From: an uncultured delta proteobacterium
GTDB taxonomy: Bacteria; Desulfobacterota; Binatia; UBA9968
Assembly: GCA_963737905.1 (NCBI GenBank)
Contig: CAVTUQ010000001.1
Coordinates: forward strand, 64,001 to 128,000
Length of the DNA: 64,000 nt
Direction of reading: 5' to 3'
Of this stretch, positions 1 to 64,000 are shown one piece after another. The first letter of the stretch is position 1; every line of letters starts with the position of its first letter. Position numbers and translations under genes: made by a program. The notes under the pieces are model-generated. The model was not told the origin of the DNA. It worked only from the letters and a program-made list of their open reading frames with translations, and ran no database searches.

Positions 1-151
1 GTTGCTTTGAAAGAGAGCGGAGTAAAAAAGGTCGAATCATGCCGCGATTCAGACACGAATCCGCTATGATGCAATTACGTCACTGTCTCTGCTATCATCT
101 GACCTAAGAACGTCGTGGGATTCCAATCCTAGGAAAAAACAGGCGCTCATT

Positions 152-595
152 ATGGCGGGCATTAAAGGTAGATCGGGACCACCGGGAAATCAGAACAACT
201 TCAAGCACGGGCTATCTGCAATTGAGAAACGACGCGAGTCAGGCTTGATCACCGCACACGAGGACGGCATTCGGACGGAAATCCTGGCTGGGCTGATTCA
301 GGATAAAGGCGGAGAGGTACAGATAAGCACCAGCATGCGGGTGTTGGCCGAGATAATCGCCAGCGATGTTTCTCTGTTGGTCAGCTTCAACCGCGCCATC
401 GAGGCCGTCATCCGAAACAACGCGAAGGCGAGAGAGAATCCCAAGGCGCTGGCACAGCTGGACGGGTACAAGCGCCCGTTGGTGGGCTCCCTGTCGGCGA
501 ACCTCCAGCGGTTTGGCATGGACAGGGTGGCCAAGGTCGAGACGCTGGAAGAAATCTTCAGCGAGGACGATGAAACCGGCGAGAATCCCACATAG
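152..595 (+). CDS. Hypothetical protein with phage small-terminase-like N-terminal motif (copy T1)
   Basis: 147 aa; N-terminal GRSGPPGNQNNFKHG resembles the GxPxGNxNAxKHG motif of many TerS-type proteins; two homologous copies at 18846 and 30813. Confidence 0.6.
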   Translation: MAGIKGRSGPPGNQNNFKHGLSAIEKRRESGLITAHEDGIRTEILAGLIQDKGGEVQISTSMRVLAEIIASDVSLLVSFNRAIEAVIRNNAKARENPKALAQLDGYKRPLVGSLSANLQRFGMDRVAKVETLEEIFSEDDETGENPT

Positions 596-1143
596 GATTG
601 TCCAGAAACGATGAACCAAGCCGGGCTGAAGTCCTGACTGTGCTATTGGATTGTTGTAGCTCTCTTGATCTGGGAAGCCGGACCGTCGGAACCGGAAACC
701 ACCAATTACCCAGTGCCGACGCCCGGCCCAGAGGACAATCACCCGTTCTTTCCGAATTCCCGCCACGCCGTAGAACGGCTCTTTGTCCGAATGTCTTTAG
801 CACCGGCAGCGGTCCCAATCCCAGGCCCATCTGTCCTCCTGAGTTTTGATGGTGGGACCACTATTCAGTCCAGATAGATATTTCAACTTCTCTCTGAGTG
901 TCTCGCCGCATGATCTCAATCTTTCGGTAGTCAGCGGCGGATAACTTTGTTTACACCATCATATCCCCAAGTAGACGTTGGCTTCCAAAAATAAGTTAAC
1001 TTTACGAAAAGGAGCCTTAATTTTCTGCGAATTAGTCGATCCGTACCATCAATCACGTTTGGCATCGGGATTGCCTTGTGTAGTTCGCAGTACACATCTA
1101 CCACGCAAGGGAGGTCAGGTCCTACAGGCAATGGAGGTGACTT

Positions 1144-1272
1144 ATGGTCCACAAGATGATCGTCTCCGCAATCATTGCTGGACTTCTCGGTGGATATATT
1201 GCGCTGCTATACGCGTTTTTCCAGACTGTGGCTCTTATTGATCATTCCTATTTCATGAGTTCCGCAATGTAG
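1144..1272 (+). CDS. Small membrane peptide, 42 aa (MVHKMIVSAIIAGLLGGYIALLYAFFQTVALIDHSYFMSSAM)
   Basis: Hand translation; strong RBS GGAGGTG just upstream; single hydrophobic segment; below ORF-track cutoff. Confidence 0.5.
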   Translation: MVHKMIVSAIIAGLLGGYIALLYAFFQTVALIDHSYFMSSAM

Positions 1273-1594
1273 TGGCAATAAGACTGGACCAAAGTACATC
1301 CTTCTCGGAAGCCTTTTCGGATCGAAAGGATGCGGCTAACGGGCGTACATCCTGACACGGCGGGCGGAGCCAGTCGCGGCATTGACACGCGCAAACTTCC
1401 GCCGGACCGCTGTACGGAATTTGGAAGGGCCGGGTTCCGAGCCTGCCGCCATGACCACGGTTGGTCACCTGACGATGAGCATTTTATTCGCGGCTACATG
1501 AGTTCGACCAGGCTCAGACAACGGGCACAGTAGATGACGAAAATGGAAATCAGCCGAGAGCACAGAGCTTACAACATTCCTAAAGAGAGAGGAA

Positions 1595-1642
1595 TGTGGC
1601 CGGGACAGAATCGAACTGCAACACGAGGATTTTCAGTCCTCT
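1595..1642 (-). pseudogene. tRNA-Phe(GAA) 3' half, degenerate; att-site-like
   Basis: Reverse complement gives GAGGA-CTGAAAA-TCCTC anticodon arm, TTCGA T-loop and acceptor 3' strand; D-arm and 5' half absent. Confidence 0.85.
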
Positions 1643-1756
1643 TACTGTACCGAGACTATGTGTCACCATCGGTCACTATCGGTATCTATTCTAGCGTTTA
1701 GCGGCGGTGCGCTGACTTTCATTTTACCGATTCGAACACATAGTGGCATATAGTTC

Positions 1757-1776
1757 TGGCAAAGTTGTGGCAAAGT
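1757..1776. repeat. Paired 9-bp direct repeat TGGCAAAGT-N2-TGGCAAAGT (integrase arm-site-like)
   Basis: Identical at 20613-20632; inverted versions at 18776-18795, 30743-30762 and 51359-51378. Confidence 0.7.
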
Positions 1777-1818
1777 CAATCAAACCCGTTCGCCCCAAGT
1801 TGTCTCAACCCCAGCCGA

Positions 1819-1863
1819 GTGGGCCGCCGAGACTCGTACTCCGGACCCGCTGATTAAGAGTCA
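1819..1863 (-). pseudogene. tRNA-Lys(CTT) 3' half, degenerate; att-site-like
   Basis: Reverse complement TGA-CTCTTAA-TCAGC GGGTC CGGAG TACGAGT CTC..GCGGCCC; begins in the anticodon stem. Confidence 0.8.
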
Positions 1864-2009
1864 AGTCCAGAACGGACCACCACGAAATATTGACAAGCAG
1901 GGCCAACTATTCGAAGTCCGCTTTCCTTTTTTTCCGACAATGGAAGGTCTATGTTCCGCCCAGGTTCAGGCACAAAACAAGCACAGCCGTGCGTGACGTG
2001 TGAGGAGAA

Positions 2010-3005
2010 ATGAATAAGCGGAAACTCGGTAGCTTTGCTCTATACGCCATGCTCATTGCTCTTGGCTTCCCAGCCGAGGCGCAGCAGCCGAAAAAAATCC
2101 CTCGGGTAGGCTTTCTATTATCGCCCTCCTCATCCGCTGACCCGGAGCGCACCGAAGCATTCCGCCAGGGTCTGCGCCAGCTTGGCTACGTGGAGGGTCA
2201 GAATGTCATCGTGGAATACCGCGATATGCGGGAGGCAAGGTCCACTGAGTATCCCAAGCTAGCTGCTGAGTTGGTCCGCGGTCTCAAGGCGGACCTCATC
2301 GTCGTAGGGGGCGGTACTGGTTTGGCTCGTGTGGCGAAGGAAACGACCAAGACTATTCCCGTCATTATGACAGGCGGTAGCGATCCGGTTGCCGCTGGGC
2401 TTGTTGCCAGCCTAGCGCGGCCAGGGGGAAACATCACAGGGCTAACCGGTATTACCGCAGAGTTAGCGGGCAAACGGCTGGAACTGTTAAAGGAGACCTT
2501 GCCCAGGCTCACCCGCGTCAGCGTGTTCTGGAATCCAGCGGACCAAAGTTCCGACCAGGGCTTTAAAGAGATAGAAATCGCCGCTCCGACATTGGGGTTG
2601 GCGGTTCAATCGCTTCAGGTGCGGAACCCCAGCAATTTCGAGAGTGCATTCAAAGCAGCCATTGCGGGACAAGCTCGCGCTCTCCAAGTTCTGCCGAGTG
2701 GCCTCGTCAATAGTCAGCGGACCCGCATCGTAGAGTTTGCGACAAAGAGCCGATTGCCAACGATGTTCGCGGATGCTTCGCAAGTCGAAGCAGGTGGGCT
2801 TATGTCGTACGGGCCGAACGCTCCTGACTTATATCGCCGCGCGGCTACCTATGTTGACAAGATCCTCAAGGGCGCCAAACCCGCCGATCTCCCGGTGGAA
2901 CAGCCGAAGAAGTTCGAGTTCATCATCAATCTGAAAGCCGCAAAGCAAATCGGTCTGACGATTCCGCCGAATGTGCTGGCGAGAGCCGATAAGGTGATCA
3001 GATGA
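2010..3005 (+). CDS. ABC transporter substrate-binding protein (ABC_sub_bind/COG2984 family)
   Basis: Signal peptide; DPVAAGLVASLARPGGNITG, GGLMSYG and PADLPVEQP motifs; RBS GAGGAG. Confidence 0.95.
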   Translation: MNKRKLGSFALYAMLIALGFPAEAQQPKKIPRVGFLLSPSSSADPERTEAFRQGLRQLGYVEGQNVIVEYRDMREARSTEYPKLAAELVRGLKADLIVVGGGTGLARVAKETTKTIPVIMTGGSDPVAAGLVASLARPGGNITGLTGITAELAGKRLELLKETLPRLTRVSVFWNPADQSSDQGFKEIEIAAPTLGLAVQSLQVRNPSNFESAFKAAIAGQARALQVLPSGLVNSQRTRIVEFATKSRLPTMFADASQVEAGGLMSYGPNAPDLYRRAATYVDKILKGAKPADLPVEQPKKFEFIINLKAAKQIGLTIPPNVLARADKVIR

Positions 3006-3282
3006 GTCGAGAGACATGCATGAGGGCAACGGAGGCTGGCCCACGGAGGACGACCGGACATCGAATTGAGAATGCACCGCTGACTGAACAGAAGTTCCCA
3101 TTGACCCCTGCTCGCGATATACGATGGCGAGACAAACACTTTATTGCCAGTTAAGAGGTCCAACGGAAAAACAACGAGGGAAAATACTCTTGGTCCGAGG
3201 CGCGCTAGGAAAGATGTGCCTCGAATGAGACCAGAGGGTGGCATCCATTAACGTCGAGGGTGATGCTTGGGTGTTACCGAGG

Positions 3283-4140
3283 CTATTCGCTCGCCACCTC
3301 CTTAAACCGACGCAAGGTTTCGATCTGATCATCGAACCTGGGGATGCGATACATAGGATAGAGCATCACTATGTCGGCGCCGAGACGCCGCCAGCCGTCT
3401 GCTCCAGTTGCCCAGTGTTGCGGCTCAGCATCGTGCATGCGCAACCAACCCTCGATGCCAAACTTTGCTGGGTCGCGCCCGAACGACCTGAGCTGTTCAC
3501 GCAGTGCCCCGAGTTTTTCCTCAGCCTGCGCATCAGGTTCGATGATCGGCATCCAGCCGTCTCCGAGCCGGGCGGCTCGTGTCACCGCAGCGTCTGACAC
3601 CCCGCCAAACCAGATCGGGATTGGCCGCTGCACCGGTGGCGGCACAATACTAACCTCATTCAAGTTGTGGAATCGACCGCTGAAGCTCACAAGGTCTTCC
3701 GACCACAGGCGGCGTAGGACCTCGACCTGCTCGGCTTGCCGCGCCCCCCGCGTCTTCCAGTCCATACCGAGCGACTCGTATTCGACGTGGTTCCATCCCA
3801 CCCCGATGCCGAGCCTCAAGCGCCCACCGCTCAGCAGATCGGCTTCGGCCGCCTGTTTGGCAATGACGCCGGTCTGGCGCTGCGGCGCGATTAGCACGCC
3901 GCTCGACAGGCGAATCCTCGTAGTGACCGCTGCGAGGAAACCGAGCGTTACGAATGTTTCGTGGAAGGGGTCTTTCTCATTGTAGCGTGGCGTCCATCCA
4001 TCGCGTGCCGTCGCGCCGAAGACGTGGTCCGGAACTTCTATGTACGCATAGCCCAAACCTTCCGCTGCCTGCGCCCAGTCGCGGATCTTTGCGGGATCGG
4101 TACCGATATCTCGGGTCGGAAAAAACGCATTGAGTCGCAT
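3283..4140 (-). CDS. LLM-class F420-dependent oxidoreductase
   Basis: VPDHV, LSGGRLRLGIGVGW and PIPIWFGG motifs; start placed at MRLNAFFP. Confidence 0.92.
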   Translation of the reverse strand: MRLNAFFPTRDIGTDPAKIRDWAQAAEGLGYAYIEVPDHVFGATARDGWTPRYNEKDPFHETFVTLGFLAAVTTRIRLSSGVLIAPQRQTGVIAKQAAEADLLSGGRLRLGIGVGWNHVEYESLGMDWKTRGARQAEQVEVLRRLWSEDLVSFSGRFHNLNEVSIVPPPVQRPIPIWFGGVSDAAVTRAARLGDGWMPIIEPDAQAEEKLGALREQLRSFGRDPAKFGIEGWLRMHDAEPQHWATGADGWRRLGADIVMLYPMYRIPRFDDQIETLRRFKEVASE

Positions 4141-4363
4141 AGTGCCCTCCGAGTCAGAATCCACTGTTTGTCCACCCATGAATGCTGCCATGACGGCAGC
4201 CACACAGCAACACAAAGTCTCGTTCAGGTGGAGCAGCGAGAACGATGCCTGCCGCTGCGCGCCACGCGCTTAGGACGCCAACCTTCAAACGGCTAACTTT
4301 AAAAGCGGACTGGCCCGTATCCTCATCTTTGGGGCAGACAGTATCCGACAAGGTGGCGTTATG

Positions 4364-7300
4364 TCAGATTGGAAGCGATGATCTCTCAGGTAAGGTAAAA
4401 CTGAAGGTAGAGCCCTTGCCCACTTCACTCTCTACCCAGATCTTACCCCCGTGCAGTTCGACAAACTTCTTGGCCAGCGTTAATCCAAGTCCGGTCCCCT
4501 CGACCTTATGTGCATAGTCGGAGCCCACCTGGCGAAATTCCTCGAATATCTTCGGCTGATCCTCGGGGGCGATCCCGATGCCGGTGTCACTGACCGAAAT
4601 CTCTACCGAACCATCCGCCTGCCTGGCGTTAATTCCAATCCGTCCTCCCTCCGGGGTGAACTTCACCGCATTCGACAGTAAGTTAAGAAGAACCTGTTTG
4701 ATCTTCCTCTCGTCACCCACGAAGTCTCCAAGACGCTCGTCAACTGTAACGTCGAGATTGATGCCGTGCTTTGTAGCCCGCTCGCGTACAAAGGTACGCG
4801 CATTGTCGATTGCCAAGGGGAGATCAAACTCAGCCAGCTCCAGCTCCATTCGGCCAGCCTCCACCTTGGAAAGATCGAGAATCTCATTGATGAGGGATAA
4901 GAGATGGCGGCCAGAGGAAAGAATATCGTCGGTGTACTCCGCTTGTTTCTCGTTCAGCTCGCCGAACAACCTCTCTCCCAGGACTTCAGAGAAGCCGATG
5001 ATGGCATTGAGCGGGGTGCGTAGCTCGTGGGACATGTTGGCGAGGAATTCCGATTTATGCCGGTTGGCAGCCTCAATCTGTTTACTCTTATCCTCGATCT
5101 CACGAAACAGCCGCGCGTTCTGGATCGCCAACACGGACTGGGTCGCAAAGGTCTGAAGCAGATTGATCACTTCCGGTGAGAAACTTCCCGTCCTGCGGCG
5201 ATAGATGGTCAGCCCTCCCATGATCCGATCCTCGCGCAGCAGCGGCACCGCAAGAAGCGAACGATAACCCAGCCGACCAAGCATGGGGCGGAACCGTGCG
5301 GTTGCATACTGCCGCTCATCAAGGACATCGGTGACTTGGACTGGCTCGCGACTGACTGCCGATTGGCCAACCGCGCCCCCGCCCAGTTGGATCGGGCTCG
5401 CTCGAAGCGCGTCTACCAACTCCTTTTCGATCTGATGACTGCCTCTCAGTTGAAACTCCTGCGTGGCCTCATCGTATTCATAAATCGCTCCACCGTCGGC
5501 ACCGCTCAGCTGGACCGCGTGCGAGGCAATGCGGGTCAAGACAGTTTCCAAGTCCAAAGTCGAGCTAACCGCCTGGCCGACTTCTCCTAACGCTTTGAGT
5601 TCTTCTACAGACCGCACCAATTCGCGGGTTCGCGCCTGCAATTCCTGGAACAGCCGCACGTTCTCAATAGCAATCACGGCCTGGTCGGCGAAGATCTTCA
5701 GAAGGTTAATTTGCTTGTCGGCGAATGGACGGACCTCGGCACGGCGGATCAAAATCGCGCCAATTGCAGCTCCTTCCCGCATTAAAGGCGTCACCAATGC
5801 GGTTCTGGTACCCGTTTGCGCCTGAATACTGGATGGATACTCGGTTCCCGCCGCGACGGCCATATCTTCAACGTGAATCGTCCGTCTATCGAGGATCGCC
5901 CGCCCGGCGATTCTATTCCGTTCTACAGGCAATTCTTCCCCTAAAAATACACCGTCGGGGATGGATGGCCCACATACCGCAGCGCGCCGCATGATCGTGC
6001 CGTCTACGCGGTAAACGATCGCGCTCGGCGCGTCGCATAGTCGCGCGGCGCTCTCCGCGATAGCATCGAGCACTGGCTGAATATCCGTGGGTGAACTAGC
6101 GATGACGCCCAGGATTTCACTCGTTGCCGTTTGCTGCTCCAGCGATTCCTTGAGTTCTTGGAACAACCGGACGTTCTCGATCGCTATCACCGCCTGATCG
6201 GCGAAGGTTTCGAGAAGCTTGATCTGCGCCGGGGTGAAGGGGCGAACGTCAACTCGACGCGCACCGAGGGTTCCAATGAGTTCCCCCTGTTGGCGAAGGG
6301 GAATAGACAAGTGGGTCCGCCATCCTACCTCGGAACTCACCAACGGGAATTCATTCTGTGCGAGGACATCGGGAATGTGGAGCGCGCCGTGCTCGCGCAT
6401 CCAGCGAAACCGTGGTGCATCGCTACTGACCTCGACAGTGGGAACGGGGATGGGACCAATGTGAGCCCGCGAAATCATCCTGTTCCCCTCCTGGAGCCGC
6501 AGCGACACATCATCAATCCCACAAACCCGCGCCGCGCTCTCGACAATGGCATCGAGCACCGGCTGCACGTCCGTGGGCGACCGGCTGATGATACCGAGCA
6601 CCTCGGCAGTCGCCGTCTGATGCTCCAGCGCCTCGCGTAGTTCCGCATTGCGCTCGCCGAGTTCCTTGAACAAGCGCACGTTCTCGATGGCGATCACCGC
6701 TTGGTCGGCGAAGGTTTCGAGAAGCTTAATTTGTTTGTCCGAAAAGGGGCGAACTTCGGTTCGGCGAATCAGGATAGCTCCGATTGCGGCCCCCTCCCGA
6801 AGCAAAGGTACAGCCAGGACGGTACGAATACCCAGAGGTTGGGAGAAAGCCCAGCCTTCGGGAAATTCAGCCTGAGCCTCTGGAGTCAAAATATCAACAA
6901 CGTGTACAACCTCCCGGTCCATCATAGCCCTGCCTGGAGGTAGACCCCGGATGAGAGGTCTAGTTACGTCGCGTTGGGCAATAGCCATGGTTCCGTGCGA
7001 GGCCACAAGCCGATAGCCGCTGCCGTCAACACGATAAATGTTGGCATCGGCTGCATCACACAGCCGGGCGGCATTCTCCGCGACCACGTCCAGTACCGGT
7101 TGAATATCCGTCGGCGAACTGGCGATGACACCTAAGATTTCACTTGTGGCGGTCTGCTGCTCCAGCGACTCGGTGAGCTGGCGGTTGCGATCCTGTAATT
7201 CCTGTAATAGCCGGACGTTCTCGATCGCGATGACGGCTTGGTCGGCGAAGGTACTAACAAGCTCGATTTGTTTTTCAGTAAACGCCTCAACCTCGCGCCT

Positions 7301-10300
7301 GCTGAGAAAAAACACCCCGGCGAGGATATCTTCTCTTAGCATAGGCACGCCGAGCATTGTGCGGAAGCCGCCGATTCTCTGATGATCACGCAACTGATAG
7401 TCCGGGTCAGCTAGCGCGTCGAGGATATGAACTGGTCGGCGCTCGATCTCGACCCGGCCCACGAGCGAAGCTCGCCCACGCGGGATGGGGTTCTGTTGAA
7501 CGAACTCTCCGAACTCAGCGGGAACTCCGAAGTCCGCCGCCCACCTATGGACCTCGCCGTCAAATCTCAAGATAAACCCTGTGTCGGCACGACAGAGCCT
7601 GGCGGCATTTTCGACGAGCGTCGTGAGTACCGGCTGCAGGTCGAACGCGGAGCGGCTAATTACCTTCAGAACTTCGCTGGTCGCGGTCTGCTGGTCCAGA
7701 GCCTCGGTCAGGTCACGGTTTCTTACCTGCAATTCCCTAAACAGCCGCACGTTCTCGATGGCGATCACGGCCTGGTCTGCGAAGGTCTTTAGCAAGGCTA
7801 TCTGCTTATCTGAAAATGGGCGCACTTCCGTTCGACGGATGACAATAGACCCGATCGCTATACCCTCTCGCAGCAGTGGCGTGGCAAGAACAGATCTACC
7901 TCCCGAAATTTGAAAAAGGTTGCGAGCGTCCGGAAACTCAGTTTCGATCACCGCAGCCATGTCATGAACATGAACAGTCTTCTGGTCAATGACAGCCCGG
8001 CCCCCTGGAAAACCGCGACTGGTTTTTCTGGAATCTGCTGCTGCAATCGGTCCAAACTTCGCAGCGGTCCGAAGGTTATCGCCATCGACGCGAAGGATCA
8101 GAGCGTCATTCGCCTCACACAGCCGCGCGGCATTTTCTGCAACCACATCCAACACGGGCTGGATGTCGGTCGGGGAGCTAGCGATCACGCCAAGAATCTC
8201 GCTTGTGGCAGTTTGCTGCTCCAACGACTCCTTGAGTTCTTGAAACAACCGCACGTTCTCGATGGCGATCACGGCCTCGTCGGCAAAGGTCTCAAGGAGC
8301 TTGATCTGCGCCGGAGTAAAGGCGCGCGCCTCGATGCGGCGTGCGTTCATCGTTCCAATGAGTTCCCCTTGCTGACGAAAGGGAACGATTAAGAGAGTTC
8401 GCCGACCGACAACGGAACCCAACAATGGAAAATCATTCTGAGCACGGACATCCGGAATATGGAGTGTGCCATGCTCGCGCATCCAGCGGTACTGCGGCTC
8501 TTCAATACTGATCTCGCCGCGACTAACGGGTATGGGACCAAAATGAGCCCGCGAAACCAAAACGTTCCGCTCGCGCAGCCGCAGCACCACGTCATCAATC
8601 CCACAAACCTTTGCCGCGCTCTCGACGATGGCGTCAAGGACGGGCTGCACATCCGTCGGCGAACGGCTGATGATGCCCAGCACCTCGGATGTCGCTGTCT
8701 GATGCTCCAGCGCTTCACGCAATTCAGCATTGCGTTCCTGAATCTCTTTGAACAACCGCACGTTCTCGATGGCGATCACTGCTTGAGAAGCGAAGGTCTC
8801 AAGCAATTTTATTTGCCGCTCGCTGAACGGCCGGACTTCTTTGCGGCGGATATAGAGCGCGCCGATCGACACGCCTTCGCGTAGCAATGGCGCCACCAGC
8901 GCTGTGCGAACTCCCATGGCGACTCCGCGGGTCTGAGCGTCGGGAAAATTGGATTCGGCCGCTGCGAGGTCATGTACATGGATAGTTTCCCGGTCGAGAA
9001 TAGCTCGACCCACCGGCCCTCCACGCCTAAGCGAGTCGGAAGTTTGTTCGCGGACGGGCATTGAGCCATAACTCGCGACTCTTTCATGAGAATCCCCGTT
9101 GACCCGGAAGATCAGGGCATCGCTCGCGTCGCAGAGCTTCGCGGCATGCTCCGCCACCGTATCCAACACCGGTTGCACGTCGGTTGGCGAACTGGCGATC
9201 ACTCCCAAGATTTCACTCGTCGCTGTCTGCTGTTCCAATGCCTCCTTGAGTTCTTGGAATAACCGAACATTCTCAATCGCGATGACCGCTTGGGCGGCAA
9301 AACTCTCGACCAATCTGATCTGCTGTTCGGTAAAGGGCTGGACTTTGAGCCGGCGAATGTGGATGAGTCCGAGCGGTTTGCCGTCATGCACCAAAGGAAC
9401 CGCCAGCGCAGTGCGAACCCCAAGGGCTATCCCTCGCTCCTTAGCACCGGGGAAATCCACTTCGGCTTCCATGAGGTCGTGAACATGAAATGTACGACCC
9501 TCTTTTACCGCTCGTCCGGCAAATCCGCCGTGCTCAATGGGAGCCTGCGTTCCAACCTCGTTTATCAGACGAATGGAACCAAAATGTGCCACGGTCTCTA
9601 AAAAAGGCCCTTCGACGCGCCGGATCACCGCATCGTCAGCGCCGCAAAGGCGGGCGGCATATTCTGCGATTGTGTCTAGGACGGGCTGTATATCCGTTGG
9701 GGAGCTGGCGATTACGCCCAAGATTTCGCTCGTCGCCGTTTGTTGCTCCAGCGAGTCTTTGAGTTCTTGGAATAACCGAACATTTTCAAGCGCGATCACC
9801 GCCTGGTCGGCGAAAGTTTCAAGAAGCTTGATCTGCGCCGGTGTGAAGGGGCGCACCTCGGTTCGACGCGCACTCAGCGATCCAATGAATTGCTCTTGCA
9901 GACGAAGAGGAGTGACCAAGGAAGTGCGAAACCGGTACCTGACGGCACCCAGCATTGGAAAATCGTTCTGCGCGGCTCGGGCGTCAGGAACATGAAGGGT
10001 GCCATGCTCGTGCACCCAACGAAACTCTGGCGCGTCAATACTGATCTCCGCTAGGCGCATAGCCATGGGACCAAAATGAGCTCGTGCAACCATTAGAGTT
10101 CCCCTCGCGGAGTCGCAGCACCACATCATCAATTCCACAAACACGGGCCGCGCTTTCGACGATCGCGTCGAGCACCGGCTGCACGTCCGTGGGCGAGCGG
10201 CTGATGATGCCGAGCACCTCGGCGGTCGCCGTCTGGTGCTCCAGGGCCTCGCGCAGCTCTGTGGCAGTCGCCGCCTGGTGCTCCAATGCGTCGGCGAGCT

Positions 10301-10475
10301 GCTGGTCACGCTCCTGCAATTTTTTAAGAGCTGTGTTCTCCCGCTGCAAAGATTCGGTGAGTTGCTGGCGTAGCTCCGCAATCGTCTGCCCTCGTTTAGC
10401 CAGAGTCGTTTTCACCACCGCACGATGTGGTTTTGCCTTGGTATTCTTAGGGCCTTTTTTGGTCGGCGTTACCAT
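4364..10475 (-). CDS. Cytoplasmic sensor histidine kinase with 10 tandem GAF domains; one frameshift near 10097
   Basis: Ten [19 protein letters not shown] ends; H-box [13 protein letters not shown] and HATPase motifs. The true N-terminus is ORF 10035..10475 (homologous to the 29470 start), joined by a 1-nt indel. Confidence 0.93.
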
Positions 10476-10656
10476 AAATGCAAAAAGACCGAAGCCAGGT
10501 TGGTTGGTCGGGGAAATTATACTTATGACAGGAGCGGGTTACCCCGTCGCAACAGGTAGATCCCCCGGCGACTGGAGTTGATTCTTACTTCAGGTGGTTG
10601 GTGGCGTCAAGGAAAGACGGTCTTGACGCACTCATTTGAAACGCGCTGTGGCCCGG

Positions 10657-11256
10657 TCAGCTGTAGCGCCTTGATGTGTCTGCGCTTCTGAGTACGTTCT
10701 CGATCCGTCGATCCGGTATGAGCCACAGCAGCGCACCGAATACATACAGGCCCAAGGAGATCCATTGCCGCCAGAAGGCCAAAGGAATGGCCGCGGCGTA
10801 AAGCACCAGCGACAGCTTGCCCTTCCAATCGCCGGCGATAGCCTTTTTGAGAATTGAGTCGGGACCCTGCGACGCAATGATCAGTTGTTGCAATATCAAG
10901 TATGCGACCGCGGCCATCAGAAGCACAACACCGTAGAGCGCTGATGGTGCAGCCGCGAAGTGGTTCTCACCCATCCAGCCTGTCGCGAAGGGTATGAGGG
11001 ATAGCCAGAACAAGAGATGCAGATTCGCCCATAGCATCGGCCCCGTGACTTGTTGACACGCATACAGCATGTGGTGGTGGTTATTCCAATAGATACCCAG
11101 GTAGACGAAGCTCAGAACGTAGCTCAGGAATACGGGGATCAATGGCACCAACGTCTCGATGCCCTCGCCGTGGGGCACCTTCATCTCCAACACCATGATG
11201 GTGATGATGATGGCGATCACGCCATCACTGAACGCTTCAAGCCGATTCTTTCCCAT
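10657..11256 (-). CDS. TMEM175 family (DUF1211) potassium channel-like protein
   Basis: RLEAFSDGVIAIIITIMVLE signature; several TM helices. Confidence 0.93.
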   Translation of the reverse strand: MGKNRLEAFSDGVIAIIITIMVLEMKVPHGEGIETLVPLIPVFLSYVLSFVYLGIYWNNHHHMLYACQQVTGPMLWANLHLLFWLSLIPFATGWMGENHFAAAPSALYGVVLLMAAVAYLILQQLIIASQGPDSILKKAIAGDWKGKLSLVLYAAAIPLAFWRQWISLGLYVFGALLWLIPDRRIENVLRSADTSRRYS

Positions 11257-11328
11257 GCAGAATGACACTCCCGCTCAAAGGAACTTCCACTTTACAAAAA
11301 TGGCTACCGCGGATGAATGGTCATCAAT

Positions 11329-11346
11329 GGGGTCAAGTATGGAGTT
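11329..11346 (-). repeat. Y1-transposase end motif (reverse complement AACTCCATACTTGACCCC)
   Basis: 18/18 identical to 50360-50377 and 54002-54019. Confidence 0.75.
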
Positions 11347-11422
11347 AAGTTAATTAGTTAGCCTATCACTTAGGCGCGCTTTTCTAATCCCCTAGCAATA
11401 GCAAGCCAACTATTCAACTACT

Positions 11423-11518
11423 AAAGCAGCTACGGCAAAGCCTGAAGATTTCATCGATCCGCGTTTGGTGAAGAAGCTTGAAGAGAGCGGATTTTTCAAA
11501 AAACTCGCGGGCCGATAG
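11423..11518 (+). pseudogene. C-terminal remnant of NitT/TauT-type substrate-binding protein
   Basis: Hand translation KAATAKPEDFIDPRLVKKLEESGFFKKLAGR*; no upstream gene body. Confidence 0.6.
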
Positions 11519-11885
11519 TAGCGAGTTGATCATCTCGCATCCGTTTTGACGCGATATCAGTCAGTGCTTTGGCGTGGCTTTTTGAAGTTGGAGAGTCGGT
11601 CATGCGGAATGGTGACAGTCCTACGAAAGGGATTCTCAGACTTTTGGCGGGGCAACAAAGATAGTCAATTCGTAGATTCGTTTGCTCACAGGTATATCTG
11701 CTTCGTTCTCGTGAACAATTTCTTGGAAACATCATGGAAACATGGTACAGAAACGCGTTGATTTTCCAAAGTGTTTTCGCAACAAAATAACTCCAAATCC
11801 GTAGGTCGTGAGATTCGTTTCTGGGCGCGAGCTAGTACAGGGATGTTTCTCCACGGCTTGATAAGACGCACAGATAGTGCCAACA

Positions 11886-12473
11886 ATGCGTAATGTACAA
11901 TCAATAGCAACCCTGATCAAGGAAGCGGGTCTCGCCACGATCCCTAACCTGCTGTCCTTCGCCCGGATCGTCGGGGTAACCTTAGCGGTCATTCTCTACT
12001 TGGGAGGGCACGGTTGGGTGGCAGTGGCGATCGGCACCGTCGCCGGCCTGACCGACCACCTCGATGGCTACCTAGCGCGTCGGCTTAAGCAAGAGACGGC
12101 CCTCGGAGCCATGCTGGACCAGGTCGCTGACAGTTTCACAACGGCGATCCTGCTCGCCATGCTCGTCGTCACGGGCGGTATCCCGTTCGCCTATCTGGTG
12201 ATCTTCCTGTTAAGGGAGTTCTGGGTTGGCACCGTGAGGCGGTACGGCGCAGCGGTGGGCATCGAAATCCCGTCGATCGCGCTGGGCAAGATAGCGACCG
12301 CGGTGATTTACTGGGCCATTCTGACGGTGGCGATCATTATCCTGCCCGATATGCCCGCGCGGGTCGTGGCACCGGTGCACTGGATAGGACTTGTGGGCCT
12401 GGGCGTGGGTCTGGCCATCAGTTGCCTGACGGGCTTGCGCTATACAATAACTTTGGGGGGGAAGATGGTGTGA
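11886..12473 (+). CDS. CDP-alcohol phosphatidyltransferase (PgsA-like)
   Basis: TIPNLLS and D-x2-DG-x2-AR-x7-G-x3-D-x3-D motif (TDHLDGYLARR...LGAMLDQVAD). Confidence 0.92.
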   Translation: MRNVQSIATLIKEAGLATIPNLLSFARIVGVTLAVILYLGGHGWVAVAIGTVAGLTDHLDGYLARRLKQETALGAMLDQVADSFTTAILLAMLVVTGGIPFAYLVIFLLREFWVGTVRRYGAAVGIEIPSIALGKIATAVIYWAILTVAIIILPDMPARVVAPVHWIGLVGLGVGLAISCLTGLRYTITLGGKMV

Positions 12474-13636
12474 AACCGATATCCACAAATACTACACGGC
12501 GCGGCGCCGAAATTTTGCTCTGCCCAGGTCCTGTCATGCTATCCCCTGGCGTCAAGGCAGCACTTGCCGACTGCGAGATAGGACACCGCGATACGCGCTT
12601 CTCGCAGCTGGTTACGCGGGTGCGGTGCAATAGCCGCCACGTCTTCCGCTCTGGAGATGAGCACAGCATCCTTTTCATCGGCGGACCCGCGACGGCTGCA
12701 ATTGAAGCGGTGTGTGCCTCGCTCGTGCCACCGGATGCCAGGGTGCTTGTCCCCGTCAACGGGTCATTCGGAGCCCGTATCGCGGAGATCCTGAATGTTT
12801 ACCAGATCCCCCACACAGCGATCGATTTCGGGTTCGGTAAGCCTTTCGATCTGGATCGCATCAAGGCGGTCATTGCGGAAGAGCGCCGGTGCGGGTTCAC
12901 TGCCGTGGCGATGACCCACCATGAGACGTCAGCGGGCCTGCTCAACCCGGTGGCGGCCGTCGGTGCCCTGGCGCGGCAGCACGGCCTGAAACTGATCGTC
13001 GACGCCACGTCGAGCGCAGGCGTCGAGGACCTGGATGTAACGCGCGATGGGATCGACGCGTGCATCACGACCTCCGGAAAATGCCTGCATGCGGCGCCGG
13101 GGCTCAGCCTTGTCTGCGTGCGACGCGACCTGCTTGAAATGTCCAGGCTAATACGCCCGCGCAGTTATTCGGTGGACCTGCATCGTTTCCATGACCAGAT
13201 GGAATTCAACCGCCAGACGCCCTTCACAGCCTCTGTACCCTTGTTCCTTGCGCTCGACCGCGCGCTTGAAGAACTTCTCGATCGGGGCATCGATGAACGA
13301 CGACGCGTCTACTGGCGACGCCGCGAAATACTGGCGGCGGGAATGGTACGGCTGGGGTTACCTCTGTTGCCGTTGCCAACGGGGAGTGAAGCCGCCTCGA
13401 TTCTGACGGTCGGCGTTCCGGAAACACTCGGCTTCGACGCGCTTTACGCGGCCGTCAAAAATCGTGGCTACCTCATCTATGCCTGCAAGCCGCCGCTGGC
13501 GCCGAACTACTTCCAAATCGCGGTCATGGGAGAATTGGCGGACGATGAGCTTCATGAATTTCTCGAGATTTTGCAGTCGTTGATGACCACCGTGCCGGCG
13601 CGTTACCTCCCCTATGCTAGGTTAGCCCGCGGGTGA
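12470..13636 (+). CDS. Class V PLP-dependent aminotransferase (PhnW/AGT-like)
   Basis: LCPGP, THHETSAG, IVDATSS and SGKCL (PLP lysine); GTG start overlaps the upstream TGA. Confidence 0.9.
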   Translation: MKPISTNTTRRGAEILLCPGPVMLSPGVKAALADCEIGHRDTRFSQLVTRVRCNSRHVFRSGDEHSILFIGGPATAAIEAVCASLVPPDARVLVPVNGSFGARIAEILNVYQIPHTAIDFGFGKPFDLDRIKAVIAEERRCGFTAVAMTHHETSAGLLNPVAAVGALARQHGLKLIVDATSSAGVEDLDVTRDGIDACITTSGKCLHAAPGLSLVCVRRDLLEMSRLIRPRSYSVDLHRFHDQMEFNRQTPFTASVPLFLALDRALEELLDRGIDERRRVYWRRREILAAGMVRLGLPLLPLPTGSEAASILTVGVPETLGFDALYAAVKNRGYLIYACKPPLAPNYFQIAVMGELADDELHEFLEILQSLMTTVPARYLPYARLARG

Positions 13637-13642
13637 TCAAAA

Positions 13643-14140
13643 TTGACAGGAAAAGAAGTGTCACCGGCCGTCAACGCGGGGGTATTCTGCAGCTGGCGCC
13701 ATTTTCTCGCGTTCGGTCTCGGTAGCGGACTGGCCAGGTTTGCGCCGGGCACGTTCGGCACCCTCGTTGCAATCGCCTTCTATCTTCCCCTGAGCCAGCA
13801 GCCGCACTGGCTCTATGCAATCTGCGTGTTTTGCGCCTTTGCCTTTGGTGTCTGGCTTTGTCAAAGCGTCACGCATGACCTCGGTGTGCACGACCATGGC
13901 GGCATCGTGTGGGACGAGTTCGTCGGTTACTGGATCACGATGTTCCTCGTGCCCGTTAGCTGGGGCACGGTCCTGGCCGGCTTTGCGCTGTTTCGCCTGC
14001 TCGACATCTGGAAACCATGGCCGATTTGCTGGATCGACAAGCACGTGCAAGGCGGCCTCGGCATCATGCTGGATGATGTGATTGCCGGCGCGGCTGCCTG
14101 TATTATCCTGCACTCCCTTCGCGCGGGCGCCGGGTTTTGA
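13643..14140 (+). CDS. pgpA: Phosphatidylglycerophosphatase A
   Basis: APGTFGT, HDHGGIVWDEFVG, FRLLDIWKPWPI and GIMLDD motifs. Confidence 0.93.
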   Translation: MTGKEVSPAVNAGVFCSWRHFLAFGLGSGLARFAPGTFGTLVAIAFYLPLSQQPHWLYAICVFCAFAFGVWLCQSVTHDLGVHDHGGIVWDEFVGYWITMFLVPVSWGTVLAGFALFRLLDIWKPWPICWIDKHVQGGLGIMLDDVIAGAAACIILHSLRAGAGF

Positions 14141-14744
14141 ACCATCGGCCGTTGTCGTTCTCGAAATCAAGCCACCGTGCAGCTACTGTTGAACCCGGAT
14201 TCCGCAGTTGCCGGAAGCGAGGTGGAATCCTGGAGCAGCGAAGGCGTCCGACTGTGAAGTTTCAAAGTCATTTTGCGCTTTCGCACGTCGTTGCTATGAG
14301 GCTCGACATCCCCTCGAAGCACCGCTGATAGATGTCTGCTCAGAGGCAGAAACCCATCGACTTCGCTGCGGAAGGGTTGCGCCTCGCGCTTCTTGTCGAT
14401 CGCAACTGCGGAATCCGGGTTGAACGGTGTGAGAGATACGTACGTGACAGAGCCGAGTTTCCGTGTCTCGTATAGTGAACACATTGGTATCAGAACGCTA
14501 TTCAAGTCTACTATCAGCGATGGTATCGACAAGGGGTTGTAACGATCGATGTTAGTCTGCGACTCTGGCCGTTTTTCTATTGGAAGCTGGCCAGATGCAT
14601 TAATCCATGATAGACCATCCGAACACCATGCAGAAAAAATATGCGAATTTCAGGGACAAGATAAAAGCACCTGAAGACTTTATTGAACTGTGTGCGAGCC
14701 GAAGCCTGGTGTACCGTACCAGTGTTGCTGGTGAGTCTCATTAG

Positions 14745-15653
14745 ATGAGGCGTGTTTTCAACATAAGCATCTACGGCACTGGAGGGCTACTTCTGCTTAT
14801 CTTGCTGTTACCTTCTTGTGCAACGACGCAGCTTCATTCAACACCACCCGTGCACTACTATCAGAATTCAAGCATTCCGTATCATGCTGACCAGCATTCC
14901 AATGAACACGGTCTCAGGGTCATGACGCTGAACTTAGCCCACGGGCGAGGGACCAGTTTTCATCAATTGCTGCTGCATTCAGCCGAGATTGTGAAAAACC
15001 TAGATAATATAGACAAACTACTGAACCAGGCAGCACCGGATATCGCTGCTTTTCAGGAGATCGATGGGCCTTCGTTCTGGAGTGGCAATTTCAACCACGT
15101 TGAATATCTTGCAAGTCACAGCATGTTTGCCCGTTCGATTCAGGCGTCACACGTTGATGCGATAGGACTTTCCTATGGTACAGCACTGATGTCACGACAG
15201 GAGATGTCGAATCCGCAGGCGGTTACATTTAACCCCTTACTTACACTGGTACCCACGGGTTTTGTGGTATCGACCATTAGTTGGCCGGGAAGGGACAGTG
15301 TCGACATTGATGTAGTTTCTGTTCATCTGGATTTCATGAGTGGTTGGGTCAGGAAAAAACAGGCAGACGAACTGATTGCAGTTTTACGTGCCAGAAACAA
15401 TCACCTAATTATCATCATGGGCGACATGAACTCAGGATGGCAGGACTCGGCACCACAGTACCTGGTTGAGAAACTTGGGCTGAAGGCGTACCAGCCGGAA
15501 AACAGCAGCCTGATCACTTTTCCCCTGCTTGGCAAACGCCTGGACTGGGTCCTGATATCACCCGGTCTTGAGTTTTCTTCCTATGAAGTTGTCGGAACCG
15601 ATATTTCCGATCATCGTGGTATACTTGCCGAGCTTACACTTTCTAGCGGGTAA
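14745..15653 (+). CDS. Endonuclease/exonuclease/phosphatase family lipoprotein
   Basis: MTLN, FQE, VHL, MGDMN, RLDW and SDH motifs; lipobox-like LPSC. Confidence 0.88.
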   Translation: MRRVFNISIYGTGGLLLLILLLPSCATTQLHSTPPVHYYQNSSIPYHADQHSNEHGLRVMTLNLAHGRGTSFHQLLLHSAEIVKNLDNIDKLLNQAAPDIAAFQEIDGPSFWSGNFNHVEYLASHSMFARSIQASHVDAIGLSYGTALMSRQEMSNPQAVTFNPLLTLVPTGFVVSTISWPGRDSVDIDVVSVHLDFMSGWVRKKQADELIAVLRARNNHLIIIMGDMNSGWQDSAPQYLVEKLGLKAYQPENSSLITFPLLGKRLDWVLISPGLEFSSYEVVGTDISDHRGILAELTLSSG

Positions 15654-15734
15654 ATAATGGTGGTGGAGTCGCCAGTGTATGGCGACATTTCGCTCTAATC
15701 GCCTCACTTGTGTGCTCCTATGATGCAAAAAGCG

Positions 15735-15880
15735 GATTGACCGTCCTGTCGTGCAGGCAATCCAGTTCGGCCACCGCCCTGTTGGGCATGTCGCGGCACA
15801 GTTTGTCCACCTGCAGGACAAGGCACTGTGTCTAGAGCGGTTTTTTTGCCAGCCCGATACCACGCGACAGGGTCAGCTCA
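15735..15880 (-). pseudogene. Degraded ISL3-like transposase fragment
   Basis: Hand translation LAKKPL*TQCLVLQVDKLCRDMPNRAVAELDCLHDRTV resembles the ISL3 HTH region; internal stop. Confidence 0.45.
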
Positions 15881-15897
15881 CATAAAGAATCCAAATT

Positions 15898-16620
15898 TCA
15901 ATGTTCAGAATAAAAAACAATCTTTTTAATAAAGGCGTCGGCGCCACCTTTTGTGTCGTCGGTGTTCATTTCAAACGCAAAGCCTGTGATGGGCGGCGTC
16001 TTTTCCTGTTTGAAAACGTCTTTAAATCGATTGTTGACTTCAAATCTGGTGACAATCGTTTGCCCCATAGGCGCGCCATTGGATACACAAAAGTAGCGCC
16101 CCCCTTCCTGGTATAACGTACCGAGGTACATTCTATTTACCTGTTCTTTCTCGCCGATGAACGCACTAAGGAAGTACGGAGCGTCCTTGATGCCCAAAGG
16201 CAAGCCGCTACTCAACTTCTTGTCGCCAAAACTGAAAATGACGCCAATCGGCACCCGTTTTTTTCCTTGTGCCCAGTCTGCACCGATGGGAAAGCGGTTT
16301 ACACCCCATTCAATAGCAATATGATTTACGTCGCCAACGTAATTTGGCTTGCCAAACTTTAATCCGAACATGGCTGTCAAATCTTCGTTCGTGCTGATGC
16401 GCAGCCCCTCATTCTCAAACTTCAAATGCAATCTCTTTGCATCGAGAAACTCATCGAATCCCTGCTTCTTAAGCCATGTGGATGCATCGATATTCTCTTT
16501 CTGGCCGAAATCCATGGTGTATAGAGCCTTGGGTTCGGCACCCGCGGATAGTATCTCACCCATGATTAGGGCGATTCCAAATATCGTAGCACATAGGCAC
16601 TTCTTGGAATTTGTGTTCAC
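15898..16620 (-). CDS. Secreted hypothetical protein, DUF3047-like
   Basis: Signal peptide; EWGV..FP.GAD and C-terminal MNTDDT..ADAFI..I.F pattern. Confidence 0.7.
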   Translation of the reverse strand: MNTNSKKCLCATIFGIALIMGEILSAGAEPKALYTMDFGQKENIDASTWLKKQGFDEFLDAKRLHLKFENEGLRISTNEDLTAMFGLKFGKPNYVGDVNHIAIEWGVNRFPIGADWAQGKKRVPIGVIFSFGDKKLSSGLPLGIKDAPYFLSAFIGEKEQVNRMYLGTLYQEGGRYFCVSNGAPMGQTIVTRFEVNNRFKDVFKQEKTPPITGFAFEMNTDDTKGGADAFIKKIVFYSEH

Positions 16621-16698
16621 GCCATCTGTCCCTTATCGGTTATTGGTCATGACAAGCACTGAAAAGCATATATCCCTTTGAGAACAAGTCAAATGGGG

Positions 16699-17460
16699 TC
16701 ACCTTGCCGTTCTTGCCGGGGAGCGGCGGAGCCATTCGTCGAGACCGATGCGGCCTAGGCGCGCTTCCCCCAAAGGCACGAGCGAGCGCTCCTCGACCCG
16801 GCTGCCGTAGTATCGGGCCTCGGGGTCACTCACGACCTCACGCGGGTCGCCGACCGCCTTCAGATAGCGGGCGACGATTTCGTTGAACGGTGCTCGTTCC
16901 GGGCCGGCGACCTCGACGATGCCGTTGCGCGGCGCCGCGAGCGCCACCTCGGCAACGGTGGCAGCAACGTCGTCCGCTGCGATAGGCTGGAACAGGCCCG
17001 CCGAAAGCTTGACTATGTTTCCACTCGTACCTGAAGTGGCTATGCCGGCGAGGAATTCCATGAACTGCGTCGAGCGGACGATGGTATAGGGGATGCCGGA
17101 CTTCTCGATCAGTTTCTCTTGGGCGACCTTGGCGCGGAAATACCCATTGTCGGGCGACCGGTCGGTTCCGACGATGGAAAGCGCGACATGGTGCCGAACG
17201 TCGGCTGTAGCCTCCGCCGCGAGAAGGTTGCGGCCGGAGGTCTCGAAGAATTCCAACACCGCCTTGTCCTCCCACGAAGGCGCGTTCGCCAGGTCGACGA
17301 CAACCTGAGCGCCGGCAAGCGCTTTCGCCAGCCCCTCACCCGTGATGGTGTTGACGCCGGTATTGGGCGAGGCGGCGAGGGCCTCATGGCCGCCCTGGCG
17401 CAGAATGGGGATGGTCTTCGAGCCGATTAGGCCGGTGCCGCCGATGACGACGATTTTCAT
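16699..17460 (-). CDS. NmrA-like/SDR NAD(P)-binding oxidoreductase
   Basis: MKIVVIGGTGLIG Rossmann motif; YFRAK. Confidence 0.92.
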   Translation of the reverse strand: MKIVVIGGTGLIGSKTIPILRQGGHEALAASPNTGVNTITGEGLAKALAGAQVVVDLANAPSWEDKAVLEFFETSGRNLLAAEATADVRHHVALSIVGTDRSPDNGYFRAKVAQEKLIEKSGIPYTIVRSTQFMEFLAGIATSGTSGNIVKLSAGLFQPIAADDVAATVAEVALAAPRNGIVEVAGPERAPFNEIVARYLKAVGDPREVVSDPEARYYGSRVEERSLVPLGEARLGRIGLDEWLRRSPARTAR

Positions 17461-17653
17461 ATGTGATCTCCTTTCTGTAGTCGCCCGCAATTCGGGCGAG
17501 TGTTCAAGTGCACTTCAGATTCGTATTACGTTTAGCGCGTATCCGTGTAAGAACGTTGCCAATGTTTATGAACCATGAACAGCTCGTTTCTCCTCTGTCT
17601 TTCCAGTGCTCCGTCGACGATAATTCGGAGCAAGCGGCAAAATGCTGCCCCAG

Positions 17654-18085
17654 TCACTTCACTGGCACGAGCGCCGGAGCGCCCTTGTCCTTGATCATGA
17701 ACACAACGAATTTTGCTGGCTGGGTTTTGCTTGCGTTCCGGTCAACGGTATGAACATCGTCGGGGCCTTCATAGAAGGTCTGTCCTGGCGTCAGCGTAAC
17801 TTCTTTTCCACCCTTCACTTGCATCACAACGGAGCCCTCCAGTACGTAAAGCATCGCATGTGCATTGTGTCGGTGGGCAGGGTTCGACCCGCCGGGCACA
17901 TGCTCCACCGCGATCATCAGAAGTTCCTTGCCAGGGAAGTCCTTCAGATCTTTCGACATGAGAGACGTTACCTTGGCCTCCTGAGCCATCAAGGTGCCGG
18001 CAATGAGAGATAGACCAACACTCAGGAAGAGGGTTAATACGAGGTACTCAACTCTCGTGAACCAACAATCGGTTGCGTGCTTCAT
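17654..18085 (-). CDS. Cupin domain protein, secreted
   Basis: HRH..YVLEG..PGQTFYEGPDDVH; signal peptide. Confidence 0.9.
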   Translation of the reverse strand: MKHATDCWFTRVEYLVLTLFLSVGLSLIAGTLMAQEAKVTSLMSKDLKDFPGKELLMIAVEHVPGGSNPAHRHNAHAMLYVLEGSVVMQVKGGKEVTLTPGQTFYEGPDDVHTVDRNASKTQPAKFVVFMIKDKGAPALVPVK

Positions 18086-18388
18086 TATGGCGTCTCCTTC
18101 TCGGTATTGTTAAATATGTTGTGCCCGGTGCCACTCCTTTGACCAAACTTTCGCGCCGGTCCTCCTATGGTCTTAACACGCTAATGATTTGCGTCAAGTA
18201 AATTCATTGTTAAGAAAACTTAGAATTTTTGATGTTTCTATGCAGAATTTTTCTGACTTTATTTTTTTCTTAAATCGGTTTGGCTTTTCATGCACCTATT
18301 TCATGGCTGGTGCCATCGGCTTGACCTAGAATTGCGGAGTTGAAGGTTATTCGACTCTATTCCTCGCTAGCTTGTCTGGAACAACCTC

Positions 18389-18660
18389 ATGGACGATATT
18401 TCTCTGCAGCAGTTCACCGCGATGGACCAGGCGACCAATGTGGCGAGCTACGTTCACGCGCTTGAAGCCTTCGACGGTATCGAACAGTTGCAGGAGCTAA
18501 AAGTGATCGCCCGCCTGCGCGGTGGGATTGCACGCGGATGCAGCATTCTTGATGTCGGCTGCGGTTTCGGGCTGGAGACCCTGCGGCTTGCCAGTCTAAT
18601 GGCAACGAGCGGCAAGGTGGCCGGCATTGAAAACAGCGTCGACTTTATTGCAGAGACGCA
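18389..18660 (+). pseudogene. SAM-dependent methyltransferase, 3'-truncated at an att-like site
   Basis: ILDVGCGFG motif I; recognisable sequence ends at DFIAE, where ACACGAGGA-TTGCAGA-TCCT begins. Confidence 0.75.
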
Positions 18661-18712
18661 CACGAGGATTGCAGATCCTTTGCGGGCGGTATCTGCATTA
18701 AGCGAAAGAGAC

Positions 18713-18795
18713 GATACGAGAATTGCTAATCCTCGTGTCACGTCTAACCCGAAGAGGACACAACAGAATTTTTCTACTTTGCCACTACTTTGTCA
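18713..18795. mobile_element. att-like site: palindromic core GATACGAGAA-TTGCTAA-TCCTCGTGTC plus ACTTTGCCA-N2-ACTTTGTCA repeats
   Basis: Core arms match the tRNA-Phe anticodon stem/variable region; homologous to 30680-30762. Confidence 0.65.
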
Positions 18796-18845
18796 TAGGC
18801 AAACAGCTATGGGAAAATGAATCTTGCCACTTGGGAAGAAACGAA

Positions 18846-19385
18846 ATAGCAGGATTGAAAGGCAAAAGCGGACCTCCAGGCAATATGAACGCCTTCAAGC
18901 ATGGGCTGGCGGCGATTCAGAAACGGCGGGAGGAGGGCATTCCCACCGAGCACGAGGAAAGCGTCAGGCAGCAAATTTTCGATGAACTGATAGCCGACAA
19001 GGGCGGGGATGAGCAGATATCGACCGCTACCAGGAATCTTGCCGAGGTTATCGCCAGTGACGCCTCCTGACTTATGGTCTTTAACGGTCCCATCGACCAG
19101 ATCATCCAGAGCAACCAAAAGGTCCGGCAAAACCCGCGTGGTCTTCATCAATTGGACGGCTACAAGCGCGGCCTGGTTAACAGCCTTACCGGCAACCTCC
19201 AGAAATTTGGCCTGGATAGAATTCCTCAGGTCAAGACTCTAGAGGACCTGCTTCAGGACGATGAAACCATCGAGAATCCCACCCAGGATTGTCCAGAAGC
19301 AATGAACGCAACGCAAGATAAAATCCCGACGGCTCCCCACCTGATGCGACAGACTGGATCGACGCCGAGCACCGCGTTCTCATAG
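18846..19385 (+). pseudogene. Small-terminase-like gene copy T2, inactivated
   Basis: Homologous to 152..595 over the full length; ATA in place of ATG and in-frame TGA at 19068-19070. Confidence 0.8.
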
Positions 19386-19433
19386 TATCTCACGTTTGAC
19401 AGTGACTTAACATTTTGTTAAGTTCAACGACAC

Positions 19434-19735
19434 GTGGCCGACAGAGCCAAACCACTCAGTGATGGGGATATTTCCAAGGTCATCAGCCATGCCCTTGACC
19501 GGGGTGCGGTGCTGCCGAGCAATCATTTCCGTCGACGGATGCGCGAACGCAATTTCGACATGCAGGACACTGTAGCAGCGCTCGAGGAACGGAGGCGAAT
19601 CAAGGCTGTTGGAACGATATCGCTCATACATGGAACTATGACGTAAGAGGCCACGATCTCGATGGAAACGAGCTAACCATAAGGATAGTGCCCACCGACG
19701 ATGACACCGGAATCGTCTTGGTGACAGGCTTTTAG
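19434..19735 (+). pseudogene. DUF4258-family putative toxin, frameshifted near 19610
   Basis: SNHFRRRMRERN, continuing in the shifted frame as WNYDVRGHDLDGNELTIRIVPTDDDTGIVLVTGF*; directly upstream of an antitoxin. Confidence 0.75.
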
Positions 19736-19757
19736 GTGCTGGATAAGAGGAGCGATC

Positions 19758-20267
19758 ATGAAGTGCCCTAACTGCGGAAAGGAGATGAAGTTTAAGGTCC
19801 GCGACTATGAGTACGTGGAGTCCGGGCTCAAGAACGTGGTGCTGAAGGATATCACTGTTCACGAATGTAAACACTGCGGCGAGGTCTTGCCGGAAATACG
19901 AAATATCAAGCAGATTCACCAGTGGATAGCGGAATACCTGCTCAAGAAGAAAGGTGCCCTAACGGGCCCAGAGTTTCGGTTTCTGAGAAAAGCCATGGGG
20001 AAGAGCGCCAAAGAAACAGCCGAGTGTCTGGCAGTGAACCCTGTCACTATTTCGCGATGGGAAAACAACAAGGAAAAGATTGGCCCGCAGTCGGACCGGC
20101 TTCTTAGAATGGCATTTATTCTCGACCCGGCTGAGGCGCGGTCGTTCGCCGCGACAAAGTTGCTGGAGTTTGCGCGCGCGACTCTGGGCTGCACAATAGC
20201 GACTCGTAAAAGAGCGAAGCCTGAGAAGATCGTCATCACTCCGAGCGATGTTCGACAAGGAGAATAG
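19758..20267 (+). CDS. MqsA/YgiT-type zinc-finger plus HTH antitoxin
   Basis: CPNC...CKHCGE zinc ribbon; LTGPEFRFLRK..TISRWEN XRE HTH. Confidence 0.9.
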   Translation: MKCPNCGKEMKFKVRDYEYVESGLKNVVLKDITVHECKHCGEVLPEIRNIKQIHQWIAEYLLKKKGALTGPEFRFLRKAMGKSAKETAECLAVNPVTISRWENNKEKIGPQSDRLLRMAFILDPAEARSFAATKLLEFARATLGCTIATRKRAKPEKIVITPSDVRQGE

Positions 20268-20447
20268 GTCGAATGTAACGCTTTGCCGGCGACAACGCCT
20301 ATCTCAAAGCGCTGCCAACTAGGAAGACCGCACTCTAATAGCAGCGGCTTGCTTTATGAGACGTTTGTAAAAACAATCGAGAAGCGTTGGGACGGGATCC
20401 CACTTACCGCAGCGCCTGCAACCTGGTGGAATTCTAAGAGAGGGGAA

Positions 20448-20496
20448 TGTGGCCGGGGACAGAATCGAACTGCCGACACGAGGATTTTCAGTCCTC
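20448..20496 (-). pseudogene. tRNA-Phe(GAA) 3' half; att-site-like
   Basis: Reverse complement GAGGA CTGAAAA TCCTC GTGTC GGCAG TTCGATT CTGTC CCCGGCC A; no 5' half. Confidence 0.9.
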
Positions 20497-20685
20497 ATAC
20501 CGTACCGGGACTATGTGTCACTATCGGTCGCTATTGGTATCTATTCAAGCGTTTAACGGCGGTCTCAGCCGGTCGATTTTACCGATTCGAACACATAGAT
20601 GGCATATAGTTCTGGCAAAGTTGTGGCAAAGTCAGTGAACCTCGTTCGGCCCAAAGTCGTCTCAATCCAGCCATTAAATAAGTCT

Positions 20686-20731
20686 TGATGGCCGCCGAGA
20701 CTCGAATTCCGGACCCGCCGATTAAGAGTCA
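20686..20731 (-). pseudogene. tRNA-Lys(CTT) 3' half, degenerate
   Basis: Homologous to 1819-1863; CTCTTAA anticodon loop and TTCGAG T-loop. Confidence 0.78.
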
Positions 20732-21209
20732 AGTCCAGCGCGGACCAGAACAGAACATTAATAAGAATGCCCAACCATTTCGAGGCCCGCTTGGCTTTTT
20801 CTTCGGCAATGGAAGGTGTATGTTCTGCCCAGATTCAGGCACAAAACAAGCACAGCCATGAGGTGAAAGCCATGAGGCGCGAGGGAGAAATGAATAAGCG
20901 GAAGCTCGGTAGCTTTGCTCTAAGCGTGATGCTCCTTGCGCTTAGCGTATCCGCTCAGGCGCAGCAGCCAGCGAACGTTCACAAGATAGGCGTGCTGCGA
21001 GCCGATTCGCCGCCGAATCTCTCGGCAGAGACATTTCAGCAGGCAATGCGCGATCTTGGTTACGTAGAAGGCAAGAATATCGTCATCGAGTACCGCTACG
21101 CCGAAGGAAAAGTTGACCGGTTACCCAACCTTGCGGAAGAGTTAGTGCGTCTCAATGTAGACGTGATCTGGGCACTAGGCCCAGCAGTTTCGCATGCCAA
21201 GCGGAAAAT

Positions 21210-22523
21210 TTCAAGATAGATGTCGCATTGATTGTTCAATTGAGATTCTCTGACGTTGGACAATGACTGTTCACTGTGAAACGAAGCCCGGAGTCCAAGA
21301 GCGATGGTTAGCGTATCATCGCTCGGCTGATTTTTGACCCTAGGTACACCCTCACCTACATCGCCAGCGTTCGTTGTAGGGCATTTATGGAAGCCGTTTT
21401 TGGGGCCGACCCAGTCGATATCGGAAAATTGCTTGAGGGCCTCACTCATGACCGAGATTGTTGGCGAGGCAGGATCGAGGGATAGTTCCTCGTCGGTTTC
21501 GCTGTTGTGCTTTTTAGGATTGAGACACACTTCGGTGATCGGCACCCAGTTGCGCGTCTGCCCCGACCAGCGCAGCGGGTTTAACTGCTTGGCCTTTTCA
21601 TACACCGCCACACGCTTGGCTAGAATCGCTTTGTCCAATCCCAGGTGTCGAGAGCTGGGCGTGACAAAACGAATCGCGCTATGAAGATGCTCAGTGTTGT
21701 ACCACTGCACAAAACCACCCACCCACTGTCGGGCTTGATCGATCCCGCTAAAGGCGCTGTCGGGATAGGAGGGACGGTACTTCAGGGTTTTGAACAGCGA
21801 TTCAGAATATGGGTTGTCATCGCTCACCGCGGGACGACTAAAAGACGCCGCCACTCCCAGCCGCTCCAGAGTCGCCAACAAGGTGGCCCCTTTCATCGGG
21901 GCGCCATTGTCCGAATGTAACGTCAGCTGCCCTCTGGCAATCCCTTGCTCTTGGCAGAGCCGATCGATCAACCGTGCTCCATGCTCGGCGCTCTCCATTT
22001 CTTCAACGGTCCACCCAACGATCATCCGGCTGAAAATGTCTTCGACCAAGTACAAATAATAATAGGCCCCGCGCACCGGGCTGTTCAGATACGTGATGTC
22101 CCAGCTCCACACCTCGTTGGGATGGCGCGCTAGCAAATCCTTGGGCCGGCGCCAAACGCGCGGCTTACTGTTTTGACGGTGCGACAGCAACTGGTTTTGT
22201 TTTAACACCCGGTAAAAACTGCTCTCCGATCCCAGATACTGCCCAGCGTCGGCTAACCGCGCCACCATCTGCCACGGCGACAGATCGCGATACGCTCGGC
22301 TATTGGACACTTCCACAATGGCTTGTTTCTCTTTCTCGCTGAACCCATGCCCACACACGCTCTTCGGCCCCCGTCGCTGATCGCCCCGGTCGGGATCTTT
22401 CTCCCACCGCTCCACCGTCCGTAGACTCACCTCCAGCACTTCGCAACTAGCCACCCGCCCCGCGCCACTGGCCCTGGCTTGCTGGACCAGCTCTATACAG
22501 CGACCGCGATCTCCCACGCTCAC
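21210..22523 (-). CDS. IS3 transposase OrfB (rve integrase core); ends approximate
   Basis: WSWDITY, LHSDNG and DNPYSESLFKTLK DDE motifs; A9G slippery run at 22555-22564; no stop before the IS end. Confidence 0.85.
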
Positions 22524-23062
22524 TGCTCCTCTCCGCTGCCCCAGATCAAGTCTGCTTTTTTTTTCAACACCAACAACGCCGTCGTCTCCGCCAACGCCTT
22601 CTCCTTGCGAGAAAGATCTCTCTCCAACTCCTTGATCTTTTTCTTGTCCGCCGCCCATTCGCTGCCATTGGCCGCCGTTAATCCACCGCCCCCCGATTCC
22701 AGCCCCACCTCCATACTCTTCTTCCATCCCGCGATATGTTCGCTATGGAGCCCTTCCCGCCGCAAGTACTCACCCTGCTCTTCTACCTCCAGTCCTTCGA
22801 ACTCGATCACTGCTCTCAGTTTCTCTTGCACGCTTCGATCTCCCGGTCTGCGATGGGCTTTCATCACCTCCGTCTTACCATAGCGCTTGCTCCATTGATA
22901 AAGCGACCAGCTCGATACTCCCAGCACTCGCCCCACCTCTTCCACCGACCGCGATCCTCGATTCTGAAACTTTTCCACTGCCGCTCTTCTAAACTCCTCG
23001 CTCCTTTGTTGACTCACTTGCTTCTTCTTCTCTCTCGCCCCACTTTTCCGCTCTTGCTCCAC
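22520..23062 (-). CDS. IS3 transposase OrfA
   Basis: HTH plus IKELERDLSRKEKALAETTALLVLKKK. Confidence 0.88.
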   Translation of the reverse strand: MEQERKSGAREKKKQVSQQRSEEFRRAAVEKFQNRGSRSVEEVGRVLGVSSWSLYQWSKRYGKTEVMKAHRRPGDRSVQEKLRAVIEFEGLEVEEQGEYLRREGLHSEHIAGWKKSMEVGLESGGGGLTAANGSEWAADKKKIKELERDLSRKEKALAETTALLVLKKKADLIWGSGEEQ

Positions 23063-23938
23063 GCGACATCTATCCTGACATTAGGGGCCAAGAATGCTAC
23101 CAAAACAATCCCTATTGTCATAACACATGTTAGCGACCCTGTAGGATCAGGGCTAGTCGCCAGCCTGGCGCGACCCGGAGGCAACATAACGGGATTGTCC
23201 GGTGTTTCCGCTGGAGCTACTAAGCGGCAAGCGACTGGAGCTTCTGAAGGAGACCGTTCCCAAGTTCTCCCGTGTGGCTTTCTTCGGACCTACCCTCGGG
23301 CAACCACAAACAGTTAAAAGAGATGGAACGCGACGCCGGGGAGTTAGGGGTAAAGCTTCAATACTTAGAGGTACAGAGTCCCAAGGAAATTGAACCCGCA
23401 CTTCTAGCCGCGAGCAAAGGGCGTGCTCAAGCAGTCCTCATAAATAGGAACCCCTTTACTGCTATTCATTACGCACGGATCGCAGAGCTTGCGATAAAGA
23501 ACCGCCTTCCAACCATGTACGCCGATAGGGAGTTCGTCGAAGCCGGTGGGCTAATGTCCTATGGACCAGACTATATCTTTATGTATCGACGCGTTGCCGT
23601 TTACGTGGACAAGATTCTGAAAGGCACCAAGCCCGCCGATCTGCCCGTAGAGCGGCCCATGAAGTACGAGCTGGTGATAAATCTCAAGACCGCGAAGCAG
23701 ATCGGTCTGACGATTCCACCGAATCTGCTGGCACGGGCAGATAAGGTGATTAAGTAAGACGCTGAACACCAGAAGCGGAGGCTGGGTCACACCCGGCGAG
23801 CGGACATCGAATCGTAAATGTCTGCTGAGTGAATATCAGATGTCCCCAATAATGGCCCTGCGTCGCGATATACGCTTGCGAGACGACAGTCGCTACGCTC
23901 AAATTTATGGTTCTTGTCGTTATCCCCCACGATTAAAA

Positions 23939-26900
23939 TCAGCTTGGCGATGATCTCTCAGGTAAGCTAAAGCTGAAGGTAGACCCTTTGCCTATCTCAC
24001 TTTCTACCCAGATCTTTCCCCCATGCAGTTCGACAAACTTCTTGGCTAAGGTTAACCCAAGTCCGGTCCCCTCGACCTTATGTGCATAGTCCGCTCCCAC
24101 TTGGCGGAATTCCTCGAATATCTTTGGCTGATCCTCCGGGGCGATCCCGATGCCGGTGTCACTGACCGATATCTCTACCGAACCATCAGCCTGCCTGGCG
24201 TTAATTCCAATCCGTCCTCCCTCCGGTGTGAACTTCACGGCATTGGAGAGCAGATTAAGCAGGATCTGTTTGATCTTGCGCTCATCACCTATGAAATCGC
24301 CAAGATGCTCGTCAACAGTAACGTCGAGGTTGATCCCGTGCTTGGTGGCCCGCTCGCGCACAAAGGTACGCGCGTTGTCGATTGCCAAGGGCAGATCAAA
24401 CGTAGCAACCTCTAGCTCCATGCGGCCAGCCTCCACCTTGGAGAGATCGAGAATCTCATTGATGAGGGACAAAAGATGGCGGCCGGAAGAGAGGATGTCG
24501 TCGGTGTACTCGGCTTGTTTCTCGTTCAGCTCGCCGAACAGTCTTTCCTCCAAGACTTCCGAGAAACCGATGATGGCATTGAGCGGCGTGCGTAGCTCAT
24601 GGGACATGTTGGCGAGAAACTCCGACTTGTGCCGATTGGCGGCCTCGATCTGACGGCTCTTGTCTTCGATCTCGCGGAACAGTCGGGCGTTTTGGATCGC
24701 CAATACGGACTGGGTGGCGAAGGTTTTCAAAAGCTCGATGACTTCGGGGCGAAACTCGCCGGTGGATTTTCGCCTGACCACCAAGCCGCCAATGATGCGG
24801 TCTTCGCGTAACAACGGGACAGCCAGACTGGCGCGAAAGCCGAAGCGCTCCAGCAACTGACGCATTCGCAGCGCATACGTGTGCTCTTCGAGGATATTGG
24901 GGATTTGTATGGGTTCACGCGTTGACGCTGCCCGACCCACCAACCCGTCTCCCAAGTGCGGCGGATTGGCGCGAAGCGCGTTGATGAGTTCTTCCTCCAT
25001 GTGATCAGTAGCCCTGAGCAAGAACTCTTCGGATTCTTCGTCATATTCGTAAATCGCTCCGCCGTCCGTGCCGCTTAACTGGACCGCATGGGAGACGATT
25101 CTCGTCAGTACGGCTTCGAGGTCGAGAGTGGAGCTGACTACCTGGCTGACTTCGCCGAGGGCTTTGAGTTCGCCTACCGAGCGTGTCAGTTCGTTGGTTC
25201 GCTCATCTAATTCTTTGAACAGCCGAACGTTCTCGATGGCGATGACGGCCTGGTCAGCGAAGGTTTCGAGGAGCTTGATCTGCGCCGGGGTGAAGGGGCG
25301 CACCTCAATGCGACGTGCTGTCAGGTATCCAATGAGTTCCCCCTGTTGTCGAAGGGGAACGTACAAGCCGGTGCGCCAGATACCAGAATGGCCCACCAAT
25401 GGGAAATCGGTCTGCGCTCGCACGTCCGGAATGTGGAGCGTGCCGTGCTCACGCATCCACCGAAAAAATGGTTCATCAATATTGATCTCGACGCGGTTAA
25501 TTGGTATCGGGCCAAAGTGAGCCCGGGGAACTATAACGTTCCCCTCGGGGAGTCGCAGTATCACATCATCAATCCCACAGACCCGCGCCGCGCTCTCGAC
25601 GATGGCGTCCAGAACGGGCTGCACGTCCGTCGGCGAGCGGCTGATGATGCTGAGCACCTCGGCCGTTGCCGTCTGATGCTCTAGCGCCTCGCGCAATTCT
25701 GCATTGCGCTCGCCCAATTCCCGGAAGAGGCGGACGTTTTCGATGGCAATGACCGCCTGCGACGCAAAGGTTTCAAGCAGCTTAACCTGCTTATCAGTAA
25801 AGGGACGAACTTCGGTTCGTCGGACGTTGATCACTCCTATGGAAACACCCTCGCGAAGCAAAGGCGTCGCAAGAATTGTCCGAGTCCCGAAACGTTGTTG
25901 TAAGATTTTGCTTTCCGGAAAGTCCTTATCGCTCTCTGTAGCGAGATCGTGAATATGAACCGTCTGCCGATCAACGATAGCCCGAGTACCGACTAAGCCA
26001 CGAGTAATGGGACGTTTCTCTTCCTGACCGGGTGCTGGCTGTGTACCGTAGGATGCCCATTGGCGAACAAAATCGCCCTCGACACGACTGATTTGCGCGT
26101 CAGTGGCGTCACATAGTCGCGCGGCACTTTCTGCAACGGCATCGAGCACCGGCTGGATGTCCGTAGGTGAACTAGCAATGACACCCAAGATTTCACTTGT
26201 CGCAGTCTGCTGATCCAACGACTCCTTGAGTTCGTTGAAAAGCCGGACGTTTTCGATGGCGATCACCGCTTGGTCGGCGAAAGTCTCTAGGAGCTTGATC
26301 TGCGCTGGGGTGAAGGGGCGCACCTCGATGCGACGTGCGATGAGCCTGCCGATGACTTCCCGCTGCTGACGAAGCGGAACCGCCAAGAAGGTACGAAAGT
26401 TGCCGAGCGGAGTTATTTGAAAATCCATTTGGGCTTGGTTCAGTACATCGGGAATGTGGACCGTACCAAGATGGAGAGTCCAAGGCCTTCCTCCCTCATC
26501 AATACTGATCTCTCGGCGGGCAACTGGTATGGGACCAAAATGAGCCCGCGCAACCATATTGTTTCCCTCATGAAATCGCAATATAAGATCATCTATCCCA
26601 CAAACCCGCGCGGCACTCTCGACGATAGCGTCGAGAACCGGCTCCACATCGGTGGGCGAGCGGCTGATGATGCTGAGCACCTCGGCGGTTGCGGTCTGAT
26701 GCTCCAGCGCCTCCCGTAATTCTGCGTTCCGATCCTGCAATTCCTTAAACAGCCGCACATTCTCAATAGCGATCACTGCTTGGTCGGCAAAAGTTTTTAG
26801 GAGGTTTACCTGTGTGTCGGTGAAGGGACGGGTCTCTTGGCGGCGAATCGTAATAACCCCGATAGGTAGGCCTTCCCGCAGCAATGGCGTGGCAAGAATA

Positions 26901-29470
26901 GTCCGTGTACCCGTAAGCTGTTGGAAAGCTAGAGACTGAGACTCTGGGAACTCGGTTCTCTCTGCCGCCAAGTCATGAACGTGAATAGTTTGCCGGTCGA
27001 CTACGGCTCGGCCGGTGGGCAAACCGCGACTAATAGGTAGAACTTCTGCCGGCGCAGGTACAGGACCATGCTTTGCCACCAGTTTGAGGCTCTCGCCATC
27101 GACGCGATAGATTAGAGCGTTTAATGCCTCGCAAAGGCGGGCCGCATTCTCCGCAACCACATCCAGCACCGGCTGAATGTCCGTCGGCGAACTAGCGATA
27201 ACACCCAAGATTTCGCTCGTCGCAGTCTGCTGCTCCAACGATTCTTTGAGTTCTTGGAACAGCCGGACGTTTTCCAGGGCGATGACGGCCTGGTCTGCAA
27301 AGGTTTCGAGCAGCTTGATTTGCGCCGGCGTGAACGGGTGCACCTGTATGCGACGTGCGACCAGTTCGCCAATGAGTTCCCCGTGGTGAAGAAGTGGAGC
27401 GGTTAAGTAACTGCGCCAGCCGCCAGCGGAAGCCAACATCGGGAAATCGTTCTGCTCGCGAACGTCAGGAATATGGAGCGTACCGTGCTCACGTATCCAA
27501 CGATACCGCGGTTCATCAATATTGATTTCGCGTACATTAATCGGAATGGGACCAAAGTGAGCTCGTGGAACCGTAATGTCGCCCTCGCACAGTCGCAACA
27601 GCATATCATCGATCCCACAAACCCGGGCAGCGCTCTCGACGATTGCATTGAGCACCGGTTGCACGTCCGTGGGCGAGCGGCTGATGATGCCGAGCACCTC
27701 GGAGGTTGCCGTCTGATGCTCCAGGGCCTCTCGTAATTCTACATTCCGCTCCTGGATCTCCTTAAACAATCGCACGTTCTCGATAGCGATGACAGCTTGA
27801 TCGGCGAAGGTTTTGAGCAGTGCGATTTGCTTGTCGGTGAATGGCTTCACCTCCAAACGGCGAATCCCAATGACACCAATGGGAACGCCTTCGCGGATTA
27901 ACGGAGTTGCGAGCATTGTGCGAGTGGGATTAATCTGGCTTAAAGTCTTGGAATCTGGAAACTCGCTTTCAAGCTGTGCTGCGACATCATGAACGTGGAT
28001 CGTCTGCCGATCGACCATGGCCCGACCACTCACCCAGCCACGGCTAATAGGCATTGATTCTTCAATCCCAGGTAGCGGCCCATAATGGGCGACCCGCCGA
28101 AGGTTATTACCTTCAACTCGAAGGATAATGGCATCGTTAGCACCGCAAACCCGCGTTGCGTTTTCGGCGACGACGTCGAGCACCGGCTGAATATCCGTCG
28201 GCGAGCTGGCGATGACGCCCAGGATCTCGCTCGTCGCCGTCTGCTGCTCCAACGATTCTTTGAGTTCCTGGAACAGCCGCACGTTCTCGATGGCGATGAC
28301 GGCCTGGTCGGCAAAGGTCGTGACCAGCTCGATCTGTCGTTCGGTAAATGGCGCGACCGTTTCGCGCCAGATCGAAATCGTCCCAATTGGAATCCCCTCG
28401 CGGAGCATGGGTACAGCAAGGAAAGTGCGTAATCGGACCGGCGGCAGTTCGAAGGTCGGATCTTGTTCAACATCCGGGATATGGATCGGTTTGCGCTCCA
28501 GGAACGCACGACCCGGTCCTGTCTCTCGACCTGGTCGCACTGGTGTCTCCTGGAAGGCTGCCGCCCCTTCAGCGCTGACGTTGTAGTAAGCAACCAGTTG
28601 GAGAAACTCGCCGTCATATTGGCGAATGTGACCGTGCTCGGCCCCGATGAGCCTGACGGCATTTGCAATCACCGTGTCCAGCACAGGCTGGAGTACAGTG
28701 GGCGAGGATGCGATAACCCGAAGAACTTCGCCGGTTGCGGTCTGCTGTTCCAATGCCTCGGTTAGGTCGCGGTTGCGTTCCTGCAACTCTCTGAAAAGCC
28801 GCACGTTCTCGATGGCAATCACGGCCTGATCGGCGAAGGTTTTGAGGAGAGCTATCTGTTTGTCCGTAAAAGGTTGAACTTCCGTGCGTCGAATGAGAAT
28901 CGCTCCAATCGGAAGACCCTCCCGGAGCAGTGGCGCGCCGAGCACAGACCGGGTTCCGTCGCGGACAGCTCGCGACTTGGCGAGTGGAAACTCCACCTCT
29001 GATTCTGCTTGCATGTCGTGGACATGGACGAGCTGTCCGTCGACCACGGCTCGCCCAGCGACGGAGGCACGATTCAACGGGGTTGCATCCGCAGTTCTGG
29101 GAATCGCGCCGAAATGAGCCGCATCGCGAAGAACGTCGCCATCGAGCCGATGAATGATAGCATCCTGTGCATCGATCAAACGCGCGGCATTTTCAGCGAC
29201 AGCGTCAAGCACTGATTGCAGGTCTGTGGCGGAGTTAGCGATAATCCCCAGAATCTCGCTGGTGGAGGTCTGCTGTTCCAATGCTTCCGCGAGCTGACGA
29301 TCACGTTCCTGCAACTTTTTGTCCTTTGCTTCCTCCCGCTGCAAAGATTCGGCGAGTTGCTGGCGTAACTCCGCAATCGTCTGCGCTTGTTCAGCCACAA
29401 GCGTGTTCACCATGGGACGGCGCGGTTTTGCCTTTTTGTTATCAGAGCCTTTTTTGGTCGTGGTTGCCAT
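23939..29470 (-). CDS. Cytoplasmic sensor histidine kinase with 9 tandem GAF domains
   Basis: Nine GAF-terminal motifs; HisKA/HATPase nearly identical to the 4364 kinase. Confidence 0.96.
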
Positions 29471-29742
29471 AAAAAACCAACTGGAGACCGTCGCAGGCGA
29501 AACTAAAGACGTGGCCTGATCGGTTTACTTGTGGTAACAGCTCGCCCGGCGGCTGAACTGTCTTTTACGCCAAGGCACTCGGTGGCGTCAAGGAAAGGCT
29601 GCCTTGCCGTGCCAAGTGAAAGGTAGCGCGAGACTTCTGCCAAAACGGGGAGGCGAGGAGCGGTTGCGGATGCAACGTTCCGAGCTGAGCCGCTGAGGAC
29701 AAAATCCGAGATAAAAAAGCCGAGATCCCGTGCAGGCGTAGT

Positions 29743-29865
29743 AATAGCCGTAAATGCAGGGACTCTAAAGCATGCTTTCTGAATTTTTGGACACCGCGCA
29801 CCCAAGAATAGCCGTGCTGCTGAAACCCAAAAAGCTTGCTTTCCGATTTTGAGTCCCGCGCGCAC
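29743..29865. repeat. Two imperfect tandem repeats, about 64-bp period
   Basis: AATAGCCGT...AAAGC(A/T)TGCTTTC..ATTTT...CGCGCAC occurs twice. Confidence 0.7.
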
Positions 29866-30003
29866 GTAAACCGCGCCGCTTGGCCCGTCGGTGACGTGGG
29901 TCGGGTGCCCCTGGACTCAGGTTGGTGAAACGGGGGGCTCAATTCTAGCAGTTCTCATCCGCGACGTTTTCCCGCTATGGACGATAGCCACTAGCGAGCG
30001 CAA

Positions 30004-30505
30004 TATGGTACAATTTCAAGCTAACGAGATGAACGCAAAACACGACGGCGGATTAATCAAGTTCATGCATTTCTCAAACCGGCTTTGTTTTTATGGGATT
30101 GGCCTGATTGGTGTTTTGTTTTTAGTTGCTTATCACGCTTCAGCAACGCTCTTTCCATTCGACTCCGACCTTCTACCGGTATCCGGTACCTTCTTTGCTC
30201 TTATTGCGATTCTATTTTTCTCAATCGATAGAACAATGGAGTCGCAGGCCAGAGAAATAGAGATCGCACATCGCTTTGCTCAGGTATTTTTCGCGTTGGC
30301 TGAAGAAGGCCAAGCTGTCGGTTCCGCAGAGAAAAGGGGCCATACGCGAGCGGCGGCGGAGAAAATCGAGGAACTGAAGAAGAACTTAAAGACCAAAATA
30401 ATAAAGGCTGAGAAGCATCTTCGAAGCGAATGGCGCTTCGTTGTAGTGAGCAGTGTGACTGTACTTCTTGGGTTCCAGGCTGTCCTTTCGAGCCTTAAAC
30501 ATTGA
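30004..30505 (+). CDS. Hypothetical membrane protein (start uncertain)
   Basis: Open frame with three hydrophobic segments and a charged helical linker. Confidence 0.55.
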
Positions 30506-30665
30506 CGGGATACCCCCACGGAGCCAGTCAGTATAGGTTTGTGAGTGAGCGGCGAAATCACAACGAGGATCGCCTTCTTCCCCCTACGCAATATTCTACA
30601 ACCCCCCTTAACATGATCTAAAACTGGAGCCTATAAACAGCAGAGCACATCGAATACGGCTAGCA

Positions 30666-30762
30666 AATCGAACCCCACCGACACGAGGACTACTAATCCT
30701 CGTAGCGCGTCTAACCGCAAGAAAACACAATCGAATGTTTTCACTTTGCCACTACTTTGCCA
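30666..30762. mobile_element. att-like site: degenerate tRNA-Phe 3' half, core GACACGAGGA-CTACTAA-TCCTCGT, and ACTTTGCCA twice
   Basis: AATCGAAC..CCGACACGAGGA matches 20463-20484; flank homologous to 18713-18850. Confidence 0.7.
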
Positions 30763-30812
30763 TAAGTAAACAGCTATGGGAAAATGAATCCTGCTACGTG
30801 GGAAGAAACGAA

Positions 30813-31058
30813 ATGGCTGGATTGAAAGGAAAGAGCGGACCTCCAGGCAACATGAACGCCTTCAAGCACGGGCTGGCGGCTATTCAGAAGCGGCGCGAGG
30901 AAGGAATTCCCACCGAGCACGAGAAGAATGTCAGGCAGCAGATTCTAGACGGCTTGATAGCCGATAAGGGCGGTGACGAGCAGATATCGACGGCCACGAG
31001 GATTCTGGCTAAGGTTATCCGCCTTAGATGCCGCATAGCGCGGACTGGTGAGAACTGA
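30813..31058 (+). pseudogene. Small-terminase-like gene copy T3, 3'-truncated
   Basis: Near-identical to T2 up to ILAKVI (about 31020), then unrelated. Confidence 0.8.
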
Positions 31059-31157
31059 GAACCACCGCCCTATAGGATTACAAACGGACAGTCAAATGAT
31101 TGGTTCAGTGAAGGCGAAAAGTCTTGGTGATCTTTAGAGAGAAATTTACGGTAAAGC

Positions 31158-31784
31158 CTAGCGCGTCCGGAGCGTGATCAGATCAGATCGTGTCATGGTC
31201 ACGTTATGTCGGTAGCCAAAGCTCGTAAATAGAGAAAAGGTCTGAAGGACCTCCTTTTCATCTTTCTGCGCCGTGCAATCCATCGGCACGTAGACGTGGT
31301 AATCGCGTACGCTTAAAGCCATCACGACGCTCTGGACGCAGTTGCGAGTCGAGATGCCGGTGACAATGATGCGACCTTCACCTGGACGGATCCCGAAGCG
31401 CACCAGAAGAGCATCCATTTCGGTCTGATAGAAGCAATCATGGGTCCGCTTCACGATCAGAGGCTCGTCATCGGCGGGTTTCAGTTCGTCGATCAGCTCC
31501 GCTCCCCAACTCCCTTCCAGCTTACGAACCGTGTTTTTGAAAACCGTGAACTCGAGCGCATCCGGCGATCGCACAGATTGCGTGTGGATGACCCGCCCGC
31601 CAGCATGCCGCACTCTTTCCCGAAGCTCCCGAATCTTTGGGATGATCCGCCGCACCGGTTCCCCAATGTAAAGCGCTCCGTTCGGATGCGCGTTCTCATT
31701 CTCCATGTCGATGATCACCAGCAGTGTCTTCTCTGCTTCTAACTCGATCGGAACCGGTTCGGGGTAATCAAGGTCAATTAGCAT
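31158..31784 (-). CDS. Isochorismatase-family cysteine hydrolase
   Basis: IIDM, VKRTHDCF and GISTRNCV catalytic D-K-C. Confidence 0.92.
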   Translation of the reverse strand: MLIDLDYPEPVPIELEAEKTLLVIIDMENENAHPNGALYIGEPVRRIIPKIRELRERVRHAGGRVIHTQSVRSPDALEFTVFKNTVRKLEGSWGAELIDELKPADDEPLIVKRTHDCFYQTEMDALLVRFGIRPGEGRIIVTGISTRNCVQSVVMALSVRDYHVYVPMDCTAQKDEKEVLQTFSLFTSFGYRHNVTMTRSDLITLRTR

Positions 31785-31829
31785 GGCATTACTGTTAGAG
31801 CCTTTAGCTTGGATTATTCACACAGGGGT

Positions 31830-32005
31830 GACCGAGGAGCGAGCCTCTCCGGTCGCGGGCAATGGGCCTGTACCTTGGGAGGGCCGCAAACTGGGTGGCG
31901 GATCGCAGGGCCGAGGAACAAACGCAAGCTCATAGCCAAGCCTCCTAATAGTCATTGCAGCTTTACCCTCGTGTGCCCGCTCGCTTCGAGGCTCGCTCCT
32001 CGGTC
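31830..32005. repeat. 176-bp element with perfect 18-bp terminal inverted repeats (MITE/REPIN-like)
   Basis: GACCGAGGAGCGAGCCTC / GAGGCTCGCTCCTCGGTC, plus inner GCGGGCA/TGCCCGC. Confidence 0.75.
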
Positions 32006-32312
32006 TTCAGTATTTCGTGTCTTTCTTGAATCCATGAGTATTCCAGGCTAGGAAACCGATTGGGTTCATCGCGCAAATCAGTGCTTAAACTGTTTCACCA
32101 TCCCCCTGTTGGGACAATAAGTATGCGTCTGATGATCGATGATTTCGGAAGAGTCCCACCGGCTTTGATCGGTGGTCGCTCCCGAGCTTAGTCCCGCAGC
32201 GAGGACGACGGCCAAAATTTCGAAGAGGCTTGAAAATCGACTCATCGATTGCCTCGGGCGTTGTTGTCTCCCGGTAGATCAAACCTTGGAACGCTTAACA
32301 CAGCGGTCGATC

Positions 32313-33632
32313 TCAGACAATGCTTTTCGGCTCATGACTCTCAGGCGACGGCACCGGCGAGTTGGCATTGCCGATCATTCCCTTTGCCAGCGGACGGCGA
32401 GCCAAAGATAGTAGCAGGGCTGAAATCAAATAGTTTCCAAAGAAAATCGCAAAAATGGTTTGATAGTTACCGGTGAAGTCGAAGGCCATGCCGGCAAATA
32501 GCGGACCGAGACCCAAGCCGCCTTTGTGGAATGGATCGAGAACGCTGCTGATAGCGCCATAGGAACGGCGGCCAAAATAACGCGCCAAGAGAATCTGCGT
32601 CAGCACCGCGGCGCCCCTGGCACCGAGGCCAAAAAGCAACGCAAAGAGGTATGCGGCAACGAGGCCTCTCACTTGCGTTAACAAAGCGACGGCGACCGCC
32701 GCGATCAGCATGGCCGCGACGCTGAGCCGACGCGGGTGCATTCGTTCACCTAAAGCGCCCCATAGTCCGTTGCCCATGGCGCCCGATAGAGCCATAACGC
32801 TCAGCGCTCCTGCAGCTAGTCCCGGCCTAATCTGGTTATCGGTAAAATAGGCGACCGTGTGAAAGGCGATGCCGCCCGTGCCGAGGGAAGCGAGAAAGGT
32901 GCTCGCCACCAGCAACCAAAGCGTGCTCGTCCGCATCGCATCCGCGCGCGTCCAACCCGGTTCCGCCACGCCTTTTTGTGGCTCCCGCCGGGGCGAGGGC
33001 GGGCCGCCGCAGGTAGGCACGGCCGAAAGCCCATCGGGAGCGAGACCGAGATCTTCCGGTTGCCGGCGCAGGAAAATCGCCCCGGGTAACACCACCAAAA
33101 CCCAAAGCGAAATTCCAAGCGCCAAAAATGCGCCGCGCCAGCCGTAATGGTCGACAAAAAATTGATAGACCAGAGAGAGAGCCGACGCCCCGAGCGGGAC
33201 CGACATGGCGACCAAGCCCATCGCTCTCGGCCGTTTGATGGAGAACCAATTCGCCACGGCCGTGAACGGAACGATGCCGCACAAGAGAAATTCCGTGAGC
33301 GCGCGGGCCGGAACGAAAGTCGCGTAAAACTGCCATGGCTCCGTGCTCAAACCAACACCGATAGCAAGCGAGCCCACCAACGCGCCGCCCGCCGGCAGCA
33401 GCAACCGGGGCCCGAGCCGGTCGGCGATCGGTCCGAAAAACGGTGAAAGGGCCCCGCCTGAAATCGCCCCCGCCGTAATCGCCGCTGCGGTGAGCGCGCG
33501 GCTCCAGCCAAGATCATCGCTGATCGGCTTCAATACTACGGCCATGGTGACATTACTGACGCCCGCGGAAAAAAAGCCTGCGACCATCGAAATCGCGACA
33601 ATAATCCAGCCGTAGAAGAAAGGCGGTGTCAC
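32313..33632 (-). CDS. MFS transporter
   Basis: GPIADRLGPR motif A; about 12 TM helices. Confidence 0.93.
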   Translation of the reverse strand: MTPPFFYGWIIVAISMVAGFFSAGVSNVTMAVVLKPISDDLGWSRALTAAAITAGAISGGALSPFFGPIADRLGPRLLLPAGGALVGSLAIGVGLSTEPWQFYATFVPARALTEFLLCGIVPFTAVANWFSIKRPRAMGLVAMSVPLGASALSLVYQFFVDHYGWRGAFLALGISLWVLVVLPGAIFLRRQPEDLGLAPDGLSAVPTCGGPPSPRREPQKGVAEPGWTRADAMRTSTLWLLVASTFLASLGTGGIAFHTVAYFTDNQIRPGLAAGALSVMALSGAMGNGLWGALGERMHPRRLSVAAMLIAAVAVALLTQVRGLVAAYLFALLFGLGARGAAVLTQILLARYFGRRSYGAISSVLDPFHKGGLGLGPLFAGMAFDFTGNYQTIFAIFFGNYLISALLLSLARRPLAKGMIGNANSPVPSPESHEPKSIV

Positions 33633-33665
33633 AGGCTCGCTGCTGATCGCGGATGATTTAGGTTC

Positions 33666-33809
33666 CTAGTGAACTGTAACACTTGATTCGCGTCTAAGTT
33701 CGAAGAACCCTTCGACAGGCTCAGGGTGAACGGTCAAGGCACGAGCCGTTCGTGGTGAGGTTCTCGAACCATGAACGGCGAACGCTATGTAGCTGTTACA
33801 GTTCACTAG
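33666..33809. mobile_element. MITE-like element with 16-bp perfect IRs enclosing a REP-like repeat
   Basis: CTAGTGAACTGTAACA / TGTTACAGTTCACTAG; internal CCCTTCGACAGGCTCAGGGTGAACGG. Confidence 0.75.
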
Positions 33810-33817
33810 ATTCTGGT

Positions 33818-34672
33818 TTAGGCTTCTTTTAGATGATCCTGCCAGACGTGATTCGGCTTGAAACCAAGCATCCGGCGCGCCTTCGCCGAATCCACGCAAC
33901 TCCAGTGTGTCCCGGATACTTTTTTTATTTTTGCGCCCTTCGGCAAAAACTTCCTGATCAGTTCCAAAGTCGGTTGTGTCATGCAGTTGTTCGGCGCCGA
34001 CGCGATAAAAACTTCGTGCCCGCGAAAATTGGCTTGCAACGCCAACCGGCACGTCATCGCCGCATCCCGCGCATCGATGTAAGTCCAGAAGCCGCTCGCC
34101 CGCGTTGCCGGGTTTCGCCAGCGCTCCCTAAAACTCTCGTAGGACAGATCAAAGTTTACTCCCGGAAAGCGCAGGCTGCAGACGGTCATGTCCTTATGCA
34201 GGGTCACTAAAGATTCGGCGATTTGCTCGCCGATCACTTTGGAAAGGCCGTAGGAGTCTTGCGGCTTCGAAGGATGACCTTCATCGAGCGGCAAATAATC
34301 GGGTGGCCAGAGTTTTTTTGCATAGATGAAACCAAATGCGGCGGTGCTCGAAGCGATGACGACTTTTTTTACTCCGAGATCCGCCGCGGCACGGAGAACA
34401 TTGTAGGTCGATGTCACGTTGTTTCCGAATGTCTCCGCGTCCGGCGCGAGATTGGGCGCTTGATAGGCGCCGAGATGGACGATCCCGTAAGCGCTTTTGA
34501 GCGCCTCGAAGAGATCTCCGGCGTGACGCAAATCGGCAAGCCAGCTCTGACACAACTTCTCTCGGGGCGGAACTCGGTCGAGGCTAAGAACTTCGTAGCG
34601 GTGCGCGATCAGCTCGCGAATAACAAACTGGCCCAGTTTACCGCTGCCACCCGTGACTACGATTCTTTTCAT
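33818..34672 (-). CDS. NAD-dependent epimerase/dehydratase family protein
   Basis: VTGGSGKLG and YGLSK. Confidence 0.92.
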   Translation of the reverse strand: MKRIVVTGGSGKLGQFVIRELIAHRYEVLSLDRVPPREKLCQSWLADLRHAGDLFEALKSAYGIVHLGAYQAPNLAPDAETFGNNVTSTYNVLRAAADLGVKKVVIASSTAAFGFIYAKKLWPPDYLPLDEGHPSKPQDSYGLSKVIGEQIAESLVTLHKDMTVCSLRFPGVNFDLSYESFRERWRNPATRASGFWTYIDARDAAMTCRLALQANFRGHEVFIASAPNNCMTQPTLELIRKFLPKGAKIKKVSGTHWSCVDSAKARRMLGFKPNHVWQDHLKEA

Positions 34673-34743
34673 CTCATTTGCTCGTTTTCTTTCTTGGCTA
34701 TTTTGTGCCTTGGGCAAATTGTTGAAGTCTCTCCTTACCCTCT

Positions 34744-34816
34744 GTTCAACATTCAAGATTCAAAGATCAAGGTATGGAACAGAAACGTTGAACATTGAAC
34801 TTTGAACTCTTGAACA
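34744..34816. repeat. Inverted arrays of heptamer repeats (TTCAA / TTGAAC)
   Basis: Four TTCAA-type units followed by four TTGAAC units; can fold back. Confidence 0.7.
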
Positions 34817-34868
34817 GGGATCGTTTTCGTCCCCAAGACCTCATACCAATTCTGATTCCCGGTGATCT

Positions 34869-35078
34869 CTAGCGCTTCGGTACGAGAATATCCTCCAACT
34901 TAGCGATGAGCGAAGGATTCAGCTCGTACAAACCCGTGAAAGTCTTAGCCGTGGTCGGTCCGACGATGAAAGTAATAATTTCGCCTTTGTAGAATTCTTG
35001 CGCGGAGACAGATCGGAAACTGATGATCGCCGCTGCCGCGATGACAATGACCGGCAAGATTTTAATTCTCTTGATCAT
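34869..35078 (-). pseudogene. TctC/Bug-type binding protein with a large in-frame internal deletion
   Basis: Signal peptide plus EFYKGEIITFIVG fused directly to a C-terminal-like LYELNPSLIAKLEDILVPK. Confidence 0.7.
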
Positions 35079-35206
35079 GACGATATGATCACTTATTTCC
35101 GCGTACGAACTCAGAAAAGAAACTTCTGGTTCGTTATCGTCCGGTTTTTCCCTCACGGAATCATGCAATCAGTATAGCCGAGAAGGTCGGAGGCGGTGGA
35201 GAAAAA

Positions 35207-36247
35207 CTACTTTTCCAACAGCTTCTTCATCCGTTCGATAACCTCCGGGGGTTGAACCATAATATCTTTCGATACGGCCTCTAGCTCCTCACCGCTCAGG
35301 AGATCCAAATCCCATTTCCTTTTCTGGGCGTCGGCGAGCAGCGCCGGGTCGCTCATCGTTTTCGTAAAGGCCTCGCGGAAAATCTTGATCCGCTCAGCCG
35401 GCATTCCTGGTGGACCCATAAATGGACGGCCGAGATCGCCGGAGGAGAGCAGTACTTTAGCCAACCGCTTCGTTGCATCGGGCGACTTATATTTTTCCAT
35501 CAGCTCATAGATGGTTGGAACGTCCGGCAACTTTGGATAACGCTTGGCTCCGCTTTGGGCCAGGGCACGAACAAATCCGTTCTTGATCCACGTCCGTGTG
35601 GGTTCACGACCCACATAAGCGGAAACGGTTCCAGCGCGGCATTGCACTTCCCCTTTCTCGATGGCGAGGTTCATTTCGCCGCCGCCGCCGTAACCGACCA
35701 CCATGTGAAGCTTGACTCCCAACCCCTCCTCAAGCAGCTTCGGTAAGAAATAGCCCAGCCCAGCGCGCGCCAACGACGCACACCTTGGCGGGTCCGTAGC
35801 GGTGCGTAACTCGTCCAAAGTCTTATACGGGACGTCCGAGCGAATAAATAAAACCTGATCGATCCGTTCCGGGGAGCCGATCCAGGAAAATTTCGGCCAG
35901 TCGAACTTCACTTCCTTCGATCCTAGAAGCTGATCGATGTAGATGGCAGGGTTGATGAGCCCGAGGGTCAACCCGTCGGGCTTGGCGACGTTATAAACAT
36001 AGTTCGCCGCAATCACGGTCCCGGCACCCGGCATGTTTTGCACCACGATATCGGGATTTCCTGGAATGTGTTTGCCCAGATACTGTGCCACAAAGCGCGC
36101 CCAGTCGTCTTGGGCCCCTCCTACCGAGTTCCCCACCACGAGCCTGATGGCCTTGCCTTTAAAAGACTCATCCGACGCCGCAGGCGCAACGCTGGAGAGC
36201 AGGGCAAACCCGAATAAGAAAGATACGCAAAAAAGGATTCTTTTCAT
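35207..36247 (-). CDS. Tripartite tricarboxylate transporter substrate-binding protein (TctC/Bug)
   Basis: IPGNPDIVVQNMPGAG, AKPDGLTLG, LPDVPT. Confidence 0.92.
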   Translation of the reverse strand: MKRILFCVSFLFGFALLSSVAPAASDESFKGKAIRLVVGNSVGGAQDDWARFVAQYLGKHIPGNPDIVVQNMPGAGTVIAANYVYNVAKPDGLTLGLINPAIYIDQLLGSKEVKFDWPKFSWIGSPERIDQVLFIRSDVPYKTLDELRTATDPPRCASLARAGLGYFLPKLLEEGLGVKLHMVVGYGGGGEMNLAIEKGEVQCRAGTVSAYVGREPTRTWIKNGFVRALAQSGAKRYPKLPDVPTIYELMEKYKSPDATKRLAKVLLSSGDLGRPFMGPPGMPAERIKIFREAFTKTMSDPALLADAQKRKWDLDLLSGEELEAVSKDIMVQPPEVIERMKKLLEK

Positions 36248-36403
36248 GAGACCTCCCTCATCAATCCGCTGGTAGCATGAATGAAACAATCCACTGAGAC
36301 CCAGCCAGCGCTCAGGCCCAATCGGAGCGTCACTTAATCAAGCCTCCAACCTGGTGTCAAGGCGACCAACTCGTTTTGGACCTTGAACTAGAACCTCCAC
36401 CCG

Positions 36404-37471
36404 CTAAGGCTCTGTTTCCCCTCCCAACCACCTTGCAGCACCGGCGTAGATGTACTGGGTGCCCATGTTGACCACCACCACTCGAAACAAGTGGAAGGCG
36501 ACCACCAATGGCACGCTGATCTGGAGAGCTTGCGCGGTGATCGTCATCTCTGCCAAGCCACCGGGCGAGGTGGCGAGGATCATGGTAGCGATAGGCAGGT
36601 CGAAACCCCAGGCAAGGACCGCAGCGGCCGCCACCGAGGCGATCACGATAAAGAGCGAGTTCAACAACGCGAAAGGTATGAACAGTCTGTAGCGGGCAAA
36701 GAAGGCGCGCTCGTAACGCGCCCCTAACACCAGGCCGAACATGAGTTGGGCGAAATCCGTCATCCAGTGCGGCACGGCGGAAAGGTGGATGCCATTCACA
36801 GTGAGCGCCGCGCCGAAGAAAATCGGCGCTAGCAGATAGCCATTCTGTAACCGGAGCCGCTCTGAAACCTCGCCCAACACAAAGCCGAAGGCCAGCCACG
36901 GCGCTAGTATCGAGTAATCGAGCGGTACATCCGGCCGGTAGGCAGATCCTACGAGCGGGATGCCGCCATAGGTCAGCGCCAACGGGATCAGGATGACGAC
37001 GATGGAGACGCGCAAGCTATGAGCCACTGCAACAGGAGCGACTTGGGCCCCGTAGCGCTCGGCCAGCACGGCCATCGCCATGGCACCGCCCGGAATCGAG
37101 GCGAAGAACGTAGATTTTCCATCAACCCCGGAGGCCCGGCTCAAAGTCAACGCGCCGAGACCGCCCACCAAGAAAACCGAAACGGTCGCCGCCGCGATCG
37201 CAGGTAAGTTGACGGCCAACTCCGCAACGACGGTCGGAGTGAAATAGAGCGACACCGCCGAACCAATAATCACCTGACCCATTTGGCGGCCATAAGGGAC
37301 CGAGTACATTCGCACGCCCATCAGATTGAAGGTCGCGATCGCGATCATCGGCCCGATCATCCAGGGAATCGGAGTGTGGAGGCGAGCGAACAGAAAGCCC
37401 GCCGGGACACCGACCGCGAGCCCCTTCAGGATTGGGGGCAGCCGCTTCCGAAGATTAGTGAACTCGGTCAT
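36404..37471 (-). CDS. AbrB-family duplicated membrane protein
   Basis: PIPWMIGP, PGGAMAM and SPGGLAEM internal repeats. Confidence 0.9.
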   Translation of the reverse strand: MTEFTNLRKRLPPILKGLAVGVPAGFLFARLHTPIPWMIGPMIAIATFNLMGVRMYSVPYGRQMGQVIIGSAVSLYFTPTVVAELAVNLPAIAAATVSVFLVGGLGALTLSRASGVDGKSTFFASIPGGAMAMAVLAERYGAQVAPVAVAHSLRVSIVVILIPLALTYGGIPLVGSAYRPDVPLDYSILAPWLAFGFVLGEVSERLRLQNGYLLAPIFFGAALTVNGIHLSAVPHWMTDFAQLMFGLVLGARYERAFFARYRLFIPFALLNSLFIVIASVAAAAVLAWGFDLPIATMILATSPGGLAEMTITAQALQISVPLVVAFHLFRVVVVNMGTQYIYAGAARWLGGETEP

Positions 37472-37613
37472 TGATGATTGCTGCGACCCGTTGCTGTATG
37501 ACCGCGGGATCGGACGCCGGAAAATGATTCTAAATCTTATTTAAAACTTCTTTTTTGAGCGAAGACGACAGCCGGCCGCTATGCATTTTTTTGGGGACCT
37601 TTATACTGCTATG

Positions 37614-37818
37614 TTTAAAAGCTTTCGCAGCTTGCGCGGATTTTTCAGGTGGTCGATTGTCAGGGATACACCAACCGACGAAAGACTTTCTCACCACGAA
37701 GATCGCGAAAGACACGAAGATCGGATAACCGAGATGGCATCGAATCAAAAAATGTTTTCTTCCTTCGTGCTCTTCGTGTGCTCCGTGGTGATATCCAGTT
37801 TCCTTGGTTGCGGCCTAG
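37614..37818. repeat. Intergenic composite repeat, copy 1
   Basis: Starts TTAAAAG.TTTCGCAGC.TGCGC..ATTTT.C.GGTG and ends TTGGTT.CGGC, as at 40355-40593; inner CACCACGAAG/CTCCGTGGTG hairpin. Confidence 0.65.
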
Positions 37819-37819
37819 C

Positions 37820-38842
37820 TTATACGGCAGGCGCCAGCCTGTAAAAACGCGCCACGTTGTCATGCAGCATCTTCTGCTTGGTGCTGTCCGAGAGATCCGT
37901 TCTCTCCCGGACGGCCTTGACGGTGTGCGGCCAGTCGCCGTCCCAGTGAGGATAATCGGATGAGTAAAGCAGCGTATCTTCCAAGCCCCAACGAAGGGAG
38001 TCGGGGATAGTTTTTTCTTCGCACTCGACACCGAAATAAATGCGCCCGCCGGTCACGTATTCGCTCGGCGGCTTGGTGAGATAGGAAGCTTCGTCCGCGC
38101 CGCGCTTCTCCACCTCTTCATCGAGGCGGTCCATCATGTACGGCACCCAGCCGATTCCCGATTCAAGATACGCGATGCTAAGCCGCGGGAACCGCTCGAA
38201 CACCCCGCCTACGATCGTCGCGATCATCGCCATCATCTGTTCGGCCGGATGGTCGATGGTGTGTGCCGAGAGAAATTTCCGAAAGCGCTGGCCGCCCAAT
38301 GAATCGGCAGAAGTGCCCGTGTGAAAGCCAATCCCCACTCCGAGGCTTTCAGCGACGGAGTAAATCGGATCGTACAGAACGTCACCGAAGTCGGGCATTT
38401 GCGGCATGTAGGTCGGCAGGACTCCGGCCACCGCCGCCCGCTCAGTCACGGCACGCTTGAGTTCGTCGGCCGCGGCCTTGGGATCCTGCGGTGCCAAAAG
38501 CGCGACATATTTGAGGCGCGCGGGGTCCTTCTTGCAGAAGTGGTACATCCAGTCGTTGTAGGCCCGGGTTACAGCGGTCGCAAAATCACGCTCGTGCAGG
38601 TTGCCGACATGCAGTCCCGCCGTCGGGTAGAGCACCATCACATCGATCCCATCCTCGTCCATGGCCGCTATCTGATCCTCGGGCCCCTCTGGCTTCGCGC
38701 CCAGCTTGCCGCGTAAATCACGGTCCCACGCGTCATTGGGGAACAGGTTTCGCCGTTGCCAGCGCGGCTCTAGGAACTCCCGCATGCCGGCGATGGACTC
38801 GCGCACGTGCCCGTCCGCGTCGATCACTTTATAGTTGGCCAT
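37820..38842 (-). CDS. Amidohydrolase_2 family protein
   Basis: IDADGH, FH, LESGIGW, SSDYPHWD. Confidence 0.94.
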   Translation of the reverse strand: MANYKVIDADGHVRESIAGMREFLEPRWQRRNLFPNDAWDRDLRGKLGAKPEGPEDQIAAMDEDGIDVMVLYPTAGLHVGNLHERDFATAVTRAYNDWMYHFCKKDPARLKYVALLAPQDPKAAADELKRAVTERAAVAGVLPTYMPQMPDFGDVLYDPIYSVAESLGVGIGFHTGTSADSLGGQRFRKFLSAHTIDHPAEQMMAMIATIVGGVFERFPRLSIAYLESGIGWVPYMMDRLDEEVEKRGADEASYLTKPPSEYVTGGRIYFGVECEEKTIPDSLRWGLEDTLLYSSDYPHWDGDWPHTVKAVRERTDLSDSTKQKMLHDNVARFYRLAPAV

Positions 38843-38901
38843 TTCTCCCTCCTTTATGGGTTACGTATCGTTCGATGGTCGCTTTGCCAATTGCTTTAAC
38901 T

Positions 38902-40287
38902 TCATGACGCAATTCTTAAGGGTCGAGTGAGCTTCGTGATGTCATCGAGCTTTTCGACGTTTCGGACGCCGTCGATCAACCGTTCCAGTTTTTTCTCGCT
39001 AAGTATGATGCGGGTCAGATTTTTTGCCTTTTCTTCCAGCTCCGATGGGCTCATCGGGTTATGCGGCGTACCCTTGAAGTGAACTACCAACACCGAGGGA
39101 CGACTTCCATCCTTGAGTGAGAGCGTCACCCGGGCCGCGCGGTCCCATCCCTTCTCTTCGATCTCGTGATCGACGCGCAGACGAACTTTGCGCATCGTCG
39201 CCAGAATTTTCTCATCCGAAATCCGTCTTTCAGTAAAAGACTGCGGATCCTTCGGATCATGGTAGAGACTCAGCGCGACGCAGAACGGGATGCTGTATTG
39301 CGCCGCCATCAAATCTTTCGGCTGGTAAATGGCGTGATGAGTGACCAGTTTTTCGATTCCACCAACGGTAATCTCCCGGACGTCCTGCGGCTCAAAGCCA
39401 TTTTGCTGCGAGAGCTTTTCCAGCCCTTCGATGGGCGCATGAGCATTGATGTGACAGGCGTACCGTTTGATGCAGATATTGAGAGACTCGAAGTCGCGTC
39501 CCAGGCGGTACGTCAGCCGGGAGAGGTTCGGAGAGTCGGAAAAGGCTCGGCAAAATCCTAGCTCACCCTCGAGAACGCTATCCGGCCCGGCAAACCCGCG
39601 CTGTGCCAAGGAGGCGGCGGTCACGCCTCCTTCCGCGGCTTTTCCCAAGTGAAGACGCTTGATCATCGCGCCTTCCTGACAGCGGGAAAATTCCATCAGC
39701 CCGCCGCAGTAAGAGCCGGCGATTCCCAGCGCATGAATCATTTTATTTTCGTCGAGACCCAGGAGACGTCCGGCCGCCACCGCAGCGCCAAAAGTTCCAG
39801 TCAATCCGGGAGCATGGAAGCCGCGTTTTTCGAGAGAATTTCCCGCAGCGACGCCGATGCGACCCATAACTTCGCAGGCCGCCACGAAGGCGGTCAGGAA
39901 AGCTTTCCCGTTCGCCTTTTGCATTTCTGCCGTCGCGAGGGCTGGGAGAAACGCAGTTGCGCCGGGGTGTACGCCGGCGCCGGGTTGACGGACGTTGTCC
40001 AACTCAAAGGCATGCGCCATTGTTCCATTGGCCAATGCCGCCAGATGCGCCGGCGCGCGCCGGCTCTCTCCCAATACAGTGGAACGACCCGAGAGACCCT
40101 GGTCTTTGACAAACTGAACTACCGTCTGGCTCCAAGGCTTGGTGGAACCGTAAAGAGCCACTGTGATTATATCCAGGAGACAGTCCTTCGCTCGGGAAAT
40201 CACCTCCGGCGGGATATCGCGATAACGAAGATTGACGGCGTAGCGGGCAAGTTGTTTGGTCGCGCCTGTGCTCACAGCAACCCCCAA
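38902..40287 (-). CDS. MmgE/PrpD family protein
   Basis: NGTMAHAFELD, VHPG, GFHAP, AAQYSIPF. Confidence 0.94.
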   Translation of the reverse strand: MGVAVSTGATKQLARYAVNLRYRDIPPEVISRAKDCLLDIITVALYGSTKPWSQTVVQFVKDQGLSGRSTVLGESRRAPAHLAALANGTMAHAFELDNVRQPGAGVHPGATAFLPALATAEMQKANGKAFLTAFVAACEVMGRIGVAAGNSLEKRGFHAPGLTGTFGAAVAAGRLLGLDENKMIHALGIAGSYCGGLMEFSRCQEGAMIKRLHLGKAAEGGVTAASLAQRGFAGPDSVLEGELGFCRAFSDSPNLSRLTYRLGRDFESLNICIKRYACHINAHAPIEGLEKLSQQNGFEPQDVREITVGGIEKLVTHHAIYQPKDLMAAQYSIPFCVALSLYHDPKDPQSFTERRISDEKILATMRKVRLRVDHEIEEKGWDRAARVTLSLKDGSRPSVLVVHFKGTPHNPMSPSELEEKAKNLTRIILSEKKLERLIDGVRNVEKLDDITKLTRPLRIAS

Positions 40288-40354
40288 ATGCGTGCCGTAG
40301 AGTGCTTCTCGCCAGCCGATTCGAAGTCAATAAAGCATTCTTGACCCCAAGAAC

Positions 40355-40593
40355 TTAAAAGGTTTCGCAGCCTGCGCAAATTTTCCGGTGACACGTGGCT
40401 ATCCAAACGGGGATTTGCTCGAGCCAAGCCTGTCTTGAGCGAAATCGAAGGGACGCCAAGTGACGGCCAAGGTCCGTCATCCCGAGTGGAGGCGAGGGAT
40501 CTGGGAAAGATTTCTCCCTTCGGTCGAAATGACAACGCTTTGCGTCTTTACGCGAGATATTCCGAGTCTTGGTTCCGGCTCTGCGGCGCTAGG
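40355..40593. repeat. Intergenic composite repeat, copy 2, with nested REP-like GTCATCCCGAG...GGTCGAAATGAC
   Basis: Same ends as 37614-37818 but a different palindromic filler. Confidence 0.65.
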
Positions 40594-40614
40594 TCCTTTG
40601 CGGTTGTTGTCCTC

Positions 40615-40968
40615 CTAGGTTTTCCAGCCCGCTGATAGGTCGACTCTGGTCCCAACGGGGTCGAGCACGAAGGTCTCGGCGAAGCGACCATCTCTGGGAA
40701 GCTCCGCTTTACCGCCGGTGGCGCCGGCGGCGAGCGCCGTCTTAGCGGCGTCCTTAACGTCTTCCACCTGCATTCCAAAGTGATAAATTCCCTCGCGGCG
40801 GCTTCTCGCCGGCAGCAAAGCTAAATTGATGTGACCATCTGAAACATAAATGGCTTCGCCGTTTTCGCCGCTGCGCGCGACCTCTTTGAGGCCGAAGGCT
40901 GTTTTGTAAAACTCCGCGAGCTTCGCCGGATCCGCGGCGAGAATAGCGATGTGTCCGATCCTTGCCAT
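40615..40968 (-). CDS. VOC/glyoxalase family protein
   Basis: IGHIAI, SDGHINLAL, IYHFG, DPVGTRVDL. Confidence 0.9.
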   Translation of the reverse strand: MARIGHIAILAADPAKLAEFYKTAFGLKEVARSGENGEAIYVSDGHINLALLPARSRREGIYHFGMQVEDVKDAAKTALAAGATGGKAELPRDGRFAETFVLDPVGTRVDLSAGWKT

Positions 40969-41097
40969 GTACCTGCCCTCCTTTATAGATGAGTCAATAC
41001 GCTTTCCCCTTTCGGGCAAAGCCCGCCCGATCGGGTCAACCAGGCACAGCATTACAACATCGAAAGGGTGGTTACAACATGAAACTCGAAAGATCAA

Positions 41098-41817
41098 TTA
41101 TAGCGGCAGATCAGCGACCGGGACCCCTGCGTCAATCGCCTTGCACTTCGCCTCTTCGGCAGCGGATTTCTGCCGTGCCAGCTCGAGCACTTCCGCGGCC
41201 CGTGCTCGCGGAATAAAACAGACGCCGGTATCGTCGGCGAACACGATATCGCCCGGGGCCACACGAATGCCGGCAACCTCGATCTCACCGTTGATCTCAA
41301 TCGTTTCGATACGCCATTTGCCGGTGACCGGCGTTACTTCCGTGGCCCATACGGGGTACCCCACGCGGCGTGAATGCGCGACGTCTCGAACGCCGCCTAA
41401 GACGATCGCTCCTGCCTCGCCCTGGCGCTTGCCGGTTTGCGCGGATATGCCGCCCATGTTTGAAATGCCCGGCACCCCGTCGATCACGACCACGTCGCCC
41501 GGGCGAGCCAGATTGTGGGCCTCAAACTCGGCCATCTTGTTCACGTGCCGGCGCGCGGTCTCGTAGACGTGCTCGCGCTGCATGATGTTGCGCACCGTCA
41601 GCGCCGGTCCCACGATGCGTGAGCCCGCCAGGGTCGGCTTCAGCACCGATGCTCCGACCACGCCGGTAATCCCAAGCTCGTCCATTACGTCCGAAACAAT
41701 CCCGGTGGCATCTCCCAGCGCCCGAAACCCCTCGATGATCCCGTCCGGCGGCCGCGGCGTTTCCATCTTGCGGATACGCTCAGCTGCAATCTTCCCAGTC
41801 AGATTTTTTTCATCCAT
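41098..41817 (-). CDS. RraA/HMG-aldolase family protein
   Basis: VSDVMD, VGPALTV, GGVRD, PGDIVFADDTGV. Confidence 0.92.
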   Translation of the reverse strand: MDEKNLTGKIAAERIRKMETPRPPDGIIEGFRALGDATGIVSDVMDELGITGVVGASVLKPTLAGSRIVGPALTVRNIMQREHVYETARRHVNKMAEFEAHNLARPGDVVVIDGVPGISNMGGISAQTGKRQGEAGAIVLGGVRDVAHSRRVGYPVWATEVTPVTGKWRIETIEINGEIEVAGIRVAPGDIVFADDTGVCFIPRARAAEVLELARQKSAAEEAKCKAIDAGVPVADLPL

Positions 41818-42010
41818 GGTTGCGCTCCTTGAATGTCAATCAACAGAAATATTTCATTTATCAGCGACTTGAGACCTGTATATATGCTAGAAGCGCGCGT
41901 ATGCTATGCGGCTAGATAAGCAAAAGCCCGGGGGTTGTATAGATCCCCGCGCCTTTAGTCTAGATCCGGTGTGAGCCGAACCGAACGGCCACCCTTCCGG
42001 ACGACTGTCG

Positions 42011-42430
42011 CTAGCTTAACAGCGGGTTACGAACTGTGATTTCGCCGTACTTTTGCCCATGGCTGAGATCCTCGGACCAAAGGGTTGCAGCCTCTTCTTT
42101 ATGGGCGGCAGCCAGAATAAGTCCGTCCCAGAAACTCAGGCGGTGACGTTCAGCCATTTCACTCCCTGCGAGAATGTCCCGAGTTTCTAAAACCGCAACT
42201 GTCCAGGTACCTAGGTCTGAAATGATCTGGCGGGCTTCACGGGGTTTAAGAGGATTGGGGATCTTCGCTGTTACGGTCACGTAAAACTCTTGAAGTACCT
42301 GAGTGCTGACCACGCCTTCTCCCGTGTCCCAGAGTCTTTCCATAAGCTCTCGCGAGCGCTCAAACTTGCGTCCCGCGGTCTGATCGTACGCGTAGACGAG
42401 AATGTTAGTATCCACGAACTCAGCGGACAT
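42011..42430 (-). CDS. vapC: PIN-domain toxin (VapC family)
   Basis: FVDTNILVY, QVLQEF, LSFWD, SEDL. Confidence 0.92.
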   Translation of the reverse strand: MSAEFVDTNILVYAYDQTAGRKFERSRELMERLWDTGEGVVSTQVLQEFYVTVTAKIPNPLKPREARQIISDLGTWTVAVLETRDILAGSEMAERHRLSFWDGLILAAAHKEEAATLWSEDLSHGQKYGEITVRNPLLS

Positions 42431-42662
42431 GGAGATCCTCGCGCGTCCAACGAACCCTGCCTTTCGTGCCAAGTCTTAACCCGCGGCGCATCAGGGTGCG
42501 CTGCCTCTCAGCAGCCAGGCGCATTTCTGAAAGACGCTTGACTCGTTCTTCCAGAGCCTCCACGAGAAAGCCTGACAAGGAGATTCCTCGATCAACCGCG
42601 AAGTGCTTGGCCTCACGAAGGATATCTTTAGGAATGGAGAGGGTGATGTTTTGCTTTTCCAC
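42420..42662 (-). CDS. RHH/CopG-type antitoxin
   Basis: QNITLSIP..AVDRGISLS..WTREDLH; overlaps the PIN gene start. Confidence 0.85.
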   Translation of the reverse strand: MEKQNITLSIPKDILREAKHFAVDRGISLSGFLVEALEERVKRLSEMRLAAERQRTLMRRGLRLGTKGRVRWTREDLHVR

Positions 42663-42820
42663 GCGTTTACGTGTAGCACGCGACTTCCCCCATTGCAACA
42701 CGGAAGGGCCTAAACCAAAAACACCCGCCCTATTTATAAATCGAGCGTTTTTATATAAATCCGGCAGGACCCTATTTGTCGTTTGGCTCCCTTTGAAATT
42801 TCGATCTCTTTACTGCGTGG

Positions 42821-43801
42821 CTATCTCTGTGCGCGCTGGTTTCGTTTGGTGCCGAGCTCATCAAGAATCGACAAGTCCACAACCCTATTGGCACTGATCG
42901 ATCCGAGTTTTTTGTCCACGTAGGCCGACATCCGGATCAGATTCTTAACCGCCTCATCGGGTGGGTAAAGTGTGGCATCCGAGTTGGAGTGCAGGTACTG
43001 GTAGGCGAAATCCACTACGTCAGCGTCATGGCTATTCAACAATTTAGTCAACGGACCTATGGTGCCTTCCCTATTGTCGACGAGATAGCGCGTCGCGTCG
43101 GAAAAGGCTTTGACAAATTTCTTCACGGTTGATCTTTGGCCGGCGAGATAGGAACGTTTGGCGGCGATCGGCGCATTCATGAACGGAGTAGGTTTCCCGC
43201 GCAATACAAAAAATCCCCTTTTCACCATGATGGGTTCGAGTAGCGCGTCGGCGAGAGTGGCATCGATCCCACCTCGCATCAAGGCCGACACCCTCTCCTG
43301 GGAGCCGCCACCCATCTGCAGCAACGTAAGGTCCTTGACCGGGTCGAGTCCGGCGTCCTGCAACAGAACATGAATGATCAGCCAAGGCTTGCTTCCTGCG
43401 CGGTTGACCCCGACCTTTTTTCCCCGTAGCTCGCGGATATCGGTGATTTTTTCCCGCGTCACCCAGACATAGGGCACGAGGTTGTCCCAGCTGCCAAGGG
43501 CGACAACGTCCGCGCCTTGTGCATGGCTGGGTAGCAGTCCCGTGGGCGCGCCCACGGCCGCATGAACATCCCCGGAAATCAGGGCCTGGTAAGTCGTGGG
43601 CGCGCTGTTGATCCTGACCGGCTCGACGATCAAGCCCTCCTTCTGAAAAAACCCCCTGTCATTACCCACGAGCACGGGGAAGGCCGCCGTCGGAAATAAC
43701 GGGATCGCAACACGCATCGTCTCTTGCGCCGGCACACTTCCCGCTGTGAGTCCTAGAATTAGGAGCAAAATTATCGAGCGAAGCAAAGGTGCAATCTTCA
43801 T
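42821..43801 (-). CDS. NitT/TauT-family ABC substrate-binding protein
   Basis: Signal peptide; GFFQKEGL and LRGKKVGV. Confidence 0.9.
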   Translation of the reverse strand: MKIAPLLRSIILLLILGLTAGSVPAQETMRVAIPLFPTAAFPVLVGNDRGFFQKEGLIVEPVRINSAPTTYQALISGDVHAAVGAPTGLLPSHAQGADVVALGSWDNLVPYVWVTREKITDIRELRGKKVGVNRAGSKPWLIIHVLLQDAGLDPVKDLTLLQMGGGSQERVSALMRGGIDATLADALLEPIMVKRGFFVLRGKPTPFMNAPIAAKRSYLAGQRSTVKKFVKAFSDATRYLVDNREGTIGPLTKLLNSHDADVVDFAYQYLHSNSDATLYPPDEAVKNLIRMSAYVDKKLGSISANRVVDLSILDELGTKRNQRAQR

Positions 43802-44060
43802 ATCTGCCCCCGTCTGATGCGACCGGCCTCGGCAAGGATGAGGATCCCGGCGCACAAGGCAATATTCTTTCATCAGCTAGTCCTTGTTTTGCAGATAAGA
43901 GGGCCCCGAGTCAATCCACCCAGATACTTTGCGCCAGGCAACATCAACACTCAACTTGAGACTGACCGCTAACTCCTGTACTACAGATGACCACGGGTGT
44001 GGCCGTTGCCGGTAAAATGAAGAACGCCGCTCGGATAGCTAAGGGGATTTGCAACAAGAG

Positions 44061-45527
44061 ATGAAAGAAATCCACTTTGTCGATACCACCTTGCGCGACG
44101 GCCAGCTAAGCCTTTGGGCATCCAATATGACCACCGGTATGATGCTGCCTATCGTCGAAAATATCGATCGCGCCGGCTTCGAGGGCATGGAGCTCTTGTC
44201 TTCCGCATTCTTCAAAAAATGCGTGCGGGACTTAAAAGACGATCTCTGGGAGCGCGCGCGATTGGTTGCCAGACGTGTCAAGCATACGCCGCTTAGATCG
44301 ATTCGCAGCCGCTCGATGCTGGCTTTCCAAATAACTCCCCCGGCGATTACCGATCTATGGTTAGAACGATTGGCGGCTAACGGAATCACCGAGCTCCGCA
44401 CTTCGGATCCTTCAAATACGCCGAAATACTGGGCCGAAGCCATCCGAACGGCTAACCGTGTGGGGCTGAAGACCATTCTCAACATTATTTATTCTATTTC
44501 GCCCAAGCACAGCGATGACTATTTTGCCTATCGGTTCCGCGAAGCCGCAAAAATGAAACCCTACCGTTTGTGCTTTAAAGATCCCGGCGGACTCCTCACT
44601 CCCGACGCGACCCGGCGGCTGGTACCGATTCTTTTGCGCGAAGCCAACGAAACCCCTGTGGAGTTTCACACCCATTGCAACACGGGCCTGGGCGCTCTGT
44701 GTTGCCTGGAAGCCATCAAGCTCGGAATCACCTCGATCAATACGGCCATCCCGCCGTTGGCCGATGGCTCCTCGAACCCTTCGGTATTCAACGTCGCCAT
44801 GAACGCCCGTGCTCTGGGCTATGATCCAGTCATCGATGAAGAAGCGATCAAGCCCGTGCGCGATCACTTTACCGCCATCGCAAAGCAAGAAACGTTGCCT
44901 ATTGGCAAGCCTCTGGAATACGATGCCTTGCATCCGATGCATCAGGTTCCCGGCGGCATGATTTCCAATTTCCGGTTTCAGCTCTCAAACCTGGGCAAAT
45001 TGGAAAAACTTCCCGAGGTTCTCGAAGAAGTCACACGTGTCCGCACCGAATTTGGCTACCCCATTATGGTGACACCCTATTCGCAGTTCTTCGGCGTTCA
45101 AGCCGCCGTGAATGTCATGGTGGGCGAGCGCTACAAGGAAGTCACCGACGAAGTTCTTTTGTACGCCCTCGGTTTATGGGGCGAGGAGGAAGCGGAGTCC
45201 ATCGAGCCGAATTTAAGAGATAAGCTTCTCCATCGTCCCAGAGCTAAAGAGCTGAGCAAGCTCAAGGCGCCGGAGATGACGCTCAAAGAGTTTAGAGAGA
45301 AGTTCGGCGGAGCCGGGGTGTCCGATGATGATGCGATTCTGCGCTATTTCGCCGGCGAAGAATATGTCGCCGCGATGAAAGCCGCGGGCCCACCCAGGGA
45401 ATACGCGAGCGGCAAAAGTCCCCTGTTGATGTTGATCGAGCAGGCAACGCAGCAAAAGCATTCACGGCAGATCTACATCCGACAAGGAAACTTGACGGTT
45501 CGCCTGGAAAAGAGAAAAGGCGGGTAA
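44061..45527 (+). CDS. Pyruvate/oxaloacetate carboxyltransferase (PycB/OadA-like) without biotinyl domain
   Basis: DTTLRDG, KDPGG, HTH, HQVPGGMISN, GYPIMVTPYSQ; no AMKM biotin motif. Confidence 0.9.
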   Translation: MKEIHFVDTTLRDGQLSLWASNMTTGMMLPIVENIDRAGFEGMELLSSAFFKKCVRDLKDDLWERARLVARRVKHTPLRSIRSRSMLAFQITPPAITDLWLERLAANGITELRTSDPSNTPKYWAEAIRTANRVGLKTILNIIYSISPKHSDDYFAYRFREAAKMKPYRLCFKDPGGLLTPDATRRLVPILLREANETPVEFHTHCNTGLGALCCLEAIKLGITSINTAIPPLADGSSNPSVFNVAMNARALGYDPVIDEEAIKPVRDHFTAIAKQETLPIGKPLEYDALHPMHQVPGGMISNFRFQLSNLGKLEKLPEVLEEVTRVRTEFGYPIMVTPYSQFFGVQAAVNVMVGERYKEVTDEVLLYALGLWGEEEAESIEPNLRDKLLHRPRAKELSKLKAPEMTLKEFREKFGGAGVSDDDAILRYFAGEEYVAAMKAAGPPREYASGKSPLLMLIEQATQQKHSRQIYIRQGNLTVRLEKRKGG

Positions 45528-45586
45528 CTTTACAAACCCTGAGTTCTGACGGATGCGTGAACTATTTTTTCTGCTGAACGGAACGG

Positions 45587-46298
45587 CTACGATGCTTTCT
45601 CCATCGCTTGCGCCATGCCGCCGAAATAGGCGCGATGGATGTCCATCGATTCCTTCGCGGTTGCGAGAACATCCTGCTCCCGTCCCGGCACCGCATATTT
45701 TTCCAGAACATCGATGAACATCTCGGAATGTTTCACGTCGGCCTTGCTATGGACCGTAAAGTTCGGCATCTGCGCGGCGCTGAAATTTAGATCCTGCGAC
45801 CAAATCTTGTAGAGCCGGCTGCAATTTCCTCCGCCCATATCGCCCAACAGCCGGTCGTCATTGGTCCACTCCGCGATGGTCGACGCCGCGATGGCTTCCT
45901 GCCACGGACGCGTGGCGCGCGATCCAGAACCACGCGTAGGTTGCCGCCTTGGTCGTGGGCAACGGCTCGGCGTTCATGACATCATCGACGCTCAACCCAA
46001 CTTCTTTTCCTTGACGAGCAATGAGATCCATATGGCCGGTCTTTGAATGCTCGTCTTCAACGAGCTCCTCATACTCGTGCGACATGATGCGTTGCTTCAC
46101 GTCGAACTCCGGACAATTGGCCGCCACCTGCGGCCAATTGTTGCGCCGCTGGCGAGCATAAAGGCCCAGCTGCAAAAGATAGATTTGCGCGCGCGCCCGA
46201 GTCAGTTTGACCGAGTAAAAATGCTCCATCTCCGGCGTGCGGAAGAAATCCCGCACACAATCACCGAGCGCCTGCCGCCATTCCTGTGCTTTCATCAA
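45587..46298 (-). CDS. Heme-oxygenase-like/iron-containing redox enzyme (PqqC/CADD-like); frameshift near 45915
   Basis: EEL..H and VHSKADVKH metal ligands; two ORFs rejoin as WIARTRPWQEAIAA after removing one base. Confidence 0.8.
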
Positions 46299-46366
46299 AC
46301 TACCTCCTAGAGACGATAGAAGACTTAAGAAAGCTGTTTTGCATTTGCCGATCCCTCATTATGTTC

Positions 46367-47257
46367 TCACTCCAACGTGATCGTCTGCAAAAACTCCGGG
46401 ATGATTACCCTGATGTTGCGATCTACGGATTTGACCTCCCGCTCCAAGCGCTGCGCTCTTCTTCTAACTGCTGCTGTCATTCCACTGGAAAGCGGCACGC
46501 GCCAATCGTCGTAGTGATGGACGATGACGGTCTTGGGTCGAAGAATCTTGATGGCCTCGGTCCAATCGTGATTGCTGTTCTCGGCGAGTATCGCGACATC
46601 GGGCTGTAATCCGTGGAGATTCTCTGCGATGAAGTTGCCGGTGCTTTGGTCCAGCAGACGGAGTTTGCCGAACGTAAAATAATAGAGGTAACTTCCACCC
46701 TCGACGAAGTGTTTTCCGAGAATCGGGCCTGACAGCGGGCTGGTGATTTCCGTTGCCTTGGGTTGCCGTCTTTCACCGCCCCGCTTCAGTACGCCGTGCT
46801 GGCTTTCGATAACCTGCACCGAGAAGTCTTTGAAATCCAATTTCTCACCGCCGCTGATCGCCGTCAATTGGGCTTTGTCTACGCCCGCGCTCAAAGAGAG
46901 ATTGATCGTGGTTCTGGAGCCGATGACCTTGGCCCCGAAGCGCCTGGCGATGAATGGGATGTCAGCGATATGGTCGGCGTGGCTGTGGCCCGCGAATATA
47001 TAGTCGGCACCGCCGATAACGTTCAGGACAGCCTCTTCGTCAGTTTTCCATTCTTCTCCCGCAACCGCCTGCTTACGCGTCAAAAAGGGATCGATCAAGA
47101 TCTTGGTCTGAGCGAACTGAATTTCCCACCCGGCGGTGCCGAGCCACTTCAGGGTGACTCGCTGTGTTTGCGGCAAAGGAGTTTCCGACTCGGCGGCTTG
47201 CACAGGTCGGACAGCGATCGAAGCCACGATGAGACTGACCATCAAGACAATCTTCAT
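46367..47257 (-). CDS. MBL-fold metallo-hydrolase, secreted
   Basis: WLGTAG, IDPF, HSHADH. Confidence 0.92.
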   Translation of the reverse strand: MKIVLMVSLIVASIAVRPVQAAESETPLPQTQRVTLKWLGTAGWEIQFAQTKILIDPFLTRKQAVAGEEWKTDEEAVLNVIGGADYIFAGHSHADHIADIPFIARRFGAKVIGSRTTINLSLSAGVDKAQLTAISGGEKLDFKDFSVQVIESQHGVLKRGGERRQPKATEITSPLSGPILGKHFVEGGSYLYYFTFGKLRLLDQSTGNFIAENLHGLQPDVAILAENSNHDWTEAIKILRPKTVIVHHYDDWRVPLSSGMTAAVRRRAQRLEREVKSVDRNIRVIIPEFLQTITLE

Positions 47258-47315
47258 GATGATCCTCCCGCCTGTGAAGATTCACGGTCTTTCTCTTAGC
47301 TTAATCCTGCCGCGG

Positions 47316-48830
47316 TCAGGATTTAATTTTCATTTCTGCCGCGAGAATTTTATTGTCAGGAGTGCCTTTCCAGATAACATTTCTGGCCAACCCGTAAAGC
47401 TCTGCCAAGGTATAAAGCGGCGCGAAGGGAACGTCCTCCATGAGGATGCGTCCCGCCTGGTGCAGTATGGCAACGCGTTTTTTGTGATCACCGATTTTTT
47501 GCTCTTCTTCGATGAGTTTGTCGAATTCCGTATTGCTGTAAAGGATCCGCTTCGATGAGCCGGTGCGGAAGTATTGATCGAAATAGGTATCGGCGTCGCT
47601 GCCGTTACTGCCGGCGTAGTAAAACGGTAGCTTGCCTCCATTGACGCCTTCTTTTCCCCAATAGACCGCGTATTCCTGCCCGACAGGCTCGACTTTGATA
47701 CCGACCTTCGCCAGTTGATTGGCAATCACTTCGCAAGCCTCTCTTCCTTTGAGATGCCGATCAGGAGAAAAATAGAGCTTGGTCTCAAAACCATTTGGAT
47801 AACCCGCTTTGCCGAGCAGCTCCCGAGACTTTTTAAGATCGTAGGGATAACGCTTGATGTTGGGGTCATAGCCCACCCAGTTGGTGCCCAATGGACCGTC
47901 GACGACGGCGCCGTTGCCGTCATAGATGTGCTTGAGCAGTACGTAGGGATCCAGCGCGTAATTGATCGCCTGGCGCACGAGCTTGTTGTCGAAGGGTTTA
48001 AAGGTAACGTTCATCCCCAAGAAATACATCCGAAATCCCACCACCTTTTCCACCCGGTTACGCGGATGCTTTCTGACGCGCTCGATGTCTTCAATCGGAA
48101 GGTTGCTGATAACGTCCGCTTGACCTGCCAGCAACCCCGCGACGCGGGCCGCTTCCTCCTTCACTCCTTTAAGAATCACTTCCTTGATCTCCGCTTTGGT
48201 TCCCCAATAATCGTCATTGCGGGCTAGCACCAAATTACCGCCCCGTTGCCAGCTGACGAACTTATAGGGACCGGTGCCGATGGTCTGGTTGTCGAGTGGG
48301 TCGCCGGCGTCCTTGCTGATGATGAAACGGGTGTCGAGTCGGGCCAGAAGAAGGGCATTGGGATTCTTTGTCGTGAGCACGACCGTATGATCGTCCGGGG
48401 TTTCGACCTCGACGTTGTCGACGTACGATCCCTGCATGCTTCGTTTGTCGTTTTTCAATCGGTCGATGGAAAAGGCCACATCCTTCGACGTAAACGGTGA
48501 GCCGTTATGAAAGCGGATACCTTTTCTCAAGTGAAAAACCCACTTCCTTCCCTGAAATTCCCAGGACTCGGCCAGCACACCGATGTATTCGTTCCGTCCG
48601 TAGTCCATCTGGATGAGGGGCTCTATGAGATGGCGCCAAATGCCGGTGATGCCGCCGCCGCTATACCCGTAGGGATGCAACGAATCGAGGCTGACTCCTT
48701 GATAGATCACCACCCGATCATTCGAGGCTGCCCAACCCATCCGAGTCACGGAAGGCCCAATGAGACTTCCTAAGCCTATCGTGGCGCTTTGACGCAAGAA
48801 CTGCCGTCGATTGAATGTCTTCCCGCGCAT
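47316..48830 (-). CDS. ABC peptide/nickel substrate-binding protein (family 5), Tat-exported
   Basis: NRRQFL twin-arginine signal; LRKGIRFHNG, IGTGPYK. Confidence 0.94.
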   Translation of the reverse strand: MRGKTFNRRQFLRQSATIGLGSLIGPSVTRMGWAASNDRVVIYQGVSLDSLHPYGYSGGGITGIWRHLIEPLIQMDYGRNEYIGVLAESWEFQGRKWVFHLRKGIRFHNGSPFTSKDVAFSIDRLKNDKRSMQGSYVDNVEVETPDDHTVVLTTKNPNALLLARLDTRFIISKDAGDPLDNQTIGTGPYKFVSWQRGGNLVLARNDDYWGTKAEIKEVILKGVKEEAARVAGLLAGQADVISNLPIEDIERVRKHPRNRVEKVVGFRMYFLGMNVTFKPFDNKLVRQAINYALDPYVLLKHIYDGNGAVVDGPLGTNWVGYDPNIKRYPYDLKKSRELLGKAGYPNGFETKLYFSPDRHLKGREACEVIANQLAKVGIKVEPVGQEYAVYWGKEGVNGGKLPFYYAGSNGSDADTYFDQYFRTGSSKRILYSNTEFDKLIEEEQKIGDHKKRVAILHQAGRILMEDVPFAPLYTLAELYGLARNVIWKGTPDNKILAAEMKIKS

Positions 48831-49120
48831 GGGACCTCCTGGGTCAGGGAACGGAGCGCTCGCCAAGAGTGCTTTTCTGGATTTTTTCCCGTAGTAGATG
48901 ATCGGACTTTACCTGAGCCAGTTATATTAACCAACTTCAGGCGGTGTCAACAAAATGTATGGTTCACCAATCCTGCTGTTAACGAACGGGTGGGGCCGAA
49001 AAATCCCCAGCCCAGGTGATCGATCGGGAGCCTTCCTGATCGTCTCAAGTTGTTAAGGTTCGTCAGGTGTATTACCTCGGAAGTGAGGCGTTAGGGGACG
49101 TGTTTGACCGTGTATTTGGG

Positions 49121-49615
49121 CTATTGTTTCTGGGATTTCGCCTGCAGCATTGCTCGGCGTTCGAGACTTTCCCTGGGCCACAGCTCGGATGACTTGTAGT
49201 ACTGGGCCACAGCAGGCATGTCATGCGGAATGACGACCCAAGGCTGCTTTGACTCGGTGTAGATGTGAATGTCGGGTGGAAGGCGGTCCGGTTCATCCAG
49301 GGAGCCGACACGGATGAATCGGATAGCATCGCCTGCGCCAGCGTAGTTGCTCCAAACCGCAACGCGACATCTGGGGCAGCGGGAGATCTTCTGACCTTTG
49401 CCACTGTTCGATGGTGTGGTGATGACTTCAACCTCTCCCTCGAGTAACTGGACACGGTCGGCTTCGATGAGCGCGTTCAGGGCAAACGAGGCACCGGTTT
49501 CGCGCTGGCACCAGCGGCAGTGACAGCAGTGAACGAATAGCGGCTTCGTCGTCATCCGATAGCGCACGAAGCGGCATGTGCAACTGCCGTCTAAGAACTT
49601 GAATTCTGTGCTCAT
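49121..49615 (-). CDS. GFA/CENP-V family protein
   Basis: GSCTC, CCHCRWCQ, CPRC zinc motifs. Confidence 0.92.
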   Translation of the reverse strand: MSTEFKFLDGSCTCRFVRYRMTTKPLFVHCCHCRWCQRETGASFALNALIEADRVQLLEGEVEVITTPSNSGKGQKISRCPRCRVAVWSNYAGAGDAIRFIRVGSLDEPDRLPPDIHIYTESKQPWVVIPHDMPAVAQYYKSSELWPRESLERRAMLQAKSQKQ

Positions 49616-49726
49616 GGCGCGATGACCGCTAAAGACCGCTCAGGATGGCGGCCTATCTCTGTAACAGTCTATTTCTTGCACCACATCAGAGTCAATCCAT
49701 TTCACTAAGACTCACCGAAAGGATTG

Positions 49727-49938
49727 AGCGGAGTCTGCGCAGACAACTATCGTTAAGCGAAGCGTGAATGGACTAGGAAAGAGACCAGAATCCAGCCTAC
49801 CCTCACGACTGACCCCGAGCTTCGTTTGCTCGGTAGATTGGGCATATCACAGAATCATCTTAAGGATACACGGGGAAGCAAAGTTTCGAGATCGCGCGGG
49901 CAGCATTCGACGAATTTGCCAACAAAAGATTTGACCCC
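49727..49938 (+). repeat. Composite non-coding repeat ending in a transposase C-terminal stub and TGACCCC
   Basis: Homologous to 56752-56924 and partly to 54240-54306; tail translates KFRDRAGSIRRICQQKI*. Confidence 0.8.
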
Positions 49939-49949
49939 TTTCGATTCTT

Positions 49950-50377
49950 GTGGAGCGTTACTACGTGGCGCAGCGACAGATTCCGATCCGCGGCAGCGAA
50001 AAGTTCATTGAGCGGCTAGGACGGCCAGAGGTGGCGGCGGTGGCTCGGGACCATGCGCGTTATGAACGGCGAGCGGTACAGGCGGGACCCGAGCGGGTTG
50101 TCAGCGAAGTGGTGCGGCAGTACCGAGTGAGCCGGGAAGCCATCTTTGGGGGGAAGCGGGGGCAAGAGAACGAGGCGCGCAAAAGTGGCGATGTATCTGG
50201 TGAAGCGGTATTGCGACCGGACGTTGCCTGAGATGGCGAAAGACTTCGGGGTTGGCAGTAACTCTACAGTGAGCTGGAGTTACCGCGGGATAGAAGCCAG
50301 GATGGTCAAGGAAAAAAAGCTCAGAGATCGCATCGAGAAGATCGTTGCCAGTATTAATCAACTCCATACTTGACCCC
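49950..50377 (+). pseudogene. C-terminal remnant of HuH/Y1 (TnpA-REP-like) transposase with DnaA-C-like HTH
   Basis: GSEKFIE...ENEARKVAMYLVKRYCDRTLPEMAKDFG..STVS; stop TGA lies within TGACCCC; N-terminal catalytic domain absent. Confidence 0.75.
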
Positions 50378-50502
50378 GTTGACTCTCCACGCAGACTTTA
50401 TGGGCTTTAGGGGTCAAGTGTAGAGTTGGATGTCGGTTCAGACAAGAAAATGCTGTCGAAAGCTGGTTTCACCGCAGCACGTGTGCGGCCCGCTTCCCGC
50501 CC

Positions 50503-51183
50503 TTATTGGAACGTGATCAGATCGGTCCGACTCAAGGTCGATGTTTTCTCCTTGAGGGGTTGGTTCGTCGGATTCGCGCTATTTTGATTCAATATCTGGT
50601 AAAGACCGATGACTTCCTCATAATCGTTGGGCCCCAGGCTCGCATCTAACGGGATCACGACCGTGTAGCCGCGCAACGTTGCTCCGACCGACGTGTAGAG
50701 TACCGACCCGCTGATCTTCCAGCCGGTGAGAATGAGCGTCGTAACGCCTTTTGCCTTAAGAATTTTGTCCAGGTCGGTATTGAAAAACCGGTCCTGCCCA
50801 TAGGACACAAAGGTCACGTCGCCCTTCGCGGGTGCGACTTCCGGCATCCATTTCGACATCGTCGGCTCTCGCGTCCCGTATCCCACAGTGATGCCAGCTT
50901 TGCGCGCGCGCGCCAACAACCCACTGATTGCGGGCACCATGGTTTTGAGGCAATTGGGCCTGGACGCGCAGATCGGTTCGACAACGTCAAATACCAGCAG
51001 CGCCGTGCTCTCAGGCTTCAGCGTCACCGGGACAGGGTCAGGGATCGGCGGCATCTGCAGTGTGATCATTGGCTTGGCGGCTCCGTTTCCAGGTGGCGCG
51101 GGCACAGCGCTTTGTGCAGTCGCTGATCCGGCATATGTCGCAAACGCGAGAAAAGTGACGAGGGCGAGGGTAAATGAACCCAT
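50503..51183 (-). CDS. Secreted isochorismatase-like protein lacking the catalytic Cys
   Basis: TALLVFD, DRFFNTDL, ILTGWKISGSV; signal peptide. Confidence 0.85.
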   Translation of the reverse strand: MGSFTLALVTFLAFATYAGSATAQSAVPAPPGNGAAKPMITLQMPPIPDPVPVTLKPESTALLVFDVVEPICASRPNCLKTMVPAISGLLARARKAGITVGYGTREPTMSKWMPEVAPAKGDVTFVSYGQDRFFNTDLDKILKAKGVTTLILTGWKISGSVLYTSVGATLRGYTVVIPLDASLGPNDYEEVIGLYQILNQNSANPTNQPLKEKTSTLSRTDLITFQ

Positions 51184-51342
51184 GAGGATGCTCCCGTTTT
51201 CTGGATAGGAATTATTAAACCACCTTTTTGAGTGGAGATATATCGCCAGAACGCCGAGCCCGTCAAGCGCAGCTGAGTTTAGTAAGAATTGCGGACTTCA
51301 TCCGAGGTCCAAACCCGATCAGGGTTTATTCTCTGCGGAAAA

Positions 51343-51430
51343 TGGCGAACCGAGCCCAGCTTTGCCACAACGTTGCCAGACTATATGCCACTATGTGTTC
51401 CAATCAGTACATTGATTCGTAGCGCATGCT
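51343..51430 (-). repeat. Orphan inverted copy of the Phe-att arm region
   Basis: CTTTGCCACAACGTTGCCAGACTATATGCCACTATGTGTTC is the near-exact reverse complement of 1734-1775. Confidence 0.8.
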
Positions 51431-52068
51431 CACAGCGGCGAAGGGAATGTGTGTTCTGGTCGAGTGATCAATTTTTTCTGTCCTGCCGACATTCAAAGCA
51501 ACTGCAAAGCAGAGAAAAATATTTGTTTTTATCGTGTCGTTAAAGCGGCACAGAGAATTGAGAATCCTCTGCTCTTTCCATTCGATTGCGTTTCAGGCGG
51601 AGGCTGTCTTGGGAATTCGGGATGTCCTGATCTGGTCGGGAAATTCGATGAGAAAATCAGGGAAACTCCGATTGTAGAACATCCGAAGCTATGACAATCA
51701 TCACCTTGAGCCAGGTACGTTTCATCGAAATACGCAAACAGATAAGTCGGGATGGCGGATCAAAACAAGCGAAAGGAGAACCAATGAATACCCGCCGCAG
51801 CGCCGTAGCGATCACAACAGTGTTGCGGGCACCGCCCGCAGTTGCTTTCCTTGCGTTTCCGTCGAGGGACATAAGATCACCTTGTTGGATAGTCTCTGGC
51901 CAAAGTGACGAATGGAGGCTGCTTTTCTGTGTCCGACTCGCTATCGCGCTGTTGACAGACTGGCTCGCAAGCAGCTGATGGAGCCGGTTTCAGTTATTCG
52001 TGTCGAGATCCACAAAGCAATTCCTATCATTACAAATTTGGTGCTCAACCTAACGTGGGAGGTAAGAA

Positions 52069-52426
52069 ATGCAGATCGTTAACGAATCAGATCGGGATGT
52101 GACCTGGTGGTGCTACAACTCTGACGACTGGGGGCCGAGAGCACACCTCGCCAGGGGGGAGGGGCGATCTGGCACAGGGAGGGAGGGCCTCATTTAACCC
52201 GCCGAGCAACGCCACGGGTTTGTACTACGTGGTGTTCACGAACAAAGGCGGCAGTCTGACCTACTCATGGTGGAGGCCCGGAAACGCTTCCACTTTGAAA
52301 CACAGCCCGAAGCTAGGTCGGGACCAAACGGTAACCTTGAGAGGATCGTCCAGATACCAGGTAGTAAACCCGGCGGGGTTTCCTATGACAGGGGAGGCAT
52401 TGTCTGACGGCTACCAACCAGGCTGA
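52069..52426 (+). pseudogene. Hypothetical small protein, tandem paralog 1 (extra G at 52130-52134)
   Basis: Same RBS/leader and MQIVNESD start as 52481; colinear after correcting one base. Confidence 0.75.
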
Positions 52427-52480
52427 TGCTCGGTACAAGGCAGCGCTCCGCTTCTTTCAACCAGACGTGGGAGGTAAGAA

Positions 52481-52786
52481 ATGCAGATCGTTAACGAATC
52501 AGATATGGCTGTGACCTGGTGGTGCTACAACTCCTACGACGGAGACCGAGAGTACACCTTATTCGGAGGGAAGGGCGATCTGGCACCGGGAGGGAGGGCC
52601 TCGTTTAACCCGCCGAGCAATGAAACTGGTCGCTACTACGTGCAATTCACGCTGAAAGACGGTCATCTTCCTTACTCTTGGTGGAAGGCCGCAAACCAAT
52701 GGACTTACGCACGCTGCCCAAACGTACGTGGGGACGAAACGCTGATCTATAGAGGATCGACCAGTTTCGAAGCGATAGTCACATAG
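52481..52786 (+). CDS. Hypothetical small aromatic-rich protein, tandem paralog 2
   Basis: RBS GGAGGT; 101 aa; codon-level homology with the upstream copy. Confidence 0.8.
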   Translation: MQIVNESDMAVTWWCYNSYDGDREYTLFGGKGDLAPGGRASFNPPSNETGRYYVQFTLKDGHLPYSWWKAANQWTYARCPNVRGDETLIYRGSTSFEAIVT

Positions 52787-52875
52787 ACTCCGTGCGGCGA
52801 TATACCTCCGCTCAGAAAAGTTGATTAAAAATTCTATCCATCTGTTGTCGAAATGAACCGCGAGAGGAATTCATC

Positions 52876-53969
52876 ATGACCCGCATGCCAATCCACAGGT
52901 TCAAAGGTTCAAACGTTCAACCGTTCAATGTTTTCGGCCTTCTGATTCTCTCTCTCGTTGGACTTTTGAATCTCGTGAGTCTTGAACGGGCTTCCGCCCA
53001 GACCCCCTTTTACCAGGGAAAGACTATTCGTATCGTGGTCGGCTATCAGCCTGGCGATAGCCACGACCTGTGGGCGCGCACTTACATCCGCTTTCTCGGC
53101 AAGCATATTCCAGGCAACCCCGAGTTCGTCGTGCAAAACATGCCCGGCGCCGGCTCGATGATCGCGGCCAATTACGTTTTCAATTTGACCAAGCCCGATG
53201 GTCTCACTCTCGGTTCCATAGGCGGTGCGCTGTTCATGGCCCAATTGACGGGGCGGAAAGAAGTGCAGTTTGACTGGCCGAAGTTTTCTTGGATCATGAC
53301 TCCGGACCGCGGCGGCCATCTTCTGTACATGCGCACCGACGCACCGTACAAGACTTTCGAAGATTTGCGCCAGACCAACGATCCACCGAAGTGCTCGGCC
53401 ACGGGCGTCGGCAGCACGGGATACGACCTGCCCAAGCTGCTCGAAGAAGCGCTGGGCTTTAAATTCCGCGTCATCAGTGGCTACCCCGGCGGCGCCGATC
53501 AAGATCTCGCCATGGAACGCGGCGAGGTTCACTGCCGCGCCTTTATCATCGAATCATTTTTCCAGCGCGAGCCGTTTCCCACCTGGGTCAAGAAAAATTT
53601 CGTCAGAGTGTGGCTGCAGACGGAACCTAAGCGCCATCCAAAGCTGCCCGACGTACCGACGGTCTTCGAGTTGATGGACCAATACAAAGTGTCCGACTCC
53701 AAACGGCGTCTGGTAACCACCTATCTTGGCATCTGGGGATTCGGCTCCCGGCCCATCGTCTCGACTCCCGGCACACCGGCGGACCGGACGCAGATCCTGC
53801 GCGACGGCTTCGCCAAAATGTTCAAGGATCCAGAGTTCCAGGAAGAGCTCAAGAAGCGCAAGTGGGAGGTGGAGTTTGTCGGCGGTGAAGAGCTTCAGGC
53901 ACTCGCGAAAGAAGTCGTCATCAGCCGCCCGACGTGGCCGCCGCGCTCAAGCGAATATTGAGCCAGTAA
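52876..53969 (+). CDS. TctC/Bug-type substrate-binding protein; 1-nt deletion near 53920
   Basis: FYQGKTIRIVVG, QNMPGAG; expected tail QPPDVAAALKRILSQ* is in the shifted frame. Confidence 0.9.
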
Positions 53970-53984
53970 TTCGGCAAGCGGCGC

Positions 53985-54019
53985 CGTTGCCAGTATTAAT
54001 GAACTCCATACTTGACCCC
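53985..54019 (+). repeat. Y1-transposase right-end fragment
   Basis: CGTTGCCAGTATTAAT(G/C)AACTCCATACTTGACCCC shared with 50343-50377. Confidence 0.8.
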
Positions 54020-54642
54020 TTTTGGCTTACTACCGAAGTGAAGAAAACGTGGAGTCGAGAAACCGTGGGAATCGCATCTTGAACTGACCCTCTCTAGAAT
54101 GAACGGAGGGTTCTTCAGCATAATCAGGACCGGAGCATTGGAGTGATGGATTGATAGCGAGAGTAAACCTGTCGCACCACGATCGAAAGGGACGACATGA
54201 GGATTTGAAATCCTCATAGCAGACAGAAGGGGAAATAACGGGGTCGAGGCCGAATGGACAAAGAAAGAAATTAGAATCCTGAATCAAGCCCTCACGATTG
54301 ATCCTCTAAAGGGGGGAAATAAAGGGGACGCAAACCTTTTCTTGACTGCTAAAATCTTGACAAGCTACTCGTACGGAAGGAAAATCATGGTTGGTTGACG
54401 ATTTGGCCTTAATGATATTCGTTCATTGCGTCGCGCTAAACTGCGATGTAAGAAAGACCATGGAACTTTACGAACACGTTGTACTTGCCTATCTGACCAA
54501 GGACCCGTTCGCCGTCGTCAGTCCACAGTATTCGATCACCGAGGTCGAAACTTCCACTACAATTTTACTCCGATAACGATTCTTCTCAGTGATAGGAGCG
54601 ATTCACATTTATCGGCTATAATAGGCAAGAGGTGGAAAAGAC

Positions 54643-56508
54643 ATGGAGAACCTTACATCTCTAAACGGTCTTGTGAACGAGCGAATATTTAGAGTTCCGG
54701 ACTACCAGCGTGGTTACGCGTGGACGGCGACGGAGCGGCAAGACTTGCTCGACGACCTTGCGGAGATTCAAGTATTGAACACGCATTCGCACTACGAACA
54801 TTTTACGGGCACGGTTGTTTTAGAAGATACTAAACAAAACCTTACTGTGCCCGGTGGTGTAGTAAAGCGACTAGAAATCGTCGACGGCCAACAGCGGTTA
54901 ACTACATTCGTTATTCTAATCCGACAAATTATCGACCAATATCGCGAATTGGGTGATACCAGGCACATGCGAGCGGCACAAACACTCGAGGAACGGTACG
55001 TTAAAATAACGCCCGATGGACCGTACCTTTTGGAATTAAACAACGATACAAACCGATTCTTTATCGACACGATTTTGGAAGCTAGCACAACACGCGTGCC
55101 TCAATCCTTTGCTGAGGAAAATCTACTCAACGCGAAACGGGAATTTTTAGACTTCTTGCGGCAGAAGCAGAAGGAGCACGACCCACAATTTGGTGAATAT
55201 CTGGATACATTGACCACGATACTTACGTCATCGCTGAAATTTCTGCTCTATCAACCGAGTGGACAAGCCGAGGCTTGTTTCATGTTCGAGTCAATGAATG
55301 CCCGTGGACTGGAACTAACCCAATTGGAGAAAACTAAGAATCTGCTCTTCTTCCTCGCCTACAAGTATAAAACAAGCGAAAATCAGCTCAAACATTTGAG
55401 CACGGCTATAACAGATACTTGGCGAGATGTGTGGAGAAACCTGTACAGTGCTAAGGGTGAAGAAGACCAATTTCTTAGGTTCCATTGGATAGTTTTCGAT
55501 CGCGAAACCTGGATGGACAAAGGCGACGTAACACGTACATACGATATTCATGACGCTATACGTAAAACCGTGAAGGAATGCCTAGAATCCGCTGATGTAT
55601 GCAAATGGCTAGAGTCATACCTAACGAGTCTGAGAAGTTACAGCCCGCTCTATAGAGACTTGATAAATCCCCACGCGGAGACAAGCTTTCAACGCCAGGC
55701 AAAGCAGCGCGATGCACTCGTGGAATTAGTTCACTCGACTCAGCGGATCGGTCGGGAGGCGAACCTCATCCCCGTGATGATGGCGTCGTACTATCGATAC
55801 GCCAACACAGACGAGGAACTGCAGGAAATCTTTCGACTTGCAGAAGTATTTAGCTTTCGTCTTTTAGTCATCGGGCGTAGGGCAGATGTTGGTCGCAGAA
55901 GAGCATTTGATATTGCGTGCGAAATCGGCCACGGGAAGCTTTTAGCGATCGATGCAATTAAAAGATTGCGGGGGCTGATCTCAGAGTATTGTGATGATTC
56001 GAAGTTTCGGGATGCACTTGAGGACCAAAAGGACGATTTCTACCACTGGTCCGGGATACGTTATTTCCTTTTTGAACACGAGCGGGATTTGCAAAGGAAG
56101 GCAAGGGGGCAGTTTTTGCTCGACTGGGATCTCTTTAGGCGCCAAGAACCAGAGCAGAGCATCGAACATATACTACCTCAAGGCGAGTCGATTCCGCAAA
56201 GCACATACTGGAACGATTATTGGGGCAAATTCTTTTCCGAGGAAGAGTGGCGTCGGTGCCGACACCTCTTGGGAAACCTTAACCTTGCGATGCCGCATTG
56301 GAATTCTTCATACAGCGCCAAAGATTTTCCTGCGAAGCGTGGAGACAGAACGACTCCTCCGGACGCAATGGTGTACGCCCATTCGCCATGGATTTCAGAG
56401 CAGGTATTATCCACGATCACCGATTGGACTCCTGAGGAAATCACGAAGCGACAGAACACACTGGCGGCTTGGGCAATAAAAAGATGGCCGATAGACGTGC
56501 CACAATAG
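54643..56508 (+). CDS. DUF262 plus DUF1524 protein (GmrSD-like restriction nuclease family)
   Basis: VPDYQRGYAW, IVDGQQRLTT, FESMNARG, SIEHILPQ, LGNL. Confidence 0.93.
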   Translation: MENLTSLNGLVNERIFRVPDYQRGYAWTATERQDLLDDLAEIQVLNTHSHYEHFTGTVVLEDTKQNLTVPGGVVKRLEIVDGQQRLTTFVILIRQIIDQYRELGDTRHMRAAQTLEERYVKITPDGPYLLELNNDTNRFFIDTILEASTTRVPQSFAEENLLNAKREFLDFLRQKQKEHDPQFGEYLDTLTTILTSSLKFLLYQPSGQAEACFMFESMNARGLELTQLEKTKNLLFFLAYKYKTSENQLKHLSTAITDTWRDVWRNLYSAKGEEDQFLRFHWIVFDRETWMDKGDVTRTYDIHDAIRKTVKECLESADVCKWLESYLTSLRSYSPLYRDLINPHAETSFQRQAKQRDALVELVHSTQRIGREANLIPVMMASYYRYANTDEELQEIFRLAEVFSFRLLVIGRRADVGRRRAFDIACEIGHGKLLAIDAIKRLRGLISEYCDDSKFRDALEDQKDDFYHWSGIRYFLFEHERDLQRKARGQFLLDWDLFRRQEPEQSIEHILPQGESIPQSTYWNDYWGKFFSEEEWRRCRHLLGNLNLAMPHWNSSYSAKDFPAKRGDRTTPPDAMVYAHSPWISEQVLSTITDWTPEEITKRQNTLAAWAIKRWPIDVPQ

Positions 56509-56599
56509 GAAGGCAGCCTATCGGGATGATCAGCCATAACAATCATTACAATCCATCAACCTCTCTGACTGCTAAGGCGAAATCTTAGCGTAGATCGCT

Positions 56600-56712
56600 T
56601 CCCCGCCCTACAACCGATAAAGCTCCGCCGCGGTTTCCACAGCACTCTGTTGCGGGCTTCAGCCGATACGCCTTTGAAACAATGATCGATCGTTTCCCGA
56701 GTGCGCGGAGAT
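56600..56712 (-). pseudogene. C-terminal remnant of an amidohydrolase-like gene
   Basis: PRTRETIDHCFKGVSAEARNRVL(C)GNRGGALS pattern; begins next to the GGGGTC site at 56723. Confidence 0.45.
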
Positions 56713-56722
56713 AATGAATAAT

Positions 56723-56924
56723 GGGGTCGAGCCTGAATCTGTACTTTAGGAGGCGGAGTCTGCGCAGACAACTATCATTAGGCGAAGCCTGGATGGACAA
56801 GGAAAGAAACTAGAATCCCGAATCAAGCCTGAACATCACTGTATCCCCAAGGCTGCAGGCGGAGGCAAAGTTTCGAGATCGTGTGGGAAGCGTCCGACGA
56901 ATTTGCCAACAAAAGATTTGACCC
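56723..56924 (+). repeat. GGGGTC...TTGACCC-bounded composite repeat
   Basis: Homologous to 49727-49938; tail translates AKFRDRVGSVRRICQQKI*. Confidence 0.8.
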
Positions 56925-57002
56925 TTTTGCTCCTTCAACATACAGTATGATTTGGGATGGCTTCGCGTGACGCCGCACCTAAATGCCAGCGGCATAACGC
57001 CG

Positions 57003-57791
57003 TCAAGGCAAGTTTGGCCATACGCTGTCACAAAAAACGTTGAGCGCTTCTTCGACAGTGACGTAGTCAATTATGACTTGCTGGTGGATAATGGCAGGAC
57101 GACTTTCTTCGTACGAATGGATAAACACAAGGCTTGGTGTGCCTATCATATTTTGTTCTTCGCGCAGCTGGTCGTAAAGGGAATCACTTCCAGGAAGATC
57201 AAAATCCAATTTTCGAATCTGATCTTCTATAGTGAAATAGCGTGTTTTTTCTTCGTCATTGAGCACAGACGGCGGAATATACATCGGAATTCGATGCGCT
57301 AGGGCATCTCGGTAGTTCTTCGAATATTCTGAATACCAATTCCTTATCGGCTCCGAATTTAGATACGTCCGCAACTTGTCGGGGAAATGCGCTTGCATTT
57401 TATTGCTGAAGATTCCGATATCGAATCGTCCCAGTTTTCCTCTTTCTGGCGTGCCAAGCAGGCTGTTTTCAAAAGCCACTACCCACGCCAGATTGTCAAA
57501 CAGCCCTGAAATGTTAACGAAGAAAGCGTGAAGATTTATTTCCACGTCAGTCAAGGCATCCGATTCTAGCTGCTGGGTTCGTTCGACGGGAAAAATCGTA
57601 AAGATATTATGAACGCATCGAGTTAGTATTCCGAGTCGCCTTGCTACACCGTGCAACAGGTATTCTTTTGCTCTTGTTCCCTGAAGTCGCACTTCGACCG
57701 CAAGGAGACGAACCTTTAGCTGATTATGGATTCCATCCAGCTTCGAGTACTTGTCGGTGATGTCTTTGATAGCCTGCTCATCGTATCGCAT
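57003..57791 (-). CDS. Hypothetical protein with HEPN-like R-x4-H motif (Cthe_2314-like)
   Basis: Helical 262 aa; FDNLAW and NYRDALAH. Confidence 0.7.
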   Translation of the reverse strand: MRYDEQAIKDITDKYSKLDGIHNQLKVRLLAVEVRLQGTRAKEYLLHGVARRLGILTRCVHNIFTIFPVERTQQLESDALTDVEINLHAFFVNISGLFDNLAWVVAFENSLLGTPERGKLGRFDIGIFSNKMQAHFPDKLRTYLNSEPIRNWYSEYSKNYRDALAHRIPMYIPPSVLNDEEKTRYFTIEDQIRKLDFDLPGSDSLYDQLREEQNMIGTPSLVFIHSYEESRPAIIHQQVIIDYVTVEEALNVFCDSVWPNLP

Positions 57792-57906
57792 GGAAATCCC
57801 CTTTTCTGCTGTACTAATAGTCGCCCCGGAGGGGCATACGTCAGGCTAGGATGGTTGCCGCTTTTATATTCGACAGGAGCCAGATTTGAGGGTCAGGCAT
57901 GAGTTA

Positions 57907-59773
57907 TGATTCTGCTGAAGAACCCGGTTGTAATGTTCTGAGTGACAACAGAAAGGGATAGGCCTGCACCGATTTTTATTGCAGCGTGTCGTAGTTATAA
58001 AAAACCCGGCCCTCAAGCCTCACGCGGGGCTCAGAGCCGCTATTTCGATCTGGAAAGCCAACCGTTTTAAGTATCGTTTCACATTGCAGGCCGCACCCAT
58101 GAAGTAATGCGACAACGCGACCCGGTTGAACCCGCGATACTTGGTCCGCCGCAACCCGTGCCCGCGCACCAACTCGCTGTGGGTTCCCTCGATGCCGTTG
58201 CGTGGATGCATCGATTCAGAAAAGTTATCCACTCTCATTTGCTCCCGGCGCTTCTGCACCAGATCGTGGCGTAATCCAACGACCAGCATTCTGCGTCCAC
58301 TCTTGGCACGCGTACATTGTTTTTGCACAGGACAGCCGTCGCATTGGCTACCCCACTCCAGACGGTAGTATACAGTTCCCATGTAGCTATCCTTGATACG
58401 GCTGCATTGAGTGCTGGTCTTTCCCTGCGGACAAACCGCTCGCTGGTTCTCTACGTCCACAACAAACCCGTCGGCATTATACGGCCCCTTGTGGGGATCG
58501 GGACGGGTTGGCCCGAGTAGCTCCATCGCTTCGCTTTCAGCTTGCGACAAGGTGCCCTCGGTCACATAGCCGCCGTCAGCATACACCGCCTCGGGTTTTA
58601 GCTCGTGGTGTTCCTGTTGTCGTTTGAGCGCTTTGGCCAAGCCTGCCATTTCGTCTTGGGCCGCCTCGGTCGTTAGAATCTCGGTAATAAAATGTTCGCC
58701 AGGCTCCGCTTTGATCTTCGCTGGCTCTTTCGGATCAACGCTCTCCATCACGTGGACCTTGTAGCCGATCCACTGTTTAGTCCCCTTATCCGCATAGTGA
58801 GCATCGGGATCGTGCGGATTCTGTACCGCGCGAGAAGGCCGCGTGCGACGGGATTGCACCGCTCCCTGCACCACCTCGAACTGTTCTTCAAAAACCCGGC
58901 GCATCAGTTGTATCGATTCAATCTCACCAAGCTTCGGATCATGGTTATCGATCCACTCAAGAAGATCTTTCAGGTCTTGGCCGCATTGACGGTAACGGCT
59001 GTCCCGTTCGGCTTTACTGAGCCGCCAACCCACTTCGCTCTGCACGTACAGCGCCCATAGCCTCTCCCAGAACTCTGGCCGCTTGCCGGCAACAAGGACT
59101 CCGGCTAACCCCTCCAACCCCAGGCGCACCGTCTCCACCGCGCATTCCAACCGGCTCATCTCTTTGACGTAGCCTAAGATATGCGTGCTATCGATGCGCT
59201 GTTTGCCCGCTCGCTTGATCAATCCCAACTCGATCAAAAGATCTATGATCCCGTCAAATATCACCCGCTCGGCCTTTTTCTCCTCCAGCCGGTCACGAAA
59301 ATAAACCAACACCGTCGAATGAAATCCTTCATAGTCCAGCTCCAAATCCAAGGCGTACTTCCAGCCCAGATGATAGACCACTTGCTCCGCCGCCCGGCGG
59401 TCCGTCACTTTCTCCATGAACTGCAATAACGTGACCCCGCTCAAAAGCACCGGATCAATCGCCGGACGACCGTTGCTCTCGCAGTAAAGCGCCTCTAACT
59501 TAACTCGAAGCCTTAACAGCTTAGGTAGGATCTTTTCTCGGAACAACCGGTATCGGTCAGCGCCGCCAAACAGATAACTCGTGTGATAAAAGCTTCTCTG
59601 TGAATCGAAACGTCCTACGCTCATACACGCAGATTAAAGACAGTCGTAATACTTATCAACGACAAAATGCTTCAAGCTGGCCCTGAGCGTTTAATTTCTT
59701 GCCTTGTGCTGGTTAGGAATTTTGCTCACCGATAACTATATCTAAATTTCAATGGGGTTTTTCAGCAGAATCA
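57907..59773 (-). mobile_element. IS1182-like (IS4 superfamily) insertion sequence
   Basis: IRs TGATTCTGCTGAA / TTCAGCAGAATCA; GTTA duplicated at 57903-57906 and 59774-59777. Confidence 0.92.
58020..59624 (-). CDS. IS1182-like DDE transposase
   Basis: GRPAIDP, QRIDSTH, NPHDPDA, YADGGY, RNGIEGTHSE. Confidence 0.92.
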   Translation of the reverse strand: MSVGRFDSQRSFYHTSYLFGGADRYRLFREKILPKLLRLRVKLEALYCESNGRPAIDPVLLSGVTLLQFMEKVTDRRAAEQVVYHLGWKYALDLELDYEGFHSTVLVYFRDRLEEKKAERVIFDGIIDLLIELGLIKRAGKQRIDSTHILGYVKEMSRLECAVETVRLGLEGLAGVLVAGKRPEFWERLWALYVQSEVGWRLSKAERDSRYRQCGQDLKDLLEWIDNHDPKLGEIESIQLMRRVFEEQFEVVQGAVQSRRTRPSRAVQNPHDPDAHYADKGTKQWIGYKVHVMESVDPKEPAKIKAEPGEHFITEILTTEAAQDEMAGLAKALKRQQEHHELKPEAVYADGGYVTEGTLSQAESEAMELLGPTRPDPHKGPYNADGFVVDVENQRAVCPQGKTSTQCSRIKDSYMGTVYYRLEWGSQCDGCPVQKQCTRAKSGRRMLVVGLRHDLVQKRREQMRVDNFSESMHPRNGIEGTHSELVRGHGLRRTKYRGFNRVALSHYFMGAACNVKRYLKRLAFQIEIAALSPA

Positions 59774-60213
59774 GTTATTGACTTATTGATCTATCTCTAT
59801 CCATTCCGCCAATTCCCCAACAGAACTCGCGGCCCGAAGACCTTCCGCAACATTTGCGGTCGCCGGCCCTATAGGTACGTACACTTTGGCAGGCGTACAA
59901 ACAACAGGAATTATTTTTGAGAATTTCGAAAAATCAAAGTTATCTCCGCATCGTTTGCAATAGAGAAGCGACATTTTCTCCTGCCATTGCTTCACGGCAT
60001 TCATCATAGCAGATGTTACATTGCGAACAGTTCGATAGTCTCCAGAATCATATTCTCCCGAGTAAATCACGGCTTTGCAGGATACGGCGAGTAGTTCGTC
60101 ATTACGTTCTCCGATGGCGTCTATGTCCGTGATCGACGCGCCGTCGAAACGTAGCGGGCGTCCTCGAAGATTTAGAATTTCAGGAGTCGGTTTCCAGCAG
60201 CTGCGATTAATTA

Positions 60214-61687
60214 GTTTTCACTGAAAAAGTCAGAAAGTTGTTGGGTGTAAATATTGGATTGATGTAAAAGAAGTCATGCGCAAAGCAATATCTGAGCAGA
60301 TGAGTTTTGGCGATGGCTTCATCGATCCCAGTTTGTACCGGTTGGATGAGGAGCTCAAGAAAGTGGATGAGCTTCTGAGCCAGGGCGAGGTGCTCAAGCC
60401 CTTCGAAGCACTCTTCGATGATAGCCTGGGCCGGCCCGGCACCCCAGCGGGGATTTACCTGCGGATGATGTATCTCAAGTTTCGCTGGGGACTGAGCTAC
60501 GAAGAAGTGGAGACGGAGGTTAAAGAGAGATTGCCTTGGCGCTATTTCTGCCATCTGTCTTTGATGGATACGGTTCCCGACGCCACCACGTTGATCAAGC
60601 TCAACCAGAGATTTGGCGAGGAGCGGATTGTCAATCTGAACAAGCAGTTGGTCGGCCATTTGGTCAAGCACCGAGCGATCAAACCGCGCCGGATTCGCAT
60701 CGACTCGACGACTCTGGAAGCCCATATCGCTTACCCCACCGACATCAGCATCCTCCATCAAGCAGTGCGCACCCTTACCCGCACGGCGAGTTCGTTGGGT
60801 CAGAAGATTGTCAGTCATGTGAGAGCCACCAAGAAAGCCTTGGCCCGCTGGGGAGCCAGTTCCAAGGCCAAGCCTAAACAGCGCAAAGCCCAAGGCAAAA
60901 AGATTCTCAAGAAAGTAGCCCAACTGGCCACCGACACGCTGGCCCAGAGCCGTCAAGCTTTCGAGCATCTGTCGACAACGGCGCCAACCCAACTCAAGCA
61001 GAAGTTTAGCGAAACGATCGAGCTGACCGAAAAGCTGGTTGGGCAAACCCAGGACAAACTGGCGGGAAAGCGTACGATCCCCGAGCGCATCGTTTCGTTC
61101 TTTGATCCTGAGGCCCGGGCCATCGTCAAGGGCAAACTCGACAAGCCGGTGGAGTTTGGTCGCACCCTGCAGTTGCTCCAGGACGACTCGGGAGTGATCG
61201 TTCACTACGAGATTGAGAGGGGCAATCCTAGCGACAAGACCAAGCTTATTTCTTTGGTCCGCCAGGCCAAAAAAATTCTCAAACAAGCGCCCCGAGAATT
61301 GGCCACCGACCGCGGTTATTACAGCGCCGACAATGTGAAAAAGCTTAGTCGGCTGGGAGTCCGTAGGGTTGGCATTCCGAAGATTGGTCGGTTGAGTAGA
61401 GCTGAGAAAAGACATCAACACGCCAAATGGTTCAAAAAGCTGCAACGGTTTCGCTGCGGCATCGAAGCGGGCATTAGTCTGCTCAAGCGCCGGTTCTCTC
61501 TGGGCCGAGTGCTGGCCAAGGGCTCGCCGGCTACCGCCGTATGGACCGGCTTTGCGATCTTTGCTTTCAATCTGTGGCAACAAACCTAACATGTGATGAA
61601 AACCCAACTCAATGCCGATGACAACTTTCGAGACTCGTAAACACGGCTAATATCCAAATCTTTTAACCGTACTTTTTCAGCGAGAAC
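60214..61687 (+). mobile_element. IS5-like insertion sequence
   Basis: 17-bp imperfect IRs GTTTTCACTGAAAAAGT / ACTTTTTCAGCGAGAAC; TAATTA duplicated. Confidence 0.9.
60276..61589 (+). CDS. IS5-family DDE transposase
   Basis: GRP, PDATTL, RIDST, YPTD, ATDRGY, RCGIEAGIS. Confidence 0.92.
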   Translation: MRKAISEQMSFGDGFIDPSLYRLDEELKKVDELLSQGEVLKPFEALFDDSLGRPGTPAGIYLRMMYLKFRWGLSYEEVETEVKERLPWRYFCHLSLMDTVPDATTLIKLNQRFGEERIVNLNKQLVGHLVKHRAIKPRRIRIDSTTLEAHIAYPTDISILHQAVRTLTRTASSLGQKIVSHVRATKKALARWGASSKAKPKQRKAQGKKILKKVAQLATDTLAQSRQAFEHLSTTAPTQLKQKFSETIELTEKLVGQTQDKLAGKRTIPERIVSFFDPEARAIVKGKLDKPVEFGRTLQLLQDDSGVIVHYEIERGNPSDKTKLISLVRQAKKILKQAPRELATDRGYYSADNVKKLSRLGVRRVGIPKIGRLSRAEKRHQHAKWFKKLQRFRCGIEAGISLLKRRFSLGRVLAKGSPATAVWTGFAIFAFNLWQQT

Positions 61688-63143
61688 TAATTAGCTCTTG
61701 GGTCAAAAGTTCAAAGTGCTGCGCCCGCACGTTTGGAATAACACCATCTGCAATCGGCGCTTCTAATACAGCGTTTAAACATTCACCGGCAGCCAAGAGG
61801 TCAACACAAGTAATTGGCCCTTCACGCCTTACTATTGGAGCGGTCCGGAGCGGCCAAATAGAACCAGTAATGTTAGTAACTTCTGACAGGAAAGCGCCGG
61901 TTGATGGAGGCGGTTCATTGACATGGAATAGTTTGCCAAAGTGCGCGTCATACTCAGCCAGTATGGGTCGATAAAAATATTCAAGCAGTTCCTCGTCGAG
62001 CAACAAGTACCCGCGAGTCAGAACTGATAGAAACCCTGCCCTATGTCTAGAGATCATAGCCCATGCACCCCACAGCAGTAGAATCAATATCATCGCCTCC
62101 CTAGGCCAGAGCGTAAGTTGATCAGGCATTTTTGAAAGCCGAGTAAATGGCTCTAGTGAAACCGATCGGGGATGACTCCGACATAGCACTGATATTTCAT
62201 CGCCGGTTTTTGTACCAGGAAGTGTTTCCGGTATGTACTCCACCGGAACCGGGAGTAACTTAGGTTCCATGCGATGCAGGTAAAGAATCGATGTTGCGTG
62301 TCTTAACTCGGATGGCGACGCGAGAATCGTGCCGGAACGTTGAAATGGCATTCCTGAAACCCCGCGTTGGTCATATAGTTTTACGGCTTCTTCTAACTGC
62401 TCGTCTCGAACACGGACAAGACTAGCATTCTGTTTTACGACAAATTTTGAACCTTTCCCGGCCCACCTCAAACCAGCATGTACGCTCGATAGATACCGGG
62501 CCGCAGCACAACACTCCGCTAGTCGCCTGATCGTCGCTCCGAAAGTTGAATAGGAGATAGTTCCGTTCTTCCTGATTTCAATCCGGGATTCGAACTTTTC
62601 GCTTCTCCCGGTTAACGACTCTGCTAGTGCTTGATCGTAACCAAAGGTGGTGGGCAATGGGCTCGAGAATACGTGATGCGGCAGTCTGCGCATCATCCAG
62701 AGCCACCGTAGAGGTGAATAGCCGGACACCATTTTTGACATGTATGTTTCCAAGAAAAGACGCGCTCTGTTCAGCATGATAGACGCCTCTTCTGGTGGAA
62801 GCTCTGACGGGTTGGTCACATAGTCGTTAAAGACGGCCTTTGCGACTTGGTAATCTAATTCCGCAGTGATCGAGGTCTGATATTTTGCGAAAGAAACTTC
62901 AGTCAAGTTTTTGGCAATCTCTTCTTCTGCTTGATCTACAAAGATCATTCAAATTCACCTCTTGAGGGAACCAAGATCGGAGCCGGACACCAGGTCGGAC
63001 CCTATGTGTGACTACTTCCGAATTTTTCGACCAAGAGACAGTGCTTTCTGGCCTTTAGCGCATCATTTTCGCCGCTAAAATCAACCGCGTAAGTGTCTTC
63101 GTGATCCGGCAGCGTGTACGTTCCGCCCAATCGCTAACTGTGA

Positions 63144-64000
63144 TCAGTCTCCGATCCGGTTCGTGCGGTCATTAAAGAGGGCCTTCGCGGTCTTTTTTTT
63201 CGCTTCGTCGATATTTAAGTGATAGCGCGTGCTTTTGAGGGTGCCGGTGCGCCTCAGCACGCCCTTATCGACGAGATCCTGCAGGTCGCGCGTGGTCGTC
63301 GCTCGTGACGCACCGGTGATGGAAATGTAATTCTCCGCACTTAATCCACCTTTGAAGCCCTCCAACCCTTCGCGGAAGATCCGCGCGATGGTTTTCTCCT
63401 GACGCTCGTTGAGCTGACCTTTGTACCGGTCATAGAGTTTCGTTTTCTGGATCAAGAAGTCGATCATGCGCTGCGTTGTATTCTGCGCTTCCAGAATGGT
63501 GTCCGCAAAATAGACGAGCCATTCCGTGATTTCATTGTTGAAGCTGCTGCGCTGAAGCGCCTCGTAATAAGCCTTCCTGTTTCGCTGGATGGTCTGCGAG
63601 AGCGCAATGAGCGTCGACTGGCCGAGTGCCTGGGAGAGCGCTTTTTCCGAAAGGGCACGTGCGATCCGGCCATTACCGTCTTCAAACGGGTGAATGGTAA
63701 CGAAGTAAAGATGGACAATACCGGCACGCGTCAGGGCCGGTATTGTTCCAGGGCTGTTGAACCAGGTGATGAAGGCCTCCATTTCTTTTTGTACCGCGGC
63801 CGAAGGCGGCGCCTCAAAATGAACCTTCCGTTTGTTGATCGGGCCGGAGACAATTTGCATCGGATCCTCGTGCGTTCTGTAGGCGCCGATGGCTTTCAAA
63901 TCCTTCCTTGCAGATGTGAGCATGCGGTGCCACCGGAACAGGCTTTCATGGGTGAGAGGTTCGGCGAAGCCGCGGTAGAGATCCGTCATCATGTCGGCAA
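63144..64000 (-). CDS. Fic family protein (5' end outside the window)
   Basis: HPFEDGNGRIAR Fic motif; C-terminal wHTH SRATTTRDLQDL. Confidence 0.93.
   Translation of the reverse strand, partial: ADMMTDLYRGFAEPLTHESLFRWHRMLTSARKDLKAIGAYRTHEDPMQIVSGPINKRKVHFEAPPSAAVQKEMEAFITWFNSPGTIPALTRAGIVHLYFVTIHPFEDGNGRIARALSEKALSQALGQSTLIALSQTIQRNRKAYYEALQRSSFNNEITEWLVYFADTILEAQNTTQRMIDFLIQKTKLYDRYKGQLNERQEKTIARIFREGLEGFKGGLSAENYISITGASRATTTRDLQDLVDKGVLRRTGTLKSTRYHLNIDEAKKKTAKALFNDRTNRIGD

Follow-up and report, generated by a model that had tools for sequence, protein, structure and literature searches.

CIMEs (cis-mobilisable elements) are bounded by the att sites of an autonomous integrative element, lack recombination and transfer genes of their own, are excised or transferred in the presence of the cognate autonomous element, and undergo accretion with ICEs or IMEs in streptococci. 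Integron attC sites follow the scheme R''-L''...L'-R' with a GTTRRRY core, and the cassettes delimited by them are short, mostly single-gene and co-oriented. The portion of the Islander account considered here reports anticodon-centred sites for 2083 of 3919 islands, as well as 125 tandems (PMC4383910). In Prochlorococcus tycheposons, according to the part of their description considered here, repeated integration at one tRNA gene displaces the older elements towards the interior of the island, which is strewn with partial tRNAs and degenerate elements, the cargo serves nutrient uptake, and a PICI-like subclass carries only a terS or a capsid gene (10.1101/2020.12.28.424599).

The stretch of 64,000 nucleotides analyzed here (the window; contig C1 of genome G000) is, judging from its sequence, built of mobile-island units stacked head to tail, with copies of the tRNA-Phe anticodon stem-loop at their joints. 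We regard the region (with a probability of roughly 0.6) as a tandem accretion of non-autonomous integrative elements, the ancestors of which would have integrated into the tRNA-Phe anticodon stem-loop with the aid of a tyrosine integrase. Such an array of tRNA-anchored tandem islands, CIME- or tycheposon-like, is a broadly familiar kind of site-specific island building. As in CIMEs, the units are bounded by att sites, lack a recombination module and are stacked by site-specific accretion, but they target tRNA-Phe, no conjugation module lies nearby, and a TerS-like gene hints at phage packaging instead. With integron arrays and CALIN the locus shares unrelated cargo units (the smallest with one small gene, in metagenome locus L046), conserved and partly palindromic joints and the lack of an integrase in view; however, the joints are not attC but tRNA-derived GAGGA-N7-TCCTC hairpins with an arm of ~135 nt, the units can be as long as 17 kb and carry genes on both strands, and the nearby integrases are not of the IntI type. 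PICI-like phage satellites differ in that we found no integrase, regulator or replication module belonging to the TerS-bearing units T1 or T2. In class A tandems of Islander, as here, a direct tRNA 3' fragment marks each unit, the 3' half is element-borne and the joint lies in the anticodon stem-loop; in the portion of that account considered here, however, each unit needs its own integrase, whereas no unit of our array has a cognate one, no intact tRNA closes the array on C1, and the units contain a second, internal hairpin site (PMC4383910). Stacked integrations at a tRNA site, partial tRNAs, degenerate elements and nutrient-uptake cargo are all reminiscent of tycheposons, as the weakly TerS-like ORF may be of their PICI-like subclass, but here neither a tycheposon-type integrase nor a replication module was found, the host is a soil bacterium, and the part of the tycheposon account considered here makes no mention of a long arm with 9-mer pairs or of a second hairpin site (10.1101/2020.12.28.424599).

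Joints, arms and cargo of the array

The core pattern GACACGAGGA-N7-TCCTC, searched with up to three mismatches on both strands of the window with 100 shuffles as a control, has 10 matches against a mean of 2.0 in the shuffles, none of which reaches 10. On the plus strand it is found at 1620 (one mismatch), 18713 (two), 20475 and 30680 (none), in agreement with the common core that the first-pass annotation had ascribed to four joints; two more sites were found at 18659 (two mismatches) and 54194 (one mismatch). The same annotation considered the joints as att-like sites of the tRNA-Phe anticodon, which is supported; those at 1620 and 20475 are tRNA-Phe 3' halves, and those at 18713 and 30680 belong to a second conserved type of site. 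At the former two, segments 1597-1641 (junction of elements E0 and E1) and 20450-20496 (junction of E1 and E2) correspond on the minus strand to positions 26/27-67/74 of tRNA-Phe(GAA) and end in the anticodon stem-loop core, the loop of which reads TTTTCAG on the plus strand. A third 3' half lies 5.6 kb to the left of the window, so that three displaced tRNA fragments (C1:58353, 65597 and 84450; 95-98% identity to tRNA-Phe) mark unit boundaries in the same, direct orientation, each followed by the same arm. Segments 1819-1863 and 20697-20731 (both minus strand) match tRNA-Lys(CTT) from position 29; this 3' half is a relic of another tRNA-targeted junction, and the first copy is followed by a conserved leader of ~90 nt that precedes the binding-protein gene.

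ARAGORN detected no tRNA genes in the window and no intact tRNA on the whole of C1 (138 kb), and Rfam at gathering thresholds has no matches in the window; because C1 lacks an intact tRNA, no regenerated tRNA end is visible for the array. The only tRNA-Phe(GAA) of the genome (C3:25438-25511) is unoccupied and has kept its ancestral flanks on both sides, and therefore the array resides at another locus or the contig comes from another organism of the bin (contamination 6.7%, completeness 87%). The relative G199, a member of this family, does have a TerS unit, similar at its right end, that adjoins the intact tRNA-Phe and the conserved neighbour gene of the latter.

After joints 1620 and 20475 there is an arm of ~135 nt with a pair of 9-mers at its end. 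In E1 this P arm (1642-1776, plus strand) comprises four CTAT motifs spaced by ~10 nt and a direct pair of TGGCAAAGT at 1757 and 1768; in E2 (20497-20632, plus strand) the direct pair is at 20613 and 20624. Altogether TGGCAAAGT has seven exact copies in the window (0.48 expected; 0 of 100 shuffles reach seven), including those on the minus strand at 18776, 30743 and 30754; the partner at 18787, ACTTTGTCA, has one mismatch, and a degenerate fifth pair is present at 51359 on the minus strand. The pairs of 9-mers that had been noted to the right of the joints are thereby confirmed. Two subtypes can be distinguished, G (TGGCAAAGT) and F (TTTCAAAGC). Further copies of the arm occur on C28 and, three times, on C16. 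The arms are 88-90% identical among copies, compared to 78% for the adjoining kinase genes, and the whole conserved site spans ~170 nt with sharp boundaries. The prediction that the 9-mers behave like arm-type sites is supported.

The second type of site consists of a hairpin with a variable loop, followed 37-40 nt further on by an inverted pair of 9-mers. Between S1 and T2 (18713-18795, plus strand) the hairpin ACGAGAA-TTGCTAA-TCCTCGT is separated by 37 nt from the inverted 9-mers ACTTTGCCA and ACTTTGTCA, and a core-like duplicate precedes it at 18659; between S2 and T3' (30680-30762, plus strand) the hairpin is ACGAGGA-CTACTAA-TCCTCGT and the inverted pair lies at 30743 and 30754. An inverted relic beyond the span of the first-pass annotation (51360-51590, minus strand) comprises an F-subtype site of this kind, after which come the terminal ~56 nt of a P arm, including the degenerate pair. 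The core-like hairpin at 54194-54330 (plus strand) has the loop TTTGAAA and an arm of ~100 nt, the reverse complement of which constitutes the left flank of two P-arm junctions on C16. Among the second-type sites listed the stems are conserved and 13 distinct sites have 13 different loops. We also considered these hairpins as anticodon arms of other tRNAs and rejected this idea: the loops fit YTNNNRA on the plus strand only and no T-arm follows.

The content of the units agrees with the earlier description, in which S units held a binding protein, a poly-GAF kinase and unrelated cargo and T units a TerS-like ORF. T1 (1-1596, plus strand) is the right part of E0, which starts outside the window at C1:58353, and includes an intact TerS-like ORF (152-595) and small cargo. 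The cargo of S1 (2010-18712, both strands, annotated with Pfam; 17 kb) includes a PF04392 binding protein (2010-3005), a luciferase-like oxygenase (3283-4215, minus strand) and a histidine kinase with ten GAF domains (4364-10381, minus strand); in addition, unrelated metabolic genes take up ~8 kb, and a methyltransferase fragment extends into the next joint. In T2 (18796-20449, plus strand) the TerS-like gene is a pseudogene, interrupted by an in-frame stop, and an MqsA-like antitoxin ORF lies at 19758-20267. In S2 (20767-30679, both strands, annotated with Pfam; 10 kb) the PF04392 gene is split by an IS with an rve transposase (21096-22727, minus strand), and a histidine kinase with nine GAF domains (23939-29470, minus strand) is accompanied by ~1.2 kb of other ORFs. 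In T3' (30763-31019, plus strand) the TerS-like ORF is cut off after ~70 residues and the similarity to T2 stops at 31019. The TerS-like protein shows a weak match to PHROG 9231, "terminase small subunit" (E-value 5e-4), and among 48,161 chains compared with its model the HK97 small terminase ranks first, with Z 7.0 and rmsd 3.4 Å over 86 residues, a score that is within the noise range of the tool for helical proteins. A Foldseek search of the model against PDB and BFVD gave nothing at E-value 0.001 or better, and tblastn against 50,697 phage records gave no match. The protein has matches in only 4 of 201 genomes sampled from the class, G000 included.

According to the accretion reading, each unit (E0, 7.2 kb; E1, 18.9 kb; E2, truncated) opens with the arm, carries free cargo behind it and closes with its own, element-borne tRNA-Phe 3' half; the 9-mer pair of the arm probably serves integrase binding as an arm-type site. 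Since a unit starts with an arm and ends with its own 3' half, the joints between units are attP-like, leading from the 3' half through the core with its 7-nt loop into the next arm, and a cognate integrase acting in trans could excise or add segments that lie between two TTTTCAG cores. The second conserved site inside each unit, where a free-looped hairpin is combined with inverted 9-mers that share the subtype of the arm, may represent the short (P'-type) arm and fossil core of a TerS-bearing element to which the cargo part was joined.

Copies with other cargo and integrases beside the same joint

Our search of the genome, its relatives and metagenomes for the core and arm, suggested by the first-pass annotation, revealed many further copies with other cargo, which switches at the core; joints and arms of this kind recur in many soil metagenomes. 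The metagenome scan yielded at least 120 stretches, 80 of which became loci. Among the matches listed, 67 non-identical junctions have enough flanking sequence; a Phe half is present in 19 of them, the left flank is unrelated in 42, and the other 6 are intermediate. In these junctions conservation rises from ~30% to >80% at 12 nt to the left of the loop (CCGACACGAGGA), and those listed have a median pairwise identity of 0.25 to the left of it and 0.76 to the right. Many of the "unrelated" left flanks listed retain T-loop-like AATCGAA remnants, as would be expected of decayed tRNA halves. Because the homology breaks 12 nt to the left of the loop and those 12 nt are tRNA sequence, the crossover can be placed only somewhere within the 12 + 7 + 5 nt core; strand exchange would presumably occur within the loop itself. 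Site-specific recombination at the core is well supported by these breakpoints.

Pairwise comparison of the loci among the matches listed identified 30 pairs that share the left flank without the right cargo, 41 with the reverse arrangement, and 3 that share both. Loci L079 and L095 possess the chromosomal left boundary of G000 (glyoxalase, NMT1 binding protein and Phe half; 393 nt at 78% identity for L079), but their arms and cargo differ from those of G000 from the core onward. The smallest S body of the units compared, among the matches listed, measures 0.55 kb and has a single small gene (L046), and the largest extends over 17 kb. Modules are reassorted among genomes; at the loci listed they are 72-91% identical between contexts and never near-identical, and therefore the reassortment may be old. 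Among the 201 genomes of the class, the arm beyond the tRNA part was matched only in G000, G161 and G199. A check of sequencing runs returned only contigs of distant relatives (the best contain 0.30 and 0.21 of the sampled words); those from X1, X2, X3 and X6, compared with positions 16000-32000, contain no piece that bridges a joint of this strain, and neither a circle nor an empty-site read was seen. One X6 contig exhibits a backward joint from 30731 to 20442 (side 47, likeness threshold 88), which in our view comes from a relative whose T unit is very short, as in locus L107, rather than from a circle.

The window indeed has no integrase, as had been claimed: it contains no PF00589 match, and Pfam analysis of its 63 ORFs revealed no integrase, relaxase or transfer gene. 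E1 is bounded by two TTTTCAG cores with arms and has no genes for recombination or transfer. A tyrosine recombinase is encoded 5 kb to the left of the window, inside E0, as a part of an IS91-family element, which has three copies in the genome with sharp ends, one of them starting 143 nt after the E0 arm; it is Xer-like, with no separate arm-binding domain seen, and was the only protein to be named by NCBIfam among 28 unnamed ORFs. The first-pass annotation had also suggested a search for intact tRNA-Phe and tRNA-Lys genes and any adjoining integrase; the tRNA-Phe gene exists on C3, while no cognate integrase was found in the 87%-complete assembly, where the best relative of the L087 type is an 84-residue fragment on C22. 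Integrases do occur beside the same joint in metagenomes. In L065 (425 aa), L088, L087, L134 and L058 (Pfam), and in L063 and L062 (tblastn), an integrase gene ends directly to the left of the Phe half, core and arm, which makes seven loci among the matches listed. In L087, L063 and L134 a direct 9-mer pair is present also ~100 nt to the left of the core, in L087 inside the 3' end of the integrase gene. The genomes behind L003, L004 and L006 encode many PF00589 integrases, none of which could be placed next to the arrays.

Competing explanations and the mobile unit

It is conceivable, albeit unlikely, that the region is a relic, in which an S+T block was segmentally duplicated after a small number of old integrations (perhaps a single one) and then underwent indels and cargo replacement, that nothing can be mobilised now, and that the arms are kept for another reason, such as a promoter or operator function. 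E1 and E2 do have the same order of parts at similar divergence (81% identity in the arm region, 78% in the kinase, 84% in the second-type site and TerS), the TerS copies of T2 and T3' are broken, the S2 binding-protein gene is interrupted, the contig lacks a cognate integrase and an intact tRNA, and no modules at the loci listed are nearly identical in different contexts. However, the kinase end of S2 is closer to metagenome locus L123 (79.6%) than to S1 (77.9%), and that of S1 is as close to L061 (77.6%); the amplification of sensor genes postulated in the first-pass annotation is hypothetical. Moreover, the arms are better conserved than the adjoining coding DNA, a single sharp boundary separates the same arm from unrelated left flanks in at least 42 cases, and strains with a common chromosomal flank differ from the core onward.

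The loop diversity of the second-type hairpins is not fully explained by a simple "fossil" core. A more speculative possibility, which we consider rather improbable, is that the two types of site form a working two-site cargo platform widespread in soil bacteria, a tRNA-derived, integron-like capture system with built-in partner control. Integrase-less cargo of any size would be accommodated between the long arm with its TTTTCAG core and the short inverted arm with the second core, whose 7-nt loop would be free to differ in each copy. Such a private loop would bar recombination with the Phe core and the cargo would therefore be locked to its TerS-bearing carrier, while the matched 9-mers would still let one integrase, acting in trans, assemble on the whole composite.

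We also consider it improbable that S and T are two separate kinds of cassettes, each mobilised between neighbouring joints of an alternating, integron-like array, as originally proposed. The alternation of arm-type and second-type sites recurs in L003, L060, L078, L081, L089, L097, L105, L107 and L123, the joint expected of a free or tandem S (degenerate half, TTTTCAG, arm) exists at C16:38081 and at the 42 metagenome junctions listed with unrelated left flanks, and T-like units without S are found in C25, L004, L007 and G199. On the other hand, recombination between a TTTTCAG core and a second-type site would need matching overlaps, yet TTTTCAG is found in none of the 13 second-type sites listed, and none of them retains on its left the intact Phe half that excision of S should leave. 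Linkage of the 9-mer subtype extends through S to the T behind it, but not across T: the subtype matches fully across seven of eight S bodies (E1, E2, C16, L097, L046, L123 and L081 among the matches listed) and for one of the two 9-mers in the eighth, E0, whereas it is mismatched across two of five T units listed (T1 and the short T of L107). In addition, T shrinks to 100-270 nt without genes in L107 and L089. Because the subtype co-varies across S bodies and no S-to-T loop listed is identical to that of the Phe core, S+T, delimited by successive TTTTCAG cores, is the more likely unit of mobility.

Finally, we find it highly improbable that the arm and hairpin form one terminus of an element, transposon-like or linked to IS91, which uses many sequences as insertion targets and has the Xer-like recombinase as its enzyme, since despite the unrelated left flanks of 42 of 67 listed junctions, the sharp-ended unit beside the E0 arm and an IS91 transposase ~1 kb from the arm in L064, the copies on C25 and C22 have no arm, Phe half or 9-mers beside them, the recombinase shows no separate arm-binding domain, the 12 nt to the left of the loop are tRNA-Phe sequence with AATCGAA remnants in many flanks, and a different integrase family adjoins the joint in the seven metagenome loci listed.

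Even if the array is only a relic, it clearly illustrates the persistence of tRNA-derived joints as marks of island growth. The bounded site of ~170 nt and the candidate integrases from L065 and L087/L088 constitute a directly testable recombination system, and the second hairpin, whose stems are conserved while the loop differs in each listed copy, could bear on how an integrase chooses its partner sites. If the units can be mobilised, they would provide soil bacteria with a common way to swap transport and sensor genes without an integrase for each island.

Cores, tRNA halves and arms

The window (C1:64001-128000) belongs to an assembly, G000, of 46 contigs with 87% completeness and 6.7% contamination. 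Four cores (1620, 18713, 20475 and 30680), each a GAGGA-type stem, a 7-nt loop and TCCTC, were recovered with their 9-mer pairs where the first-pass annotation had placed them, and both are far more frequent than by chance: with up to three mismatches the core pattern has 10 matches against 2.0 expected, and the exact 9-mer has 7 copies against 0.48 (each count reached in 0 of 100 shuffles); the 9-mer at 18787 carries one mismatch. Three sites were missing from the list: a duplicate resembling a core (18659), a further core (54194) and a relic in inverted orientation (51360-51590). Close to this relic, among small unnamed ORFs, lie two further direct repeat pairs, 52045-52353/52457-52764 (78%) and 49728-49941/56753-56928 (69%).

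The proposal that all four cores are tRNA-Phe joints holds for 1620 and 20475, to the left of which lie minus-strand 3' halves of tRNA-Phe(GAA), reaching from the 3' end as far as the anticodon stem-loop; 18713 and 30680 belong to a separate conserved site type. The genome has a single tRNA-Phe(GAA) gene, on contig C3, and no intact tRNA was found on C1. A third Phe half is located at C1:58353, 5.6 kb beyond the left window edge, and all three halves on C1 are directly followed by the same arm, a conserved segment of ~135 nt ending in a direct 9-mer pair, of which additional copies are present on C28 and C16 (three). Both cargo parts, S1 and S2, contain a tRNA-Lys(CTT) 3' half ~40 nt past the arm, which ends at its own anticodon stem.

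The hairpin site at 54194-54330 (loop TTTGAAA and a ~100-nt arm, with a GmrSD-type nuclease gene next in the window) may be one more partner site for this system; on C16 the reverse complement of its arm is present at 34592-34684 and 36919-37030, as the left flank of two arm junctions. In the metagenome locus L113 (oriented 879-5700), one arm junction precedes three core-like hairpins spaced 1.4-1.8 kb apart and without 9-mer pairs, which may represent arrayed sites of a simpler type.

Exchange of flanks at the core

A metagenome scan for the loop plus the start of the arm yielded at least 120 stretches, 80 of which were turned into loci. The 67 non-identical junctions with enough flank, among the matches listed, have as left flank a Phe half (19), unrelated sequence (42) or an intermediate form (6), and their column conservation rises from ~30% to >80% at a point 12 nt to the left of the loop, these 12 nt being identical to the tRNA sequence. 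Median pairwise identity, again among the matches listed, is 0.76 in the arm and 0.25 left of this boundary. Many unrelated left flanks keep AATCGAA-like remnants, as expected of decayed tRNA halves. Dispersed copies with different cargo switching at the core, which the first-pass annotation had named as its supporting evidence, were indeed found: L079 and L095 share the chromosomal boundary of G000 (glyoxalase, NMT1 protein, Phe half) and differ from the core onward, and among the matches listed 30 locus pairs have only the left flank in common, 41 only the right side and 3 both. Judging from these sequence comparisons, reassortment across loci is common. In the related genome G199, a TerS unit whose right end is of this same type directly borders the intact tRNA-Phe together with the gene conserved beside it.

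Several observations weigh against this reading. The tRNA-Phe locus on C3 is empty and has the ancestral flanks also seen in the related genomes G153 and G193, so the C1 array occupies a second locus or its contig is foreign. Modules common to different contexts are 72-91% identical, none nearly identical, and elements E1 and E2 (units between successive TTTTCAG cores) show similar divergence throughout (78-84%), although the end of the S2 kinase is closer to that of locus L123 (79.6%) than to that of S1 (77.9%). No circles or empty sites were detected in contigs from four sequencing runs (distant relatives) compared with the array.

Second-type sites and the candidate excision unit

Second-type joints (18713, 30680, C1:63933 and 14 further instances; 13 distinct) consist of the remnant of a degenerate tRNA half and a hairpin with stems ACGAGGA/TYCTCGT and a 7-nt loop, different in each distinct copy; a spacer of 37-40 nt separates the hairpin from an inverted 9-mer pair. 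Subtype G has the 9-mer TGGCAAAGT, and subtype F has TTTCAAAGC with stems CAGAGGA/TTCTCTG. S and T had been proposed as separate cassettes. We favour S+T, between successive TTTTCAG cores, as the candidate excision unit, because the arm that opens S and the second-type site that closes it have the same 9-mer subtype (E1, E2, C16, L097, L046, L123, L081; in E0, for one of two 9-mers), the subtypes mismatch across T1 and the T unit of L107, the loop TTTTCAG occurs in 0/13 distinct second-type sites versus 14/14 arm junctions located by similarity, and T can shrink to 100-270 nt (L107, L089). The second-type site would then probably be a short inverted arm plus the disused core of a TerS-bearing carrier.

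The T-unit protein is all-helical and 147 residues long. The TerS-like ORF assigned to the T units is present in all three (intact in T1, with an in-frame stop in T2, cut off in T3'), but its terminase likeness is weak (PHROG 9231, E 5e-4): in structure comparison the HK97 small terminase ranks top with Z 7.0, inside the noise range for helical models, and Foldseek gave no significant match. The unnamed family has >1,200 relatives and no match among 50,697 phage records. Relatives located through this protein bear the label Candidatus Binatia or uncultured deltaproteobacterium, with single loci binned as Methyloceanibacter (L002) and Pyrinomonadaceae (L046). The presence of the arm (at 90% identity) and of the TerS-like gene on contigs with these two bin names indicates either cross-phylum transfer or a binning error.

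Common to S1 and S2 are a PF04392 binding protein and a soluble histidine kinase with 10 (4364-10381) or 9 (23939-29470) GAF domains and internal repeats of roughly 0.5-1 kb; their remaining cargo is unrelated. Kinases related to these, with 2-10 GAF domains, are also carried as cargo in L061, L081, L115, L123 and on C28. An IS whose transposase is of the rve type (543 aa; 21096-22727) interrupts the S2 binding-protein gene, and a similar rve ORF is found in L067. Directly upstream of the PF04392 genes lies a conserved ~90-nt segment (1900-1996, 20779-20860), without Rfam match, which comes after the Lys-half arm or after the 9-mers and could be a leader or promoter element; it is also present at C19:49034-49099, C25:10740-10835, L004 and L007. 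ORFs for Fic-domain (63144-63992), PIN-domain (42011-42472) and MqsA-like antitoxin (19758-20267) proteins are dispersed over the island region, as is usual in mobile DNA.

Integrases and related islands

A PF00589 search of the window gave no match, in agreement with the first-pass annotation. A Xer-like recombinase is encoded at C1:58830-59642, in an IS91-family unit (Xer-like tyrosine recombinase with SAM_4 and PF00589, then Zn_Tnp_IS91 and Y2_Tnp pieces) with three copies sharing sharp ends (C1:58681-61161, C25:342541-345059, C22:22259-19809). The C1 copy begins 143 nt past the arm of E0; we set its recombinase aside as the cognate enzyme because of this family membership and because neither arm nor tRNA half was found beside the C25 and C22 copies. 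At seven metagenome loci an integrase gene ends immediately to the left of a Phe half with its core and arm (L065, L088, L087, L134 and L058 by Pfam; L063 and L062 by tblastn). In L087, L063 and L134 another direct 9-mer pair lies ~100 nt to the left of the core, a position that for L087 is inside the 3' end of the integrase gene; thus, sites with repeats flanking one core exist. In G000 the L087-type integrase is represented only by an 84-residue fragment on C22.

CIME-type accretion is one of the closest known kinds of organization. Another is that of anticodon-centred tRNA islands in tandem (PMC4383910), and tycheposon islands have scattered partial tRNAs and terS-only members (preprint 10.1101/2020.12.28.424599). 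Compared with these three kinds, the array is set apart by the lack of any cognate integrase, a long conserved arm, a second hairpin site with private loops and a location away from the tRNA gene.
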